Shown: positions 1 through 64,000 of the stretch, piece by piece
Layout of the letters: every line of letters begins with the position of its first letter
How positions within the stretch are numbered: the first letter of the stretch is position 1
From: Bilabrum cf. latius
Taxonomy: Eukaryota
Assembly (NCBI GenBank): GCA_965178125.1
Contig: OZ237752.1
Coordinates: forward strand, 434,001-498,000
Length of the DNA stretch: 64,000 nucleotides
Reading direction: 5' to 3'
Position numbers and translations under genes: made by a program
The notes under the pieces: model-generated
What the model saw: only the letters and a program-made list of their open reading frames with translations
The model's database searches: none
What the model was told of the DNA's origin: nothing

Positions 1-1623
1 GAGTCCGCTGGAGTCTAGTCTTGGCTCGGAGTCCCGTTCGCTGCAGATACTGCAGGCGCCAATAGGTTCCTGCCCCCCAAGCCGCGGCCAGCATGGAGCG
101 GCGTGATTGATGCTACCAAGTACGGGCCGGGGTGCCCGAGTATCCATCACAACCCGGACGTTCCGGCAGTTACCACAGAAGACTGCTTAAACGTCAATAT
201 TTATCGCCCAGCGAGTTCGAATGAGCAGCTTCCGGTAGGCCTTTTCATCTATGGCGGTTCATTTGCGGAGGGAAGCAACCAAGGCCCATTTGGGATCTAC
301 AACGGCTCTTACATGGCCGGTAAGCACGGGATTCTTGTCATCGAGGTCAACTAGTGAGTATCTTGGCGGTGCAGCTTTTGTTCTGTTTTTGTGTTTGGCA
401 ACAAATCATTGTATTTGACCCATCTGCGCTTTGTTCGCAGCCGCCTGGGCGCGCTTGGAAACGTCGTGATCGGTGAGGATGGCAGCGGCGCGGCGGGCAA
501 CATGGACCTTCTGGACCAGCGATTCTGCATGCAGTGGGTGCAGCAAAACATCCACCTGTTCGGCGGAGATCCGAACTAGGTCACCATCTGGGGCGAGAGC
601 GCAGGGGCGATGAGCGTGGGCATCCACCTCGTCTCGCCGGGCAGCCGCGGCCTATTCCGGGCCGCCATCCAGGAGAGCAACCCCGTCGGGATGATGTACA
701 GGAACACGAGCGGCGCCTCTCTGTACGGAGCCACCTTTTGCGACCTCGCGGGGTGCCAGCCGGGTGGTCCCACCGCCAAGTGCGACATGGAGTGCCTCAG
801 GGAGAAGCCGCTCGACACGATCCAGCAGGCGTGGAAGAAGGCTTCCGATGACGTGGGCGACTTTATCCTGAGCGACTGGGGACACCTGCTGGATGGAATC
901 CTGGAGGGGAAGCCCACGGTGGACGGAAAGATCGTCCCCGGCGAGCCAGTGACGCTGTTGAACGAGGGGAAAGCCGCCGACGTGCCGGTGCTCGTAGGAT
1001 CGAACGGGGCAGAGGGCGCCACATTCATCTACGCTGCGCTGGAGCAGCCGCTCGAGTGCATCTTGTACAGCCTGGCGCTAGACGTGATTCTGGGCTTCGA
1101 TGACTCCGGCATGGTGCAGAACAGGACGGACTACTCCCCCAGCATCGGGAACTTTTCCGACTGCAGGCCGCAGTTTGGGCGCGCCGTCACTGACTGGTGG
1201 TTCGGTTGCGGCCTGACGAACTTCGCGCGGGGTGCGACAGCCGCTGGCAGCCGCGCGTTCGTTTACGAGTACACCCACGTGTTCTCCGGGGCGCGCATTT
1301 TCCCCAAGTTCGGCCTTCCCGTGCAGTGCGAGACGCAGTGCTGCCACGCCCCCGAGCTGCCCTTTGTGTTCGGGAACGACGTCCCCTCGCTGAACGCGAC
1401 CTTCACTCCCAAGGAGCAGGTGCTCACGGAGCAGATGCAGGCGTACTGGGCGTCGTTCATCAAGCACATGGACCCGAACGTGGACCGCGTGTCCGGGTCT
1501 CCCCAGTGGCCCGTGTGGGACGAGCAGCACCAGTCGGTGCTTCGGCTGGACACCCCTGCCCCCACCGTGACGAACCATTCCGATCTGTGCCATTTCTGGG
1601 ATGGCGTGGGGTACGAGCACTGA
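1..1623 (+). CDS. Type-B carboxylesterase / cholinesterase-like alpha/beta hydrolase (5' partial; intron 354-440; in-frame TAG at 16 and 577)
   Basis: Motifs [16 protein letters not shown] and IYGGSF are present. NYRLG is restored by splicing GTGAGT(354)..CGCAG(440). [15 protein letters not shown] carries the nucleophile Ser, GSNGAEG the acid and CCHAPEL the His. Ends TGA 1621-1623. Confidence 0.93.
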
Positions 1624-1915
1624 ATATTGAGAGCTCGGACATTCCCCGCTCATGCTGCTTGCGTTTTGAGTGCGTTGACACACGAGTGGCGTCCTCGGGT
1701 GACGCGGCGGCAGCTCAGCGAGCTACGGGCACGGTTCCCGTCGCTGAAGCGGGCGTCGCCGCGTGGGTAGGGCTGCTGATTGCAAAACACAAGACTGATA
1801 TTAGTTAGCAAGCGATGCACGAAAGCGTCGCGCGACCGCAGGCTCGGTCCGCGGTTGCGACCGGCGGGCCGGCAATCGGTTTCGCTCAATCGAATAGGCA
1901 TTTTAGGAGCTCGAC

Positions 1916-4900
1916 ATGCAACCTGCGAGCGGTTCAGATACCATGAATTTACCCCCACTCAGAGCAATTCTTGGGGTTGGATCCTACGGCAAGTAGCGCG
2001 CATCAAAGGAGCTGTCTAAGTCCTCTCACACCTCTTTCACGGTATTTGCAGCATCTCTCCCCGGATTTTTCAGTGACACACCGGTGCATGTGAAGATTTC
2101 GAGCAGCCAAGTATCCGTAGTAGATCCTGTGAAGAGCTCGGTGAGCTGGGCTGTTTGCGTGGTTGGACAGCCCGGGGAATGGGTGGATGCCTAATTCTGC
2201 TACTCCAAGTTGCACTCTTTCACCGCAGGGGTATTTTGCCGCACCAGTTCTTGAAGTTGCTCTCAAACTGACAGACGGTTTGTCTAGGGACCGACCGCTT
2301 CTGGAGCTGGAAGGTAGCTCCGGTCGCGATCGGATCTCGGTTCGATTCGCTGCCAAGGACGATGCAGTTCATTTCTTGGCATCGGTTGCGAGGCATAAGT
2401 CTGCGCTCGTATCCGTGAATCGCGGCGACAGCGGGCAGTCTCCGGTCTTTCTGTGCCTGCGGCTCGCAGATGACGTGTTTGACGATCCATCCCTGGTCGC
2501 CGCAAGACAATCATCGCTCGTAGCATCCACCATCCGCGACATGCATGCGGACGCCATCCATTCTGAGAAGGATAGGAGCTCGTTCCAGGTTCTATAGCAT
2601 CTGATGCACTCGCAAACAGCGAGGGCGGAGCGACCGGTCCCTCCGCTGCGAATCCGGGGCGACGGCCGCTTCGCGGATGCATCGCACGGCCCTGCAGAAA
2701 GGGACCTGGAGGCAGCCCCGGACTGCCAGCCACCAGAATCAAACGCTGCTCCGCGCCCCGGCGGCGGGCAGCCGCATTCCCAGACAGGCGCCGGAGGCAC
2801 CGGCGCTGGCACAGCTGCGGGCCCGCCGGGCGACCGGCCGGGGACCCGTGCACTCCTGTCCTCTGGGGCGGCTGCAGGCCTTGCGTGGGTGCCGTACGCC
2901 ATTCGCGTGACTGCGACAGACCTTCTGGTCCTAGATTCCGTGAGAATGAGAAGCAAATGGGGTCGCGTTCTCGATCGTCCGATCTTGCCCTTTCTGTGTC
3001 CCGCAAACCCTGTGTCCCTGCTGCTTTTTCTACTTGCATGCGCCTGTAATCCGCCCTACCTCTATTTCTGCAACTCCGCTCGCTCGCAGGAAACCCTCGA
3101 GGTGCAGGACGCTATTCCCTACAGCCAGGTGCAGTCCGTGTCGTCGTTCGGGGACGCCAGCCCGCACTCGCTCGTGATTGCGCTGCAGTTCCCCAGGAGA
3201 CCCCTGCTGCTGCGATGCGCGGCAAAAGACACCCTCCTGGCACACATAGAGCGCGCGTCCTCCAAGCGGGTGCGCATTCCTCTGCTCCAGGGAACACACG
3301 AGGCGGTAAGGGCCTTATGGCAGCCGCTGCAGGGGGTACTGGGCAGGCGCAACCCTTCTGGAATGACCGGAGTCGGCGTGCCTTTGCCCTGGCCGATGGA
3401 TAGACAGCTCCGTGCGGGCGTGAGAGGGCCGGAAGAGGAGCGGAACGGCGTTGTGCCGGTGGTTGGACCGCGCTTCGAGACGCAGGTGAGCTAGACGGGG
3501 GCGGTCGCGGCGGGTACCCCTCCGGGCGGTGCGTCCACGCCCACGGTCGAGACAGAGGCAGTGATCGGTTCTCTCGACGTGCGAGCGTGGCGCGCGCACC
3601 CCATGCTGTACGATCTCACCGACCCGAAGGAATTCCCAGAAGTCGCGGGCCGAGTGGGTGGCAGCATCGTGCTGGAGATGCCGGTGTGGGCGGAAGACTC
3701 ACGAGGAAGTGCAGGTGCCACCTGGCGGCTGTGGCAGCAGCTAATGGTTGCGTCGCAGGAAGAACTGGCTCGCCTTGCGGGGGCAGAGCAGTGCTCCATG
3801 CCGCTGGTGCGGCGGGCTCGCCGGGCGTTGTTTCAGAGGTGCGTTGCCGTCTTGCCGCAAGGCAGAGCCCGCTGCTCGATCGGCGTCCATTTCGGGGCAC
3901 AGGCCGGCAGCAAGGGGCCATCGCCCACTGCAGCCACCGTGATATACGGGAGGAGCGGGCTGAATCCGCCTGCAACCGAGTACGGACACAAAGTGGAGGC
4001 AAAGGATGCAGCCGCTGTGGTCAAGCCATCCCATGTGGGTGCGGGTGCTGATGCTGGCGCAGATCCTTACTTTGCGTATTCGCCGGCCCACAGCGGCAAG
4101 GTTACCGGCCGGGCGCCCGAGGGCGGGCTATCAGAAGGAGGCATTGCTTCTTCGATCGCGTGCGGACCCGCATCATATCTCGGAGCTGAGGACGACGAGG
4201 ACGATGGGCAGCGGCATGTCGCCGCTGTTGACACCGCGGCCGGCTCTGCAAGAAGGGAACAAGGAGCAGCCGCTGCAGGAGCATTCAGCAACGGCTAGCA
4301 CAGGCTGCGGATTGGCGCGCACGAGGACCCCCGCATGCCGGTAGGATGGCGGCCCATGGTGCGCCGCACGCTTGCCTTCACGGACACCCACGTACTGGAG
4401 GTGGCCACAGTCGTCCTTGAGGCCGTTCGAGCAGGTGACCAAGCGACAAGATAGGCAGCACCGAATGGATCTCCAGGCAGGCCTTCCGCGCCCACCGCCT
4501 CACCCATGCGACGTTCGCAGAGTCACGAGTCCGATGGGGCGTGTGCCATTCGGCAGGTCATCACGTGGAGCGCCCCGCTTGCAGACGTGGATGCGGTCCG
4601 CTCCACCAGGGCCGCAGTGATGAGGCCGTCTCCATTGGCAGATGCGGCTGGCGAATCCCAGGGCATGGCGGATGGGACAGGCGCGGGGGAGACTCCAGCC
4701 GTGGGCATCCGTTCCCGGATCGAGTGCAGCCCGGCGCAGGACACGGGGCTGGCGATCCACCTGAGGGGTGGTGTCACAAGGCACTACGTGACGAGTGGTG
4801 CTGTGCCGCTGCCCCAGGCACCGGACGGCCGCACCACGTTTGTGGGCGCGGACGCTCTGCAACTGGCCGGCCTGCTGGAACGAAGCGCTCCTCGGGAGGC

Positions 4901-7900
4901 GAGTTCAAATGGAAGCGCCAACCGCGGCCCGTACAGCCGTGGCGACGCAGGAGGCTCGCCGGACACCAGCGAGGGTGACATAGGGGAGGGTGCCAGGGAC
5001 TCCGTCAGGGCCTCCCACAATCGCACGCTGCAAAACGCAGCGACGAGGCTTCGCGGCTTCATGGCATCGTGCGGCGTGCTGTCGCACGAGCTCGGAAAGT
5101 TCGGTGCCACTGGCCCCATTGCATCGTTCGCTGCCCGCACCCGGCTGCCGGTGCTACTCACCAAGACGGCTGCGACGTGCAGGCAGCTTATCGCATCGCA
5201 GTTGCTGTGCGCGAGCTCGCAACACAGGCCTGGGTCTCCCCCGCTGTCGATTAGAGCACCGCCACTCCTGACCTCGCCCGTGATCGGAGACCGCACGACA
5301 GCTTTGCAGGTTGCCACCAGGGCGGCCGGCTGGGAGGCGCTGCGATCAATCGGCCCCGACATGCCGCTCCCTGAGCTGCAGGCGCGCTTGTGGCGGTTCC
5401 TGTCATGCGTTCCAGCATGGGGTGTGACTGAGGTCCAGAATACCGCCGCAGTCGGCGCTGTTCTCAGCGTGGCCGCCACGTTAGCCGCCAGGTGGGCCGC
5501 TGGGGGTGCAGGAAGTGAATGGGCCAAGCGGCGGCCAAGCAAGCACGTGACGTATGTGGACGGATCCGAGCCTGGCATTCCCAACGCAGGCAAGGGCAAG
5601 AACGGTAAGCTTCTCATCACCATGCTGAATGGAGAGGCCGCCAGTCCAGCAGCGCTCGCAGCGGTGGGGATCGGGCAAGGGGGTTCCAGCGGCACTTTGC
5701 AGCCTGGAAGGGGCGCTGCCATGGAGGCACTGGAAGGCTCTGTGCTGGCCAGGCGACCTGGCACGCCTGCAGCTGGCACTAGTGGACGGGGCAGCAGTGT
5801 GGGTGTGGGTAATGCTTCAGGTGGCTAGGCGGGGGCTGCAGCTCGTGGAGGTGCCGGTGCTGCGGCATCGTCTTCATCGTTGTAGAGTGCTATCGCCCAG
5901 CAGGCTGTGGCACCGACCACAGGGTCTGTTGCGGACGGTTCCTCTTCGTCTGCATCGGACGTGGACAGGGACGCCAGCGGCCTGCCTCTGAGGCTGCGCT
6001 GCAGGATCGGGCTGGCGGTGAGCGGCGTGGTGGGCGAGCCAGAGCACGACGCCATCGCGGATTGCCTCGAGCTGTGCTCGCACGTCCTGACTCGACTGTG
6101 CTGGTGCAAGCAAGGCCTTGACCTGGCCAGGGCTGCGGTGACTGCGAAGCCCTCCCTTGTGCGAGCGCTGCTGCTGCCCTCGCTGCAGGCATCGTCAAGG
6201 AAGTGGTCCTCCAGGGTCGTGTCCGTGCTGGCAGCCACGGCCAACTCGCCCAAGTGGCTAGACCGGTTTACCTCCGAGTGTGCCATGGCATCAGCTGCTA
6301 CTACCGTGTACGAGACTCTAGCAAGGGCCGGCGATGCCGTCTCGAAGGTGATCGGCGGCAGCGCGCTGGCACGTACGAAGCAGTTTGCCGCTGATGTGGC
6401 TGCGTGCGACCTGCTGTCCTACCGCAGAATGATGGCGGCAATCGCAGCTGCCCGCCCGGCGGTCTCTGATGACGTCACTACTGGCGGCCCTGACTGGGTC
6501 GTATCTCCGCTGGCTTCCATTGGTCTGCTGCCGGAACACGCGTCGGGTGTGGCTGCCAGCCACCTCTTCGAGATCGCAGGTGCGACGGCGATGCAGGCAG
6601 TGACGCAAGAAATGTCCGGAGTCAGGCTTTCCTCCCTTCAGCGCGTTAAAGCAGGGGACATTGGCGCGTAGGGTACCACCGCTGGGGACGGAGCAGTCGA
6701 CGGGTATGGTGCTTGTGCACTGGGAGGAGCTGCAGACGGAACTCCAGAGTCACTCTGCGAGGCCGAGGCAGCCATCCTGTCGCAGTCCGCGGTGGCGATC
6801 TCCAAGGCCGCGGAGGATTCGTGCAAGACCCACCACGCCACGATGCGGGGTGCCTCTATGCTGGCTGGGATCGTTGATCTGCTGCAGGAGCAAGCCAGCT
6901 CGGCGCTGGTCGGCAGCAGCGACGCCATCGCTGCCGCAAGCATCCGATGCCTCTCTGCCGTCATGAACCTTGGCCAGCCCAGCAGGCGCGAGGAGCAGGC
7001 TTCCGAGCAGGGCTACAGCGCAGAGGCCCAGAGGCAGGAGCTCGGCCGCACAGTGGATGACGGCGGGGAGAGACCTGCGCTGCCGCACCCCGCGCTGGAT
7101 TCCCGCCTCTCTACAAAACAGGTAGAGGCGCAGCGACCCAAGCTGCACACGCTGGGCGAGTCCCTCTAGGAGGTCATGGAGGAAGATCCGAGGGCCAGAC
7201 CGGCCACGATTGCTGCCCACGATGAGGCGTCTGATACGGCGGGGGAAAGGCGAGGCCCGTCCGGGCTTGTAATAGGCACGTCTCGCCTCGACGGAAGCAA
7301 GGGACAGGGCGTTTCGTTGCTGAAAGACTCTCAGCGGTCCTTGTACAGCGAGCGGACGGGCCTAGATCGCAGTTGCATCCTGTCCACATCGCCAGGACTC
7401 GTTGCATTCGGCTCCGTGCACGAGCGGAGGGCCCGTACCGCGGTGTTCCAGACAGACCCGGAGATGCTCCGTGACATGGCCCTAGCATTCGCCATGTCCA
7501 CGTCCTCCAGGTACGCCTGTCCCTCCCACGCAGCCATCGTGTCGCTCTTTCGCAAGGTCTTGTTCTCCCTTCGGGAATCCACGGATGTGCTGCACTATGC
7601 AAGCCTGGCTGGGCTGACTAGCTCGTCCGCCGCTGCTGTGCATGCCGTGTCTGACGGAACCGAGACCGTCGAGATACTGAGCCTGCAGGCCCCACGGTCC
7701 TTGCGCCGGGTGGCGCGCTTCATGCGGGACCGTAATGAGCCTGCTGCCAGCAGAAAGCGCTCGTCATCATCGTTGAGGAGCGCGAGGAGACGCTTGGACA
7801 TCGGCAACTCATCAGGGGGCGGGCCTGCCGCAGGGCGGATGAATGCAGGGAGTCACCTGCCGGCGAGGGTAGAGCTGGCTCGTGTGGCTCCGCTCGGGTG

Positions 7901-10900
7901 GGTGGCTGCCACCCTGCCGCCCGCAGGGATCGGAGAGATGTCCAGCACCGACCCCGTAGCTGGGGGACTCGTCACCAGGGCCGCCGGAGATGCCGTGCTG
8001 TAGGCTGGTGATGGCAGCGAGTGGCAGTCGAATGGGTGGCTCTCCATCTCCCTCGTCATCGATGGCGCGCAGGACAGCATCGCGCAAAGCGAGCAGAAGC
8101 GGCGGGCCCAGGTCGACAGGCTGCCTGAGCTCGCCGACGGCAAGCCAGTGAGGGTTGTCAGCACGCTGCACTCGCTCGGACTGCAGATCGCTTAGGACGG
8201 GCGCGTTGCTCCAGGAGTGCTTGCGGAGTGCCAAGACGTCCTGACCGCTCTCCGGCACCGCCTCGAGATGCACGATAGGCCAGGTGGGGCCAGTTTGCTG
8301 GAGGATGTCAAGTACATCGAGCGGTCTCCTGCCGCCGTGAAGCGGAGAGCAGTGGTGCAGAGCGCCGCTGGTCGGGACGTCGCTCTGCCGGGAGTTACCG
8401 TGCCGGGCACGCTAGACGCGTGCTGGATCGTGGAGCACTCCACGCTCGGTCTGGGCTACGTGGCCGCATTGACGGAGCAGCGGCGGGCGCAGCTGCAGCG
8501 CAAGGCGAAGAGCACACACGCCGCCGGCATGAAACCTGAGCTTGAGGGCCTCGCCGAGTTGTCGGCGGGTGCGGGGCAGAGCGACTACCCCGCGGCGAGC
8601 ATCTGCCACCCCGAGGTGATCGCAAGGTGCCTCTTGTCCAGGGCTGCCGAAGACGTGCGCTGGCGGTCGGCCGCCGATGCCAAGAAGCTGGAGGGAATCG
8701 CAGCGTCCGGACTGACCGTGGCACTCTCTAAGCTGCTGGAGGACGTGAGCGGGCTGCGATCACTACTTCTACGGGCCATTACATCCCCGTCTCGATGCAA
8801 CGGCCTGCGCGTCTCGGCTTGCCGGCTGCTGCGTTCGGTGTCGGCCCAGATGCCGAGCGCGTACACGGATCTGTGGCAGGTTCTGCCGGAAGGGATGCTC
8901 CCGAACCCGTTCGTCATCACGCTTCACAGTGCCTCTGGACGCATCGTTGGGATGGAGGCAAGGGATGCCTCTCGATTGGCACCTGGCGAGCTAGCAAAAG
9001 TAGGTGGGTGGACCGGCGGCGCCGCCACGATCAGCCTGAATGCCGACTGCTGCGCGTGCTGTTCGGGAGCCGCGGTGGTGGCTCGTAAAATGGACGAGGA
9101 ATCTGCCATGCACACCGTGATTACGGCCGAGACTGCGAACCCCATTGTGGATTGGGCTTCCAGTCGGGCCAACCACACCGTGACTCATTTGGGAGTCACG
9201 CAGGACTCTGTGATCTACGGTGCTGTGCAGCTGCTGGAGTTGTGCGATGGGCTGGCGGGTCTAGCATCCGCCCGGGAAGCTGCTTCGGCTGGGCGGGCTC
9301 GGCTGGCGCTGCGTCGGCTGTCGGTCGCTGGGTCTGTCGATTCTGTCGCTGCTTCCGCAGCAGCCAACCTGACAAGTGACGGCGGCGTGTTTGCGGCCAA
9401 CGGAGGTGACGCTGACCTCTGGAACAGCCCAATAGACAGCGGCACCCTGTAGGGTCTTCTTGACTCGGTTGCGATTGACCGGCTGCTTCAGTCGAGCAAC
9501 GAGCAGAATGCGTATGGTCTCATGAGTGACCGGGCGGAGAGATGGTGGTGCGCTGTGTCGGCTGCCGTGCGCGGCTGTGTGGTGCACAGTTTCGTGCCGG
9601 GCCGTCGAGATTCAGAGATAGGGAGTTAGGGGGCGTATTCGCCGGGCGTGTCCAGACAGGGCAGCGCGATTCTCATGCAAATTGGAAGCACTCAAGCCGC
9701 GCCTCGTGGCGAAGCCGCCCTGCACCTGTGGCCGAGCCGCGCGCCCGGTGCCTCCGTGTCGTCAATGAAGGAGCGATTGCTCAGGGCATCCGCCGCGGCC
9801 GGAGCATCCTCGAGCGGATGCCTCTTAGCAGAGCCGTCCATCCAGTCGTTCGTGCTGGCCATTCAGCAGTTCGGCGCGTTCGCCTGGAGGGTGCCTCAGG
9901 ACCCTGTGGCCTACCCGAGTGCTGCGCTGGAGCTTCGCGTCGGCGCCCAGACAGCTGCGGTGTTTCTGAGAAGGATGTTTGACGGGCCGCCGCTGCCGGG
10001 TGCGTTCGCGCAAGAGGCCCAACAGGCACTGCAAGAGAAAGCAGAAAGGGGACCCACCGATATGGAGGACGAACAAGCCGTGGCGCACGCTTGCGTCGTG
10101 TCTGCCATGGCTCTCGAGCCGGTTGAAGCCACGCGGTTGCTGCCCATGCATCGACCAATCCTCCGGAAAGGCAGACACATCAACCCAGTCTCGCTCTTCC
10201 TGAACCTGTGGCTGCGCTTCCGCACAGAATTAAAGGACAGCGCCACAGTCAGACAGACTGCAGCGCAGCGGGAGCGGAGCCTGGCCATTCGATTGGCGTG
10301 TCTCCGCACGATGGAGCGCATTGCGTTTGCCATGAGGAAGCGAAAGGATGCCATGCGATAGCACTAGTTGAGCGTGCGGCTGCGCGACGTGTCTACAGCA
10401 GTCGTGACCCCACAGCTGCAGTTTGATGAGCTTGCAATGACGATTGCGATGGTGCTAGCATCCAATGGCGGGGCATGCTGCACTGGTAACCCTGAAGCGG
10501 ACGCACGGACCCTGCTTGCCGCGGTGGAGCACGGAGATGAGGGCTCGATGGGTGGCGGCAGCCATCACTCTAGCGACGGTCCAGGCGCTGTCCCTGGGGA
10601 CGACGACGAGCACAACGATCCAACCGCGACGCCGGGCCGCCATGCCGCGGCTGGGGACGAAGCAAAGGCCGGTGCCGGATCCAAGCAGGCATCCGGCGGT
10701 GCCAGGCGTTCTGGGCTCAAGGTGAGGATCGAGAACCCCGCAAGCAGCGAGCCTGTCAGTATGGGTGTTGCCAGCAGGAAAGGCAGCTCGGCACCCGTCA
10801 GTTCGGAGCACTGGTTCGAGTTGCAGAAGGTGGAAGGTCGCGCGCCCATCTCCTTGAACGAGCAGATGGAGCTGCTGTTTTAGTGGCAGGCTCTCATGAC

Positions 10901-13900
10901 AAACCCCCTTTCCGTGCGCCTGTTTGTGATGGGAGACGGTCTCAGGGCAACTGTTTCGATGTTGCAGCGAACACTGCAGGCGATCGACATGGATGTGACT
11001 CACATCGTTGGTGGAGAGCAGAGCAGAAAACGAGCCCGCCGTGCTTCGCACACGGGCGGCAAGCTCGCTAGCGTGTCGAAATGGCTGAGCGGTGACGCCC
11101 TCGAGGCCTTGAAAACGCTTGGAACGGGTGAGGACGGGGCCTTGAGCACGCTCGCTAGCTCTTCTAGAGGGAGAGGCCACAAAGGGTTTGGATTTGCTCC
11201 AGGATCCACCCGAAGTGGCGTGCAAGCGGGTGAGAGCGGGCGGTCAGGGGGCCTGCCATCGGGGCTGCTTCCCAAGCCAGCTCACCTGCAGTCCTGGCTA
11301 TTCCAGCCGCACGCGATCGATGCCTCCCTCGTTGCCAGACAGGCGCTCGACGTGCTTGGCAGGGCGGTGTCCTCGTCGTTGGCTGCAGGTGGTATGTATG
11401 AAGGGGACTCGCATGGGATGCAGGCACCCCACACGAAGCGACTGGTGCTTTCGGTGTCTCCCTCGCACGCCGCCATCCGCTATGTGACGAGTGCAGACGT
11501 GCTCGCCTTGCTGGCGAACTACCTGCTCGTGGACGACGCGGAGGTTGTGCGGAGAATCGTGGGGTTGCTCGAGCAGCTGCTGTCCGCAGCGACGTCGGCC
11601 CTGGACGCGACCGAGCTAGCCAAGTCGATCCACGCCAGCGGCATCGTGCCTGTGATGCTGCTCCGCGTGCTGGAGTGGTCCGCGCCCCCGCTCGACGAAC
11701 ACGGGCTGCCGGACGGCGAGCGGCGCACGGATCTCGCGGTGCAGGCAGTCGGCATGCTTCGATCCCTGGTGCGTGCTTGCGCTGACGGCATTGATACGGT
11801 GGCCGTCACGTTCGCAGGTATGGCAGGGAGTGGCCTTGGGAGTGATTCTACGGATGGAGGTAGCAAGCGTGAGGACGAGGACGAAGATGGCGCACATGGG
11901 GACGGTGGTGCGGCAGTTGCCGCCGAATTCGGATCGTACGCGGCGTACGCGTCTGGCACAGGCGCGGGAGCAGGCGGTTTCGCCGCTGGGTTTGGCGCGA
12001 ATACCGTGACATCCGGGCGGCGCCAGATGCCCACCACACCGGCAGCCCGCAGCTTGGCTCGCAGGCGCAGGGCAGATTACACCGGCGTGGATCGCAACAG
12101 AACCATCACGACCGAGGGCCAGCTGCAGGCCTTGGTGGAGGCACTGGAATCGCACGACGCCTCCCTCAGGCACAAAGACCCCAATAGCTAGAAGTACAGG
12201 CCCGTGCCAGACCACCTGCGGCACACGCTGGCAAGTGCCAGCCTTGGCCAGCTCCTGCTCGCCCACAGCGTATGCCAGATCAAGGCGTCTGGCGGTTGCG
12301 CTGATTTGGCGGAGGCAGTGGAGCTCCTGGCCAGCCGCCGGCACGCCCGCAAGTCGCTGCTCACTGCCCTACTGCCCATCCCCATCACCGGGCTATTCCA
12401 CGACGACGGCACGCTTGGGACGATGTCCGATACCGATCTGGTCGAGCTGCTATCGTCTAGAAGAGAGGTGTCTGGTCCTGAGCTGCAGTGGACGCCCAAC
12501 ATGCGGAGGCACGCGATGCGCCTACTGCGATCGGTGGTGAATCGATCGAAGCTGGGCAGGCAGCGGCCGAAGGGATCTAGGTGGCGCATCTACCGCCAGA
12601 CCAACGAAAAAGACGGCTTCATAGACGCAAAAACGAATGAGTGGTGGTACAAAGATGCGAGGCACGGGCCGGTGAGGTTTGTCCGGTGGCCAACTCTTCT
12701 GCGCGGTAGGCTGCCTGACGTCCTGCAGGTGCCGTACATTGCCCCTGAGCTTGGCGTGAGGGTAGACTACGGCCCCTTCCTGCGGTCTGCCAGCCGCATT
12801 GGGACCTACGACCTCAGACTCGTCGCAGCTCTCCGCAAGGACCCGAGCATTGCTTCAAAGGTGCAGCTCACTGACGATAGCTGCGACGAAGGCCCACACG
12901 GGGTCTGCAGGCCGGCTGCACCCCACGGAGTTTCCGCCGAAGGAGGATCAAGCCCGAATCGGTTGCGGCGCGGGCATCTGCGCGGCCACGGTTCGAGGCC
13001 AGCGCTGGGGGAGGATAACGCCGCGGACAGAATGAGGCCGAGGCCGCGGCCCCCGTGCCCAAGGATCTCTGCAGCTGCGGCGCAGTCGCTGCTCCGCGTG
13101 GACAATCCCGCAGCCCTCACAGCAGATCTGCTTCAGAGGCTTAGGTTCGAGCTGGCGTCATCCAGGGGTGGATTCCGTGACACATTTGCCCATCTTCACG
13201 TGGCGGAGGAGGAGGAGGGTGCGGCAAGATAGACCTTGGCTGCGTTGCGCAGGAAGCACACCTCGCCTAACCTTGCCGAGCACCTGACGCATCAGCGGGC
13301 AGCAGAGTCTGTGGCCAGGCAAGCCAGGGCTGACGGCATCGTGGGCAAAGTGGACCCATCGTCCTCGAGCTCGCTGTCTCTCGTGCCTCGCCGCGCCAAG
13401 CTGCTGGTGCTGGCCCTGCTGCAGCTGATACGGCGGTGCTGTGACACGGAGGCGATGGGGGAGAGGGCTCGTGCCGAGGCCGAAGATGCAGTGAGCCCAG
13501 TGATAGCGGCACGGGCATCGTCCAACGGTAGGTCGAATGGTTCAGGCGATGCCACGACCAGCGGGGAAGCTGGTGGACCGGCGAGCGGAGCAGGATCTGG
13601 TGGGATTGTGGCCCCGTCCAGACCAGTCGCGCCGAGTGTGATCCCGCATGAAAATCACCGCGACATGCCGCCCCTTCTTTCTGCAGACCCGACGTACAAC
13701 GACAACGACGGCGGCGGTATTTCTCACACGGACAGGCACACGGGCCTGGTCAGCGTTGATGCGTCTTCAGCAAGAGCCAGCCGGACCATGTACCAGCAGA
13801 ATGAAACGGTCCGTCAGCTGAGCGTGGATTCCGCCGATGCGCTTCTGCTGCTGGCAGACTATGCTATGGCTATTCACGACGGTGGGCTTGCTAATGCCAT

Positions 13901-16900
13901 CATACGGTCCGTCAGGCGGGACCTGAGGTCGCTGCAGGAAGACCAGGAATCGGCAGCGGTAGCAGCTGAAGGAGATGACTCTGGTGAGGCTGGAGACAAT
14001 GAAGGCCGGCAAGCTTTTGCTAGAAAACGAATCCGAGAGACGCTGCTGCAAACGGCACCTTTCATCCAAGCGGTCGCCAACGCGCTGTATAGCGTGTAGA
14101 CGGCATCGAATTCCAACAGTAGGTTGCTTGCATCGAGGGGAATCGCTGGCGTGTGGCAGCGGCTGCTGACGTTCGCACAGTCGATCTGCGGCGCGGCGAT
14201 CTGTGCTGAGCTTGCAGCCGAACCCATCTTGCAGCCAGAACGCGGTGGAGGTGCCGCATCCTCTGCAGCGGATGGCACGGGCGACGCAGAGCAGCACGCC
14301 CCGTGGCTCGCAGGCACAGACCCGTGCGAGGCTACCAGCGAATGGAGACCGCACTACAAGGGCAGCCAGGAGCAGCAAGTGGGTCGCTCGGCGTTGGTCA
14401 AGACCTGCCTCAGGGGCTTGCAGACGGCCGTGGTGTCTAGCCTCGAACGAGCCCGCGAGGCAGAGCTGGACATGGCCAATGAGGCGGAGCAGTCCATGCC
14501 CGAGCGAGTTCCCAAGATCACTGCGGCAAGCAGCGATTTCAGGTTGGGACCCGGTCTGCTGGCCAGTCTCAGCGTTGCACCGCCGAGGGTAAATCTGCTT
14601 TCGCTCTCAGATGAAATGCGGGAACTGGCCGCGCTTGGTTCTGGCGAGGCTCGACTCAACCCGAGCGACTCCACCGCAATGGTACAGCGACTGCTCGACG
14701 CGGCACCCTTCCTGCGTAGGCCGATCGACCTGCAGCTGGCCATGCGCGGGAATGGGCTCCTGGGCAGCATCGCTTCGATTGCGAAAGGTATCGTGGCCCA
14801 CGCAGCTCCAGAGAGGGCTGACGCCAGGGGGACCGACGAAGTTGAGGATCCAGCAGCTGCTGCTGCCGGCCCCTCCGGTGCAGCTAGTGCCAGCATCTAC
14901 GGCAGTCCGTACGCGTCGGTGTCGCCATCGGCTCCCATCTCCGCAGGGGCCACCCGCCTGCATCGCGGATAGGCTGGTGTCGGGCTGTCGGGTGCATTAC
15001 ATGCGCGCGCTCTTGCTCTGGATCGGCCGCTGCAGCAGTCCATGTTTGCCGTCTCGCAGGTGCTGCACTTCTGCTTGCCGCACGCCGCGCCTCCAAAGGC
15101 GGGGTGTAAGCTGAGGGCTCATTCGAAGGACTCGCTTGCGAAAGCCTACTGCCCGCCGCCGTACCGTGTGGATGACGCACCCACCACGGATGAGGCTAAG
15201 GCACGCGACGCCAAGATTCAGCTGTCGTTGTAGCGGCAGTGCGGGTTGCTTTATCCTACTCGAAGGTTTTTTGTCGAAGAGAAGGGCAAGCAGTGGAACG
15301 GAGGGCTGCCGACTCCAGAGAATAACCGATCATTTTAGCCATCTCGCGCCCCCCATTCTCAAACTGAAATCCTGTTCAGCCTGTGGGCAACGTTTGGCAA
15401 TGCACAGGGCGGCAGGCAGGCGCCCCCGCAAGCAGCTGGTTTCCCGCTGGTGCTAGTGCCTGATCGTACGGTCACAAACGCTGCCATATACATGGTTCGC
15501 AGGCTTGCAGATGCAGGGCCGGAGATGCTCGCCGCCCTGCTACTGATGGACGCGCACTGGTACTTGCTATACATTGCACTGACGTGCCCGGAGCAGGCGG
15601 TGGCCGCCAAGGCAGTGGACTGCTTGATGCACGTGCGATCAAGCATGGATAAGGTATGCGCTGCCGCCGGCAACGGCGATTTGGACCGGGAAGAAGAGGA
15701 GAATGGAGAGGACGGAGAAGGCAAGCAAGAGGAGGGGGGCGCTGGCGCAGCCGTATCTGCGGCTGGCTCAGATGGTGTGCGGCCAGCACCAGTCGACACT
15801 ACCGGTGTGGAGGAGTCGCCCAGGCACACCATGTCGTTGGGATCCCGGCGACTATCCGCGCTCGCGGGCGTGGAGGCTCGGACTCAGGCGAAGGTGCGCT
15901 CACGCCAGCGGCTTCTTCTGACTGTGCGAGACCTCTGCGACAAGGTGTCTGCAATTCTCAACACGCTGTTGCCGCAGAAGGTCAACGAGGCCAGGCGCTT
16001 GTCTGGAGCAGCTGCCTCTGCTGTGCTTAGGGCCGTCCACACAAACTCGGCAAGGCTCTAGTACGTATCAAGGAGCCGCTCCGAAGCAGCTATGCGGTGT
16101 TTCCATCATGTGGCAGTGGCAGAATCGAGCGGGCCGTTCTTCCGAATCCCGGCTGTTAGGTATCCGCCGCTCCTGCGGATCGGGGCACTCATGGGTTTTG
16201 CACCGCTGGCCAATGCGTGGGCGGACCAAGCAGCCGCTCCGGAAGGAGTTTATGACAATGGGTACCGAGGCGTGTACATGGCAGGCCGGAAGGCAGTCAG
16301 TGCGAACGGTGGTGCCAGTCGCCAGCTGTTGGACTGCATGAGGTTCGTGACTCTCGCGCCAACAAGCACCGCCGAGTCGCGCGCAGAGTCGCTGCACGCG
16401 GTCGACAGGATGAGCTCGGTGGTGCATTCCACGGACGTGCTCGATATCACCAAGGCAGTCCTGGCTGTCAACACTGCCGGTGCTGCGCTCGGCAATGAGG
16501 CCGGCTCCGTCAAGCTTGGCAACCTCGATCGAGTGGGCGAAGAGTGGAAGCGATTCCATTCCGGAGATACGGAGCGTGATGCAAAGCCGCCTAGCTATGC
16601 TCGAGACGTCTGGAACTTTGCAATGTGGAGCGTCGGCGACGACAGGTCTCTGGGGAGCGAAGCTGCTTCGGCAAGCGCCCACACGTTTAGCTTGCCTCAA
16701 CCGCGCTCCATGTTTGTGGTTTCTTCCATCGCGAACGTGCTTCTAGCAGACGTGCAGGCGCTCGAGGACATGAACGACTTGGCGCTGCAGGCGGCCCGGC
16801 GGGAAGTCGACGTGCTCATCACACTGGATGCCGCTGAGGCAGCTGCGGCCGAGGCAGCTGACGGCGAGGACGATGGCGTGCAGGAAATGGACGTTTCGGA

Positions 16901-18221
16901 TGATATCGGCGGGGCAGTGGAGCTACTGGATGCAGGCGAGTCGGGCGGGATGACCGGTGGTGACGATGACGAGACGATACGGCAAGACGAGTAGGAGATT
17001 GCTGCTTCTGCGGCCGCCGGAGGTGCAGGTGCTGCGCTGCTGGCACGGGCCGCTGCAGGCGAATCTGGTAGGAGTGACGGCACAGGCAGGAGTGATTCCG
17101 GCGATGACGCTGATACCGACGGAACGGGTGGAGTCGTCAGGGAGGAGCGCGAAGGGGACGACGATGATGCTGCAGGAGCGGCTGGTGAGGGCGACGCTGG
17201 GAGGGCAACTGGTACTGTTGAAGGGGCCGGTGATCCGTCTGCAGCTCCTAGCCCGGCGCCGAGCGAGGCTGGAGATGGCAGTGCCGGCCCTAATTCCGGT
17301 ACAACCGGTGGCGGGGAGACCCCCGTGACTGAGGATGCAGACGCATCCGGAGAGGCTGGTTCGCACGGTGAAGGTGGGCAGCAGGCTAGCAGCCAGGCGG
17401 CTGGTGCAGGCGGATCGAGCGGATCTGCAGCGGCCGCTGACACAGGTGAAGGTAGCCCAAGCGTCACTTCTGCTGCCGGAGTATCCGCAACAGTGGCTTC
17501 AGCTGCGCCCGTTTCCCCCGCACAACCCCCGGCGGTGCCAAGCACGAGCGCTTCCCCTGGTGTGGGCGAGCCATCCGGGGAGGTGGGCGGGTCTCCTAGT
17601 AGGCAGAGCGACGCCGGCGATCCTGGGGCGCACGAGGACGAGGGACAGGATGCTGCTGCTGCTGCTGCTGCTGCTGCGGAGGAGGAGGAGGAGGGGGAGG
17701 AGGAGGGCACATCCGGTGAGAGTGATCGTGGGGAGGGCGATGGTGAGGATGAGGATGAAGGGGAGGGCGAGGCAGGCGCACCTGCTGACAATGAGGAAGA
17801 GGAGGAGGAGGAGGCGACAGGCGAGGAGGGAAATGATGGTGTCGAGCAGCAGGCCACAGGCAGGGATGATGAGGCTACTAGTGATGGAGCTGCCGGTGAA
17901 GAAGCCTAGAACGCTGACGAAGACCAAAACGGCAATGCCGAGGAGAACGGGTACTAGTAGCAGTAGATGGGAGAGGGGGGCGAAGAAGATGGTGCCGCTG
18001 AAATGGCACGGACTCACAGCGAGCTGGATGACGAGGTGGTGGATCACGGTGATCCAGACGATGGTGAACTGGGAGCGCCTGCGGGTGGTGCTACATCGGA
18101 TGATGGGGGTGGGGCAGCCGGCGAGGGGGAGGACGGCGTGGGAGGCGCTGCCGCCGAGTCTGACGGAGAGGAAGAAGAAGAGGATGACGAAATGGAGGAG
18201 ACCCATGATCCCACCAACTGA
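1916..18221 (+). CDS. Giant (~5,350 aa) RME-8/DNAJC13-like endosomal protein; one continuous frame when TAG is read as sense (predicted introns 2141-2228 and 2940-3089)
   Basis: All consecutive + ORFs from 2229 to 18221 are in one frame, separated only by 27 TAG codons with no TAA/TGA, and it ends TGA 18219. Predicted exon 1 (ATG 1916 or 1943 to 2140, one more TAG at 1994) joins in phase. Segments recall RME-8: PH-like RRPLLLRCAAKDTLLAHIERASSKRVRIPL, VRRTLAFTDTHVLEV and LAIHLRGGVTRHYVT; WRFLSCVPAWGV; IWN-like LQWTPNMRRHAM...SRIGTYDLRLV. Acidic low-complexity C-terminus. The single-gene call is strong and the family call moderate. Confidence 0.7.
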
Positions 18222-18445
18222 GTTTGGAATTGCCAGGCATGCATTGCGCCTCCCCGAAATGAGAGGTTAGAACCGCCGGAGTGCGGTGCGGCTCGTCGAT
18301 CCGTGGACGAGCATGTTTCCACAAATAGACTGAGGCTAAATTATTTTGGCATCACATCGCACTTGACAAAAACGGCGTTGTGACTGCACAGCAAGACTGT
18401 CGTCCTATCTGCTGCAATAGCACGCAAGATCCAAAAGGAAGTGCA

Positions 18446-20137
18446 ATGGCAAGCGTGTTTGCCGCCGTTGCCGGTCTATTTGCGAGCGTTCACAACACTA
18501 CCAATTGGTCGGAAAACATCAAGTATTGTGACGGATTTAGCAGCTGCGTTCATATTGCTCCGGATGGGGAGGCAGCGGTGCAGGAGGCGGTTCGGGAAGC
18601 AGAATCACACGGTCGCCCGGTGCATGCAGTGGGTACCAGACACTCATTCAGCTCTGTTGCGGATGTCCCACCTACTGGGGTTCATATAAGCTCTATCGCA
18701 GGCCTTTCGTCGATCATTGGTTTGCATGCAGTTGCTGACATGGATAGCGAGGTATGGGACAGCTTTGGGCTTGCAAGCGACGTCGCGGCGGTAGTTGAGT
18801 TGGAGCCCGGGGTGACGTACGCCGCGGCTGGAAAATACCTGTACGCCAGGGGACTGGCTCTGCGGAACTACGCCTCGCTGCCGCACATTTCGGTGGGAGG
18901 TGCCGTGTCGACGTGGACGCACGGGTCTGGGCTGCGCCAGGGCTCCCTCGCCACCCACGTGGTTGGAATCCGGCTTGTCACTGGTGGTGGCAAGATAGTT
19001 GAGTATAGAAAAGGGCGCGATTTGGAATTCTTTGGGGCCGTTGTGTCCGCCGGAGGGCTGGGCGTGATCACTCGGTTGTGGCTGGAGACGATCCCCGCCT
19101 TTGACATCGCGCAGTGCATCGCGCCCAGAGTGCTCGCCGCCCCGGTTCTCAAGACGACAGAGGACTTCGCCCGCGTCATGGGCGACGCCTACAGCACCAG
19201 CCTGTTCATCGACTACTCGGAGCCGGAAAGGTTCGCCTCGGTGTGGCGCAAGGTGGTCGTGGGACCCCCCGTGCACCCTCTCGAAGGATTCGCGAGCGAC
19301 CCGGAGCGAGCGGGACTCGGAGCCGAATCACTCCTGGGCGGGGCCCCGCACGACGAGGCGTGCGCCGGAGACCTCATCCACCTCGATTCGGAGGATCCTC
19401 TTGTTCCCTCGGGGCGGTCTTTCCACCCCGTGCCGCTCCAGCCCGCCGAGGACTGCACCCCCGCGGCAGTGGCTGGGCCGGGGCACTGGCGACTCCCGCA
19501 CTTTCGGCCGGATGGATAGCCCAGCGCGGGCGGTGACGAGCTGCAGTCGGAGTTTTTCGTGAGGATGACCGATGCCACGGGGGCCATAGGCGCCCTACTC
19601 GATCCAGCGGTTGCAACCGTTCTGGCCCCGCTGGTCCGGGTCACCGAGGTGCGGGCGGTGAGGGAGGACCGCTTCTGGCTGTCTCCGTGCAGGATGCCTT
19701 CCTCTGCCGCGGTCGCGGGTCACCATGGGAGTGGCATCCCAGTCGACGTGACGAGTGACCACCACGGGCAGCTGCACCTGGACGAAGAAGTCATGCAGTC
19801 GGCGGGGAGGGCGTGCGTGGGGTTGCACTTTACCTGGATCCGGGACGAAGACAGGGTGGCCAAAGTGGGTCTGCCTGCCGTGTTGTCCGCGCTCGATGCG
19901 TTCCGAGCGGTTCCGCATTTGGGCAAGCTGTCCGGCATGGGGGCCGACGAAGCGGGAGGGAGGTACGAATCCAGCTCTGCGGGGGGCATCACTGAGTTTT
20001 TGGAGCTGAAATCGAGGCTCGATCCGAAAGGGACGTTCACGAACGCGTACTTGAAGGGGTTCTTGCAAGCGGGCCGGAAGCAGCAGCAGCCGGCCCGCAA
20101 TGGTGCTGGTGGCGTGGCTGGCTCCGAGGAGTTATGA
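18446..20137 (+). CDS. FAD-linked oxidase, alditol/xylitol oxidase (AldO)-like, FAD_binding_4 + ALO domain, 563 aa, intronless; in-frame TAG at 19517
   Basis: Motifs NWSENIKY, VGTRHSFS (His for covalent FAD), NYASLPHISVGGAVSTWTHGSG, GGLGVIT, WRLPHFRPDG*PSAGGDELQSEFFV, LHFTW, PHLGK and LDPKGTFTN. Ends TGA 20135-20137. Confidence 0.88.
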
Positions 20138-20616
20138 ATTGATTGCGAATAGCCTGCGATATACTCGGGCATGATGTGATGCGTCGGACTGACTTTGCGT
20201 AGCTAGTACTTTGGAGGACAGCAATCAATTGGAGAATGACCCATCATCAGATGTGCAATATTCCGGATTAGTCCGAGCGGTGACTTCAACCGCGTCGTCG
20301 CGCCCCGCACGCGTGGGCTCTCTCTTAAGTATTGTGAGTATCGATAATGAGCCGTGATGCTGGCTTGCCGGCTATTTTCCTGGTAGAATGAGTGAGTGCT
20401 GACGAGGCATCGATCTCTGACTATGGTTGCATTCCATCGCAATATGACTCCTTCGAATGTAACTTCATTGCGGCAGCAAAAAGCAAACAAGAATCTTTTG
20501 ACATAGCAACACTACTTATGACCGAAGAGCACACGTAGATAACTGCATGTGCTGGCAAATTGCACGTTGCGCCATCGGTCGGCGAAACACAGACCATCGC
20601 CGCCGGGCCGGCGAAA

Positions 20617-21246
20617 TCAATCCGTCGCGCCGGCGGTGTGATCCGAAGCACCCTCCAAATTTCTGCTGTCGGGGCTTGCTTTCGCGATTGCAGCGCTTAC
20701 AAGCGAAACGTTGGACCCGAATACCATTCGAAGGTCACTATCGTTCCATGCAACCGTGCCAGCTCCTGCCTCGGCAGGTGCGGCTGCCGAGATTCCAGTG
20801 CCACGTGCAACCTCTCCCTCAAGGCCCCATGTGGTGCCGGTTTCCACTTCGGCGGACTCTAGCTCATCCTCAAATGGTAGCTGTACTCCCATGATAAATG
20901 ACTTGCTGTATTTGCTCATTTGGCGGTCCTACTTACGCCGGATATGGTCAGATCGCGAGAACGCCGCGGAGCTGGGTGACTGTTCATCGTCTCGCGCTGT
21001 CGCAGCGAAGGTCTCTGTTGCGGCCGAGCGGCCGCATCCCTCGTCGCGCGAGTCTACCCGTTGCTTTTGCTATAATCCATCCCTATCATGACTTTGCCAT
21101 CTACTGCATATACGTCTCAACGTAGGTGCCTTCGTTGATCTACTGGCAGCAGACTTTCTAGCACGGTGCGCCTTACTTGCTCTGGAACCGCCAGACAAAG
21201 TCGTCAGACATGGAATTTTAGCTTTCATTTCTGAAATTGCATCCAT
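20617..21246 (-). CDS. Hypothetical protein (~209 aa), visible only with TAG read as sense
   Basis: ORF-track fragments 21070..21444 and 20617..20919 are in the same minus frame, bridged by an open stretch with TAG at 21072 and 20931 (GL*QKQR, RK*DRQM). Likely ATG at 21246 (MDAISEMK). Ends TGA. No recognisable domain. Confidence 0.45.
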
Positions 21247-21456
21247 TTTGTCGCTTTGAAGATGCAAATTCTTCGGTCTCAAAGAGAAGTCTAGCACATC
21301 TTTCGGAGGTCGAGGTGCCCCAGCGGTGCGCCTTGCGGCTCTCGGGGAAACGCCGCTGGTCGCAACAACGGGGCTGTCGCAATCGGCAAACAAAATCGCA
21401 AATGTACTTCTTCTGAAAAAGAATTTGAACCACGGTGTCTTCAATCATTACAATAA

Positions 21457-23034
21457 TTATGGTTGCAGAGCGGACGCGCCAGCATCCGCTGCCCCGGCAC
21501 CATTCACATCCGAGTGCACAGGCGTCTGCTGCATCGGTGCAGAGCCTCCACCTCCACTCTCGACTTGCCGCTGGTCCTGCTAGCCATCAGCGCCATTCCG
21601 TGTCCAACGCCTGTGAATCTAGGCATTTTCTTCATTGGTACTGCCCGATTTCGCATCCCTATCAGCCCCAGAGCTCCCGCCCAACTGCTGCCGATGCTAG
21701 TGCTAGTGCTAGTGCTAGATCTACTCCTGTTGCTGGTGCTCTCCTCCGTAGGACCAGCCCTGCAGGTCCTCGTCCGTGACTGCGAGCAAATCGTCCTCCT
21801 CATCAGCATCCTCTCCATCGACATGCAGTAGCGGCTTACCGTCCGACTCCAAACCACCCCCTGCACCTGATGTCTTTCCCGAGGAACCGCTGCCACCGGA
21901 AGACCCGTGCCCACTCGTCACAATCTTCACCCGCCGCGGCAGCCCCTGCCCGCGGCTTGCCAGAAGTCGGTCCTCCCTGAAGAAACACAGCAAAACTAGC
22001 CATGCGCACATGCCTACGCACGCGCCGATCGCGGCGCAGTGCATCGACACGGCCAGCCCCGCATCCAGCACCTCGAGCGCCTCCTCTCCTGCTCCCGCTC
22101 CCCCGCCGCTGCCGCTGCCACCGGGCGCTACCTGCGCCCCTCCTGGCTGAGTTCTCATCTGCTCCGCCGCCCGAGACCAAGTCTCTACCAGGGGTCTCTG
22201 CTCTTGTTCCCCATCCCCCATCAGGTAGCCCCCCTCTCCCATCCCCGAAGGGGCCCACACATCGGCGCCCTGCGCATCTGCTGCAGCCATTGCTGTCTCC
22301 TTGACCACCCACAGCCCAGCGAACGCCCCCGCAATGGCGCTGGTGGCTACCAAGTATGGTCTTACAGATGGATGGATCGCGTAGAAGAATTTCCCGGCGA
22401 GTATGTCTCTCGAGCCATTCCGGACCCTGCGGGTGAACCAACGTACTGCGATGCCGTTGGTCGAGTCCACCAAGATCGTAGCAAGCAACGGGCCGGTGGA
22501 ACAGCCAACTATGGCACCTAGTAGGGCCTACCCAGCCAGATGCACCCCATCTAATGTACCAAAACCGAATAAGAGAAGTATAGCTGCGGACCCGGCCAGC
22601 AGCATGGCGTGAGTTTGCGAGAGCACAAACCAGAGAATGCTCTCATGAGATGCTCGTTCCTGCTTGCTCGATTCATATTCAGCTGATTTGCCTTGGTTTC
22701 CGCTTGCTGCACTGGGTTCTGACGCCCCACTGCAGCAAGCAGCACCTCCCTTTGCACATGCCCCCAACACGAGAAGAGATGCCGCGCACCCCGACACAAA
22801 CAAGTCATTTCTGGACTGCAGCAGTCCAAGTGTGATAATACAAAGCACGGCTGCCCCATACGCACCACTTAAACCCTGCAAACGGAAGCAAGGGACAATA
22901 CAATGCTTCTTGACAGTCTATACTGTGTGCTACGAGCTGGGATCACATTCAGATAATCAATTACTCACAGCCCCGCTGGATGACCATATGACCTCATTGG
23001 TTGAGCAAGCGTGCCCTTTATCGTCCTTCACCAT
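21457..23034 (-). CDS. PAP2-superfamily (DOLPP1-like) multi-pass membrane protein with Q/H-rich tail, ~494 aa; intron 22876-22968; 8 in-frame TAG
   Basis: ATG 23034 opens a 22-codon exon, followed by a phase-0 GTGAGT..TTGCAG intron. Several hydrophobic segments. RASHESILWF resembles DOLPP1 PSSHSQFMWF, and GVHLAG*ALLGAIVG resembles PAP2 motif C3 HxxxQVxxG. Ends TAA at 21459-21457. Confidence 0.62.
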
Positions 23035-23615
23035 ACTAATCACTGGTCAATCGTGGAAACTAGGCACGCCGGCTCCATTGCAATTTTTATTTTGTACAGT
23101 GTGGTTTATTATGACATAAAATATACCAGATTATGAAATCCGAATCGGCGACCGATGGCTGCCGACCAGCAGCGAAAGGGTGGCACAGAAAGCGAAGTAA
23201 CGCCTCTCGCTTCGCCAGACCGGTACAACACTCATAGTAGGGCAGGGCAGACCGACGTGGATTGTTGAAGAAGGGGCAAGCGGGCACCAAGCCGAGATTG
23301 ATCCGGAGTGACCGACAAATTGCAGCCAGAAACCAGGTGAGCAATGTATTTGGTGCGTATAGCTCCAATCATCAGCGATTCTTCGACATATTACACACAT
23401 TGGGCATGCCTGCCAACACGATTGCGCACCTTAAGTGGTTGCGGACCGGCGAATCGGTGTCTGTGTAGCCCAGACGTGCACTGCCAGCCCCAGCTCAGCG
23501 TAAGTGACACGTTCACGCTTGACTGACGCCGCAGTTGTGGGCACGACGGTCTGATACGTCGATAAAACCAGGTCATAAAGTTTTCCAGTGGATGGATTTT
23601 AAATAGTAGGCTCCT

Positions 23616-26600
23616 ATGGACGGTGGCAGCGAGGTGAGTCGGTGAAGGGGCAGTTGCGACGCAGTTCCCTTGTTTCTGGAATGAAATTCACCGTGTCTTT
23701 GGGGCCCACGATGTACGAATCGAGTCGTGGGCGGCGTTTGGCCCGCTGATTGTCCAATTCTCGCTCGTTTGGCCAGATCTCACCGCAGGAACCTGCTCCG
23801 GTGGCGTCAAGTTCAAGCAGTGCCGCCTCTACTGGCGCACCCGGAGCAGGTGCTTTGCAAAGTGCCCCACATCAGCCAAATATGCCCTCTGTTGCATCGG
23901 GGGGCACTGGAAGCATGTTAATTGCGCCGGGCCATGCGCTTGGCGGGGGAGTGGCCCCTGTCAGCAGCGCAGGGATCGTGGCGGCTCCCGTGCAACCCCC
24001 CGCGCCTACTCTAGCCGTTTCCGGCCAGATGGGACAGTTGCAATAGGGCTAGTTCCCATAGGCGCTTCCTTCCAATGGCTACATATCTACGGGCATGCCT
24101 GGGCCCCCGTCCGGCCAGGGCGGGATGCTGCTGCATGCGCCCCAGCTCACTATGCCGACCACGGGAGCACCCCCCAGTCAGGCTACGCTGAGCGCGGGCG
24201 CGGCGCCCATGGTGCCGGGCATGGACATACCAGCCGGCGCCGCCCCCCTCGGTACGTCATCTAGCAGTAGCTTCAGCGCCTCGCTGCAGATGCCGCAGGT
24301 GCAGCAGGGTGCTGCCCCGGGGGGGTTCACCCAGGGGTTTGCCCCCCAGTTGGGGTAGGGGGCACCGATGGCCCCGGTGCCAGTCGCCATGCAGGCGTCG
24401 GTCCTGCAGCAGCAGCAGCAGCAGCAGCAACCGATGCAGGTGCAGTCGCAGGTGCCGCCGGCCCCCCTCGCACCGGGACAAGGCACCGCAGCCAGCTCTT
24501 CCATGTGGATCGGAGGCCCAACGGCGGGAGGGATACCGGCAGCGCCACCCGCCCCGAGCGGAGACGGCGCCGAGGAGCTCCCCGAGGAGCTGCAGCACCT
24601 GTGCCTGCCCCCGCCAGAGAACAACCCAGGCTACCCCCAGAGCGTCCTCGAGACAAAGATGCCCCTCTACACGAAGCTGCCCGTCAGGCAGCTGAGGCAG
24701 CTCCTCAGGCACAGGGGCCTCGTCGTGGACGGTGCCAGGAAGACCGTAATCGACAGGGTGAGGCGCTACCTGCGCGGCGAGAAGATCAAGAAGTCGCCCC
24801 GGCCGTCCTCGGGCGCCGGCAAGGGGGACGGCTCCTCGGGTGGGAGGTCGACCCCGAAGAAATCAGCCGCCAGCGGAACCGGTGGCGCCGCGCAGTCCTC
24901 CTCGAGGGTGGCCAAGGTCAAGGCGCCCTCCCATCGGGGACGCAAGGCACAGTCGGCGGCCGTGTCGGGAGGCCGCGGGCGAGGGGGCTCCAAGGCGGCG
25001 TCGGGGGTGCTCAGCCTGGCAGTCGGAGGCAACCTCGCGATGCAGCACTTCCCCGTGTGCACCAGGCTAGCTGACGTGCAGGCGGCCAGCATCGGGGCCT
25101 GCGCCAAGCCGGCCATCGTCCCATACCCTCTGACGGCAGGGCGCGTGGCTGAGCTGGCGTGGGCCGTGGAGGACGCCACATCCGCTGACGTGGATGACGT
25201 GTGGCCGGGGATCACGGCAGACGACCAGAGGGGCAGGCTGGAGCTCGCGCTGCAGCTGCACGCGCGGAGGCTGCAGGTGCAGCGAGAGCGGGAGCAGGCG
25301 TAGGAGAAGGGTTTGAAGAAGAGCGATGGTGCAGGATCATCTTCTGCCAGTGGCGCGGCTGCATCATCGGAGCAGGGCGCTGCCGGGGACCAGGCCTTCA
25401 ATCCCAGCATCGACGTGCTTGCCGCGGGCGATCCTGCCCTCGTGGGAGTGGGGGACGAGGAAGGCGTCTCGGAGCGGACAGGCCCCGCGGGGCTGTACGA
25501 CCGCACCATCGGGCACGCCATCCTGAGGCAGGGGCAGTTCTCTGCCAGGTTTCTTGAGGTGGAGGAGGACGAGGTGCCCGAGACTCACGCTAGGGCTTGC
25601 AGCAACGACGGGAGGGAGGCGAGGATCCTGGACAACTTTGCCTTCTACGACGAGAGCGGGTGAGCGAACCTTCAACGCACGCGCATGCATTCGTATGACA
25701 TTTCCCCCCCTGTCAGCCATGGCGGCTTCGGCTGAGCATGCCGCCTCCGCGCCGTCCAGTTTCCCAACTACCCCCTCACCAATCCTTGCCCCCATTCACT
25801 GTCACCGCAGCTAGCCAGTCCCCCTTGAGTACCTCGACGTGGCGATGGAGAGGGCAGCTGCCGCCAGCCAGGCGGTCTCACAGACCACCGCGCAGCAGAT
25901 GCTGCTGCCCGGACTCATCGGGTTTGGGAGCCTCGTGCCGGTGCCTGACAGCAGGCAAGCTGCCACCGCCATGCCGGAGGTGCCGCAGCACAGCCGCGCG
26001 GCCGCCCCCGAGCTGGAGGAGCTGGTCACGACGGGAGGCAGGCACGCCCGCTCGGCCAACATGTGGCTGCCCGGGGGCAGCCTTGCCAAGAACCGCAAGC
26101 GGTCAGCGCAATCGGTGAGTTCGGTGTGGCCGCCCAGCAGAGAGTCCCCAATCCCACAGTTGTACATGTTTCATTGCTACCGGATTTGCAGGGACCAGTA
26201 TTTCCGTATTGCCTATGGTCTCTATTGTCCACTTTCAAATCTCGCAGATCGGCGGAATGAGCGGTTTCAATGACGATGCCAAGAGGGCGCGAGTGGAAGC
26301 GGGTCCATTGGACCAACCGTTCATGCAGTACTGCGTCGAGTCAGTCATCCTCGAGTCGCAGTCCGACAAGATCTCCATGAAGGCCATTCGACTTGAGGTT
26401 GAGGTGAGCTCTTGCTTGCAGCGTAACGGTGGAAGCAGGCCTTGAATTCATGTGCTGCGCGTGTTTGCTTGCTTCATCTTCGATGGCTTTATCATGTTTC
26501 ACCCTGCCAGTCGCGCGACCAGTTCGACATTTGATCTGTCTCTTCCTCGACCTCGATCGCAGAACCGCATGGGTCGCAGTCTGCAGGACCACAAACACAC

Positions 26601-29600
26601 CCTGAAGGAGATGGTCATGGCAGCCCTAGAGAAGAAAACCAGCGGGCAACTTTAGGCCACCGCGCCGCCCGCTCGTCTAGCCCCACCCCCACCCGAGGAG
26701 CACGCCCACGCCCCCCAAGGTCCACCCAGAGTTGTTCTCCGTGGCATCGTAGAATACGCCATGGACTTCACCAGGGATGGAGATAAGAGCTCTCCGTGCC
26801 TGTGGGTGCGCACTCAAAAGTCGTGGTACCGTGTTGGGGACCTGCAAGGCACGGTGAGGCCCTCGCCGGCCTACCGCAGGCTGTTTCGCCCCACTCTCAT
26901 GCGCCTCGAAGTAGCCGCGAGGGTGCGGCGGATCCTGGCCCAGGCCCTGTTGGATGCCAGGGTGCGCGCTGATAGGCAGGAAGCGATCAATTCGGGGGCG
27001 AGGGCGCAGCTGAAGATGATTGAGGCCGAGCAACAGCGCATGCAGGACGCTGCCGTCGCAGGCGGTGCAGATGATGGCGCAGCTGCTGGATAGCAGGCGA
27101 TGGAAGATGACACGAACGCCTCTGGAAGCGGCAGCTCGGCAGACGTGGGTGGCGCATCCGCCCCAAGCCCAGTCCCCGCCACGCCCACCTCGCCCGCCCC
27201 CGCGGACGCCTTGCAGCAGCCCCAGGACGATTCAGCCCTGGAGGTCCCCGTCCACCTTGAGATGAAGCTGTCGACCGCAGACCTCCTCCGCAAGCTCGAA
27301 GAGGACAGCGCGGAGGCGTGGAGGAGAGAGAAAGCAAAAGAGCAGCAGAGGGCGATAGAGAGGGACGCTAAGCTGGCCGAAATCTTGAAGGTGGCTGTAT
27401 CCGCCGACGTGTCACGGGCCTGGCTGGTGGCCAGGGAGAAGCGGCGGCAGTCGCTGGAGGAAGCCGGTGCGCCGCTGTTGGCCGCTCTGGGGGAGCTGCA
27501 GGCTCGGCTGCTCGGAAGCAGTGCCCCGGTTGCAGCAGAGACAAGCGCGGCAGCGAGTTCGTCCGCAATCATGGAGGCGCCAGCATCCACCGGAGCTGCA
27601 GCTCTAGGGGCAGGCCCATCCTTTGCCAAGTCGTACTCAGGCATCGAGGCCGGCACAGTGCCAGTGGAAGCGCGCCTAGCTGAACTAGCCCAGCAGCTGC
27701 AGGGCTCTTTGGCTTCTGCAGGCGGCCAGGCAGCCATGGAGGGTGGAAGTAGCAGTGGGGCTAGCTCCTCTAGCGGTGACGCCAGCACGGCCTCCATCTC
27801 CGGCCTCCTGCCCCCTGCACTGCGCGCGAGCACGCGCGACATCGTCGAGCTGCTGCAGAGGGTGCCCCCCTCTAGTGTGGCCAGGTCTGCGTCCCCCATC
27901 CATGGCCTCGTACTCCTCCGCGCCCTGCGGCAAGCCAAGCCTGTGTTGGATGCGGTAGTTGAGGCCACACCGGAGGAGCAGGTGGTCGCCCACAGGGTGT
28001 CTGCTGCACTCGAGGCCGTCTCAAAGGCGGGCGAGCTGCCCCGTGCATCCAGCGCGTTCAGCTGCGTGCCGATCAGCGGCGCGTGGATCGCAGAACACGC
28101 GGTCTTCGTGCAGCGCGCAGCCGCTGCTATGGATGAGCAGCTCAAGCTCATGGCCAAGCAGGTGCAGACAGACCAATCCGCCGCAGCATTGACCGGCACC
28201 GCATCTGGTGCGGGCTCTGCTTCGCCTGCAGGTACCCCTACCGTCGCGCAGTCCCTTGTGGCCATGGCTCAGAGCCCCGAAGCGGCTAAGAGGGCGGCCG
28301 ACAGGCTCCTGGCCGCGGCAGGCGCGCGCTTGCTGCCGCCGCTTAAGCGAGATGAGGCTCAGGGGGCGCGCAAGTTCGGGCCATGGCCTGCGGACGGTGA
28401 CGCAGGGGCAGCGGCAGCCTCGTCGGTCTCTCTGCATTCGAGCGATGATGAAGCCAAGGTGCTGGGAGAGTTAGAAGAGGCGAAGAAGATCCTGCAGCAA
28501 GCTGACGAGGCAGAGGCAGATGCTCGTGCCGAGGCGGCCAGCAAGGCAGCGGCAGCCGCAGCGACTGCTGCTCCTCCTACAGGCACCAGGGCCGCCAGCA
28601 AGGCAGCTGGCCTGCAGCTGACCCTGCCATTCGGACTTACGGCGCCCACCGTGCCGCAGTCCCTGATCGCAGGATACCTGGCCCCACCCCTTGCATCGTC
28701 CGCTGTTGCCTCTTTGGCACTGGCGCATGCCGCGCTCGCAAGGTTTAGCACGCTTCCATCCAAGCAGTTGGCGCTTGCAGCCGCCAAGCACGCTCCCGAC
28801 ATCGGGACGCTCGCGGGCCAGCTCCCCCAGACCGCAAGCTCCGAGCCCTTTCTGGACATCTGCGGGGTTGCGGCAAGCCGGGCGGAGCTCATGGGCAAGG
28901 CCGTGGAGGACGCTGGTCTTGCGGCCAGGCTTGCCGACATAGTGTCGGTCAGTCGGGCGCGGGCGGCCTTCGGTGACGAGGACGCTCTCCAGTGTCTCGC
29001 GCACTGCGGCGCCTTTCTGCTTGCGGTGGCCAAGGGTCAGGGCGCGGCGAACGCCGCAGGGTTCCCCCTCCCTTCTAGCGCCGTGCCCGACCTGGCAGAG
29101 CTCTTCGACAACGCGCGGTCTGCGATCCTGGCAGTCACCGGCACTGAGCCAGAGGTGCTGGAGGAGGAGCTGCAGTCCCAGGTGGCACTGCTAGGTGGCA
29201 CCGCCACGGTCGGAAGCGGCCTCGGCTCTGGCGATGTCGCTGGTGCCGGCGGCGGGATCTTTGCCGAGGCAGGGGAGCTGCTGGGCCGCCTAAATGCTCG
29301 CGCTTCTGCCTAGTCGCGAGACGAAATCGAGGCGTCGGTCACGGAGCTCCTCGCTCCCTTGCTGAAGGTCGCCGGCGGGTCCTCCTCGTAGCCCGCCGCG
29401 AGCGACGGCGACGAAGGAGGCGAGGGTGAGGGCGAGGACAACCGCGGGCCGGCCTGGATCAAGGCCCAGACCGCGAGTGCCCCGGGCCGCCGCCCCCTCA
29501 TGGCAGCTCGCGCAGCCCTTAAGGACGCGGAGAAGGCCGCCTACAAGACCCACTCTGCCTGCGTCGGCGAAAAGTATCGGTTGAGCAGGAGGGCCAGGGA

Positions 29601-32600
29601 GGAGCTCCGCAAGCTGAGGAGGGAGGCAGCCAAGAAGGCAGCCGCCGCCGAGGCAGCAAGGAAGCGAAGGGAGCGGGCGCTCCTCAAGCCGAAGGGGGAG
29701 GGCAGAAGCAAGGCCAAGGCCAAGGGCAAGGGGCGCGGGACAAACCCTTCCAAATCTGGCTCGCAGGGAGGTGGGGTAGGAGGCGGACGTACCAACTCGG
29801 ACGAGGACGGGGACGACCTGGAGGTGCCCGACGATATCGACTCCGAGTCCGAGTCGACGGGGCCGGGCGCCCGTGGCGCTGATGGCGGCCCCGGCGGCAA
29901 GTCGATGACGCCGCAGGCGATCGCGCAGCGTGCTGCCCGGCGCGCCGCCAGGCTCCGTGCCCTGCCTGTGCCCCGGCTGCCAACCACGATCGACGAGGAG
30001 CACCTCATGCTGGTGGCCATCGGGGAGCTGCCCCACGACAGGGATCTCTTGGCGCAGCTCAAGGCGAACTTCGCCATCGACGATAGGAAGAAAGCCAAGA
30101 GGGGCAATTCAAAGGCACCAGCACCGGCCCCATCATCGTCATCATCATCGTCTTCGGATGCCGCTGCGGCTGCCTCGGAGGCCGCCGCCAGTAGCAGCAA
30201 GGCAGACGAACCCAGGAAGCGAAGGTCGCCTCCCACGCTCTGGGAGCTGCTCACCCCCATGCAGGCCCGGGACCTGCTGCCTCCCCTCAGCGCCGCCCCG
30301 CCCACCCGAGAGCTCCTGCCGGCCGTTCCTGACGCGCACAGAGGAGCCGTTGTGTCATGCTGGATCCAGCTGTGCAGGCTCGCCCCACTGCTGCGGGTAA
30401 GCCCCATCGGCCTCGAGGCGCTTGCGCAGGCCCTTTTGGCTCCGGATAGCGAGTCTGCCCTCCTGGCAGAGGTATTCTCCAGGGGCACACGGGCCATGCT
30501 GGGGCTGCCTCTGGACAGGGGGCAGGCACTGCGCGCGGCTGCCGCGCAGCAGTCGGCTGCCTACTAGAGACAGAGGGCGGGCGCCAAGAAACTGCTCGTT
30601 GCCTGCAGGGAAGCCGCGAGGAACAAGCACATCGGGCTCAAGACGTTCGGGTGCGTGCCACCGACGCAACTGGCTGACGGGCCGGGCGCTCCTCTGTACG
30701 GTGTGCTCTCGGTGGCCGACGACACTGTGACCCACGACACCGCTGTGCACGCAGTGTTTGCTTAGGATGACACGTGCGATGCCTACGAGTCGCAGGCAGA
30801 GCTGATCCAGGGCAGGGCAGAGGGCCAGGTGCCGTCTGAGGAGGACATCGCGGCCAAGCTTGGCAGCCTGTCGTCGGCGCAGATCGACGGGCAGCAGGCC
30901 ATGGATGCGGAAGATGGCGAGAAGGACAGCGATGAGGACGACGAGGCCAGCGAGGAGAAGCAGGGCCCTAAGTACTACCTGACCAAGCGACAGAAAGAGG
31001 CCCGAAGGAGGAGGCAGGTGCTGCTGCTTGAGGCGCAGAGAGATGCCATGGTGGAGCAGGAGGTGGCTGCGGCTGGAAGGCTCTTTGGCGGAGGCTCAGA
31101 GGCGGCCGCCGGCGGCTCTACATCTGCTTCGGAGCCTGGCTTGCGCAGCGGTGTGCTGCAGAGCGGCTGGCTCAAGTGGATCAGGCAGCAGCGCCGAGAG
31201 ACCACCGAGACCAGGAGTGAGGAAGCGGCGGCGCACGAGGTGCCAGTGCAGTGGCTCGGCGGAGAGGCACTATCTCGCACCATGAGGCTTGGCGAGCAGC
31301 CTCGGTCCATCCGAAAGGCATTTGAGAGCACGCAGGGGCTTTGGGGGGCGCGGGTGGATCCGTATACCGGCGGAGTGAGGCAGGAAGTTGGCATGTGCGA
31401 CGCACACGACGCCACTCTGGCGGGCCTGATGACCGCGGATTGCGGCTCTTGGCAGGAGGTGCTCAGGACGGCCATGTTGCGAGGCCTCGAAGCAGAGGAC
31501 TTTAACCGAATCGCCTGGGGGAATTACCTGACCACAGAGAAGGATCGCCGAGCCGATGCTTTGAAGCTGCTGCAGCAGCTAGAGGCGGATCTGGCAGAGG
31601 GTGGCAGCGGCGGCATGGCAGCGGATTCAGGCGGTGTCATCGGACAAACAAATGGAGGCGAGCATGGCGGGAGCGCCTCCTCTGGCAGTGAACCGGGAGC
31701 CAGCGCCGTGCCGGAATCGGCAGGCGAGCGCGCCGCCACGGCCCTGCTTGGTGCCCCGGCTGCGGCTGGCCAGCAGGCCATGGACGCAGGTGAGGCGTCC
31801 TCCGGGGCTGGCACCGGCACATCCGATTCGGGTGCCGGCATCGACGGCAGCAAGTTGGAGCCGGGTGCCTGCCCGAGTGCCGTACTGGCTGCCGGGGCCG
31901 GCTCGGTGCTCACGGGCCCGACCGGCTGGCGCATGTCGCCGGCGATGGCCAACTGCTACAAGATCCTGTCGGACCTGATGGCAGATCCCCGCGTGCGCAA
32001 GTTCTTGATGGAAGTGGCTGAGGTGATCGAGGACGCGGCAGCGAGGGGGCAGGATGGAGTCAGCCCCGAGGATGATCCGGTGTTCTCCGTGCAGGGACTC
32101 AAGACCACCAAGGCCAAGGCTGCCATCAACGAGGTCAAGCAGATTGCCGTCGCAGAGGCCGGCGGGCACGTCCACGACCGAGATAAGCTTGCGGCAATCC
32201 CTGCCCTCGACTTGCAGATTGTCTGCTGGAGGCTGCTGTCTGGGTACTACTGCGAGGACCACCCGTCCACTGCAGTCGCCAAGCAGAGAGCGAAGGAGCA
32301 GGAGGCAGAGTGGAGGAAAAAGGTGGCCAGCGGTGAGGCAGTGGAAGAAGACGACGACGACGATGACGACGAGGATGATGACGATGATGACGATGATGAT
32401 GACGAAGAGGAAGATGCCAGCGGTGCAGGTGGTGACGGTGATGACGAAGGCGCCGATGAGGATGGCGATGACCAGGAGGAGGACGGCGAGGCCGCTGTTG
32501 GCGGTGAGGACACGGAGGAGGGCGCTGCCTCTGGTGCCAAGAAGAGCAAGAAGGACGGCAATAGAGGCAAGCCCAGGAGGCCCAAGTGGCTGAGGACCCT

Positions 32601-35600
32601 CTATGACACCGAGGGACGGCCGAGGGATGCCATGGCTCCCGGGGGCACCATCGGGGCCGGCCGTGGGTCGGGGATCCGTGGCTTCGCCAGAGACGTCCGC
32701 ATGGTGCTGCGGCACAGGGGCACGCTGACCCTTCGCAAGGCCTCGGGGCTGTCTATCATCGAACAGGCGCACTACATCAAGGAGTGGGAGAGGGAATGCT
32801 CGCGCAGGCGGAAGAAGGGCAAGCAGACAAGGGCACTGGAGCAGCTGGTGCAGGAGAAGGCGAAGGGCGACCTTGCAGCCCTGAGCACCTTCACTACGCA
32901 GTGGCAGAACAAGGCGCTTGCAGTGGAGGCAGAGGAGAAGGGCGCGCTGATCGCTGATGCAGACCACGAGCTGAGCCGCATGCTGGCCCTGGGCCGGATC
33001 CCCGTACCGATGACCAAGGCTGCCGCGGCTGGCGGTGCCGGGGCTGCGTCAAGCGCTTCCAACGCCCCCGCTTCGCAGGACGCTACTCCTGGGTCGGCCC
33101 GCCGCCGGTCGATGAGCGAGGCTAGGGAGGCCGCGCAGGGCCACGCCACGAAGGAGGAGACCCTGCCCGAGGCCTTCCTGGCCCGAGCTCTCGGCGAGCT
33201 GGACTTCAGGCACTGGCCGTTCGAGTGGCGCCTCTCGCTGCTGCAGTGGCTGCTGCTGCAGGTCTCCACCTCTGCCACAGGGAGGGCCTTCGAGGCTGCC
33301 GTGGAGAAGGAGCTGCTCTCCATCAGGAAGGCAACGAAAGAGGCAACGGACAGGATCGCAAAGCTCGGCAGGGAGTTTGCCGCCAAGTACAGGAGCAGGA
33401 AATCCGCCAGGCTCGTGGCTGAAGAAGCCCAGGCGCAGGCACACACTGCAGGCGGCGGGAGCTCCGGCAGGTCCCGTCCCCAGAGGAGCAGAGCGGCGCC
33501 GCAGGAAGAGGACACCGGGCTGGAGGGCGACTCCTCGCTCGACCTGCAGAACGCGCTCGTCATCGCGGAGGAAGTGAACGCCGCCATCGACCTCTACGCC
33601 AGGACCCTCGCCGCCCCGATCTCGATCTCGACGCTGCAGGACCAGAAGGCCAAGACGAGGTACGACGATGCAGTGCGAGCCGCTGGGCCAGAAGGAGGCA
33701 GCCTGCGGGCGGAGGCCGCGGGCGTCTTCGCCCTGCTCAAGCAGCTTAGGGACAGGCGAGAGCTGCTCTCCGGGAGGCCGGAGCACCTGGGCGAGGACAG
33801 GGCAGGGAGGAAGTACTGGTCCATGGCTGCGATCGGGCAGCCGTTCGCGGCCGGTGGGATGGTGCTCGTGGAGGACGCGCCGGAGAGGCACCCGGGCCAG
33901 CTGCTAGCGCGGAAGGTAGAACGGGCGAGGCAGGAGGGCTGGTTGGCGGACGCGAGCCGCAGATGGGCGCGGGATGCCGGCGCAAGAAACGCGAAGATGC
34001 GCAGGAGTGGCGCAGCCGCTGCACCCGATCTGCTCGGAGCCTCTTCTGGGCTGACTGCAGGCGCCGTCGCAATGTCGGACGACCCTGGTGCCACAGCCGG
34101 GGCAGGTGGTCAGAGCAACGGGCAGGCTCCTATGGGCGCTGGCCCGGGCACGGCTTCGGGCGGCCCTGCATCGTCGCTCACTTTCGCCGGGCCGCTGCCT
34201 GGCGACCCCGACGATGGGCCTGGCGTGCACCAGCAGCCGACCGTGGAGGACCTGAGGCCCGGGACTGCCACCGGTGGCAGCCTGCGCATGATGCTTCCAG
34301 AGGACCTACCGTCGCTCACTCGGTGGCTGCTGCCGAACGGGAGAAGCGACGGCCCACTCCTCCAGAACATCCGCGCCGAGCTGCCCAGGCTGTCTGCTCA
34401 GCGGGCGGCGTCCAAGCGAATGGACGCCGCCGCAGCTGCGGGCGCCCTCCGGTTTGCTGCTCGTGTCAAGGGGCTCTTCGACGCCGAGGCGGGAGTGCCA
34501 GGCGCTGGCGCCACGCAGGAGGACGAGGAGGAGGACGAGGACGGCGAGCCCATGGATCTGACCATGAGCATGCTGCGGTCCGCCGACTCTGAGCTGGACG
34601 CCGAGTGGCCCACTGCCCGCGCGCTGCTACTGGCAACGACGGGTACTCCCGGAGAGGACGTGCTTTCTTCGGCCAGGTCCAAGGGTGTCGTCAATGACGC
34701 GATCAAGGCGGCATCCGAGGCCAGGGATGCCGAAGACGCGCGGCTGAGCGTTCGCAGGGGCATGCTGTGCCGCACCGGGAACGTGGCCGACGTGCTAGCA
34801 CCGGCTGTCCCGCGCTGGCTGCAGTTCGACTTGAGCAGCCTGCTTTGGAACGGCCGCTGGATGTGCGTTGATGAACATTGCTCCAATTCGTACGCCCAGA
34901 CGATGCTGCCGGTCTCGCGGTCCTCGTGCGCCGCGCTGCTGCCCGGGGAGATGCCCGACACGCCGTCCATCCGCATGCAGCCGCTGTCTGCTGCCTTCTT
35001 CTGGGCCCGCGTGCGCAAAGGGCAGGACGCGTGCGCTGCTGTGGTGCTGCCCAACTCACCCGCGGTCGCTCTGTCTGGTCTCTGCGACGACAGGAATGCG
35101 TCGTCTGGGGAGCTGCCTGACGATGAGGAGGAGGAGGAGCAGGAGAGGGAGGGCGCCAGGAGTAGCTCGCCGGCGCAGGATGGCGCAGAGGCGGGGACAG
35201 GTGGAGCTGCTACTGCGAACAGCACCGCGAGCGGGCAGCAAGCCATGGACGGTGACCGCGAAGAGGGTGAAGATAGTGATGACAAGCAGAGCGGTAGCAA
35301 GTCTGACGGCGACGAAGACGAGGACGAAGATGAGGATGAAGACGACGGCTCCACAGAGGGCGACCCCTTCAGCAAGAGGGGCCCTTCGAAGGGCGTGGTG
35401 GGGCCCAGGCCCCAGTACAGCCACGCCATGGTGGAGACAGCCGTGTCTGTGGCTCTCTTGCAGGAAGACCCGAGGCCCCTTCTGCTGACTTTCCCGCTGC
35501 CACTGCCGCAGCACGCCTCCTACCGGTCTTTGGCCAACGACGTCATGGACAAGCTCAAGCTCCCGGCGGCCAGGGAACACAGAGAGAGGGAGGCAGAGAA

Positions 35601-37923
35601 GCGCAAGGTCAGGGAAGCCAAGGCCGCCGCGCGTGCCGCCGCCAAGGCCCGCAAGGCCCAGAGGCAAGCAGAGAAGGACAAGGCTGTCGCCGCAAAGGCA
35701 GAGAAGGAGCGGCAGTCCAAGGCACTCTCTGACCCTGCCGTTGCTGCTGCAGCCGCTGCTGCATCCGCCTCTAGCAGCAGCTCCTAGCCAGCCGTGGATG
35801 CCGGCAACGAGGCCTCCGCACCGGCCGCGAGCAGCAGCAGCAGCAGCAGCTCCTCCGCCAGCGCTAGCGTTTCTGCGGGGGGCGCCGATGGCGACGCTGC
35901 TGCGAGCCAGGAGGCAGCCGACACGGTGGACGCGCGGGACAGGGACGAGGTGTGGATGCGGGAGGCCTACCCAGACCTCAAGATGCTGGCCATCGGGGAG
36001 GCAGCCGCGCTCATGCCACAGCCGGGAACTCCTGCGTCCTCCACCGTGAACATGGCAGCCACAGCAGGCGCGTGGGCGGCCTACGATGCGCTGCAGCACT
36101 TCAGGGGCGCTCGCATCTCGCACGAGAGGCTTCTGAGGCCAGCTTCCTTTTCCCCCGAGCAGGAAGCGGGGGCTCTCTTCACGGTGCTGCCGCCAGCCCG
36201 CGTGATGCTGCACGCGGCGCAAGAGGCGAGGGAGGTGCTGTGGCATGAACTGGCCGCGCGCTGGGGGCCCCAAGTTGTCAAGGCGTGGTCTCCCGAGCAG
36301 CCCGAAACGAGCGCCATCGTGCACGTGGAAGCGGCCCAGCGCATGGCATTCGACCAGGAGGAAAGGTTCGTGCGGCTGAGGCACGGGGGGGTGCACTCCC
36401 GCGCCTGGTTCTGTGAGTCGGTAGATGACGCTATGAGGCTGGAGGCTATCGTAGGCAAGCAGGCGGCAAGCAAGGCGGAGAAGCAGGCCGCAGCCGCCGC
36501 CGCCGCTGCTGCTTCGGCCAACTTGTCGTCGAGCCGTGCCAGTTCGGGGACCCCGAAGCGGTCGGCTGCAGCTCCTGGCGGCGCTTCCGCTTCCTCTGCA
36601 AGCGGCACATCGTCCTCGTCCCGCCCCCAGAGGTCTTCGTCAACCAGCTCGGTGCCGGGGCAAGGGAACGACCCATCCGCGGCGGGGGCTGACGGCACGT
36701 CCTTCGCGGGGGTGGCTGCCCCAGCAGACAAGAGCAAGCGCTCGCCGGGGTACAAGGCGGCCTAGGCGCTGCTTCAGCCAGAGCCCAGCGTCCCCTGGGC
36801 CCCCGACGTCGACTCGTGCAGGTCTCGCACGGCCTGGCATACGGAGCCCCTGCCGCTGCTGCCGGGTGCTCGGCAGCCGCAAGCCCCTACGGATGGGGCC
36901 CAGGCAGCGGGGGGGAGCGGGGAACAAGCGGGCTCGTCACAGCAGGCTGCGGCTGGTACCTTGAACGGCGCCGGCTAGGGCGCGGCGAGCGCTGGGGTGC
37001 AGCCACCCCCACCTCTTTCCAACCCGAACGAGGCAATCCTCGCCTCCTAGCGGCCGGCCCCCAACGCTGACGCTGTGGCTGCCAGCCTGACCGGGCTGAG
37101 GCAGCACCTGGAGACTATGGTGCACTCGGGAGCTGCGCGGCGTGACGGTGCGGGTGGCGGCGATGTGGCCGGGGACCAGCCAGCTGAGGTGGTGAGCATG
37201 GCTTGGGACGGCACCCCCAAGGGATTCTCCGCGCGCGTTGCGTGCAGGGCCGCTCTGCTTTAGCTGGAGTAGCGTGTGGTTTCGTCTGGCATGCTTCTGT
37301 CGACTGGGACGGGATGGGAGGGGTCAGAGTACCGCGCCAGGTGGCGTGCCCGCGTGGCAGGCGCCGTGCCGGTGCTGCCTGAATCGGAGCTGCAGAGACG
37401 GGTCAGCGGTATTTTCCATGCCCTTGAGGCGGGGTCGAATTCAGTTGAGGCTGCGCCTGGTGGTCAGGGGGCCGGTGACGGCGTTAAGTCGGATGGTTTG
37501 CTCCAGTCAGCCTTGTCCAAGGCATGCAGTCCCAGCACGCTCGCCGCCATCCAGCGGAGTGCGGCCTGCGTTGCGTCTCTTCGGGCGTGCATGCTCCATC
37601 TCGAAGACAGGGTCACGGCGGAAAGTGACCTTGCGAGCGGTGCGGCGCAGCACGACACGGACGCGCTGGGGATGCCCGAGGGCGCGGCGCAGCTGGCGCG
37701 GGACAAGGGGGCGGGAGAGGCCGTGGCGGAGTGCTGGGGCGTGGCCCGGCCACACTGGCGCCGCGCCGTGTGGGAAGCTCGCACGGTGAGCCAGCTGTAC
37801 TGGCTCGTGAAGGTGTGGGAGCAGTCGGGCTTCGACTGGAGGATTCTTCACGGCGGCGCGAAGGCCAGGCGGAGGAGGAAGGCGATGCGTTCGCAAGCTG
37901 GCAAGGGCATCATGAAGTATTGA
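23616..37923 (+). CDS. Giant (~4,570 aa) DDT/WHIM/WSD chromatin protein (BAZ/ACF1/MBD9-like ISWI partner) with SAP, RFTS-like, DEK_C and bromodomain-like modules; introns ~23634-23776 (or -23788), 25660-25810, 26115-26247, 26404-26562; 18 in-frame TAG
   Basis: SAP: YTKLPVRQLRQLLRHRGLVVDGARKTVIDRVRRYL. RFTS-like: LDNFAFYDESG*PVPLEYLD ... LWVRTQKSWYRV..PSPAYRRLF. DEK_C: ISMKAIRLEVENRMGRSLQDHKHTLKEMV. DDT: VVSCWIQLCRLAPLLRVSPIGLEALAQAL. Bromo-like: CYKILSDLM..LDLQIVCWRLLSGYY..FARDVRMVL. WHIM1: DFRHWPFEWRLSLLQWL. WSD: HLGEDRAGRKYW..LLPNGRSDGPLLQNI. C-terminal WRRAVWEARTVSQLY. All introns join in phase. Ends TGA 37921. Confidence 0.8.
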
Positions 37924-40122
37924 AAAAGTCGTATCGTTCCATTCAGTCATCACCACCACCTTCGATATCTCGCACCGAACCCTCGTCCAAAGCTGAATCC
38001 CCGTGGCACTTATCCAACATCGGATTGAGGCTCCCGAGTTCACTCAGGATGATCCAGCAACACCTATACCCCGTCATGGTGGGGTTGTGGTGTAGCTAGA
38101 GCTCCTGGATCTTCGGTAAATGCAAGGAACTTTTTGTTCCTCCAGAATTTCACAAAACTTCACAATGCTATACATGTGGGTGGGCATTCAAATTGGGTTG
38201 CTTGCATTGTGTGGTGGGATAATCCACCTAGTTGTCCACCTGCGAAAGTACACATGAACTTGGGAGTGGCTGTCGCGGTAGGCATTTCGAACACAATGTC
38301 CATTCAATACAAGTAACAGGCATACAGACACGCCAAATCCGAGGCCTCGGATGGTGATGCATGAATTGTTTGGGCTCAGCACGAAGTTGTCAGAGTCTGG
38401 TTGAACAGTGTTTCCTCATTGGCCTGGCTCCAAATCGAACAACAAGACTTAAGACGCAGATAAAAGGCAAATTGAAGCTCAGCACACTGCTCGGGTCTTC
38501 TTAGAGGTTAAAATTTAGTTTGTCGTCACGAAGCGAGCCGCCCTTGCGGGTAGGCTCAAGTCAGTGGATTGACAGATAAATGGTCTCTTCACCGCAGCTG
38601 CCGTTGCCACATATCGCAGCAATTATCTGGACAAAACCAATATCGAATCATTTCAAGCTGTCAACACGGGCAAGGGGTCAGTGAACTTTGAAGACTATTC
38701 AAGCACACGTTTTCCGATCATGGCCACGCAGCCGGTGAAGGCCGGGCTCAAGAACACGGACCAATGTGTTATTCTTCATTCCCCAAATATACAAGATTAA
38801 CAAAGAAAATGCTATCGTCAACCTACACGGCCGAGGCAACCACACAGCTGCAGTCGTGTATGGCATGACCCAAACAATGATAACCCTCAGATACTATCTA
38901 GCGTTGGAAGCAAGTATCGTCAGTGCAGAAGCCACGAAGACTATCTGTTCTCCGAACCAAAAGGTGCCTCGGTCTCTTCAGCGGGCCAACTTTTGTGGTA
39001 ACAGCAAACCAAGTCACGAAAAGTGTTTACACGCATATGCTGCACGAATCTCACCTTTTAAGAACGTAGCAATAGTGATACACTCTGATTCGACAGGAAA
39101 ATCTGTGCAACTGCGGGTTTAGTAAGGAAGAAGCTCAAGGAATGGATAGTCACGGTGGCCGTAGAGACATGGGTTCAAGCTGATGCCAACAGCGGCCGCG
39201 AATCAACACCCCTCAAACAATGTAGATAAGTTACTCCATGTGCCACGTAATGCGACAGTCAGGTAGAGCTAATATGAGTTTCTCATAGAGGTGTATGCAG
39301 TGAACCGCAACAGTCCCAAACATACAGGCTACTCCAGGTCAGACAAGGCTGAAACAATAGAATCCTCAGTGCCAATGGCTCGGAATCCTTTAGCATAATT
39401 GTTCAGTTCATCACTCCTGGTGCAGACCCGGGACGGGCAGGCGCGGCAAACATGCACAAGCCGCCAGAGCACACAAACAGAACACTATATCGGTCGTCGG
39501 ACTAAAAAGAATGCGTTCTCGTCACTCCCTAAGGTAGGAAGACCGTCGTAATTAGCATAAATGAGGTTCTTCATTCGACCTACAACGGACAAACACTGAT
39601 CCCTAATCTACGATTCGATTCAGGCCAAGGGCTGACTGTCAATCCGTACACACCTGCCGCGGCCGTACAGTACAGCGAGGGATCAAACACGGCTGAGGAC
39701 TTACAGCTATTTCATAATGCACGGGTTTCACCAGTGATGAAATCGCCTGAAATTCTACTCCATTTGGGTGCCTAATTGTGCCTTCAGCGCAGGCAGCGGC
39801 GGCAGCGGCTGTCATAAACTGCACCTTACAAAATATGTAATTTATTCAGCGCTCGGTTCCTAGACGTGGGAAAGAGAGCGCCAAGGCAACGCAAACTTGA
39901 AGTGGGATATCTTGCTGCCCCGGCATTTTATCTTTGTTGTGTGCAGGCCAGGCTGCAGTACTACACGCCCTGCTGGCTGTTAGCTCGACGGAGACTTCCG
40001 TTGGACAGCTCTTTCTTGCAGCGGGTACATTCAACAGCTGAAGAGTTCGCTTGCCTAGGCGGAGCAGTTACCTTGATTGCTCAAGATAAGCTCTTTCATA
40101 CACGTTGAAGTTGTTATTAAGT

Positions 40123-43100
40123 ATGGAATCTGGAGCCAGTCGCAGGTTAGAGACATCGCAGAGTGTCCGTTCTGTCACGTCATCGAAAAAATCTGTGAGA
40201 CCGAAGAGGGTGTGAAGGGCGCTATCAGACCATCTAAAAAGATACTAGTTACTTTATTTCATTGCTAGGCTCGTCTTTTTAAGCAGGCCGATGACTTGCG
40301 AGAGTACTCGTGCTGTTGCCTCACCAGGTCCAGCTGGCTCCGAAGCTCCGCCATCCAGCTGTGGGCCCATCCGTGGTTCGATCGGTTCATCGTCGGGTGT
40401 ATTTTGCTGAACTGTGCCATTTTGGCCTTGAACGACCCACTTGATGTGGAGTCTGACGGCTGGCGGAACAAGGTCATCGAGGCAGCGGAGCTGCCATTCA
40501 CGATCATCTTCACAATCGAAATGATCGTGAAAATCATTGCCATGGACTTTATCGGCCCAAAATCGTATCTATCTGACGCTTGGAATTGGCTCGACTTTGT
40601 GGTGGTGCTGACCGGGTAAGAGCGCCATATTCTAGATTGACTCCAGCTTGCGTGCCGTGCGCCAAACAGCCCTTTTTCGTCTGTAGGCCTATCAAATGAT
40701 CTTGCAGGTTCATTTCTATGTTTCCATCGATGGGAAACTACTCCGCGCTGCGTACCTTCCGGGTGCTTCGGCCGCTGCGGACACTGACCTCGATTGAGAG
40801 CATGCGGGTGATCGTCAAGTCCATGCTGGCGTCCATCCCAGCCCTGTTCAGCGTGGTTCTTCTGTGCGCCTTCATCTTCCTTGTTTTCGGAATTGTTGGT
40901 GTGCAGTTGTGGCCTGGAGCTCTCCAAGGTCGCTGCATGTACGAGGACCCCGAGGCGCCCGGCACTCTGCTCCAGACGCCAGCAGAGCAGCACTGCCCCG
41001 TCTCGTGTGCGGACCAAGCAGAACTGTACCCTGGCGTTGAGTGCATTTAGTACTATGGGTAGCAATGCAGTTCCCAGACAGAGCTGCTGCATTCGTTCGC
41101 AAACGGAACCACTGCATCGGTGGTGCTGCCGACAGTGTGCCGCTATGTGGAGAACCCCAACTTCGGTTTCACCGGCTTTGACAACATCGGGCAGGCATTC
41201 CTGACTATCTTCACGTCAATCACCCTAGAGGGCTGGGTGGACGTGATGTACGGCCTGAACGCAAGCTGGGGAATCGCCCCGTTCAACGCCTTCTACTTCA
41301 TCTGCCTAATCCTGTTCGGCAGCTTCTTCCTCCTCAACCTGGCCCTCGCCGTGATCTGGGACGAGTACGAGAAGGCCGAACAGCAAGAGGCCGAAAAGCA
41401 CGAGAAAGAGGCCGCGGAGCAAGCTGCAATCGATGACGAGAAGCGCGCGAATGGGGAGGAAGTGCCGGCGAGGGGCAGCGGCGATACCGACGAGGGGGAA
41501 CGCGACGAGGACGAGGCACAGCTGCACCAAGCCCTGAATTCGTGCTGCGGGTCTGCCGGCCGGCCCATCGTCGAGAGCCTCACAGTGATCGTGGAAGCTC
41601 CGCTATTCGACTACGTGGTCACATTCCTCATCATACTCAACACGGTGGCTCTGTCAATGGAGTATCACGGCATGTCGGAGAGTTACACGACCGGGCTCGA
41701 GGTTGCCAACTACATCTTCACCGCGTGCTTCGCCATGGAGATGGTCTTCAAGATGCTCGGCCTGGGTCTCGCCGGCTACTTTTCCGTCAAATTTAACATC
41801 TTTGACTGCGTGATCGTCGCATTTTCGCTGGTGGAGATCGGGTTCGAGCTGGCGAGCTCGGATGCTCTGGGTGCCGGGCTGTCCGCACTGCGCACCTTCC
41901 GCCTCCTCAGGGTGTTCAAGCTGGCCAAATCGTGGGAGGATCTAAACAAGCTATTGTCTACCATCGCGCAGAGCATCATGGAGGTGGCCAACGCCTCGGT
42001 GGTCCTGCTCATCATCATGTTCATCTTCGTGCTGCTAGGCATGCAGATGTTCGGCGGAGTCTACGACGACAGCTTCTCGCCGGATGAGAAGCCGAGGGCG
42101 CACTTTGACAACTTCTGGTGGGCATTTGTGACCGTGTTCCAGGTTCTCACGGGCGAAAACTGGAACGAAGTTCTGTACAACACCATGTTTGCCGCGGGCC
42201 CTGGTGCGGCTGTCCTGTACTTCGTTGCTCTCAACATGGTCGGCAACTACCTCATCCTCAACCTTTTCCTGGCAATCCTGCTAGGTAATTTTGATGTAGA
42301 GCCGGACGTTGATGAAGACGAGGAGGAGGAAGAGGCGGGGAGCGGAGAAATAGGTCAAGGCTTTGGAAAGTCAGCTGCTGGAATGCACAATTCGCCGGGC
42401 GGGTCGGCCATCGTCGATGTCGCGAGGCGTGGACTTGGCAGCAGCAGCAGCGGCGGCGCCATGCCGCAATACACCGAGACCGAGTCCTCTGGGCTGTCTA
42501 GTCCCAAGCCCTTGCCGGCGGCGTCTGGCAACACCAAGGAGCTTCGTGCAGCGCTGTTCAGTGCTGCCTCGTCATCGCATGGGCCAGCTCCGTTCCAGGT
42601 CGAGCCCACAAAGAAGCCAGCGTCTACCTTGTCATCGGGAGCAGCGGAAGAACTGCCGCTTGGTGGCGCAAGTCGAGTGCTTTCAGCCCCAAAAAAGGGG
42701 GCATCTGACCACCTGATCGCCAGCAAGGGCGGTGCAAGCGGGCACCAAGGTGAAGAGAATGAGAAGGAGCTCCGGCAGTCTGTCTCGATGGAGGAGTTGC
42801 ACAGCGAGCAGAACCGCCATTCAGAAAACCAATCCATGGATGTCGCTGGCACCGCAAGCTCCAAGGCCACAGATGTGAACGCATCCTCACAGAGTGCCAA
42901 AGGACCAGGAACGGAGGCTGCGCAGGCTCACTCGTCGTTCGTCGTTGGAGTGGGGGGCAGCGCCGCGTCGCACTCGACACCATCTACGAACGCCAGCAGA
43001 CAGTCTAAAAGGTCCCAGAAGAGCGGCACTCCGCGGACCTCCAGGGAACTGAGCACCCCCACTAGGGGCAGTCGCCGGCGATCGAACGTGCTGAAGACGG

Positions 43101-46100
43101 CCATGTCGTTCCGCGGAAGAGAGGCCCGCATGGAGACCAAGCTGGCTGGTCCTGGCGGGAAAGAGATCACTGTGGGTCTCTCGGCGTTCGGAGACGTGGA
43201 GATATCGTCTCCGAAGAAGAAGAAGGAGAAGGCGTCTGGGGAGGGCGGCGAGAAGACCTACCAGGACCGCTTCTGGCAGCAAGCAAGCAGTGGAGAGGCC
43301 GCAAACTGCTGGGACGACTACTCCCTGTTCCTGTTTGCACCGGGCAATATACTCCGGCAGGGTTGCTTCGCGCTGGCGCACAACAAGTGGTTCGATCGAG
43401 TGATCCTGGCGCTGATTGCCATATCCTCCATCCTGCTGGCCATCGATGAGCCGAGGCTTGCGAGCTGCAAGGACCTGCCCACTTCCGACCCATCCAGCTG
43501 CAAAGTGCTCTCGGACACGCTTTTCTGGATGGACGTAGTCATATCGGGCTTCTTCGTCCTCGAGATGGTGGTCAAAGTCGTGGCCTTGGGCTTTGTGATC
43601 GGTGAGGACGCCTACCTCCGGTCCAGCTGGAACATCCTGGATTTCGTGATCGTGATCATATCCATCGTGTCACTGGCAGTAGGAGACGGCGGGTCTCAGC
43701 TCAAGGCCCTCAAGAGCATGCGGGCTCTTCGCGCCCTCAGGCCGCTGCGGGTGGTGGCTCGAAACCCGGGACTTCGACTGGTGGTCAACGCAATCTTCGG
43801 CTCCTTGCCAAAGGTGAGCAACGTGGCCCTGGTGAACTTCCTGTTCTTCCTCGTATTCGCAGTCATCGGAGTGCAGAACTTCATGGGGGCGCTCAATCGG
43901 TGCAACGACGAGTCCGTGTCAGAGGCGAACCAGTGCGTGGGCACGTACAACGCCACCGGGGACGCATGCATGCAGCTGCCGACTCCCGAGGAATCAGATG
44001 CTTGCGCACAGTCTCCGGTGGGAGCACCGTTTCCGCGCATTTGGGGACCGCCACCCTTCCATTTTGACAACGTGCTCAACTCCCTATTGACCGTGTGGGA
44101 GGTTGCCACGGGGGAGATGTGGCCGGATATCATGTACGAAGCAGTGGACGCCGTGGGACCGGACCAGCCACAGGTGCGAGACAACAACCCCGCGGCTGCC
44201 CTGTACTTCCTGGCCATCAACGTGGTCTTCGCCTTCTTCATGCTGGAGATTTTCACCGGTATTGTCATAGACAACTTCAACAACATCAAGGAGACTGCTT
44301 CTGGGTCTGCCCTGCTGACGGAGGACCAGCGCAAGTGGGTGGCCTCCACCAAGATGATGCTGTCCGTGAAGCCAGAAGAAGCCGTGAAGCCGCCTCCACC
44401 GAGCGGTTTTGATTGGTTTGATGCGTGCAGGTAGTGGTGCTGTGATGTGGCGCAGGCGGTGTGGTTCGAGTGGACGATCATGGCACTGATTCTGCTCAAT
44501 ACGGCAGTGTTGGCGGCTAGAACCTTCGGCCAGTCTCAACAGGTGGAGCTGGGCTTTGAGATTGCGAACTATGTCTTTGCTGCGCTGTTCATGCTCGAGG
44601 CCGCCATCAAGCTGCTCGGTCTCGGCCTGCAGCAGTACTTCCGCAAGCGCTGGAACATCTTCGACTTTGTGCTGGTGCTGGCTAGCATCGTTGGCATCGC
44701 TGCGAATTTCGGGTCCGTCGCCACTCTGTTCAGGATCGTGCGTGTCGCGAGGGTGGTCCGCCTCGTGAAGGTGTCAAAGGGGCTGCAACGTATGTTCAGG
44801 ACGCTCATCTTCGCCATCCCGCAGCTGATTAACGTGTTTGGGGTGCTGCTGCTGGTCTTCTTCATCTTCGCCTGCGTTGGCATGAACCTGTTCGGCGGGA
44901 TCAAGCATGGCGAATTCCTGAACGGCGATGCCAACTTTGATACTTTCTTTGTGGCCATGCTGACTCTGTTCCGCATCTCCACGGGTGAGTCGTACAACGG
45001 CATCATGCACGACTGCATGGTCCGGCCTCCGTTCTGCGTAGATGGGCAGAACTGCGGAGACGTCATCATCGCCCCGCTGTACTTCGTCTTCTTCTACATC
45101 ATGTCGGCGTTCATCCTGTTGAACCTGCTGGTCGCCATCATCCTGGACCAGTTCCAGGACACCAAGAGGCTAGAGGAGCGGGCTGGGTCCTTCGTTCTGA
45201 CTCCCTCCATGCTCGAGCATTTCCAGGGCACCTGGCAGACCGTCGACCCGGACGCGAGCGGTTTCGTCAAGTACGATGGCCTCATGAAGCTGGTCACGTC
45301 TCTCGATTACCCCTTAGGCCTGCGGGGTCACCCTGCCATCCGCACTGACAAGCAGCTGGTGCCCGAGGCAACCAGGCTGCTGTCGCTGCTCGACGTGCCG
45401 CACGTGAGCGGGGAGAGGTACCCCATGCTGGTGGTGCTGCAGTCGCTGGCCAACAACGCGGGGGAGCCGGAGTGGTCCGAGCTGGAGGTTGCGGCAACTG
45501 TCATGAACGTCGATGGTGACATCAAGTCGTTCGGTGGGATCTAGCAAGCTATGGCGGTGCGGGCGATCCAGAAAACCGCCCGGATTTGGCTCGCTGCCTT
45601 GGGGCTACGAAACAAAAGTGGGATCAACAAGCAGCCGAGCGAATCAAGCGTTTCTCAAGAACTGGAGCTCGCCACAAAGGGCGATGAAGCGCCTCAGGCT
45701 GCACAAACCGAGGGAGGGGCTCACGCCAGCGATGGAGGGGGTGCTGCCGCAGCTGCTGGGGATGCAGAGCTGAACAATAATGATACGCTCGAAATGATCG
45801 CCGAAGATAAGTGGCGGCACGAAAGTGGACACGCGGGTGCGCTGTCCAAGGTTAGTCCAGAGGGGCCTGTTGAATCGTTGCGGGTCGCAGGGGGAAAGCA
45901 GGAACGGTCAACTGCAGCAGCGAGTGGATCGGATCCCAAGACTGCTGTGGATAGCTCACGGGGTGCTCGTGCAACCGATGGTTTGAGTATTGTCGAGGAT
46001 ATGCCAGCCCACTCAAAGAGTGGCAATGAGATAGGCCGCCCGCCACAGCACGATAGATCCAAGTCGCCGGCAGGCGTGGTTCGATTGCCTCCGATAGGGG

Positions 46101-46111
46101 GCACTAATTGA
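40123..46111 (+). CDS. Four-domain voltage-gated cation channel alpha subunit with EEEE filter (Cav-like), ~1,940 aa; introns 40195-40268 and 40616-40707; TAG at 41048, 41060, 44432, 45542
   Basis: Four S4 sensors: LRTFRVLRPLR, LRTFRLLRVFK, MRALRALRPLR, FRIVRVARVVR. Pore loops: ITLEGW, LTGENW, ATGEMW, STGESY. EF-hand-like WQTVDPDASGFV and IQ-like AVRAIQKTAR follow domain IV. Ends TGA TGA. The first exon is inferred from phase-compatible splice sites. Confidence 0.94.
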
Positions 46112-46149
46112 TGACGTTTATATATCTTTGATAACTTTGTACACCGTAG

Positions 46150-46167
46150 CCGGCGCCGTGAAAGGTC
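46150..46167 (+). repeat. Left terminal inverted repeat core of the transposon
   Basis: CCGGCGCCGTGAAAGGTC, the exact reverse complement of 50027-50044. Confidence 0.9.
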
Positions 46168-47025
46168 CGCCATTATTGGCATTCCGAGTCCCAAAATCGC
46201 GACCATCGTGCCTTTAGGCTCCCATTGCTGAGAACTGGACCAATTTCTTGGGTAAATTTACATTGCAAAAATATCTAATGTAACATTTAAATGTAATGCA
46301 GTCCCAACGGAGCCATGCAATTCGCAGCATTAGACTGAAAACGAGTCGTGCTTGCGACCACCATTTTTGGCGACCACCCCCAGCCCAAGATTTTACTCGC
46401 TGGCGAGGGGTGCCAGATGCACGCACCGTGTGCCGCCAAAAAAGCTTTTCTTTGGTTTCTGTTGGTACTTAGTAGTTGAACACATACTTGACAACATGTT
46501 ATCAGGTCGCCAGGCTCATTCATTAGCAATCTAGCGAAATTTGGCTGCCATTCCAACACACGTCGGTTCAAACGGTTCCAAAATTTGCAGGGCATTTATA
46601 CCTTAGCGCAATAGACTTTTAACACACTGGCACTACTGTTGAGATACAAGGGTATTGAATGCAATATCATGTGGAGGATTCCGTCTAAGTTTGCGAGAAG
46701 AACGAGTGGGAGGCGAAAAAGTGGCTCCAGCGGCGCGTCCGAAGTTGGGTCTCGGGGTGCAAGTGCCCCTGGTGGGAGTGCCTCGTCTCGGCGTCACGAG
46801 CAGAAATCCGCCAAACTCAGGCTCATCGATCAAATTGAGTACGGTATTGTTATGGTTGATGGAATTGCATGGGCTGTAGCCGGCTATTTTCGGGGTACCG
46901 TACAATCTGCCGCAGAGGCACCGGAAGCCATGAATGTGGCACTCATTGACAGTATCCATGCATCCGTGGTATGCTTGACGAGGTGTTGGTTGAAAATCAT
47001 TCCATGGTGATGTGGACGAGCTTAA

Positions 47026-49583
47026 ATAATTATACAGAGGTATAATAGGGCCACAATCGGGCTTGCGTCCTGTGCAGAATTGGCCATGCACGGTGTTGCT
47101 GCAAGGCCACTGATATCAGCCTTCATCGCTTATTTGTGCTTAGCCTTCGCAGAAGCATCTCAGTCAATCCCAAAATTCTCATTGGAGTCTTGTAAACCTA
47201 TATCTAGCGTTTCGGTTGCTAGCAAGTAGTCAAGAAGCAGCCCGTCCCATGCGGCCAGTTCGAGCCGACGCGCTGGGTCCAAGCGTAAACGGCAAGAGGA
47301 CAATGCAAATAAATCGACAAAAGATGATGATTTACGTGATTTGTTGGGCGAAGCATAGGCCAGCGATGATGAGATGGACTATGTCGGCGATTCAGACGAG
47401 GACGAGCCGGTATCCAGTCGGTCTGCAACTTTGAGCCGGCCTCCGGTGCAGCATCGTAGGAGGCAGTAGGCTCACCAAGCAAAGCGGCGCAGAATAGAGC
47501 AATATGAAAGTATGTTTCCTATGGACAAAATTGCATCGTTGGTTGATGAGCCTGAATATAGGTACTTCTTGAATGACCGGGTTGTGATTGGCGGTGATGG
47601 GATCCCGATCGCTCGCACAGCGGCTACTCATGTGGCTGCTACTGAGTATGTCAAAGGCTGGATGACGGCTCATCATGAACAACCAATATCTCCAATACGC
47701 ATTCTGTGCTCGCTGGTGCCTCTCGATATTGCATTTTCGTGGCGAGGCACTGCAGCGGCAGAGGTAGCTGGCCAGGCAGCCGGCCAGCCGGCAGCGACCA
47801 ACCAATGGACATGCCAGTTGCCATGATGTTCCTGGCCGTGGTATTGACTCGGTCTCTCATTCGACCCCGGATACCTTTAGAATTGCTGCAATCAAAGTAG
47901 TTCCTGGTGCGCATGAAAGACGATATCGTAGTGCAAGACTGGAATCGGTTCCATCGAAACTTGTCTTTCGCCGGGAGGTTGCAGGAGGCTCCGGCACCCC
48001 TGCTGGCGGAGGAGCGCGCCACAATGAGGCTAGGGAGTGTGGGCAGTCCTCGCGAGCGGGTACTCATAGAATATCCACCAGGCATGCTAGATGCAGTTTC
48101 AGAGTACTTTCGTGCCGCTACTTTGAGCCCAAAGAGCATCGCCGTCGATGAGATGATGGTGATGGCGTACGGCCGAAATCGGGCATGTGTCATCATGCCG
48201 AACAAGCCCACATCGCATGGCTTTAAGCTATGGGCAGCTGCACGAAAAGACGGGTATGTGTACCATTTGGATCTAGCAACATCTGTTGCCGATGATACAC
48301 GATAGTACAGAGGGAAGACTGAGTACTCGTATAAGGTAGCAACCGGCAGCGGCACCGCTGCCGGGTAGCTGACCCGGATGGACCTGCAAACAGCAGCTGT
48401 TGCGTCGAAGGCAATGGGCAAAAACTTGAACGGGGGCCTCCTAGCGGTGGATAACTACTTTACATCGGCTCCACTGTGTGATTGGGCCACCAGCAAAGGC
48501 CTTCGGGTTGTTGGCACGCTTCGCCAAGGCAAAGTGAGCGGTGAGCTGTACCACGCGATTGGCTAGCTGAACAGACGAACCCCAGGCGAACGCGGGCATA
48601 CTGTGAAGCGCGCTCTTCTTGGGCCCAGCAAAGTATCTTTATGTAATGTAACAGCTGGTGATGTTTTTGATGCGAGTGAGCTTCCTGCGGGATCGCTGCT
48701 GGCCGAAGAGGACCTTGGCAGTCGGGGCCTGTTGAGCCCTGGCCAGACAGTAGCCTTTGACTCGCCAGATGATTCAGCTTATGGGATGCAAGTTTTTGGA
48801 TACTGTGACCGCGAACCATTTCTTATGGCTTCTAACATTCCTACGAAGTACTTTGTTTGCTTGGTAAAGACGCTACGGAGAGATGGTGGCGACCTGAGTG
48901 TGGTGAACGCGCCCCTCGTGTCCGTCCTCTACAACAAGTACATGGGGGGTGTGGATCTAGCTGACAAGTTCCGGACGCAACTTTCGCTAACAAATTCATT
49001 CCAGGGAGAGACTAGGGCATACTTAAGAGTGTGGGAAGGTTTAATGGAGCAAGTTATCGTCAATACGTACATCATCTGGGTCAACTTGGAGGCACGTCGA
49101 CTGCTACGCCACGGACCCACTCGTCGGCAAGCTGCTGGAGCTAGCAGCAAATCCGTTCAGGAACAGGTTTAGCACATGGTGCGGCATCGACAGGCTCGTG
49201 GTATGTTTGTACAGCTGTTGTATGACGAATTGATGCGTCCTTACCGACATGCACGTGCAGGAACTCGCGGTGCTGCAACCTCAGCTGGGATGCGTGCGGA
49301 GGCGACCCCCGGGAACCTTGGATGTAGAAAGCAGCACGTGGTAGCTACGCTGCTGGGCTCGCTCCATTTGATTGGAAAGGAGTAGTTACAAGCAGGACTG
49401 ATTAATTTTCTCAGTAGCGGACGATCAAAGAGCCGTCGAGGGGGGTGCAGCGCCAAGTGCAAGGGCTCCAGATGCAGCAAGCGGCAGCATCATTAGTCGG
49501 TTTCTTCCTACAAAGTGTGTTCACGCTGCTGCAAGTTCATTTGTGGGGATTGTAAAGAATCTCTGTATCATCTGGAAACATGA
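47026..49583 (+). pseudogene. piggyBac-type transposase (DDE_Tnp_1_7-like plus C-terminal Cys-rich domain) with 10 in-frame TAG and one apparent frameshift near 47730-47826
   Basis: Catalytic D/D/D in IAVDEMMV..MPNKPTSHGFKLW, LAVDNYFTS..VGTLR and YNKYMGGVDLADK. Cys-rich tail CSAKCKGSRC..CSRCCKFICGDC ends TGA 49581. The acidic/basic N-terminal part (open 47026-47826) is in a different frame from the core. An upstream exon from ATG 46668 with intron 46969-47037 is possible. The frameshift may be real decay or an assembly indel. Confidence 0.8.
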
Positions 49584-50026
49584 TTTGGCTGTGATGTAGA
49601 TTAAGTTGATATAAATGCCAAGTAGATAGATGCACAAGAATCGGGTCACGAAGCACGTAATTCATGGCAGGTCCACATTCGATTCAATATCTTGTAAACC
49701 GTTTGGTAACTTTTTTGCGCTAAGACTTATATATAATATAACCACCGATTAATTCAAAAAAGCTTGTTTATTTTGCAAGCATGCCTGCTTGGACAAACTT
49801 CTGCAGTATCAAAGTAGCCCTTCCTGAAAATCGAGCGTTTGGTTTCATGACCACCAAGTATACTATTGTCGCAAGTTTATCAATGAGTAACACTCGCAGT
49901 CGATAGTTAACTTATACAATTTTCAATATCTTGATATTATTTTAGGATTACTTGAATGGTACGCGAGAATCGGTAAGGTGAATTGAAGGTACCGATATCG
50001 GCGATACCGGTCGGTCGGCCAAATCC

Positions 50027-50044
50027 GACCTTTCACGGCGCCGG
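50027..50044 (-). repeat. Right terminal inverted repeat core of the transposon
   Basis: GACCTTTCACGGCGCCGG, the exact reverse complement of 46150-46167. Confidence 0.9.
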
Positions 50045-50099
50045 GTAGACTGCTACAGTAATAATAAAATCATGAGAACCTCAAACTGGCGCGTTAGTT

Positions 50100-53000
50100 T
50101 TAGAAGCGGTCCGGGGAGCTCAGGAACCTGGACGGGGACAGCATCGGCGGCCTGGACACTCGCCGCAGATTCGATACAGAGCCAGACCTCTGCTGCCTCC
50201 TCTGAGTCGACCTGCGACCGACTGGTGACATGACGCCCACGGACCCAGCCTCGTACGGTGTGCCGCGGTGGTCATCGACACCACCCCCCTCATCCCAGTG
50301 CCTCGACTCTCCTCTCGCTGCCGGGCTACCCGGCACGCTCCCATCATCGTCCTCCAAATGGCTGTGCGCAGCAACCCCAGCCCCCCCCTCTCCATCCCCA
50401 CCGACTGCACGCCCCTGCGACAGTGCAGTGCCCCGCACATCCCCTTCGCCGGCAAGGCGCACGCCCTCCACATCCCCGTGCCCGAACTCGCCACCAACCG
50501 CCGCCCCCAATATGCCGGCCCCTGTGCTGGAATAGATCGATCCTCCAGATAGGGTTTCCTGGCTAGTGCCACCGTGCAGTGCACCTTCAGACGTCGACAG
50601 GCCACTGCGAGCCCCGCCTTCGGACCCTGCAGTCCCGTGCCCTGACCCGGCACCGGAGCTGCCAAGGTCATTTGAGGCACCGGACCCGCGCCGGCCGCCC
50701 GTGCCGCTCTTCTGCGACTCGTGCCCCCCTGCACCCAAAGAGCCTCTCAGCAGACCCATGCGGCCGGGAGTCAGGCCCGTGATCACCACTGACTGCCGCA
50801 GGCCAGGCACATCCATCCTGGGGCGGGTCGCGCTGCTGCGACTCCGCTGAGCACGAGCAGAAGAAGATAGACCCGAAGAGGACGAAGATGAAGATGAAGA
50901 TGAAGATGAGGCACGATGGGAACCGCCAGCGGCTTCAAACTCCCCGTGCAGCGACCTCGACGTGGTCCTCCCGCCGCCCTCCCCGTCTCCCTCCAAGGCC
51001 TGCTTCCCACCGAATACACCGCCTCTCAGCGCTCCAGTGCCCACCGCGTCCTGTCCGCGGCTCGACCCTGCCAGGGCCCGTACCAGCCGATTCCCGATGC
51101 CAGGCACGGACGACGCCGCTGCCTCAGCCTCCTGCGCGGCACGGCGGGAGGGAGACAGAATCACGAGGTCATGCGCCCCCGAAAGCACGTCAGGCGCAGC
51201 GGCGTGGGACTCGCGCGAGGCCTCGTCTACAGTGTCTCCGTCGATGCTGCTCCGCCCGACGATCCCGCCGGCCGCCCTGCGTCCCTGCTGGCCAGGGCTC
51301 ACGTCGAAGGAGCCCGACAGCCCTCCGATGCCCTCAGAGGAAGACCCCCTCGAGCCCAGCCTGAGCTTGTCTCCGCCCCTGACTCCGGCTGGAGGCAGCT
51401 GGGTGTGGCCCTCTCCGGAGGAGGAAATCACGCGGGAAGCCGCGCTCGCTGCCGCAGCAGCCGCGGCTGCTGCAGACGCAGTTGGGGAAGAAGCCGAGCC
51501 CCGCTGGCTCTCTCCCGACTCGGCGGGGTGTGCATCCCCATCCATGGGACTCGAGGCCAGCGGCATCGGAGGCATCCTCGGAGACAGCCCGCTGGCCCCG
51601 TCCTCTTCACCCAGACTGGGAGGAAGAGCAGAGGGCCCGCTGCTGTCAGAGTGCTGCGAGCGCTCCCGCAGCATCACGGCACTGAGGCCATCTGCGCCCA
51701 TCTACGCCAAGGACCCCTCAAACTCTAGCCTGCGCTGGACAGAGCGCGCCCCAAGTCGCATCGAGTCCGACACGCTGGGCGACAGCACAAAGCCGCCCGC
51801 GAGGTCCTCCAGCGTAGCGCGGGGGTGAGAGGACAGCGACTCGCCGACGCACGACCCGTCAAGAGGCGCCCTGCAAGGGGTGAGGCCGTCATGATCCGAG
51901 GTTGCAGCCGAGACAGCGCGCCCCGCAGGCTTGGCTTCGCTCGCAAATAGGCCTGCATAGGCGAGAGGCCCGCCGGCCGCGTCGATAAGTGCCAGCGTAG
52001 TCGGCGCGCCAGTTCCAACGGCTCCATGCGCGGCAGCCTGCAAGCCAGGGAACGTGCCCAGCCGCCCGGTCTCTGTGTCTGGGGATGCCTGCACGCCGTT
52101 CTTCGCCCGTGCCTGCACCTCCAGGTCCATCAGGAGCTGCTCGTCGGCGGCCTTTTCCCTCTCTAGCCTCGCTACATCACGGGCGGATCGCTTCCGGCCC
52201 GCGCTGCGAGTCGCACCGCCACGGCCCCGCGAAGACGAAGAGGACGCAGACGAGGCATATGAGCGCCCAGACGCACCTCTGTCGATTCTCCTGCGCTTGG
52301 CACCCCTAGAATCGGCAGAGCCTGGCGTTTCACCACCCCTGGCGGCGGGGGCAGCCCGATGCATGGTCTTGCCACGGGGGATGGGAGGAGACCACGCAAT
52401 CTGGGAGCGAAGCCTCCTGCGGCCAAACGGGGTGGCATCTGGCAGCGTCGGCATGGAGTGCTCCTGTTCCCCGTCCATTGCCGAGAGAGACATGCCGCTG
52501 CTCGATGGCGGTCTCGCCATTCCGTTGGGCAGAGCGGTGGCGGAGTCGCGGCCATTGCGGGAGCGGCGCTGCAGGCCAGGAGACCCGTGCAGAATAGCGG
52601 AACCGGCGCCGCGCGAAGCAGGCCGGCCCGCAGCACCGTGGCCCCTGGCCCCTGCCCCGATAGCCGCCACGCTGGCCACATCTAGGAGAGCGTCCCCATC
52701 CAGGTGCTGCTGCCCCAGCGCGCTGACAGAGGTGCCCGCTCGCCCCGACACACCCGCTCTGGGGGCAGCGGTATCGGTCCCAGCCCCTCCTGATCCACCG
52801 GTGGATCCGCCCTGCTGGATGCCCCCGTGCCCAGCCACACCCCACATGGCGACGTTCTGCCCGGTGGGTTCTGCAGCCACGTGGCCGGACTCGCCCGCCG
52901 TCTCGTCCACAGAGGCCGTCCGCGAGTCGCGCCCGGCCCCAGTCCCTCCTGCCCTGGATGACCGCCCCTTCCGCCTTCTTGACGACCTCCTGGGCCTGTA

Positions 53001-55394
53001 CCCACTGTCCGTGTCGTCGTCCTCTCCGCCGTCGCCGTCGCCGTCGGCCGTTGAAGTGCTCCTGCCCCTGCGGCCACCGCCCCGCCGGCCGCCCCTGCCA
53101 ACGTATGCTTCGTCCGCCTCGCCGTCTGCACCACGCGCGACCGAGCCGCTGCGCGCCCTAGACTGCTTGCTGCAGCCGCTGCCGCCGCGCCTGGGTGCAC
53201 CTGCTGCCGAGTGCGAAGAGGCCTGGGCTGCGGACGAGGACGAAGACGAGGACGAGGACGGTGCGGTGCCACGGTGATTAGCACCAGAGTGCCCGTGCCC
53301 GGCGAGCACCGACGGGTCCAGCTGGCTCAGAACCTCGTTGGTGACCCGCAGCATGGGCCTCTCCCCGTCCTCTTCGAAGACAGGAAAGGCCAGGATTTCG
53401 ACAGGGAGGCCCTGCCTGACCGATGCCTCGGGACCGCCGATCTGAGCCACTCGCGCGATGTGGGCGTCTCTGAGCGCGGTGTACGTCTCCTCCACTGCAG
53501 TGCGGTTCTCCGGCGTGTCATCCCCTTTGGGAGCCTGGTCTGCCTTGGCCTGCTTGGCGCTCGTGCCTTGCTTCTTGTCCTGGACCGCGTACTCGTCGAT
53601 GCGGCGCTGCACCCACTTGGCGGTGTCGGGGTTGGCGAAGCCGTGCTGCCCGCCCTCCACCTTGCGCTTCATGCTGCTGTTCCAGTGGTTCTTGATGGCG
53701 TTGTCCGTCCGGCCGTCCACCAGCCTGGCGATGTCCGCCCATTTGTTCCCCAGGATCCTGTGCGCCTCGAAGATCACGTAGTCCTCGTCACGCTCCCATG
53801 GGCCCTTCTTCACGAAGGGGTTCAGGTGGTTGTGCCACCGCTCCCGGCACTGCTTGCCGATCCTGCCGGGCAGGTGCTCCGAAATCAGGCTCCACCGCTT
53901 GGCCCCGTGGAGCGCGACGAGTGCCTTGACCAGCTCGTCCTCTTCCTGCAGCCACTGGCCCTTGTACATCTTGGGAGGGACGCCGTCCTTGTGCTTGGTG
54001 GCGCGGGTGCCGGGCCGGTTGCCCAGGTGCGGTGTGGCCGGGGAGGCGAATCCACGGGTGGATTTACCGATCACGGGGCTAGTGATGCTGCTCCTGCCCG
54101 TCGGGAAGGTTGAGGTGGAGGCTGAGGTGGAGGAGGAGGAAGTGTGACCGGCGGTGCTCGCTGCCTTGGATCTACCGCTGGACTCTGCACCGGAAGCCGC
54201 TCCTCTCCTCCACTGGCTGATGTGTTCCCTGGCAAGAACATCCGCTGCGTTGGCTGCCCGCGCCACGGCTGACAGCGGCTTCCCCTGCCTGCCCCCATGG
54301 TCTGACGAGGCCGAGGACGAGGACGAGGACGAGGGCGGCATGGTGACGAGTGCCCGCATGCTGCTGCCCGAGGACGTGCCAGAAGACGATGAACCGCCTG
54401 CTGCGAACGCGGGGCCCGTACCAGCACCATAGGCGGAAGAGTAGTGCCCCGCGTCACCCTCGGTGCCGAAGCGCAGGAGCCGCCTGGGCGATGCAGCACC
54501 CGGCGCACCCACTGATATACCCTGCGAGTCAGGACCGCTAGAAATTGCGCCGCTGCCAGAGCCAAACCCGCCTGCCCCTGTCCCAGGGCCCCCCATGCCC
54601 CCCGCGCGGCTGCTGCTCAGCTCCGCATCGAAGTCCGCCCGCATCGCCGCCATCGCCACTGTAGATCCCCTCGATAGGCTGCCGCCCGCTCGCCGGCCCG
54701 CGGACTCGGAGCCCCGCTGGCTCATACCGCCTGTGGACAGAGCCGGGGACAGCAACGCGGCGGCGAGGCCATCCGGCGCTCCACCGGTGGATCCCACAGG
54801 TCCGGGAGGTCGCCTGCCCAGACCAGAGGGAGCGTGCGGGGGCATGGCCGTCGTGGACGGTGACACGGGTGCTGACGACAGCCCCACTGCGTCAAACAGC
54901 CCGGTTCGTGCGGCACTGAAGTCACTCGTAGAGGCCCCCGCTCTCAGCCCGAGCGAGCGAGGCGACAAGGAGCCCCCTTGTGCGGGAGTGCCTGCCTGGC
55001 CGTGGCTTGGGAGCGAGGGTGGGATCACTTTCCGGTGCACCAATGCAGCTTGTTCGCTTGGCATCAGGGGGTTGAAACCATGCGGTAGATATCCTGGCAC
55101 GTGCTGCCCCCCTGTTGCGGCAGCAGCGGCAGCAGATGCAGATGCAGCGGCGGCGTCGGCGTCGGCCAGGAGCATCTGCTGCACCCTTGAGGCGATCCGC
55201 ACCGGATCCAGGCCGAGAGACCGGAGCTTCTCTGCGTGCGGGCCATTGACTAAAGTACTGGCTCTGAATGAGCCCTTCATGCTCTTGCGGTACGCCTGCG
55301 CGGCGGCTTCGATGGCCTGGGCCGCTTGCTGCTCCGACACTCGAGGAGCGTCCATCCGACCATGCAGAACAGTGCTCGCAGATGCGTTTGACAT
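50100..55394 (-). CDS. c-Myb-like R2R3 MYB transcription factor with long low-complexity flanks, ~1,764 aa; one in-frame TAG at 51704
   Basis: [73 protein letters not shown]. ORFs 51702..55394 and 50100..51701 abut in frame across one TAG. Ends TAA 50102-50100. Confidence 0.92.
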
Positions 55395-56242
55395 GATTTT
55401 GTCACCCCTTCGGAGCGTACGTGTTTAAAGAAAATAGTAGTTTCTTTAGTCTCGCGTTCTTTCTGGTCGTGCTACGCGAGGCCGTAAGCGAGTCGGCCAC
55501 CCAGCAGCTCGGTCGTGTTCAAAATTGCCCTTGCGAGTCTTCCTGATCCCTGCTCTGAGACTCAGAATCTGGCAGTCTGCGGCGCATAGAAGAAATGATA
55601 AACAAACCAAATACCATATGGTTGCTAATAAAATGACTACGGCACGCTCTGTAAGTGGCAGTCTGGGCAAGACCGGTTGAGTTACACGAGAAATGCAGAA
55701 TCGGCCCTGTAAGGAGTTCAAAGGGTAAACCATATGCAGCACCCTCAACATATGAAGCGGAATAATACAACTATAGCACTGAAGCGACCTCATTCTCTAG
55801 AAGAGCTCCCATGACTGGCTAGGCAAAAACGCTACTGCTGTGTGAGTAGTCCAGGCTGGCTGCATCTGGCCGACACTCAGGCACGAAAATCCGGCCAACA
55901 CGCTTCAAGCATACATTAAAGGCATGCTTAACACATTTGCCCCTCGAACAGGCTCATTTCGGCTCAGGGTGTCGACATACTCGTCATGTCGGGTGTGCAC
56001 TGATTCAAAAATCTGCACAGCCTAAGACGACTGCAGCAGCCGCAATACTGCCATAAAGAGGAATCGAATGCGGATCACCGCTTATTCACTTTGTAATCAA
56101 ACTCACAAACCAGATTATTGTGTCTGAACGGAACCAGGGCGCGCTAGAGGCACCAGTTGCTGATGGACCCCCAAAGCCATGCGAATCTTGATTTTCGAAT
56201 GTTGCGTGCAAGAAGGGAGAGGTCCGTTCAGCTCACAATCCA

Positions 56243-59200
56243 ATGGACGATGCAGCGCGAAATAGAGTCGCACTAGTGATTTCATCGCAAGCTTCGCATT
56301 TAGAAGCTGGACTAGCAGCTATTCTTGGAACCTGCTCACTGAAAGTGCAAAGGAGAGCACCAATCAATGTTGGAGTTGCCGCTGCGCAAACTCTGCTTTA
56401 GGAAGCGGCTTGTGCAGCATCAAATACGTCTTCTGGGGCACCTGGCGGCCAACATGATGATCAAAAATCGGCGAAATCCGCAGTCAAGAAGCCTGGGAAG
56501 AAGAAGGGGACGTCAAAATCCGTGGAGACCCAGGGTTCTTCAGCTGGTAGCGAGACACAAGACCCACGCTAGTACGTCCCCCCACCATTTCACGTTCAGG
56601 AATTGCATCGGAATCAAATAATTGCTTTATTTCTGGAGGTCGACTAGCGCCGCGCTGCTGCTGATCCGTTGCTTGCAGCAGCAGCTCGGTAGGAAGGCCA
56701 GGCTGCCGGCGACGGCGCCCAGCCGCTGGAGTCCCTGGAGGGTGAGAAGGCGCTGTCTGCTGCGATCCGTAGGCTTAGATAGGTAATCGGTCAACTTAAT
56801 CCGGAATGGGGTCGCGCTGCGGTAGACCAGCCGGCAGCACCGACGGGCGCCTCCCTGGAGGACGAGGGCGGCGACGGCCGCGGCGGCAAGGGCAAGGGCA
56901 AGGGCAAGGGAAACGACAAGAAAGGCAAGGGCAAGGCAGCTAGTAGTGATGACTCAGCGTCTAGCCCGCGCCCCCAGTCGCAAGCAGCAACGCCCGCAGA
57001 GCAGGCGCGCCAGATAGGAAGCAGAAAACCGAAAGGGCAGACCGCCGGTCTCCAAGGCAGCACGCTGGCTCGTTGGTAGCGAACCTTCGACCCGGTTCGC
57101 CCGCCCGTGCTCATCAAGCCCTCCAAGAGAGGGTATGCCGAGTCCCTTGGCAGCATATCTGATGACGAGGACGAGGAAGAGGAAGAGGGGAGAGCGGGCG
57201 CGGCCGGCCCTGCTGCTGCTGACGATGACGATGACGACAACGATGCTGACAGCGTGACGGGGGTGTCTGCGGGGCATCAGGGGCGCGTCGGGTTCGCAGA
57301 CGGGCTTTTGGGGGACGTGGAGCAGGTGGAGGAGGACGAGGCAGACGAAGGGGTGCTGGCCAGGGTAAGGGCGGGCGAGTGGCACCCCCTGCTGATCGTG
57401 CCGCCCGTGTCACTCGAGCACGGCAGGAGGATGGTGCAGCTGCTCGAGGCTGCGGAGCTGCAGTCCTTGTCCAACGCGCTGGAGAGCACAGAGAGCAACG
57501 TGGTGGCCGTGCGGGCCCGCATGTTGAAGCGGGGCTGGCAGAGGGTGGACCACCTCATGGAATTTGTGTTCCCTGCCGACCTGCAGACCCCCAGGTCCAC
57601 GGGGCGGTTGCTGCTCCTGTGCGAGTGCGGGCCACTGGACGACAAAGGTAACTTGCGGGGCGGCAGGGCCGGCATGCACGTGCTCAGGTCGCACGAGCTG
57701 AAGCTCATGATGGACGAGATAGAGGCGGAGGATGCGCTCGAGGCGTTCCTCGGCTCGGGGATCGCGGGGGGCTTACCGGAGAGCGAGAGGGTGGGCATAC
57801 TCGCTTCCTTACGGGACGCGATCCGAGAGATGCCAAGGGTGTCGGAGGGCCAGGTGAGGCGGGTGCTCCGAGGGATGCACAAGGACAGCAGGAACAGGAT
57901 CGAGTTCGTGCAGCTGCAAAAGTACGCGACGGGGGTAAGGAGGCAGCGAGTCGCCGAGCTAAGGGAGGTCGCGGGGGGCAGAGCCTCTCAGGGGAAGCGG
58001 GCCAAGAAATACCACGTGTCGCCCCCGGCGCCCATCCTGGGAAAGGGGGCTCTTGCGGTCAGCGGCAGGCCCACGAGAGCGGCGTACACCACTTACTTGC
58101 ACGCCACGCAGAGGGCCTCCGTTGTTCCCCAGGGAACAAGGTCGAGGGAATCATCTAGGCCTCCCAGCGCCGCCACTCGATCGCCGCCGCGCACTAGCGG
58201 AACCTGGAATGGCGAGGTAGGGAGCCGCGGCCGAAGCACGGCAGGGTTCGGCGGCCTGCTGGGCGAGGAAGGTGCTGGCGGTGAGGAGGAGAGCAAGCAC
58301 GGCGGTGGCGGCGGCTTTGGGGGCACTTCGCGCGGCAGATTAGGGCCGTCTACGGCGAGCAGCAGTGCAAGTAGTGCTGGCATGGGCGGAGTAGATGGCA
58401 CGGGAGCGGGCAAGGAGGAGGAGGAGCAGGCCAAGGTGGTGAGGATGATCCAAGCCGCCAGGAGGGGCAGGCCCCCAGGGAGCGTGTCCGATCTGGGGAT
58501 GGCAGGGTACGGCCTGCGGGGTCCCATGGACGTGCTTGGAATGGCTGGCGTGCCTGCAGAAGGGGAGAAAGCTGGGTTGCTGGCAGCCACGGGAGCGGCC
58601 GACGCAGGCGTGGGTGGTGGCGGGCTGAGCAGCGGGCTGGAAGGCAGGATCGGCAGGACGGGCGCGGAGGGGCGGAGTCAAGAAAAAGGCAAAGGCAAGG
58701 GAAATGCCAATGGGAAGGGAAAGGGCGCGGCAGCAGCAGAGACGGGCACCATGCGCAGCGCGACTAGGTACGCCACGGTGCGCGGTGGTCCCGCTGGGGG
58801 CTCGCCTATGGCGGGGGAGGGAACACTGGGGAGGAGCAGCCCACAGCGGGGCACAAGGGGCCGTGGTGCTGGTGGGGGGTTAGGATCAGGCAGACCCGTA
58901 GGTAAGAAGACGCTGCATGCCGGCAGGCTGCTGGATCCTTCTGCTGCGGACGACGAGGCACCAGTGGATGGAGATGTCAGGGCCGCGCGAGTGCTCATGC
59001 TGGCGTCGCATGGCAAGGCCGCGCGGGCGGGGGGTATGGGACGCACCAGGGAGGAGAGGCTGGCCGTGGCGGCATCTCGCAGAGAAGCGGCCTCCAACCG
59101 CAGGAGGTAGGCGGCTGGTTCCGCAGCTGCGCTGGGCGCCGCGGGGGCCCGTGCGGTTGCCGCTGCTGCGTCGGGCGCCGCGGCGCGCCCCATAAAGCTG

Positions 59201-59464
59201 AACTCGACCAGCCGGTCCGGTTACTTCGATCCTGCTGTGCGGCGCTCGGAAAACAGTCGCAGGAGGGAACAGGAGAAGATGCTCGGCAAAAATGCTCACC
59301 TCGTCGCGGCGCACACCGGGGCTGCTAACGGCGTGGCGATTGCGACCAACTCGCTGCTGCTTCGCCGCGAAGCACCTGCTGCAGAGGACAAGTGGGATAG
59401 GGAAGCAAGCTTGCGCCGCACAGGCTTAGGAAGTCGTGTAAGGACGCACAAACGCATCTACTGA
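56243..59464 (+). CDS. Hypothetical protein (~1,073 aa) with possible degenerate EF-hand-like segments; 7 in-frame TAG
   Basis: One frame runs from ATG 56243 to TGA 59462, interrupted only by TAG at 56399, 56570, 56645, 56690, 56780, 57077 and 59108. GK repeats and acidic tracts are present. MHKDSRNRIEFVQLQ is weakly EF-hand-like. Function unknown. Confidence 0.7.
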
Positions 59465-59582
59465 TGAGCTTTCCAGCTGCAAGAGGGTTGCTCGTGTCCA
59501 AATCTGCATTTACATAACTGCGCGTTACCCGCGAAATACGGCCAGAATTAGTCATCCTGTTCTCCCTCCATTTACCTGAATC

Positions 59583-60884
59583 ATGGTGAGAGATGTGTCC
59601 AGCATAGCGGGTTATTGACTTAGATATTATTGTTTCTTTTAAATCTGGGCGTATTATTGTCGCGAATCTCTAACTTATGGCGCACAGCGGTGCGTCGGAT
59701 TGTCACGCGGTTTTTAATCACCGTCCAACCGGACTTATCTGCACATTTGCTAAACTTTTGAGCGGCCTGCTAGGCTGAATATTTGGCCAATAATGTATTT
59801 TTGTATGATGGGCGCGCAGCTGTATCGATGCAGTCCTCCCGCCCGTTTGATGATTTCGAAATCGCTGCATCTTGCATCTGCATCACTCCCACACGAACCG
59901 GAGGTCTTCACGCTTGTTCGACTCGTTCAATCGCAGGCAGGAGTAGGTGGTGATCCATTTTCCTTTGGAGGCTCTGCACCAGCGCCTGCCGGACCCCCAG
60001 CGGCCGGTGCTGATGGCGCCCTGCGTGTGAAGCTTGTTATGATCGGAGACGGTGCCGTGGGAAAGACCACTTTCGTGAAGAGGCACATCAGTGGTCATTT
60101 TGAGTCCCATTACAAGGCCACGAAGGGTGCCAACGTCAAGGCCATGGATTTCAACACGAACTACGGACCTATCAAGTTCATTGTTTGGGACACTGCTGGT
60201 CAGGAGAGCCTTAACGCGGTGCGCGAGACATACTAGTGAGTATTACTATCATTGTGTTGTCATATCCTGCGGCATGGGTAGCCGTGCGTTGGGGTGTCGC
60301 TGCGGGCTGCATTGGAACCGTGGGGCTGCTACGCCCGCAGCAGCTTCACCCAGCACTCGGCCCTAAACCCTGGCTTCCTATGGGTAATCTATGATCCTAA
60401 CTTGCATGACTTGGTTCGTTTGTATCGCCTGCTTGTTCTCCCGCCCCGCAGCGTGGGTGCCAAGTGCGCCATCATCATGTTCGACGTGTCGTCCCGGACG
60501 ACGTACAACTCGGTGCCCAACTGGTACAGGGACCTGACCAGGGTGACCGACACTCCCTCGGAGCACATCCCCATCGTGCTCGTCGGCAACAAGGTGGACA
60601 TCAAGGACCGCCAGGTCAAGTCCTCCAAGATCAACTTCCACCGAAGGAAGGGAATCCCGTACGTGGATGTGTCGGCCAAGACCAACTTCAACTTCGAGCA
60701 GCCCTTCCTGCTGCTGGCCCGCCACCTCACCCGCAAGAAGGACTTGAGGTTCGTTGAGAAGCCCGCCCTGGTGGCCCCCGAGGCGGGGTTCAGCGTCTCG
60801 GATGAGACGAAGAAGCAGCTTGCGGAGGAGAGGCTCAAGTCGATGGCCGTCGAGATGCCCGACGAGGACGACGATGACTTGTGA
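59583..60884 (+). CDS. RAN: Ran-family small GTPase (divergent), ~244 aa; introns 59586-59936 (inferred, ATG-only first exon) and 60236-60451
   Basis: Motifs [35 protein letters not shown] (restored by splicing), [26 protein letters not shown], and the Ran acidic tail DEDDDDL. Ends TGA. Confidence 0.9.
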
Positions 60885-61378
60885 TTGTAACGTTTTGAAT
60901 TGTGGGCAGTCGGAGCTCTAGGGGCTTGCGGGAAGCGGAGCGCAGCCGTCGCTTTCATTGCCTTGCCTCGCACTTTGAACCGACATTGTTTAGCCTTCAC
61001 GTTCTGCCCGCGTAGCTGACGCACAGCAACACCAGTACATCAATGTCACTACAGGACACGATGAGGGGATGCTCTGCATGCCAGTCTCTTTGAGCAGCCA
61101 TTCGTTGACCAGTCGAGATGAAGATTCGGGATCCAATCGAAGCTCTCTCGGGCGAAGGCCTCTAAGGTTATTCTGTACCGCTTCGATCCATTGGTATATT
61201 TGCCAGCACTTGTTTCTTGCAAGGCTGAGTACCCGTGTTCCACCAGTGTATGCGTGCTGGCATACAATAGTTGACACGTCGCCTGCGAATAGGACTACAA
61301 AGACCAGCTGTGCAAGCACTCTAGCTGCATTTGTAGCGCTTCTCTAAGCATCTATCAATCAATCGTTTTAATAGTAGA

Positions 61379-62563
61379 ATGGCAGCAGTTTCGTCGAGCG
61401 AGACTGCTTCGTCGTCTGCGGCAGCCGCGGCTCCCGCGGCAGTGCCTTCCCAATCGTCCCTTCGGGCGCCGGTGCTCTGCCCAACAGTCCCTTAGATGGG
61501 ATCAGCCATGGCAAAAGCTTTTGTTGGCGACGCACCAGATCCGTTCAGGGTTGGCCTTGTTCAGATGCTTGTAGTTCCCACCAAGGGGGACAACATCCGC
61601 AACATGCAGCTCAAGGTAGCGGAGGCAGCAGCCGCTGGAGCCAAAGTCGTGGTGCTCCCCGAGGTGTGGAACTCATCCTATGCTACAAGTGAATTTCCTG
61701 GGAACGCCGAGCCCGTGCCGGATGCCGGTGCCGGTCCAGACGACGAGATCATGAAGCGAGACCAGGCGATCTCCTGCAACGCCATGCGAAACGCTGCGCA
61801 GGAGCACAACGTCTGGCTTGTGGGCGGCTCCATTCCGGAAAAGCGCTCCGGAAAAGTGTACAACACGTGCACGGTGTGGTCTCCGGACGGCAGGCTCGTG
61901 GCGAAGCACCGAAAGGTGCACCTGTTCGACATCGACGTGCCCGGCAAGATCACGTTCAAGGAAAGTGACACGCTCACAGCCGGCAGCGAGCTGTGCACCT
62001 TCGACACTCCCTACGGCAAGTTCGGCGTGGGCATCTGCTACGACATGCGCTTTCCCCAGCTCGCCGCCCTGCTCCGCTCCTCGGGTTGCCACTACATCGT
62101 GTATCCAGGTGCATTCAACACCACCACGGGCCCCGCGCACTGGGAGCTCCTGCAGAGGGGACGTGCCTTGGACAACCAGTGCTACGTGCTGACTTGTTCC
62201 CCAGCCAGGAACCCCGCGGCCAGCTACCACGCCTGGGGCCACAGCACCATCGTGGACCCTTGGGGCTCGGTGGTTGCAACCACCGGGCACGAGGAAGCCA
62301 TGGTGGTCGCGGAGATCACCCCGGCTAAGGTCGAGGAGATCCGGAGCCAGATTCCCGTGGGGGTGCAGTGGCGCAGCGACCTCTACGCAACTGGCTGGAG
62401 GGGCGCCGACGGAGGTGCCAAGGCCCTCGTGGCCCTGGAGCAAGAGAGGGCTGAGCTGGCGGCCGCAGCAGGGGCAGGGTCTGGGGACTCGGATGGGAGC
62501 GGCCTGTCCGGGAGGAAGAGGAGCAAGGTGGAGGCGGCGGCAGGTGCCGCCGAGGGGCAGTGA
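61379..62563 (+). CDS. NIT2: Omega-amidase NIT2 / nitrilase-superfamily C-N hydrolase, ~394 aa including an Ala/Ser-rich N-terminal extension read through TAG 61493
   Basis: Glu-Lys-Cys triad in LPEVWNS, HRKVHLFDIDVPG and GICYDMRF, plus AFNTTTGPAHWELLQRGRALDNQ and AWGHSTIVDPWG. An upstream in-frame ATG at 61379 (agaATGG) extends it; the alternative start is 61496. Ends TGA 62561. Confidence 0.92.
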
Positions 62564-62581
62564 AGCAGTGTCTCGATCGAG

Positions 62582-62922
62582 GATGGGAGGGATGCGATGG
62601 GAGGGATGCGATGGGAGGGATGCGATGGGAGGGATGCGATGGGAGGGATGCGATGGGAGGGATGCGATGGGAGGGATGCGATGGGAGGGATGCGATGGGA
62701 GGGATGCGATGGGAGGGATGCGATGGGAGGGATGCGATGGGAGGGATGCGATGGGAGGGATGCGATGGGAGGGATGCGATGGGAGGGATGCGATGGGAGG
62801 GATGCGATGGGAGGGATGCGATGGGAGGGATGCGATGGGAGGGATGCGATGGGAGGGATGCGATGGGAGGGATGCGATGGGAGGGATGCGATGGGAGGGA
62901 TGCGATGGGAGGGATGCGATGG
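62582..62922 (+). repeat. Minisatellite, 24 copies of the 14-bp unit GATGGGAGGGATGC plus a partial unit
   Basis: Read directly: 62582-62917 is 336 bp = 24 x 14, and I saw no variant units. Confidence 0.97.
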
Positions 62923-63097
62923 ATGGCCGACCTGATCGAGATAGGGAAGGAGGAGCCCCCGCATATACTATCGAGAGCGGTGTTGCACAAAGAACAGCAT
63001 GCAATTGTCATGTTATTTCATGCTGGCATCTATCGTAAACTGATCGCATGCATGCACACGATTCTTTTTCCCTGATTCTTTCGTGGCAATCTTGTCG

Positions 63098-64000
63098 TCA
63101 GCCTCGCTTCCTCGCACCTCCAGACAGAGCCTCCGCGTTCTCCTCGGCAAAGTCTTTCAGCGTGCGGGGAGGCCTACCCAGCAGCCGCTCCACATCGCTA
63201 GTCAGCTCGCCCGCTAGCCCGGCGCGCGCAGTACCGTAGATCGCCGCGGTCACGCCAACATACGCCAAGGGGTCCCCCTACCTGACTCTGTGCATGACGA
63301 AGCCCAGCATGCCCGGGTCCTCGTACCTGTGGGGCACGCCCGTCGCTCCCTATAGGCTGCTCGCAACCTGACCGTAGGTGAGACTTTCTGGGCCGGTGAG
63401 GTCGTATGCTTTGCCTGCGTGCTCCTCCGGGTGCAACAAGGCCTGGGATGCCACGGCAGCGATGTCCTCAGCATCCACGAAGCTCGTCTTGCCCTCGGCG
63501 GCAGGAACCCGGATCACTCGCCCGCCGACTGAGCTCGTGTCGTCTGCGCGAAAAAAGGGGGCAGTGGCGTGTGATACTCTTCCGATGGAATATTAATTCC
63601 AGCGCGGACAAAGGACTGCGAGCTAACGTGCTGGGCCGTGGTCGAATGAGTGAACCACTGGCAGCGACACGCCCCGCAAAGCCTCACTCTCTACGTGTGG
63701 CCCAAGCAAGTTCTGCATGAAAAAGCTGGGCCGGAGCATCGTGAACGTTGGAGTAGTTGCATTGAATGGACCCGGCTGCGCGGCTGCGCTAGAATATCCG
63801 CTGCTGGGTCTATTTCTGTCGCTGCTGAATGCCGCGTTCATCCAGCCTGCCACGCCGTCGTGGGCTCGTCGCATCGAATCGCCAACACCATCGATATTGA
63901 CCGGCTCCTAGCCGCCCCCAAGATCTATGAGAGCATCTTCAATGGGCTTATGCGGCACTACCGGTATGTTCTAGATGCCTAGGAGGCTCAAGAATACAAA
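63098..64000 (-). CDS. NmrA-like / atypical SDR NAD(P)-binding oxidoreductase (5' part outside window); intron 63544-63687; TAG at 63973, 63910, 63352, 63280
   Basis: Motifs FVFLSLLGI*NIPVVPHKPIE, TMLRPSFFMQNL, VPAAEGKTSFVDAEDIAAVA, GKAYDLTGPESLTYGQVA and DVERLLGRPPRTLKDF. The GTGAGG..CGCAG intron removes an in-frame TAA. Ends TGA 63100-63098. Confidence 0.88.

Follow-up and report, generated by a model that had tools for sequence, protein, structure and literature searches.

Departures from the standard nuclear genetic code are rare, and codes in which UAG and UAA part company are rarer still; such codes test how changes in release factors and tRNAs are coupled. In the metamonad Iotanema spirale (Fornicata), UAG encodes glutamine and UAA is still a stop codon (Panek et al. 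2017, PMC5304391; PMC11687900). A tRNA-Gln(CUA) derived from tRNA-Gln(CUG) has been predicted in this organism, its eRF1 carries a T32G substitution in the GTS motif, and UAA is its dominant stop codon (PMC5304391). Glutamine is also the meaning described for UAG in the phyllopharyngean ciliates Hartmannula sinica and Trochilia petrani and in Protocruzia tuzeti (McGowan et al. 2024, PMC11687900). UAG stands for leucine in the uncultured rhizarian exLh and in TARA phyllopharyngean ciliates, and for serine in Scotinosphaera (PMC5304391; PMC11687900). Finally, both UAR codons encode glutamine (NCBI table 6) in many ciliates, Hexamita, Streblomastix, ulvophytes, and Amoeboaphelidium (PMC11687900).

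Here we analyzed a 64-kb stretch of DNA, referred to below as the window. We consider it likely that the window is nuclear DNA of a GC-rich, intron-bearing protist (probably a stramenopile near the bicosoecids) in which UAG is an ordinary sense codon, most likely for glutamine, and UGA and UAA are the stop codons. Among published code tables, this pattern is that of NCBI table 15. An earlier note on this DNA had proposed that TAG is a sense codon throughout the window, a view that we found to be borne out by intact reading frames, by a spliced contig, and by orthologues on a metagenome contig that carry TAGs of their own. The features of the window are listed in Table 1.

Table 1. Genes, introns, and individual codons of the window discussed in the text (+ strand numbering; aa, codon number in the giant-protein frame).
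Feature	Position	Strand	Details
Carboxylesterase exon	358-1623	+	Pfam COesterase, E 9e-63; 1 TAG (577-579); ends TGA
Giant-protein frame	2145-18221	+	5358 codons; 27 TAG, 0 TAA, 0 TGA; ends TGA
TAG aa 1228	5826-5828	+	Q in P0247 (55% identical); column follows an 11-residue gap, moderately reliable only
TAG aa 2017	8193-8195	+	Called proteins P0246 and P0252 both start 8 codons downstream
TAG aa 2436	9450-9452	+	Q in P0246 (97% identical) and P0252 (96%), SGTLQGLLDS
CAG (Gln) aa 2449	9489-9491	+	P0246 stops just short of this codon; P0253, whose contig has the same length, resumes at aa 2460
TAG aa 2495	9627-9629	+	S in P0252 and P0253 (95-96% identical), fast-changing stretch; against Gln
Two TAGs, aa 2739 and aa 2741	10359-10367	+	P0252 ends at aa 2738; P0248, whose contig has the same length, begins at aa 2744
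TAG aa 2913	10881-10883	+	Q in P0248 (88% identical), ELLFQWQ
TAG aa 4639, conserved motif	16059-16061	+	TAG at the same codon in L001; Q in P0251 (56% identical)
FAD-linked oxidase (xylitol/alditol-oxidase-like)	18263-20137	+	Pfam FAD_binding_4 and ALO; PDB 2vfr, E 1e-55; 2 TAG; ends TGA
499-codon frame	21457-22956	-	10 TAG, five in a (TAG CAC) repeat; ends TAA
SAP-domain protein, Q/P-rich	23750-25663	+	5 TAG; ends TGA
3825-codon frame	26446-37923	+	12 TAG; ends TGA
Four-domain voltage-gated calcium-channel gene	39870-46179	+	Extent of the spliced X5 contig; exons 39870-40194, 40287-40614, 40707-46179
Channel intron 1	40195-40286	+	92 nt, GT..AG; absent from X5 record 16
Channel intron 2	40615-40706	+	92 nt, GT..AG; cut possibly 1 nt further right
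Channel open frame	40700-46111	+	1803 codons, 4 TAG; same frame as the spliced reading
Two TAGs, domain I pore loop	41048-41050 and 41060-41062	+	Retained in the spliced contig
TAG, III-IV linker	44432-44434	+	Retained in the spliced X5 contig and in an X7 contig (third study)
TAG, channel C-terminal region	45542-45544	+	189 further codons of coding follow, including AVRAIQKTARIWL
Channel stop TGA	46109-46111	+	End of the open frame
PiggyBac-like transposase frame	47679-49583	+	Pfam DDE_Tnp_1_7, E 2e-12; 7 TAG, 0 TAA, 0 TGA; ends TGA
Myb-domain protein	50100-55424	-	1774 codons; 1 TAG (51702-51704); ends TAA
1090-codon frame	56192-59464	+	7 TAG; ends TGA
Ran-like GTPase	59754-60884	+	Two exons separated by an intron (60236-60451); without a sense TAG; assigned by direct inspection of the sequence
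Omega-amidase (Nit2)	61229-62563	+	4 TAG, three upstream of the likely start; ends TGA
NmrA-like gene	63098-64000	-	2 TAGs (63350-63352 and 63278-63280) in the part aligning to solved NmrA-family structures

Reading frames were delimited by TAA and TGA alone, so that a true terminal TAG with open sequence behind it would have gone unnoticed. Across the 17,109 codons of the 11 long frames of the window, we found 80 in-frame TAG codons (about 4.7 per 1000 codons) and not a single TAA or TGA. In the two off-frames of these regions there are 571 TGA, 78 TAA, and 205 TAG, from which about 324 in-frame TAA and TGA codons would be expected without constraint. Nine of the 11 frames end in TGA and two in TAA. 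Three of the 80 TAGs stand before the first ATG of their own frame, and three more lie upstream of the likely start of the Nit2 protein (MAAVSS), so that about 74 probably belong to coding sequence. When the NmrA-like gene is included, with its two TAGs inside the structure-aligned part, where the earlier note had seen TAG in the NmrA core, and three further ones in an adjoining upstream frame (a putative exon), the total comes to 85, against the approximately 86 of that note's manual count. Our recount also agreed that coding continues in frame past TAG in 12 of 13 genes on both strands, that a 16-kb frame holds 27 TAGs and neither TAA nor TGA, and that TAGs stand at 577, 19517, 41048, 41060, and 44432. 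The exception among the genes is the Ran-like GTPase, whose apparent TAG at 60234-60236 is cut by the splice donor (TA/GTGAGT...CAG/C) to give TAC (Tyr), a reading that restores the Ran motif.

UAA does not share the behavior of UAG. At the TAG:CAG ratio of 80:525, about 17 in-frame TAA codons would be expected from the 115 CAA codons of these frames. None was seen and two frames end in TAA; therefore, TAA is not reassigned, and the UAR = Gln code of table 6 was rejected. Codes in which all three stop codons are ambiguous, as in Condylostoma, karyorelicts, and Blastocrithidia, were rejected as well, given the absence of in-frame TGA and TAA from all 17,109 codons. The DNA of the window is about 62% GC, and its spliceosomal introns measure 92-216 nt. 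We found no tRNA gene in the 64-kb window or in the metagenome contig described below (L001), and within the window there was no match to any Rfam family and no rRNA gene.

The organism is probably a relative of bicosoecid flagellates, as judged from a single-gene tree of Nit2. In this tree, the window sequence falls in a 17-tip clade with a support of 0.98 and unsupported inner nodes, in which no tips are named apart from Bicosoecida sp. CB-2014 and Cafeteria. This grouping with two named bicosoecid stramenopiles fits the earlier remark that the host does not look like a ciliate, a diplomonad, or a green alga. In a tree of the calcium channel, the window groups with metagenome sequences within a clade that comprises stramenopiles and Palpitomonas. 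Run X10 represents a relative that is about 90% identical.

Orthologous fragments of the giant protein were available as called proteins (P0246, P0247, P0248, P0249, P0250, P0251, P0252, and P0253) and on L001, which came from a metagenome scan with P0250; no relative emerged when P0251 was used as the query. On L001, two adjoining window genes have orthologues in the same order, 52-56% identical in the two proteins, with 714 and 622 codons, 4 and 3 in-frame TAGs, and no TAA or TGA. One of these seven TAGs coincides with a window TAG codon (16059), and the window residues facing the six unshared ones are L, A, T, R, S, and D, with Q facing none of them. Called proteins of near relatives start or stop at the window TAGs of aa 2017, aa 2739/2741, and aa 4639. 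The starts of P0246 and P0252 are as expected if a standard stop codon stood at aa 2017 in these relatives too, and the break at aa 2449 suggests that a near strain has TAG where the window has CAG; both readings derive from the ends of called proteins rather than from the relatives' DNA. On these sequences, the trait is common to related organisms.

The same relatives bear on the amino acid that UAG encodes, which is most likely glutamine. Of the 14 window TAG sites for which a relative supplies a residue, 4 show Q. The remaining sites show S (aa 2495), E (Nit2), K (the oxidase, in L001), V and T (in P0247, poorly aligned), and, in the low-complexity tail of L001, the residues I, A, A, E, and P. 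Both TAG sites in well-conserved sequence covered by relatives that are 88-97% identical (aa 2436 and aa 2913) have Q, and when the reverse case at aa 2449 is counted, Q appears in three of five comparisons with relatives at least 81% identical, the distant ones being scattered. A rough PAM-based likelihood placed Q first under all three site sets. With near relatives only, E came next at 6.0 ln units below Q; with well-aligned distant sites included, E was again second, 11.2 ln units below; and over all 21 comparisons the next residue was A, 7.7 ln units below. Ser lay about 11 ln units below Q, and Leu fell outside the best six residues of each site set and is therefore more than 11 ln units below Q. 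Composition around the codon was also examined: Q was found beside TAG 31 times against 18 expected, about as enriched as Q beside Q, with Y and H enriched and E, K, S, and W depleted. The 3825-codon frame contains GQQAMD three times with CAG and a fourth copy, GxQAME, with TAG at 27091-27093.

Several genes of the window could be aligned to solved structures or to distant homologues. The esterase TAG at 577 aligns with S of animal acetylcholinesterases in a variable column of the PDB alignment. The oxidase TAG at 19517-19519, within PHFRPDGxPSAGGDELQSE, falls in a column with T in bacterial oxidases (2vfr) and corresponds to AAG (K) in L001, and the NmrA TAG columns vary between E, S, and A. 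Since these TAGs occupy variable PDB columns, the alignments say nothing on the residue. The other oxidase TAG, at 18326, precedes the first ATG. The homologues of the channel carry the Ion_trans family. Among 67 distant ones, the four columns that hold a TAG in the window are variable or rich in R/K, which dominate three of the four, and Q occurs in 2, 1, 4, and 0 sequences. We nevertheless rejected Arg and Lys as the meaning of TAG: the six closest channel homologues disagree among themselves at these columns, Arg codons are two steps away from TAG, and K is depleted beside TAG and low in the likelihood ranking. Neither the 499-codon frame at 21457-22956 nor the 1090-codon frame at 56192-59464 matched a Pfam family, and no PDB relative of the transposase was found; the latter lies within a repeated element (about 46150-50005) in which X1 depth is 115-160, against about 16 in the flanking DNA.

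It is unlikely, in our judgement, that UAG is a sense codon for another residue (Glu, Lys, Ser, Tyr, or Leu) or is decoded ambiguously. This would account for the E, S, and K that relatives have at three window TAG sites, where GAG, TCG, and AAG each lie a single substitution away from TAG, for the predominance of R/K in the channel columns, and for the Y and H next to TAG, and UAG-only codes with Leu and Ser have already been published (PMC11687900). However, Q tops the likelihood under every site set and is the residue at both conserved sites with close relatives, whereas the sites with S, E, and K are fast-changing (Nit2 61493-61495, in an N-terminal extension, is E in the 81% identical P0124) or are seen only in a relative that is about 55% identical. 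In addition, K, E, and S are depleted by TAG even though each of them clusters with itself.

Stop codons with a dual meaning are known from karyorelict ciliates, Condylostoma, and Blastocrithidia. UAG could accordingly be sense inside genes and a context-dependent stop at some gene ends, a reading that we regard as improbable. Only 13 genes are at hand, and frames read through TAG would hide a true terminal TAG that precedes an open stretch. On the other hand, the C-termini of both gene pairs shared with L001 are alike (…EMEETHDPTN and …SEEL) and are directly followed by TGA in both organisms, UGA and UAA never occur in frame as they do in the published codes where all three codons are ambiguous, and coding-like sequence goes on past the last channel TAG, including AVRAIQKTARIWL, which we take to resemble an IQ motif.

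The channel gene also informs on the fate of TAG in transcripts. X5 belongs to a study other than that of the likely source run and was available as assembled contigs rather than raw reads; its run type is not on record (an automatic guess reads 'probably DNA'), and none of the listed runs is recorded as RNA. We found that X5 record 16 matches the window with no differences over 40707-46179 (about 5.4 kb), all four TAGs included, and skips the two 92-nt introns. Because it lacks both introns, this contig derives from RNA. The depth of X5 has an RNA-like pattern, with none over the introns or the transposon region. In the spliced reading, the channel frame begins with an ATG (MESGAS...) and continues into domain I. 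Other X5 contigs cover seven additional TAGs, again with no differences: record 17 spans the TAG of the Myb gene, and records 20 and 21 span six of the seven TAGs of the 56192-59464 frame. TAG is thus kept in mature spliced mRNA, neither spliced out nor edited.

These observations make it very improbable that the TAGs are sequencing or consensus errors, such as C read as T at CAG, or that RNA editing restores CAG. In favor of such errors or editing, a single transition separates TAG from CAG, and Q is frequent in relatives at TAG sites. Yet contigs from three studies show no difference from the window over the TAGs that they span, the RNA-derived contig keeps T at all four channel TAGs, L001, from an unrelated metagenome assembly, carries TAGs of its own, one of them at a codon that is TAG in the window as well, and the called proteins of relatives are interrupted at the same positions. 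Stop codons spread over many genes usually point to decay, but decaying pseudogenes (random decay was already disputed in the earlier note) or repeat-induced point mutation are hardly credible here. There are 0 TGA and 0 TAA where about 324 were expected, although C-to-T mutation would produce TGG-to-TGA changes along with CAG-to-TAG; frames as long as 16 kb contain no frameshift; the catalytic and structural motifs are intact; and the genes are present in a transcript assembly and conserved in relatives.

By analogy with the published cases, UAG as a glutamine codon would be decoded by a tRNA-Gln whose anticodon had changed from CUG to CUA, pairing with UAG and not with UAA, and eRF1 would no longer recognize UAG efficiently.

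The code pattern itself, with UAG as sense (most likely Gln) and UAA and UGA as stops, is of a known kind. Hence, the proposal in the earlier note of an independent, possibly unreported reassignment stands in one part: we found no prior report of such a code in these organisms, within open-access full-text literature and with no guarantee beyond it, but the pattern is not new. A further reading, which we put forward tentatively and at somewhat less than even chances, is that this is the first nuclear code change in stramenopiles, unpublished and of independent origin, in a GC-rich bicosoecid-related clade with UAG as Gln and UGA and UAA as stops. Besides the window organism, this clade would include several closely related strains or species and the more distant L001 organism. 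If true, the base composition would be the opposite of that in the usual AT-pressure account of stop-codon capture, and the host, which is seemingly in culture and has RNA data, would allow the changes in tRNA and eRF1 to be tested directly. A GC-rich stramenopile case would also be an independent origin beyond ciliates, metamonads, rhizarians, and green algae. Standard-code gene calls from these organisms have placed proteins truncated at each TAG in public databases, as seen in P0246, P0248, P0249, and P0252, which begin or end at TAG positions, and such truncation distorts the annotation of the group, estimates of completeness, and phylogenomic data sets.

Compared with known codes, the window shares its formal table with NCBI table 15 ('Blepharisma nuclei; some phages: TAG=Q'), in which TAA and TGA are the stops. 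We use this table as a description only, as its name refers to organisms other than the window host; Blepharisma is described as reassigning UGA to Trp (PMC11687900). The codes of exLh, the TARA ciliates, and Scotinosphaera likewise uncouple UAG from UAA, but the amino acid differs. In the table 6 codes, a stop codon has been captured for Gln as in the window, but UAA is also sense, whereas in the window it is a stop. The window resembles Iotanema in a nuclear reassignment of UAG alone to Gln with UAA still terminating, but the lineages are unrelated, and the commoner stop is UGA in the window, against UAA in Iotanema (PMC5304391). Likewise, in the ciliates described with UAG = Gln, the reassignment concerns UAG only, is widespread inside genes, and was inferred from genomic data, as in the window; in those ciliates, however, UAA ends 86.9-98.3% of genes and GC content is 27-54% (PMC11687900), whereas the window is GC-rich and its frames end mostly in UGA.

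Delimiting frames from stop to stop with TAA and TGA as the only stops yielded five long open frames and six shorter ones with recognisable domains in the 64-kb window, which has a G+C content of about 62%. The standard code breaks the long-frame stretches into pieces of 300-1700 codons. Together, the eleven frames comprise 17,109 codons with 80 in-frame TAGs and neither TAA nor TGA; the two off-frames of these stretches contain 571 TGA, 78 TAA and 205 TAG codons, counts from which about 324 in-frame TAA and TGA codons would be expected without constraint. Of the 80, three precede any ATG in their frame, and another three come ahead of the probable start codon of the omega-amidase gene Nit2. 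An NmrA-like gene carries two TAGs within the region alignable to solved structures and three in an adjoining frame, a putative exon. The earlier note had put about 86 in-frame TAGs in 12 of 13 genes; we counted 85, in 12 of the 13, and found every TAG coordinate that it named to be correct. In the thirteenth gene, encoding a Ran-like GTPase, the apparent TAG at 60234-60236 is an exon end, and splicing (TA/GTGAGT...CAG/C) creates TAC and restores a 16-residue stretch. Further Pfam families in the window are a SAP-domain protein, a PiggyBac-type transposase, a Myb protein and Nit2. The two longest frames are intronless, very large and rich in Ala, Gly and Ser, with acidic runs, and the giant protein encoded by the first has orthologues in relatives at identities as low as about 50%.

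Features of the window discussed in the text (window coordinates)
Feature	Position	Strand	Remarks
Carboxylesterase	358-1623	+	Pfam
Open frame	2145-18221	+	5358 codons; giant protein
FAD-linked oxidase	18263-20137	+	Pfam
Open frame	26446-37923	+	3825 codons
Channel introns	40195-40286, 40615-40706		92 nt each, GT..AG
Open frame	40700-46111	+	1803 codons; four-domain voltage-gated calcium channel
PiggyBac-like transposon	46150-50005		several copies
Transposase frame	47679-49583		7 in-frame TAG, no TAA/TGA
Open frame	50100-55424	-	1774 codons; Myb protein (Pfam)
Open frame	56192-59464	+	1090 codons
Ran intron	60236-60451		216 nt, GT..AG, donor GTGAGT
Tandem array	62582-62922		14-nt unit, 24.4 copies, 100% identity

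UAA and UGA remain stops. The terminal codon is TGA in nine of the eleven frames and TAA in the other two. CAA occurs 115 times in these frames and TAG:CAG stands at 80:525; applied to CAA, this ratio predicts about 17 in-frame TAA codons had TAA been reassigned alongside TAG, and there are none. The codon content of the transposase frame indicates that the mobile element, too, seems adapted to the host code. Sequencing depth over this transposon was 115-160 in run X1, compared with about 16 in flanking DNA, and its copies differ. Just downstream of the Nit2 stop lies a perfect tandem array of the unit GATGGGAGGGATGC.

The same trait was found in relatives. L001, a JGI metagenome contig (4114 nt, 60% G+C) from a distant relative, contains two orthologues in the gene order of the window: the last 714 codons of the giant protein's counterpart, including its C-terminus (52% identical, four in-frame TAGs) and an oxidase of 622 codons (55.5% identical, three in-frame TAGs), both lacking TAA and TGA. 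One TAG occupies the identical codon in both organisms (16059, aa 4639 of the giant protein). Since TAGs occur in both and their orthologues are about half identical, the code change predates their split. Among database proteins of relatives, five orthologues of the giant protein (P0246, P0248, P0249, P0252 and P0253) are fragments running from a GTG, ATG or TTG that follows one TAG to the next TAG. P0252 (96% identical, 714 aa) starts 8 codons past the TAG at aa 2017 and its last residue is one codon before that at aa 2739; P0248, whose longest listed contig equals that of P0252 in length, starts just past the TAG at aa 2741; and P0249 ends (…VHTTNARL) one codon before aa 4639, where L001 has TAG. 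Therefore, standard-code gene calling has cut this lineage's proteins in public collections. The idea that UAG acts as both stop and sense codon finds no support: a sample of 13 genes leaves room for it, but the C-termini of the two L001 proteins match those of the window (…EMEETHDPTN and …SEEL) and TGA directly follows each in both organisms.

Sense reading of TAG was also borne out by independent contigs. The channel stretch was present, whole or in part, in eleven public runs from five studies, six of which contained at least half of the sampled words, and four runs were compared with the window over 38000-57999 as assembled contigs. Run X1 showed no difference and may be the source of the window. 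A 6126-nt contig of run X5, from another study, covers 39870-40194, 40287-40614 and 40707-46179; it skips the two channel introns and otherwise has no differences, so the channel TAGs at 41048, 41060, 44432 and 45542 are all in a spliced transcript. The spliced message starts at an ATG (MESGAS...) and continues into domain I, with the frame open from 40700 to the TGA at 46111. Thus, splicing retains all four TAGs, in keeping with their reading as codons in the earlier note. X5 behaves as RNA, because it has no depth over the channel introns, almost none across the transposon region (46671-50005), and a tenfold spread in depth between genes; its run type is unrecorded and an automated guess calls it DNA. 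Other X5 contigs match the window without difference over seven more TAGs, six of them in the 56192 frame and the seventh in the Myb gene, and a contig of X7, from a third study, spans TAG 44432, again without difference. Consensus error or editing as the source of the TAGs is excluded, since contigs from three studies agree, as do the spliced contig and a metagenome unrelated to them. The absence of TGA, TAA and frameshifts, the very marks of decay that the earlier note had said to expect, rules out pseudogenes or repeat-induced mutation.

Introns in the window are few and short. Run X10 (organism D, 2019) has the same genes over window 41540-57732 at about 88-93% nucleotide identity. Depth was very high in all four runs at 38000-38666, 52674-53340 and 54008-54674 (reaching 1523 in X5), and numerous odd joints connect 42330, 53230-53260, 54300-54340 and 57160-57220; the probable cause is simple coding repeats, rich in GAC/GAG/GCG and common to many genes, and not rearrangement.

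Given that TAG is sense, we consider it quite likely that UAG encodes glutamine. In the giant protein, TAG faces Q at aa 2436 in two relatives (96-97% identical), at aa 2913 in an 88%-identical relative, at aa 1228 in a 55%-identical one (a position after an alignment gap) and at aa 4639 in P0251 (56% identical), within the conserved motif VHT..RLQY.S.SR.EAA.R.FHHVAV. At aa 2449, the window has CAG where one near relative's called protein breaks. The 3825-codon protein contains GQQAMD three times with CAG and a fourth copy, GxQAME, with TAG. TAG also occurs in runs (TAC TAG TAG CAG TAG; (TAG CAC)5); Q lies within three residues of TAG 31 times against 18 expected, as enriched as Q beside Q, with a deficit of E, K, S and W nearby. 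A rough likelihood (PAM30 for near relatives, PAM70 for distant ones) placed Q first in all three site sets, with the runner-up at -6.0 ln units relative to Q (E; near only), -11.2 (E; near plus well-aligned distant) and -7.7 (A; all 21 comparisons).

Q is found at 4 of the 14 window TAG sites having a relative's residue. At aa 2495, in a fast-changing stretch, relatives 95-96% identical have S; the other sites have E (Nit2 presequence), K (oxidase motif, L001), V and T (poor alignment), and I, A, A, E and P (low-complexity tail). L001's six unshared TAGs lie opposite L, A, T, R, S and D, and PDB relatives have T (oxidase), S (esterase) and E, S or A (NmrA) at TAG columns. A single base change separates TAG from codons for E, S and K, as ordinary replacement at tolerant sites would predict. 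In an alignment of 67 distant channel homologues out of 120 listed, each of the four TAG columns either varies or is R/K-rich, with Q in 2, 1, 4 and 0 sequences. Columns 41060, 44432 and 45542 are dominated by R or K (38/67; 25 R and 6 K of 67; 16 K and 13 R of 40 non-gap). We read these columns as tolerance at basic, exposed positions, yet they are the main observation that fits glutamine poorly.

Single-gene evidence suggests that the organism is close to bicosoecids; the 64-kb window contains no rRNA gene. Nit2 has relatives at 99% and 81-82% identity, its best named match being Bicosoecida sp. CB-2014 (59-66%). A tree of 121 Nit2 sequences puts the window in a clade of 17 tips (support 0.98; inner nodes without support) whose sole named members are Bicosoecida sp. 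CB-2014 and Cafeteria; in the channel tree, it sits beside metagenome sequences inside a clade with Cafeteria, oomycetes and Palpitomonas. In the accessible text of the Cafeteria genome preprint, the only mention of a non-standard code concerns the mitochondrion (10.1101/751586), and long Cafeteria channel proteins are called without sign of breaks. Therefore, the code change is probably younger than the divergence from Cafeteria.

By analogy with published codes, a tRNA with anticodon CUA, one change from tRNA-Gln(CUG), would read UAG but not UAA, and changes in the eRF1 N-domain may weaken UAG recognition. In published UAG-only cases, as far as the consulted sections report, a tRNA(CUA) is predicted or found and the eRF1 N-domain is altered (PMC5304391; PMC11687900); neither gene lies in the window or L001. 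A full-text search of an open-access library turned up no nuclear code change described for bicosoecids or other stramenopiles, and stramenopiles are absent from the UAG-only reassignments in the accessible part of PMC11687900. Because of that scope, and because runs with window DNA date from 2019-2025, a description may already exist or be under way. The earlier note's "possibly unreported" thus stands for stramenopiles within that search but not for the pattern itself, which is that of NCBI table 15. According to the same part of PMC11687900, UAG alone is reassigned to Leu in a rhizarian and some TARA ciliates, to Ser in Scotinosphaera, and to Gln in Iotanema spirale, Hartmannula sinica, Trochilia petrani and Protocruzia tuzeti.

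Follow-up and report, generated by a model that had tools for sequence, protein, structure and literature searches.

Evidence for glutamine-coding UAG uncoupled from a probable UAA terminator in a GC-rich nuclear genome window of Bilabrum cf. latius

The DNA analysed here most probably belongs to a GC-rich eukaryotic nuclear genome in which cytoplasmic translation follows a code of the table 15 type, with UAG read as glutamine and both UAA and UGA as stop. The window, by which we mean the whole stretch of 64,000 nt from Bilabrum cf. latius (contig OZ237752.1, positions 434,001-498,000, forward strand), has a GC content of 62%, and codons were counted over 13 gene segments comprising 17,255 codons. 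In these segments TAG is a sense codon and stands for glutamine, TAA and TGA are absent from the reading frames, and all genes finish at TGA or TAA. The claim of the initial annotation that UAA is still a stop, uncoupled from UAG, is supported by the lack of any in-frame TAA and by two TAA termini at which the composition breaks. The genes of the window are as follows:

358..1623 (+): exon of a carboxylesterase-family gene, 1 TAG, TGA end (Pfam COesterase, E 2.9e-63)
2145..18221 (+): giant ORF of 5358 codons, 27 TAG, 0 TAA, TGA end
18446..20137 (+): FAD-linked oxidase (FAD_binding_4/ALO), 1 TAG, TGA end; RNA-like contig over 18335-20216
21460..22875 (-): "PAP2-like" gene, membrane-protein-like, last exon with 472 codons and 8 TAG; frame open to 22956
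23789..25663 (+): last exon of a SAP-domain protein, 5 TAG, TGA end; 5' exons 23204-23333 and 23532-23631 connected over GT..AG introns
26446..37923 (+): ORF of 3825 codons, 12 TAG, 0 TAA, TGA end
40700..46111 (+): four-domain voltage-gated cation channel, main exon with 4 TAG and ending TGA TGA (Pfam Ion_trans, E 1.3e-213); an upstream exon ends near 40615
47679..49583 (+): piggyBac-like transposase ORF, 7 TAG, 0 TAA, TGA end (Pfam DDE_Tnp_1_7)
50103..55394 (-): coding sequence of a MYB-domain protein, 1764 codons, 1 TAG, 0 TAA (Pfam Myb_DNA-binding, E 2.8e-31)
56192..59464 (+): ORF of 1090 codons, 7 TAG, ending TGA TGA
60453..60884 (+): last exon of a Ran GTPase, ...DEDDDL followed by TGA (Pfam Ras)
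61379..62563 (+): nitrilase/CN-hydrolase gene, 1 TAG, TGA end (Pfam CN_hydrolase, E 3e-58)
63098..63592 (-): NmrA-like C-terminal exon, 2 TAG, TGA end

The ALO family to which the FAD-linked oxidase belongs is presumably oxygen-using. No Pfam family was matched by the giant ORF, and none was found for the PAP2-like gene (21457-22956), either at E<=0.001 with the whole ORF or at E<=1 with the N-terminal 269 residues. Since there was no match to the family profile in the Pfam search, the label of phosphatidic acid phosphatase type 2 (PAP2) that had been given to this gene is not confirmed.

TAG is supported as a sense codon by its 76 in-frame occurrences in the 13 segments, several of which are backed by Pfam matches, by its retention in spliced RNA-like contigs and by the glutamine found opposite it in close relatives. 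When TAG is counted as a residue the longest ORFs grow from 1673 codons to 5358 and 3825 codons, and counting TAA as a residue brings almost no gain in ORF length. The contigs of run X5 connect exons over two GT..AG gaps and therefore have a cDNA-like look; they match TAG-containing ORFs collinearly with 0 differences, and identical sequence (again 0 differences) was obtained from three runs with different labels. Over the ORF of 3825 codons, RNA-like contigs extend unspliced across 26561-32334 and 32419-37703. Furthermore, in piggyBac copies that are 93-94% identical, standard-code gene calls break and resume exactly at TAG 498 and TAG 569.

Database proteins that are 88-97% identical to genes of the window have Q opposite TAG at all three of the sites that they cover:

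9450..9452 (+): TAG at codon 2436 of the giant ORF, Q in P0271 (97% identical)
10881..10883 (+): TAG at codon 2913 of the giant ORF, Q in P0273 (88% identical)
51702..51704 (-): TAG at codon 1241 of the MYB gene, Q in P0274 (91% identical)

The same residue is indicated by a GQQAMD motif repeated within one protein, where three copies have CAG (G-CAG-Q-A-M-D) and one has TAG:

27091..27093 (+): TAG copy of the motif, G-TAG-Q-A-M-E

TAG also occurs in runs, as (TAG CAC)x3 beside CAG CAA CAG and as TAC TAG TAG CAG TAG ATG. Distant homologues are mixed opposite TAG, with Q at two of nine sites; P0272 (55% identical) has Q, V and T, and the piggyBac paralogues (48-61% identical) have Q, R, T, K, T and S. 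The four columns of the cation channel that contain TAG are variable in homologues.

The 13 genes end in TGA (11 genes) or TAA (two genes) and none ends in TAG. These same figures had been given in the initial annotation. The absence of TAG from the termini, however, follows automatically from the treatment of TAG as a sense codon and is therefore no independent observation. The two TAA ends with their backup stops, TAA TTA TTG TAA TGA from 21459 (minus strand, 21459-21445) and TAA AAC TAA from 50102, are confirmed:

21457..21459 (-): TAA ending the PAP2-like ORF, the first in-frame non-sense codon after at least 472 codons
21445..21456 (-): backup stops TTA TTG TAA TGA directly after this TAA, TTA being the rarest sense codon
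50100..50102 (-): TAA ending the MYB gene, the first in-frame non-sense codon
50070..50099 (-): AAC TAA CGC GCC AGT TTG AGG TTC TCA TGA following the MYB stop, with a second TAA and then the first in-frame TGA (50072-50070)

At both TAA codons, and exactly there, base and codon composition pass from a coding to a non-coding pattern. GC falls from 0.67 to 0.39 across the PAP2-like TAA and from 0.66 to 0.50 across the MYB TAA, and the codon score drops from +0.07 to -0.36 and from +0.11 to -0.44, respectively. Across the PAP2-like TAA, run X5 gives an unspliced RNA-like contig that matches 21414-22875 collinearly with 0 differences, so that there is no splice removing this codon; the comparison with sequencing runs covered 20 kb, and the MYB terminus lies outside it. 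Run X10 represents a relative that is approximately 88-90% identical. If the four TAA of the tails were rare sense codons, they would have to occupy two of four and two of ten codons against an in-frame frequency below 1.7e-4 (95% upper bound), which is improbable. The proposal that TAA would act as a terminator is based on two genes and is strengthened both by this improbability and by the switch in composition. Both TAA termini lie in unconserved low-complexity tails, and neither gene has a conserved C-terminus. Since an in-frame TGA lies only 4 codons (PAP2-like) and 10 codons (MYB) past the TAA, read-through would add only a short tail, and the DNA alone is compatible with it.

An unlikely reading of these tails is that UAA is unassigned or being phased out, with an eRF1 specific for UGA and only a tRNA(CUA) available, such that TAA is shunned and, where present, causes stalling or slow read-through to the backup TGA. 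The scarcity of TAA at the termini (2/13) and the nearby in-frame TGA behind both would fit this reading, as would the use of TGA by Ran, which has the sole fixed, conserved C-terminus in the window. However, two in-frame TAA per tail would be costly if the codon could not be read, and the TAA:TGA ratio at the termini of 2:11 (0.18) is near the general A:G bias seen for CAA:CAG (0.21), leaving no extra avoidance. This ratio is instead the pattern expected of two interchangeable stops under GC pressure. Furthermore, the UAG-only codes described in PMC5304391 and PMC11687900 keep UAA as a stop.

We regard it as quite unlikely that TAG is dual in meaning, specifying glutamine inside genes and termination close to the 3' end, in the manner of codes that lack dedicated stops. 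In that case an earlier TAG would be the end of some of the genes to which we assign TGA or TAA ends. Several genes do have TAG in their last 100-250 codons and, with TAG read as sense, no gene can appear to end in it. Against this, Ran, the carboxylesterase, the nitrilase and the FAD oxidase lack any TAG between the end of the conserved domain and the TGA, and no positive sign of termination at TAG was seen.

Ordinary code 6, in which UAA and UAG both specify glutamine and UGA is the sole stop, is very unlikely. Under that code TAA would be rare as a result of the high GC, and the TAA termini would be glutamine codons in short tails leading to TGA; the in-frame TGA 4 and 10 codons beyond them, the TGA ends of 11 of the 13 genes and the high GC3 are in agreement with this. 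However, in-frame TAA numbers 0 among the 17,255 codons (as does TGA), although CAA is common, as had been noted initially, with 110 CAA to 525 CAG among the glutamine codons. If TAA:TAG were like CAA:CAG, 15.9 in-frame TAA would be expected (Poisson P of none 1.2e-7), and even at the lowest NNA/NNG ratio of any pair (CTA/CTG = 0.118) the expectation would be 8.9 (P 1.3e-4). All other A-ending codons are used, including TTA with its 25 occurrences, and TAA itself is found 26 and 49 times when these segments are read in the +1 and +2 frames, respectively, and 111 times in 12,691 non-genic bases. With TGA as the sole stop, eight long plus-strand ORFs have the same limits and still contain 0 TAA, so that the absence is not a product of how ORFs were defined. 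Code 6 would also have to accommodate four TAA among 14 codons of the tails where the 17,255 codons of the gene bodies contain none, as well as a composition that becomes non-coding at the TAA and not at the TGA. The count of internal TAA was 0 within the window against approximately 16 expected, and supports the conclusion that TAA is not a sense codon. Since TAG is sense and TAA is not, code 6 with GC-biased usage, which the initial annotation had named as the contrary case, is rejected within the window.

It is exceedingly improbable that TAG is not reassigned at all, with nothing uncoupled and the in-frame TAG due to sequencing errors or missed introns or marking genuine stops of pseudogenes. 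This reading is refuted within the window. Nothing speaks for it except that most TAG sites lie in poorly conserved columns; against it are the 76 TAG in 13 genes that have no TAA or TGA in frame, the presence of TAG in unspliced RNA-like contigs, the agreement of three differently labelled runs with 0 differences, and the Q of close relatives at the TAG sites that they cover.

In the preferred reading, with UAG as glutamine and UAA and UGA as stops, UAG would be decoded by a tRNA-Gln with the anticodon CUA, as suggested by the systems in PMC5304391 and PMC11687900, the gene for which was probably derived from a tRNA-Gln(CUG) gene. Since a C:A wobble mismatch bars tRNA-Gln(CUA) from UAA, this codon would be left to the release factor. 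From established knowledge, eRF1 is predicted to have lost or weakened its recognition of UAG while keeping that of UAA and UGA, and release would be expected to occur at UAA. The 64-kb window contains no tRNA gene and no eRF1 gene, and gave no Rfam match.

Nuclear codes in which UAG and UAA are uncoupled are described in PMC5304391 and PMC11687900 from only a handful of lineages, namely Iotanema, a rhizarian, Scotinosphaera, Protocruzia and a few phyllopharyngean ciliates. A code in which UAG alone becomes glutamine is of a known kind, of which the present case would be a further member. In Iotanema spirale (Fornicata), according to PMC5304391, UAG encodes glutamine, UAA and UGA are stops, and eRF1 has a T32G change in the GTS motif of its N-domain by which UAG would be spared. 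The window is like this system in that UAG is glutamine and UAA is not sense but would serve as a terminator beside UGA, and the predicted mechanism of a tRNA-Gln(CUA) with a UAG-sparing eRF1 would be shared. Unlike I. spirale, for which PMC5304391 gives UAA as the primary terminator, the window has TGA at 11/13 and TAA at 2/13 termini, and unlike this anaerobe, as it is described, it is 62% GC and carries a FAD-linked oxidase of the ALO family. Among ciliates, PMC11687900 reports a change of UAG alone to glutamine in Hartmannula sinica, Trochilia petrani and Protocruzia tuzeti, all of which keep UAA as a stop, as the window would. In the same source phyllopharyngean GC contents are 27.4-53.6%, and the window differs from the UAG-only ciliates described there in its 62% GC, its ORFs of up to 16 kb and its TGA-dominated termini. 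The rhizarian exLh (UAG as leucine) and Scotinosphaera (UAG as serine), as described in PMC5304391 and PMC11687900, are similar in that UAG is sense and UAA remains a stop, as it would in the window, but differ in the amino acid, which in the window is glutamine by the Q at 3/3 sites in close relatives and by the internal repeat. Codes of the code 6 type are reported from many ciliates, hexamitin diplomonads, Ulvophyceae, Streblomastix and Amoeboaphelidium (PMC11687900; PMC5304391). The window shares with these UAG as glutamine and UGA as a terminator, and differs in that TAA is absent in frame and ends two genes.

Whether a nuclear code with UAG alone reassigned to glutamine has arisen here independently, in an origin not described before and in a GC-rich, aerobic, non-ciliate host with UGA and not UAA as the main terminator, appears to us evenly balanced. 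In that reading, mutation pressure at a GC content of 62% would be expected to act towards UAG at the expense of UAA, and an AT-driven loss of UAG (codon capture) would therefore not account for the reassignment. An ambiguous-intermediate route would be indicated instead, with an eRF1 able to discriminate between A and G as the third base following UA. A standard-code annotation of the organism will truncate most of its long genes at TAG, and such truncation is already seen in the cut database proteins P0121, P0123, P0271 and P0273. The known codes with a split meaning of UAG and UAA show that the ribosome, tRNAs and eRF1 are able to distinguish both codons. A further UAG-only case would be an independent data point on the origin of such codes and would also provide a natural pair of eRF1 and tRNA-Gln(CUA) for study, with the assets of a GC-rich genome, UGA-dominated termination, genomic DNA and several related strains that have been sequenced.

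The longest open reading frame (ORF) under the standard stops is 1673 codons. When TAG is read through, ORFs of 5358, 3825, 1803 and 1774 codons are obtained, and reading through TAA instead gives almost no gain. Across 13 gene segments comprising 17,255 codons, 76 TAG codons are found in frame, together with no TAA and no TGA. The genes of the window are eukaryotic in type, and the features are as follows:

Four-domain voltage-gated cation channel
R2R3 MYB protein
Ran, last exon
Nitrilase-family gene
Carboxylesterase
FAD-linked oxidase
SAP-domain protein
NmrA-like exon
47679-49583, plus strand: piggyBac-like transposase (Pfam DDE_Tnp_1_7)
Three very long ORFs of low complexity, with no Pfam family

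A further gene on the minus strand, ending at 21457-21459, had been labelled PAP2-like in the initial annotation; the gene has no Pfam match, the label is therefore unconfirmed, and we keep it as a name.

The GC content is 61.9% over the 64-kb window, with low-GC islands of 0.49-0.50 (about 0.63 elsewhere) at 38000-40000 and 46000-50000, which coincide with the sequence preceding the channel gene and with the transposon, respectively. Introns are few, with a 5' splice site after the first channel exon and another intron in Ran (59754-60884, plus strand). The N-terminal exon of Ran is unusually divergent, and its first intron starts directly after TAC TAG (TAC TAG/GTGAGT), the TAG straddling the splice junction. 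Neither tRNA genes nor matches to Rfam families were found in the 64 kb, and a sliding codon-usage score gave too weak a signal to draw gene limits. A perfect 14-nt tandem repeat, GATGGGAGGGATGC, begins 19 nt past the nitrilase TGA (62582-62922; 24.4 copies, 100% matches). Directly after the TGA of the 3825-codon ORF lies a short dispersed repeat (37921-38116) that is matched, with differences, by many separate contigs of the sequencing runs X1, X5, X7 and X10, at high summed depth. Within the same ORF, an acidic (Asp/Glu) codon-repeat stretch of low complexity that is common to other loci (35120-35347) gathers numerous loose ends and false joints in each of the four runs.

Contigs of four public runs were compared with 18201-38200 of the window. 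Long DNA-like contigs of X1 span this interval, while those of X5 are gene-sized. The RNA status of X5 and X6 was a guess, X5 carrying the label 'RNA? (probably DNA)'; since one X5 contig joins 23333 to 23532 and 23631 to 23787 across two GT..AG gaps, these joints suggest that X5 is cDNA. Other X5 contigs are collinear with the TAG-bearing ORFs without a single difference (21414-22875, 18335-20216, 26561-32334 and 32419-37703), and therefore, if X5 is indeed cDNA, the TAG codons would be kept in the mature message. The PAP2-like gene and the plus-strand SAP-domain gene are divergent and about 330 nt apart (22875-23204), the first RNA-supported exon of the latter being at 23204; past 22875 the X5 contig covering the PAP2-like gene has 13 unaligned letters that could belong to an upstream exon. 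A 700-nt contig of this RNA-like run also lies in the interval that separates the FAD oxidase from the PAP2-like gene (20477-21176), where neither a convincing ORF nor a Pfam match was detected; the longest candidate nearby (20617-21246, minus strand) ends in TGA and has low GC3.

The piggyBac-like ORF has seven in-frame TAG codons and lacks TAA and TGA. At 93-94% identity, database proteins cover its residues 370-497 and 500-568, breaking off and resuming at TAG 498 and TAG 569, the pattern that gene calling under the standard code would give. Together with others of 48-62% identity, these fragments indicate a family of copies, in the host or its relatives, that would share the same code.

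The amino acid is best seen in close relatives. All three database proteins of close relatives that cross a TAG site place Q opposite it: P0271 (97% identical) at codon 2436 and P0273 (88%) at codon 2913 of the 5358-codon ORF, and P0274 (91%) at codon 1241 of MYB. The 3825-codon ORF has four copies of the motif G-Q-Q-A-M-D/E, with the first Q written CAG in three of them and TAG in one, and TAG is also found within His/Gln and Gln runs. More distant proteins vary: one of 55% identity has Q, V and T opposite three TAG sites in a gappy low-complexity alignment, and the piggyBac paralogues of 48-61% identity have Q, R, T, K, T and S. Channel homologues reach 47-55% identity at best, and the residues in the four TAG columns vary (commonest P, R, R and K) and are therefore uninformative on the amino acid. 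Residues next to TAG show an excess of H, Y and Q without clearly matching the profile of any one amino acid. Serine, as in Scotinosphaera, was considered because two TAG codons follow serine runs, but was rejected since Q is found both in the relatives and in the internal repeat. On the close relatives and the repeated motif, TAG stands for glutamine; read in this way, it makes up 10.7% of the glutamine codons.

TAA is not used as a sense codon in the genes of the window. In line with the initial annotation, none of the 17,255 codons is TAA while CAA is common (110, against 525 CAG). The same DNA has 26 TAA in the +1 and 49 in the +2 frame, TTA, the least used of the sense codons, occurs 25 times, and non-genic DNA has 111 TAA in 12,691 bases. 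If TAA shared the meaning of TAG, 15.9 in-frame TAA codons would be expected at the CAA:CAG bias (P of none 1.2e-7), and 8.9 at 0.118, the smallest A:G ratio seen in a codon pair (P 1.3e-4). The absence is independent of how ORFs were delimited, since with TGA as sole stop eight long plus-strand ORFs keep unchanged limits and still have no TAA. In the MYB frame, a TGA-only reading adds TAA either in the tail or upstream of the first ATG, where the sequence is non-coding in composition (GC 0.49, codon score -0.29).

The terminal codons of the 13 genes also agree with the earlier count: 11 are TGA and two TAA, each TAA with backup stops. The PAP2-like ORF ends TAA TTA TTG TAA TGA; MYB ends TAA AAC TAA, with TGA seven codons on. 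At these TAA codons GC over 90 nt drops from 0.67 to 0.39 (PAP2-like) and from 0.66 to 0.50 (MYB), and the mean codon score from +0.07 to -0.36 and from +0.11 to -0.44. If the four tail TAA were sense, there would be two in 4 and two in 10 codons, against a 95% upper bound of 1.7e-4 per gene-body codon, giving probabilities near 2e-7 and 1e-6. The ratio of TAA to TGA among the terminal codons is 0.18 and that of A to G in synonymous codons 0.21; such similar values would be expected if GC pressure acted on two stops that can replace each other.

The chief doubt left is whether UAA acts to release the chain or is simply avoided. The TAA termini number only two, their tails are unconserved and an in-frame TGA is close to each. 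An X5 contig runs through the PAP2-like terminus with no splice and stops 43 nt past it, although contigs cannot fix true RNA ends; a joint of the roughly 88-90% identical relative X10 (21114 to 21456, side 37) adjoins this TAA and is too weak to use. P0274, the sole close database relative of MYB, comes from a contig ending before the MYB C-terminus. Of the proposed checks, the internal TAA count is zero within the window; only Ran has a fixed conserved C-terminus there, and it ends in TGA. With 76 in-frame TAG, no in-frame TAA and two TAA termini, we nevertheless consider it probable that UAG and UAA are uncoupled in a code of the NCBI table 15 type, as first proposed.

Passages of PMC5304391 and PMC11687900 describe UAG as glutamine with UAA retained as stop in Iotanema spirale (PMC5304391) and in Protocruzia tuzeti and two phyllopharyngean ciliates (PMC11687900), and UAG as leucine in a rhizarian and as serine in Scotinosphaera (both sources). 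In the same passages UAA is the primary terminator of I. spirale (PMC5304391), and in all phyllopharyngean species studied, whose GC is 27-54%, UAA is the commonest stop and UGA the rarest (PMC11687900). The window differs from both, being dominated by TGA at a GC of 62%. Its ORFs reach 16 kb. Together with the FAD oxidase, a member of an oxygen-using family, these features resemble neither the macronucleus of a ciliate nor an anaerobic fornicate. In an Atlas search a standard-code fragment of the FAD oxidase matched bacterial FAD_binding_4 clusters only, and the channel matches are taxonomically scattered (Durusdinium, Hondaea, Andalucia, Mesostigma). JGI metagenome contigs, searched with the PAP2-like protein and with the MYB C-terminal half, gave no close relative. 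A full-text literature search made without the organism name returned no GC-rich non-ciliate with UAG alone as glutamine besides Iotanema; the case may already have been published.

A tRNA with a CUA anticodon would pair with UAG and not with UAA, while both codons would be read by UUA, and therefore a UAG-only change would need just a tRNA-Gln(CUA) on the tRNA side, plausibly a mutated copy of tRNA-Gln(CUG). It would also require that eRF1 no longer competes at UAG, as passages of PMC5304391 and PMC11687900 set out. Neither a tRNA-Gln(CUA) nor an eRF1 gene lies within the 64-kb window. The code type is already known and rare, and the evidence supports the window as a further case of it.

Follow-up and report, generated by a model that had tools for sequence, protein, structure and literature searches.

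Does TAG, a stop codon in the standard code, specify glutamine in this DNA, and what is the peptide that recurs in one of its very large proteins, once with a TAG in it? The window, by which we mean the whole stretch of 64,000 nucleotides that was analysed, has a GC content of ~62% and multi-kilobase frames rich in Ala, Gly and Ser, with introns of 92-159 nt that have GTGAG...CAG ends. We regard it as very probable (about 0.88) that the window is GC-rich, intron-poor eukaryotic nuclear DNA in which UAG encodes glutamine while UAA and UGA are stops, and that the repeated peptide lies in a chromatin-type protein.

An earlier note had listed four copies of the peptide GQQAM[DE], and its quoted codons match the window exactly at all four positions:

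27088..27105, + strand: motif copy 1, G-q-Q-A-M-E, GGA TAG CAG GCG ATG GAA, with the TAG at 27091-27093
30889..30906, + strand: motif copy 2, GQQAMD, GGG CAG CAG GCC ATG GAT, followed by an acidic run
31768..31785, + strand: motif copy 3, GQQAMD, GGC CAG CAG GCC ATG GAC
35233..35250, + strand: motif copy 4, GQQAMD, GGG CAG CAA GCC ATG GAC, followed by an acidic run
27724..27741, + strand: degenerate fifth copy, (G)GQAAME, read as GGQAAME in the six-frame translation and conserved in the close-relative protein P0005

As that note had claimed, TAG in the copy at 27088 occupies the position that is CAG in the other three, in the same frame. When both strands of the window were scanned with the 17-nt pattern GGNYAGCARGCNATGGA, four matches were found, all on the + strand (27088, 30889, 31768 and 35233; chance expectation for GGNYAGCARGCNATGGA, 0.00 in 100 shuffles). 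The four motif starts are all 1 mod 3 (frame 1) and lie within a single frame, 26452-37923. Translated in all six frames, the window has QAM[DE] at these four copies only. Within the host protein, GQQAM is the sole 5-mer with at least four distinct residues that occurs at least three times, and a multiplicity of four was reached in 1 of 1000 block shuffles. Mean DNA identity among the copies is 0.82 in the 18-nt core versus 0.29/0.34 in the 30-nt flanks, and the core varies at five sites, namely four wobble positions and the T/C of TAG/CAG. If UAG is glutamine and UAA and UGA are stops, TAG becomes a third, minor glutamine codon, and one copy would be written with it because TAG and CAG are exchanged by a silent C/T transition. 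Taken alone, a single TAG-written copy is a weak control (n = 1).

TAG as a sense codon, TAA and TGA as stops

Under the standard code the longest frames of the window have 1673, 1240 and 1123 codons, versus 5358, 3825, 1803 and 1774 with TAG as sense; reading TAA or TGA as sense brings no comparable gain in frame length in the window. The nine large frames comprise 16131 codons with 69 TAG, 0 TAA and 0 TGA, and TAG makes up 69 of their 666 Gln-type codons (~10%). The frame that hosts the motif (26452-37923, 3823 codons) opens only when TAG is read as sense. It holds 12 TAG, 0 TAA and 0 TGA in frame, and TAA and TGA together number 55 and 84 in the other two frames.

26563..37923, + strand: host main exon, open from 26452, with 12 in-frame TAG and ending in TGA
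26653, 27091, 29311, 29389, 30565, 30763, 35785, 36763, 36976, 37048, 37261 and 37270, + strand: in-frame TAGs of the host gene

The host exon is followed colinearly by contigs of run X5 over 26561-32334 and 32419-37703, with 0 other letters, and all 12 host TAGs fall in these spans. In a second gene, which encodes a channel, contig record 14 of X5 lacks two 92-nt GT..AG introns (40195-40286 and 40615-40706), both of which are retained in run X1, and the spliced form restores S1-S4 of channel domain I in frame. Record 14 also spans 40707-46179, with 0 other letters, and takes in four TAGs (41048, 41060, 44432 and 45542). The transcript origin of X5 rests on this spliced contig, since the X5 library was classed automatically as "probably DNA". 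TAG is a sense codon in this DNA, and it persists in a contig that is spliced and transcript-derived.

TAA and TGA are retained as stops in the 64-kb window and in 15 kb of L001, a metagenome contig that is syntenic with the window in gene order. No TAA occurs in the nine frames, versus ~15 expected if TAA:TAG equalled CAA:CAG; L001 likewise has 0 versus ~9 expected. Only short or antisense extensions are gained when TAA is read as sense. A conserved C-terminus, ...KGIMKY, is followed by TGA here and by TAA in L001. The ends of 10 large frames are TGA in 8, TAA in 2 and TAG in none, a tally that is partly by construction because the frames are defined by TAA and TGA.

Two other readings bear on how the TAGs are used. 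In-frame stops that go untranslated are known in general, and the TAGs could lie in introns, be RNA-edited to CAG or mark pseudogenes; the chance of this is negligible in our view, and nothing in the analysis was found to support it. It is contradicted by the X5 contigs, which are colinear over 12 host and 4 channel TAGs with 0 other letters and include the intron-spliced one, by open frames free of TAA and TGA over all 16131 codons versus 55-84 per off-frame in the host gene, and by orthologues that are 88-97% identical across TAG sites. An ambiguous code, with UAG as glutamine within genes and as a context-dependent stop for some of them, would supplement rather than replace the main reading. 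Context-dependent stop/sense codes occur in Condylostoma and karyorelict ciliates; here, conservation is lower at TAG than at CAR sites, and a transposase frame, with 7 TAG in 625 codons, carries them more densely than the channel or Myb genes do, which would fit costly or leaky decoding. However, a TAG end is needed by none of the 10 large frames (again partly by construction), and no base is strongly favoured directly after in-frame TAG (C 22, G 22, T 14, A 11). Judged on these 64 kb, such ambiguity is unlikely.

Glutamine as the reading of TAG

That TAG is synonymous with CAG had been proposed from the motif, and comparison with orthologues supports the proposal. The close relative is represented by nine protein fragments (4449 aligned codons, 92% identity, range 88-97%). 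These fragments start with M at our GTG/TTG codons and break at our TAGs; they were thus called with TAG as a stop, and their Q residues therefore stand for CAA or CAG. Opposite the window's TAGs they have Gln at 9 of 14 sites, Ser at 3, Glu at 1 and a gap at 1, and the protein P0006 (92-93% identical) has Gln at the motif TAG, 27091, and at 26653. As a control, when the sense codons with n ≥ 5 were tallied likewise, the commonest partner was the right residue in 60 of 60; Q stood opposite CAG in 123 of 128 cases and opposite CAA in 25 of 27. The C-end lies directly before a window TAG in 4 of the 8 fragments whose C-end was reached; that such TAGs are shared is deduced from protein fragments rather than DNA, and contig ends could account for them instead.

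In L001, reading TAG as sense lengthens the longest frame from 496 codons to 2215. At well-aligned sites, window TAGs face Q 4 times, K twice and S once (n = 7), and L001 TAGs face window Q 4, G 2, K 2, S 1 and A 1 (n = 10). In these two comparisons Q is the partner of 54% and 67% of CAG codons, and 53 of 54 and 60 of 60 control codons are assigned correctly. TAG also stands within Gln-rich runs (for example GYqqQqMG at 17955 and LQqGqFPqAL at 24044).

TAG could be a sense codon for Ser, Leu, Glu, Lys or Tyr, which would make the copy at 27088 a variant G-x-QAME. The Ser and Glu sites in the close relative (3/14 and 1/14) and Lys in the L001 comparisons (2/7 and 2/10) point this way, and a single step separates TAG from TCG, GAG or AAG. 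A neighbour-residue likelihood test tied L, R and Q; it is poorly calibrated, with the right residue first in 66 of 285 trials. However, each of the three comparisons puts Gln first (9/14, 4/7 and 4/10), no other residue exceeds 3 of 14 in the close relative, and Leu, Tyr and Trp are at TAG in none of the three. One of the three Ser sites lies within a poorly alignable low-complexity run, the tally names the right residue for nearly every control codon, and in the distant comparison Gln conservation at TAG equals the level of CAG and CAA. We judge another residue to be very improbable.

Gln is the best-supported reading of TAG on these alignments, and they point to a nuclear code in which UAG alone is reassigned to glutamine. 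Non-Gln at 5 of the 14 covered TAG sites differs significantly from the CAR codons (Fisher's test, p = 0.001; p = 0.003 with the four shared TAGs counted as conserved), and distant channel homologues have variable polar residues, not Gln, at TAG columns. Ribosomes would read UAG as glutamine and still terminate at UAA and UGA, and we infer that the decoding involves a tRNA-Gln with anticodon CUA together with an altered release factor, eRF1. No tRNA genes lie within the 64-kb window, and the eRF1 gene is likewise outside it.

The host protein and its repeated motif

The following parts of the host gene, beyond its main exon, were recognized:

23750..25659, + strand: putative upstream exon with a SAP domain (Pfam SAP, E = 3.3e-5, borderline; inferred gene model)
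25811..26114, + strand: putative exon B, flanked by GTGAGC...CGCAG and GTGAGT
26248..26403, + strand: putative exon C
26710..26961, + strand: weak DNMT1-RFD-like region (PF12047, E = 3e-4, 21.3 bits versus a cut-off of 22)
30346..30477, + strand: weak DDT-like region (PF02791, E = 0.0058, 17.2 bits versus a cut-off of 22)
33778..33879, + strand: very weak WSD/WHIM-like region (PF15613, E = 0.038, 14.6 bits versus a cut-off of 25.4)

The SAP-domain frame is probably joined to the host gene through three introns. The joined exons have 0 stops in 869 codons, and a block of X5 contig record 9 starts at 26561, which is the acceptor 26562/26563 within a 2-nt AG ambiguity, with 1712 further letters of the contig upstream of that block. 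PF12047 is precomputed for P0006 and weak in P0008, and PF02791 matches at the corresponding place in P0009 (0.0036) and P0007 (0.13); the structure model of the DDT-like region has a mean pLDDT of 54 and a generic best fold match (Z 5.3). DDT/WHIM (BAZ/ACF1-like) proteins are accessory subunits of ISWI remodellers. The host protein resembles them in its weak DDT and WSD matches in canonical order, its great length and its acidic linkers; it differs in that every DDT and WSD match is below the Pfam cut-offs and in having RFD-like and probably SAP domains upstream. No bromodomain or PHD finger was found in it. The motif carrier is very large and probably a chromatin-type protein, with weak RFD, DDT and WSD matches.

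Because the copies vary only at wobble and TAG/CAG sites and have unrelated flanks, selection appears to act on the peptide rather than on the DNA. GQQAM[DE] is probably a short linear motif, presumably a docking motif in Gly/Ser/Ala/acid-rich linkers, whose disorder is deduced from the composition of the flanks (Gly/Ser/Ala/Asp/Glu-rich). The earlier suggestion of a short linear motif is plausible and gains some support from a Q-x-A-M-[DE] core partly kept in distant orthologues. The orthologue alignments cover copies 1, 2 and 4. Copy 1 is identical in P0006 (...TGQQAMEDD... versus ...AGqQAMEDD... in the window) and corresponds to SGQMDE in the 40%-identical P0008; the counterpart of copy 4 in L001 is EQVAMESE, the sole AM[DE] in its 2215 residues, and no counterpart of copy 2 is visible in the 43%-identical P0009. 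The PIP box that binds PCNA has the consensus Q-x-x-[ILM]-x-x-[FY]-[FY]; this identity is rejected for the motif, as Q-Q-A-M is followed by D, E, G or A residues and by no aromatic in 4 of 4 copies.

The repeated word might instead be a remnant of internal duplication or a signal at the DNA or RNA level, such as for internal initiation. In every copy GCC or GCG stands before the ATG and G after it, and GCC ATG G is similar to a strong context for a start codon. Against this, the differences among copies are restricted to wobble and TAG/CAG sites, flank identity equals background (0.29/0.34), and it is residues, not nucleotides, that are kept in distant orthologues (SGQMDE, EQVAMESE). The context also differs at three putative gene starts in the window, a number too small to decide on internal initiation. 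We find these explanations quite unlikely beside a peptide docking motif.

Known codes and wider reading

Ciliates are mostly AT-rich, and nothing ciliate-like was seen in the window, with its ~62% GC, multi-kilobase Ala/Gly/Ser-rich frames and introns of 92-159 nt. Reassignments of UAG alone, with UAA kept as a stop, are few: Iotanema, Protocruzia, some phyllopharyngean ciliates, Scotinosphaera and one rhizarian (PMC5304391, PMC11687900). In the nuclear code of Iotanema spirale (Fornicata), as in the window, UAG alone is Gln and UAA and UGA are stops, so that the meanings of UAG and UAA are decoupled; Iotanema, however, is an anaerobic metamonad known from its transcriptome with UAA as the main stop (PMC5304391), whereas the window combines high GC with few introns and has TGA at the end of 8 of 10 large frames. 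An identical codon table (NCBI table 15 type) is found among ciliates, in Protocruzia tuzeti and in two phyllopharyngean lineages (PMC11687900). Codes with UAR = Gln (table 6 type), listed for many ciliates, Hexamita, Streblomastix, Ulvophyceae and Amoeboaphelidium (PMC11687900), share the capture of a stop by Gln and the silent transition that joins TAG and CAG; they differ in that TAA is not sense here, being absent where ~15 were expected and ending the L001 C-terminus. Scotinosphaera (UAG = Ser) and the rhizarian exLh (UAG = Leu) likewise reassign UAG alone and keep UAA (PMC11687900, PMC5304391), but at our TAGs Gln is commonest, Ser a minority (3/14) and Leu absent. A UAG-only-to-Gln code is itself of a known kind, and here the window, the close relative and L001 share it, which makes at least three related genomes.

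A wider reading is tentative, and we hold it as a possibility that is on balance doubtful: that the window, its 88-97% identical relative and L001 belong to a GC-rich, intron-poor, non-ciliate clade with UAG-only Gln, found undescribed in the literature searched, that decoupled UAG from UAA independently; that its TAG sites evolve faster than CAG/CAA sites; and that GQQAM[DE] serves a SAP-RFD-DDT chromatin protein as a docking motif specific to the lineage. Faster evolution of TAG sites would hint that the new codon is still costly or is kept preferentially at weakly constrained positions.

The GQQAM[DE] repeat provides a compact internal check of the code as well as a candidate docking motif. 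Annotation of this genome with the standard code would break genes at TAG, as has already happened in public protein fragments. UAG-only reassignments show that UAG and UAA are mechanistically separable. In a GC-rich lineage whose genes are long and poor in introns, and whose code is shared by at least three diverged genomes, TAG/CAG turnover could be measured codon by codon; such a lineage would also let the selective neutrality of a new codon be tested and the accompanying tRNA and eRF1 changes be sought.

A repeated motif in a frame that reads through TAG

The motif GGNYAGCARGCNATGGA has four matches in the window (27088, 30889, 31768 and 35233), all on the forward strand, against an expectation of 0.00 in 100 shuffles, and the four codon strings that the earlier note had quoted are exactly as they stand in the sequence. 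One frame, 26452-37923 (3,823 codons), is common to all four motif starts. It is open only when TAG is read, with 12 TAG, 0 TAA and 0 TGA codons, and the other two frames of the same stretch contain 55 and 84 TAA and TGA codons. When the whole window is translated in six frames, QAM[DE] is confined to the four copies, and a fifth, degenerate one (GGQAAME) is seen at 27724.

Within the host protein, GQQAM is the sole compositionally complex 5-mer that occurs at least three times, and a multiplicity of four was reached by only 1 of 1,000 block shuffles. Identity among the four copies is 0.82 in the 18-nt core versus 0.29 and 0.34 in the flanks. Five core sites vary, four of them at wobble positions and the fifth at the T/C of TAG/CAG, as selection on the peptide would predict. 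GQQAM[DE] is a real motif, and we infer that it is a candidate short linear docking motif. Acidic runs (44-52%) follow two of the copies. A PIP box was rejected because the aromatic pair of its consensus is absent from the motif, and the wobble pattern lends no support to GCC ATG G as a start-codon-like context.

Comparison with orthologues covered copies 1, 2 and 4, and among these the close-relative fragments cover copy 1. The close relative has copy 1 without change, and a 40%-identical orthologue has SGQMDE in its place; copy 4 corresponds to EQVAMESE in the syntenic metagenome contig L001, the sole AM[DE] among the 2,215 residues of that orthologue. An orthologue with 43% identity has no counterpart of copy 2, and the close relative retains the degenerate fifth copy. 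The C-terminal region of the neighboring channel (45542-45553) reads GIqQAMA, where lower-case q is a residue written TAG, just ahead of an IQ-like IQKTAR; chance probably accounts for the similarity of its QQAM to the motif.

Reading TAG as sense, unlike reading TAA or TGA so, lengthens the longest frames of the window.

Longest stop-to-stop frames in the window under four readings (codons)
Standard code: 1673, 1240, 1123
TAG as sense: 5358, 3825, 1803, 1774
TAA as sense: longest still 1673
TGA as sense: longest still 1673

Nine large frames, 16,131 codons together, contain 489 CAG, 108 CAA, 69 TAG, 0 TAA and 0 TGA codons; about 15 TAA codons would be expected if they occurred in the CAA:CAG proportion. 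The gains from reading TAA as sense are limited to antisense frames, a tail of 10 codons and a 5′ stretch riddled with stops, and ten large frames end in TGA (eight) or TAA (two). TAG is a sense codon, and TAA and TGA are stops.

The residue opposite TAG in related genomes

A homologue search with host residues 1-1200 returned nine proteins, and word-index searches, which yielded 2, 3 and 4 fragments each and whose candidate lists were filled by low-complexity words, added seven fragments. Nine fragments are 88-97% identical to the two giant proteins of the window. Because they start with M opposite our GTG or TTG codons and break at TAGs, these fragments evidently come from gene calling under a bacterial-type table, with TAG as a stop, so that each Q in them represents CAA or CAG. 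Over 4,449 aligned codons (92% identity), the residues opposite TAG were tallied, and the correct residue was the most frequent one for 60 of 60 sense codons (n at least 5) in the same tally.

Residues opposite TAG in pairwise comparisons
Window TAG versus close relative (n = 14): Q 9; S 3, one of them in a low-complexity run; E 1; gap 1, adjoining a Q
Window TAG versus L001 (n = 7): Q 4, K 2, S 1
L001 TAG versus window (n = 10): Q 4, G 2, K 2, S 1, A 1
CAG paired with Q, for comparison: 54% (window), 67% (L001)

Q stands opposite CAG at 123 of 128 sites and opposite CAA at 25 of 27 in the close relative. At the motif itself, AGqQAMEDD in the window aligns with TGQQAMEDD in the close-relative fragment P0006, in which Q is likewise found opposite the TAG at 26653. 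Among the eight fragments whose C-terminal ends were reached, four stop exactly before one of our TAGs, which suggests from the sequence ends that TAG is shared at these positions; the others stop before CAG, TCG, GAG and ATA.

The more distant comparison comes from a metagenome scan with the channel as query, which returned 47 loci (a scan with protein P0017 as query found nothing). L001 (14.8 kb, GC 0.56) encodes an orthologue of the 2,215 C-terminal residues of the host protein (3-6650) followed by the channel (9187-14715), matching the gene order of the window, with 49% and 61% identity, respectively. Its longest frame grows from 496 to 2,215 codons when TAG is read as sense, a gain without a comparable case among the other 46 channel loci. 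Smaller gains were seen at three of these loci, L040, L041 and L046 (from 424 to 651 codons at two of them and from 150 to 268 at the third), which may represent other TAG-reading lineages or chance. Pairing sites in L001 were those with at least 10 of 20 neighbors identical, and its control tally was correct for 53 of 54 and 60 of 60 codons. L001 contains 26 TAG and 0 TAA in 4,059 codons, with about 9 TAA expected, and the stop after the conserved C-terminus ...KGIMKY is TGA in the window and TAA in L001. These patterns indicate that the UAG-only change is common to at least three diverged genomes.

The proposal of the earlier note that TAG encodes Gln is thus supported, with Q at 9 of 14 sites in the close relative and at 4 of 7 and 4 of 10 in the L001 comparisons. 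When orthologue alignments were examined for another residue, Q was the most frequent partner. TAG sites are less conserved than CAR (CAG or CAA) sites in the close relative (9/14 versus 148/155, Fisher's exact test, P = 0.001; P = 0.003 when the four shared TAGs count as conserved). TAG may be kept mainly at weakly constrained sites, or its decoding may be costly; the lower conservation is no pointer to another residue. The non-Gln partner codons TCG, GAG and, in L001, AAG are each one step from TAG. Other tests of the residue discriminate little. A neighbor-residue likelihood left Leu, Arg and Gln tied within 1.3 log units and was poorly calibrated (right residue first in 66 of 285 cases), and a flank k-mer test was uninformative in that control codons were likewise not recovered. 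Solved channel structures, with M, G or S opposite the TAG of residue 1239, were also uninformative. Across 29 standard-code channel homologues taken from the metagenome loci, columns opposite TAG show variable, polar residues (R, K, E, D, A, S), which leaves the residue undecided, and none of these columns is dominated by Leu, Trp or Tyr.

Transcripts, gene structure and content of the window

The window has a GC content of about 62% and carries the following features.

Window, four-domain voltage-gated cation channel, Ion_trans E = 1.5e−213 with TAG as sense
Window, Myb protein, read with TAG as sense
Window, CN-hydrolase, read with TAG as sense
Window, FAD-linked oxidase, read with TAG as sense
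47706-49583, forward strand, piggyBac-like transposase frame, DDE_Tnp_1_7 E = 8e−13
Window, two giant frames, strong domains absent

This set of encoded proteins identifies the window as eukaryotic nuclear DNA. No tRNA or tmRNA genes and no Rfam matches were found in the 64 kb, and a protein-atlas query with the nitrilase-like protein returned only generic eukaryotic CN-hydrolase clusters without lineage signal. One giant frame (2163-18221, forward strand) has 5,352 codons with 27 TAG, matches close-relative fragments at 88-97% identity and has no Pfam match in either half. The transposase frame has the highest TAG density seen (7 of 625 codons), so this mobile element uses the code of its host. 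On the reverse strand, TAG and CAC codons alternate at 21699-21723 (qIqHqHqHqH), a microsatellite made partly of the reassigned codon within a 474-codon frame, a putative gene that has no Pfam match. In the CN-hydrolase gene, a TAG lies immediately 5′ of the ATG at 61496 (61493-61498); translation starts either at this ATG or, with the TAG then read as Gln, at MAAVSSSE... about 40 codons upstream.

Logan contigs from four sequencing runs were compared with 26200-46199; parts without cover by run X5 and depth figures were not used as evidence. Contigs of run X1 are colinear with the genome over the compared stretch. No run is listed as holding RNA, and X5, which has no recorded library type, was guessed to be "probably DNA." Its transcript origin is indicated by splice joints: a 6,126-nt contig omits 40195-40286 and 40615-40706, each 92 nt with GT..AG ends, and once joined, the three channel pieces place segments S1 to S4 of domain I in one frame. 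Because of these skips and the restored frame, we conclude that this contig derives from a spliced transcript. It covers 40707-46179 with 0 other letters and retains the TAGs at 41048, 41060, 44432 and 45542. X5 contigs also cover the host gene (26561-32334 and 32419-37703) with 0 other letters, which shows that the gene body undergoes no splicing and its TAGs no editing.

Two introns interrupt the channel gene within 39870-40706 (forward strand), with S1-S3 of domain I in upstream exons; the frame start at 40718 is therefore not the true N-terminus. Just 3′ of the host gene, many diverged short contigs from all four runs match a stretch of about 90 nt (38027-38116), where summed depth reaches about 500 versus about 16 alongside in X1. 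No second copy is present in the window, and the stretch is probably a dispersed repeat.

Upstream of the main exon of the host gene, three introns of the form GTGAG...CGCAG are predicted.

25660-25810, predicted intron
26115-26247, predicted intron
26404-26562, predicted intron

As predicted from sequence, they would join the main exon to a SAP-domain frame (23750-25659; Pfam SAP E = 3.3e−5, just under the family cut-off), and the joined form has 0 stops in 869 codons. The X5 block starts at 26561, the predicted acceptor within a 2-nt ambiguity, with 1,712 further contig letters upstream. The other Pfam matches in the host protein are likewise sub-threshold: DNMT1-RFD (E = 3e−4), DDT (E = 0.0058; two orthologues match at the corresponding position) and WSD (E = 0.038). 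An AlphaFold model of the DDT region has a mean pLDDT of 54, with a generic best fold-search hit (Z 5.3), and a profile of the region found only coiled-coil noise among PDB sequences. As a lead, not a family assignment, the host protein may be a large chromatin-associated factor of the DDT/WHIM kind.

Place among known genetic codes

According to PMC5304391 and PMC11687900, UAG alone is reassigned to Gln in Iotanema spirale, Protocruzia tuzeti and two phyllopharyngean ciliate lineages, and UAG encodes Ser in Scotinosphaera and Leu in a rhizarian. In the literature searched, we found no GC-rich, intron-poor lineage in which UAG alone encodes Gln, which does not imply that such a case is unpublished. 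The original observation is confirmed and its interpretation as TAG = Gln is supported; the UAG-only = Gln code of Bilabrum cf. latius is a further case of an already known code type.

Follow-up and report, generated by a model that had tools for sequence, protein, structure and literature searches.

Structure of the locus

The window, i.e. the whole 64-kb stretch of DNA that was analyzed, harbors a 3,895-bp element that has the 3' end of a host gene on either side, the two genes being convergent, and differs from its surroundings in base composition (GC 0.50 vs 0.59-0.69 in the surrounding DNA). It consists of a transposase gene and two non-coding parts, bordered by terminal inverted repeats and a target-site duplication:

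46150-50044: whole element, 3,895 bp, delimited by its terminal repeats and the target duplication
46146..46149, plus strand: left target-site duplication GTAG, the same four bases as at 50045-50048
46150..46167, plus strand: left terminal inverted repeat, 18 bp, starting with CC (CCGG), inverted match to 50027-50044
46168..47085, plus strand: 5' non-coding part
46615-47010: ORF of 131 aa in the 5' non-coding part
47086..47786, plus strand: N-terminal part of the transposase, frame 1, with 3 TAGs (47227, 47356, 47467)
47780..47790, plus strand: frame change, a 1-bp deletion in the GCCGGCCAGCCGGC repeat, located by comparison with the copy in run X7
47787..49583, plus strand: catalytic and C-terminal part of the transposase, frame 0, with 7 TAGs and the stop codon TGA at 49581-49583
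48147..48149, plus strand: first catalytic Asp, D157 (GAT), in the column aligned to the DE..GR..PNKP motif of 6x67
48450..48452, plus strand: second catalytic Asp, D258 (GAT), in AVDNYFTS, an invariant column
48954..48956, plus strand: third catalytic Asp, D426 (GAT), in MGGVDLAD, aligned to GGVD of 6x67
49446..49571, plus strand: predicted Cys/His-rich C-terminal domain, C590 to H631, containing the TAG at 49494
49584..50026, plus strand: 3' non-coding part between stop codon and right repeat, GC about 0.50
50027..50044, minus strand: right terminal inverted repeat, 18 bp
50045..50048, plus strand: right target-site duplication GTAG

The left and right repeats match with 0 mismatches (0/100 shuffles gave 3 matches). 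Terminal inverted repeats of piggyBac elements are described as 12-19 bp long with a conserved first C (PMC5381638); the 18-bp repeats of the element fall within this range and begin with C. The window contains no second copy, the sole other match to the terminal repeat having 3 mismatches, and a search for transposon ends in two patches of low GC (20-24 kb and 38-40 kb) yielded none that was convincing. The 131-aa ORF in the 5' non-coding part is without a Pfam family match. An additional T after 46994 is present in the copies from the runs X4, X7, and X8; a fusion of this ORF to the transposase via the additional T was rejected, since the shifted frame stops at 47043.

The transposase gene and its reading frame

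Translated with TAG as glutamine, the gene appears as two ORFs, 47026..47826 (frame 1) and 47679..49583 (frame 0), with a putative start at the first ATG of the frame (47086). From this ATG, the reading comprises about 831-832 codons with ten TAG, no TAA, and no TGA; the frame-0 TAGs lie at 47898, 48303, 48366, 48564, 49170, 49383, and 49494. All ten positions are exactly those named in a first-pass annotation made from the sequence alone, and its description of a gene without internal TAA or TGA, with one frame change and a TGA end, was confirmed over 831 codons. The five other frames, read over the two ORF segments, give ten off-frame readings that contain 2-23 TAA and TGA codons each.

The assignment to piggyBac, likewise proposed from the sequence alone, is borne out by a match to Pfam PF13843 (DDE_Tnp_1_7; E 8.7e-13, 48.7 bits, cut-off 22.4) and by a profile of a 24-protein alignment, the transposase included, that matches piggyBat 9c0f (E 4.8e-92) and piggyBac 6x67 (E 1.3e-72). 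A direct match of the transposase to 6x67 is weak (E 0.75), and its identity to those proteins of the 24-sequence alignment that lie outside the family is only about 20-26%. The D-D-D triad, reported earlier as intact, corresponds to D157, D258, and D426, which together with D429 are invariant in 24/24 aligned piggyBac-family proteins. The Cys-rich tail was also rightly described as intact: in the alignment with piggyBac relatives, C590, C594, C599, C614, C617, C618, C622, C625, and H631 fall into the Cys-rich columns, the first Cys pair of the putative cross-brace zinc finger being C-x3-C, not C-x2-C.

The frame change had been attributed to a possible 1-bp indel within 47730-47826, and such an indel is seen on comparison with the X7 copy, in which frame 1 and frame 0 are brought together by an extra C following 47786. 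Two relatives, P0013 and P0015, cross the junction in a single frame. An intron at the frame change was rejected as candidate GT..AG spans of 16 and 31 nt miss the needed phase and the relatives are collinear. The copy in the window thus seems to be defective, a base lost near 47786 splitting the gene into two frames. An alternative holds that this copy is intact and autonomous and that the frame change reflects an assembly or sequencing error in the GCCGGC repeat or a programmed frameshift. The repetitive stretch around the missing base and the otherwise intact ORF are compatible with it, and the only run that agrees with the window, X1, has a depth of about 5 and may itself be the source data of the window. 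The X1 contig lacks the extra C and extends over 2161 nt with 0 gaps relative to the window, and the relatives that pass the junction in one frame argue that a programmed shift is not ancestral. An intact copy is considered improbable.

Further copies and target sites

In 4/4 public runs, 46150 and 50044 are the points at which contigs or loose ends break and pass into unrelated flanks, which indicates that the element is multi-copy and present at different loci. A 3030-nt contig of run X8 represents a copy without 47707-48639 that has CTAC on both sides. A contig of run X4 runs from 50018 into the right flank of the element with 0 other letters; this match implies that the insertion is common to the organisms labelled A and B.

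Flanks on both sides are available for the window copy (GTAG/GTAG) and for the X8 copy (CTAC/CTAC); single flanks are CTAT, CTAA, GTAT, GTAG, and ATAG, and one nested copy lies at TTAA. Among these eight flank sets, each from one contig, 8/8 follow NTAN with a central TA and 1/8 is TTAA; 14 further loose ends stand outside this set. For the piggyBac superfamily, a TTAA target is regarded as a general feature, and rare single-copy exceptions are ascribed to mutation (PMC5381638). The target duplication has the same 4-bp length as in piggyBac, but its sequence is not TTAA, and the flanks suggest a relaxed target rule, NTAN in place of TTAA.

These data also bear on the idea that the gene is not part of a transposon and was domesticated by the host, like PiggyMac or the PGBD genes. 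The intact catalytic residues and the long frame would fit this idea, as would an insertion common to the organisms labelled A and B. It is nevertheless highly unlikely in view of the perfect terminal repeats and target duplication, the identical ends joined to different flanks in four runs, the existence of an internal-deletion derivative and a nested copy, the frameshift in the window copy, and a base composition foreign to the host.

The genetic code of the host

Five host ORFs of 5358, 3825, 1803, 1774, and 1090 aa depend on read-through of TAG to stay open, and they contain 51 in-frame TAG, 0 TAA, and 0 TGA in 13,850 codons. One of them is a cation channel with four Ion_trans domains (E 1e-213) and 4 TAGs, another carries Myb domains. 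The limits of four host ORFs and of the frame-0 ORF of the transposase remain unchanged under translation table 6, and these ORFs are thus bounded by TGA, without TAA. In the element and the five host genes together, the ratio of in-frame TAG to TAA is 61:0; about 21 TAA would be expected if TAA:TAG followed CAA:CAG, by our own estimate. As TAA is never used as a sense codon, the reassignment is restricted to TAG. The reading frames hence indicate a host that reads TAG as sense and retains TAA and TGA as stops, as in NCBI table 15.

Glutamine is the most likely meaning of TAG in this host. A run of TAG TAG CAG TAG at 17955-17966 encodes a Gln-like tract. The TAG site 1245 of the channel does not help to identify the amino acid, since the positions aligned to it are variable (K, S, or R). 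No tRNA genes, including any with a CUA anticodon, were found within the 64-kb window.

Within the transposase, TAG reaches a density of 12 per 1000 codons and makes up 10/37 Gln codons (27%), a share close to an even use of three codons. In the five large host genes, TAG occurs at 0.6-6.4 per 1000 codons and accounts for 2-16% of the Gln codons. The higher TAG density noted in the first-pass annotation holds against these five genes; one small host ORF (21460-22956, minus strand) lies above the element, with 20 TAGs per 1000 codons. As the GC3 of the element is 0.49-0.56 vs 0.69-0.77 in the host, its higher TAG share is explained equally well by a weak codon bias as by time spent in the lineage.

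TAG sites in sister copies and relatives

In public protein sets, the family is present only as fragments of 68-282 aa, just as the first-pass annotation had foreseen in stating that standard annotation would see a dead gene. Whether TAG sites are shared was judged from the ends of such predicted protein fragments, the stop at these points being assumed to be TAG. Fragments of a copy of ~94% identity end exactly before TAG498 and TAG569, i.e. at 2/2 testable sites, and a fragment of a copy with 188/189 identical residues likewise ends before TAG498. A sharing of TAGs among copies, which the first-pass annotation had proposed to check, is thereby supported for the sites that could be compared, i.e. 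2/10 TAG sites in close copies. A further sister fragment, P0161, matches at 64/65 positions over residues 163-227, and among the differing positions between copies, the 40 listed of 269 include none on a TAG.

In relatives, glutamine aligns with TAG at part of the sites. Gln is found opposite TAG209 in 2/2 relatives (59-62% identity) and opposite TAG230 in 1/3; over all relative/site pairs opposite a TAG, it accounts for 3/10, and L, E, Y, and W are absent. The others, at TAG sites 74, 230, 296, and 498, are K, R, S, or T; they are compatible with a polar residue without being proof of Gln. The relative P0012 ends at the column of Gln434, a residue that is Gln in the window copy and in a sister.

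Fragments of the X8 copy differ from the window at 14/262 residues, and the X8 contig differs at 138/2,962 aligned bases. The 14 residue changes compare with ~27 expected without constraint, a rough sign of constraint by our own estimate, which draws on the base differences along the contig as a whole.

Against this background, a dead copy of a standard-code piggyBac whose TAGs are ordinary nonsense mutations is close to refuted: one frame change is present and K or S, with codons one step from TAG, stand opposite some TAGs, but 10/10 stops are TAG with 0 TAA/TGA in 831 codons (chance under decay ~(1/3)^10) vs 2-23 in other frames, host genes need TAG as sense, copies with a protein divergence of 6-7% have stops at these sites as well, and Gln lies opposite TAG209 in 2/2 relatives.

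A gene written in the host code agrees with these observations. Shared TAG sites and Gln opposite TAG209 support the earlier proposal that the family has long used this code in the lineage. Samples of the same kind contain copies at other flanks, the derivative with an internal deletion, and sister families with 50-62% identity at the protein level. These point to a long residence, in which the family appears to have lived and diversified in this lineage.

Searches in further collections did not extend the family. A word-based protein search at similar length gave 0 matches among 7,992 candidates; of 115 pattern matches in JGI metagenome contigs followed by protein alignment and 79 in IMG/VR viral contigs, 0 were confirmed in either set. 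A single weak match in GTDB, from Streptomyces (40% over 43 residues, E 3e-4 among candidates only), was taken as chance. Metagenome contigs with the exact 18-mer of the terminal repeat (62 single matches) were likewise regarded as chance in GC-rich DNA; when the element was compared by blastn with all 63 loci collected, a single 22-nt match was obtained.

Interpretation

The segment 46150-50044 is very probably a piggyBac cut-and-paste transposon, broken by 1 bp, with a gene in the TAG code of its host and an NTAN target. The host is a eukaryote of high GC content in which TAG codes for an amino acid, in all likelihood glutamine, and the element carries a single long gene in this code, with ten Gln positions written as TAG. 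The encoded DDD transposase would bind the 18-bp terminal repeats, cleave with a 4-nt stagger, and reinsert the element, duplicating 4 bp of a target in which the central TA alone is fixed (NTAN). The window copy would be mobile only with enzyme supplied by another copy, and other copies are presumably active.

More tentatively, and with slightly less than even confidence, the family may represent a piggyBac lineage, not described before, whose target specificity has relaxed from TTAA to the central TA alone and which is confined by its code to a host clade with a rare TAG-only reassignment. If true, it would combine a relaxed cut like that of PiggyMac with the lifestyle of a free-living transposon and would constitute a natural intermediate in the loosening of a TTAA-bound transposase, in a genome of 65% GC with few TTAA sites. 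The genetic code would, in addition, keep this mobile element within its hosts. The one-way barrier proposed in the first-pass annotation follows by logic: where 27% of the Gln codons are TAG, no enzyme would be made in a standard-code cell, and an element that came into this host from a standard-code organism would lose nothing but TAG as a stop. Horizontal transfer would then be asymmetric, in a way that can be tested. Should the NTAN rule hold, the family provides a natural experiment on target reading by piggyBac enzymes, with bearing on the origin of TA-bounded excision in ciliates and on the engineering of target choice.

For annotation, the consequences are practical: standard-code gene callers fragment the family (68-282 aa), so that transposons are under-counted where stops are reassigned, and standard-code annotation of such organisms files intact transposases as dead.

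Comparison with known systems

Among nuclear codes with UAG as sense and UAA as stop, those of Iotanema spirale (UAG=Gln) and of the rhizarian exLh (UAG=Leu) are described in PMC5304391. They resemble the code of the window in that TAG is sense and TAA and TGA are stops; the difference is that Gln in the window is deduced from sequence. Unless the code of this organism has already been described, the TAG-only reassignment adds evidence beyond the few published cases.

Transposases written in the host code are already known from ciliates. In ciliate transposons (Tec, TBE, and others), the genes use the reassigned stop codons of the host as sense; Tec and TBE belong to other superfamilies (Tc1/mariner-like). 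Besides superfamily, the hosts differ, the present one being GC-rich with a TAG-only reassignment. Paramecium, the host of PiggyMac, also uses a code with reassigned stop codons.

The element has the PF13843 core, the DDD(D) residues, and a Cys-rich domain at the C-terminus in common with piggyBac of Trichoplusia ni (6x67/6x68) and piggyBat (9c0f). As in these elements, its terminal repeats begin with C, and the 4-bp duplication implies the same staggered cut. In contrast to them, the duplications read GTAG, CTAC, or another sequence with a central TA, TTAA being found in 1/8 of the flank sets listed, and the gene contains 10 TAGs that make it unreadable by the standard code.

PiggyMac is reported to cut with a 4-base stagger centred on TA, of which only the TA is conserved (PMC3408717). 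This TA-only cut is the same relaxed pattern as that of the NTAN duplications. PiggyMac, however, is a single host gene without transposon ends that acts on unrelated sequences, whereas the enzyme described here lies inside a multi-copy element with terminal repeats of its own.

The transposase gene and its TAG codons

With TAG read through, the transposase gene of the 3,895-bp piggyBac-type element (46150-50044) falls into two ORFs:

47026..47826, forward strand: frame-1 ORF, N-terminal part; TAG at 47227, 47356 and 47467
47679..49583, forward strand: frame-0 ORF, catalytic and C-terminal part; TAG at 47898, 48303, 48366, 48564, 49170, 49383 and 49494; TGA stop at 49581-49583

All ten in-frame TAG positions and the terminal TGA had been placed exactly by the first-pass annotation. 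Its statement that TAA and TGA are absent from the interior holds in a count of 831 codons (TAG 10, TAA 0, TGA 0), started at the first ATG (47086) and switched in frame near 47786. Off-frame readings of the same DNA contain 2-23 TAA and TGA codons each (n=10; five other frames for each of the two ORF segments), and under a decay model the chance that ten of ten stops are TAG is about (1/3)^10. The element uses CAG:CAA:TAG:TAA in the ratio 13:14:10:0, so that TAG represents 27% of its Gln codons, with near-even use of the three.

The transposase ORF matches Pfam PF13843 (E 8.7e-13). In an exhaustive phmmer search, 430 of 1.84 billion representatives matched at E<=0.001; those inspected were eight short close fragments, followed by sixteen sequences with 28-39% identity over the matched stretches. 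All 24 sequences of an alignment carry D157, D258, D426 and D429, the first three constituting the D-D-D triad originally described as intact, and the Cys-rich tail is likewise recognizable as a Cys/His-rich C-terminus that aligns to the Cys-rich domain of relatives. The profile of this alignment matches piggyBat (9c0f, E 4.8e-92) and piggyBac (6x67, E 1.3e-72).

The genetic code of the host

With the standard or bacterial code, no ORF in the window exceeds 1673 aa. The host reads TAG as sense, and five host ORFs are then found:

2145-18221: 5358 aa, 27 TAG, open with TAG readthrough
26446-37923: 3825 aa, 12 TAG, open with TAG readthrough
40700-46111: cation channel, 1803 aa, 4 TAG, four Ion_trans domains (E 1.3e-213)
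50100-55424, reverse strand: Myb domains, 1774 aa, 1 TAG
56192-59464: 1090 aa, 7 TAG, open with TAG readthrough

One domain of the 1803-aa product matches solved calcium and sodium channels (E 1e-106). Reading TAA through as well leaves the limits of four of the five host ORFs and of the frame-0 ORF unmoved; these are therefore bounded by TGA and free of TAA. The five host genes (13,850 codons) show CAG:CAA:TAG:TAA of 416:85:51:0, CAA making up 17% of CAA+CAG, and they end in TGA in four cases and in TAA in one, the Myb gene. If TAA shared the meaning of TAG in the CAA:CAG ratio, the host genes should contain about 10 TAAs and the element about 11. Since none is seen, and since the Myb gene ends in TAA, the reassignment appears to be TAG-only, with TAA retained as non-sense. 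This type is reported in few eukaryotes (PMC5304391).

Two of the host proteins are Ala/Gly/Ser-rich, with no Pfam family in the first 4285 of 5358 residues (2145-18221) or across all 1090 residues (56192-59464). The sole Pfam match of the 3825-aa protein, DNMT1-RFD, is sub-threshold (21.3 bits, cut-off 22). Some 80 nt upstream of the 1803-aa ORF, a different frame (40077-40619) encodes segments S1-S3 of channel domain I, so at least one short intron is likely in the channel gene, whereas the other host genes in the window are uninterrupted for up to 16 kb.

The amino acid meaning of TAG

TAG likely denotes Gln. Residues opposite in-frame TAGs were read from transposase relatives translated by the standard code.

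Residues opposite TAG sites in transposase relatives
Site 74: K, T
Site 209: Q, Q
Site 230: R, K, Q
Site 296: R, S
Site 498: T, with Q adjacent

L, E, Y and W were not found opposite any of these five sites. In its acidic tail, the 5358-aa protein has the tract TAG TAG CAG TAG (17955-17966). TAGs cluster in Gln-rich tracts, here and in a 499-aa ORF (21460-22956, reverse strand), which carries five TAGs at every second codon in a Q/H-rich tract (residues 412-420) and, at 20 TAG per 1000 codons, the highest density in the window.

Transposon structure, copies and target sites

The element is a transposon, more than a lone gene. It is flanked by two convergent host genes whose stop codons lie at 46111 and 50100, its GC content is 0.50 against 0.59-0.69 nearby, and its termini are perfect repeats, each flanked by GTAG:

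46150-46167 and 50027-50044: terminal inverted repeats, 18 bp

Public contigs of four sequencing runs (X1, X4, X7 and X8) were aligned to 45300-50900; in all four, contig or loose ends occur at exactly 46150 and 50044, followed by unrelated sequence. A 3030-nt contig of X8 corresponds to the element minus 47707-48639, with CTAC on both sides and 138 differences from the window in 2,962 aligned bases. One X7 contig shows a right end abutting TTAA, after which it continues at position 46481 of a second copy; the sequence at that place is TTAAA in other copies. The junction is a nested insertion of one copy in another. X4 (organism B) joins the right end to the window's own right flank without a base difference, so organism B carries the insertion too. 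Despite this common site, the contigs of organism B depart from the window sequence upstream of 46140 and have a 12-nt GAAGATGAAGAT insertion behind 50883, within the Myb coding region; these differences are strain or allele variation. Upstream of the transposase, the element contains a 131-aa ORF (46615-47010, forward strand) with no Pfam match, whose end is altered in copies of three other runs by an extra T behind 46994.

The flank tetramers are GTAG (window, both sides), CTAC (X8, both sides), CTAT, CTAA, GTAT, GTAG, ATAG and TTAA. Among these, each from one contig, the central TA is present in all eight sets and TTAA in one. Where a copy has both flanks (two cases), its outer and inner flank bases form direct repeats, not complementary ones, which makes the duplication 4 bp long and rules out one of TA alone. 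Because each flank comes from a single contig, and 14 further loose ends lie outside this listing, the NTAN rule for this family is provisional. TTAA is a general feature of the piggyBac superfamily according to PMC5381638, which attributes rare single-copy exceptions to mutation. Domesticated PiggyMac cuts Paramecium IES ends with a 4-base stagger and only the central TA conserved (PMC3408717).

The frame change

The first-pass annotation had suspected a 1-bp indel behind its single frame change. In the X7 copy (about 3-5% diverged), an extra C behind 47786 lets frame 1 run into frame 0. The predicted proteins P0013 and P0015 of sister families each align across the break within a single ORF, matching the last part of the frame-1 product before the first part of the frame-0 product. 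These comparisons show that the ancestral gene was uninterrupted and that the window copy lacks one base. The X1 contig (2161 nt) has no gap relative to the window but may be the window's own data; an assembly error at this position is therefore possible, though unlikely.

The age of the TAG codons

In public protein collections the family is present solely in fragments. P0008 (93% identical, residues 370-497) and P0158 (188/189 identical, residues 309-497) end directly before TAG498, P0010 (94% identical, residues 500-568) directly before TAG569, and P0161 (64/65 identical) spans the N-terminal region as far as the X8 deletion. These ends suggest that, in a copy whose protein is 6-7% diverged, gene calling under the standard code stops at both testable sites. 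The sister families, 50-62% identical and located on contigs of 2704, 3404 and 3918 nt, are similarly fragmented; P0012 ends at the column of Gln434 in the window copy and P0011.

A TAG share of 27% among Gln codons needs long evolution under the TAG code, or ancestors already using it; together with the shared stop sites and fragmented sister families, it agrees with the long residence initially proposed. The share does exceed that of conserved host genes, as was also claimed, but it cannot serve as a clock on its own, being accompanied by weak codon bias in the element (GC3 0.49-0.56 vs 0.69-0.77 in host genes). In fragments of the X8 copy, 14 of 262 residues are changed, against about 27 expected without constraint on a rough estimate, a weak sign of past selection on the transposase.

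Comparison with known systems

The copy in the window belongs to a long-resident piggyBac family of multiple copies and is itself defective; the family probably uses TAG for Gln. Ciliates provide well-known cases of transposase and other mobile-element genes that follow a reassigned code, and the principle is therefore not new. A literature search, outside supplement S2 of PMC5381638 with its list of non-TTAA cases, found no published account of a TAG-only code in a piggyBac transposon or of a piggyBac family with NTAN targets, which is not proof of absence. Two features raise the interest of the element, its apparently TAG-only code and its targets other than TTAA. It works like piggyBac and, of the membership features tested, lacks just the TTAA target sequence.
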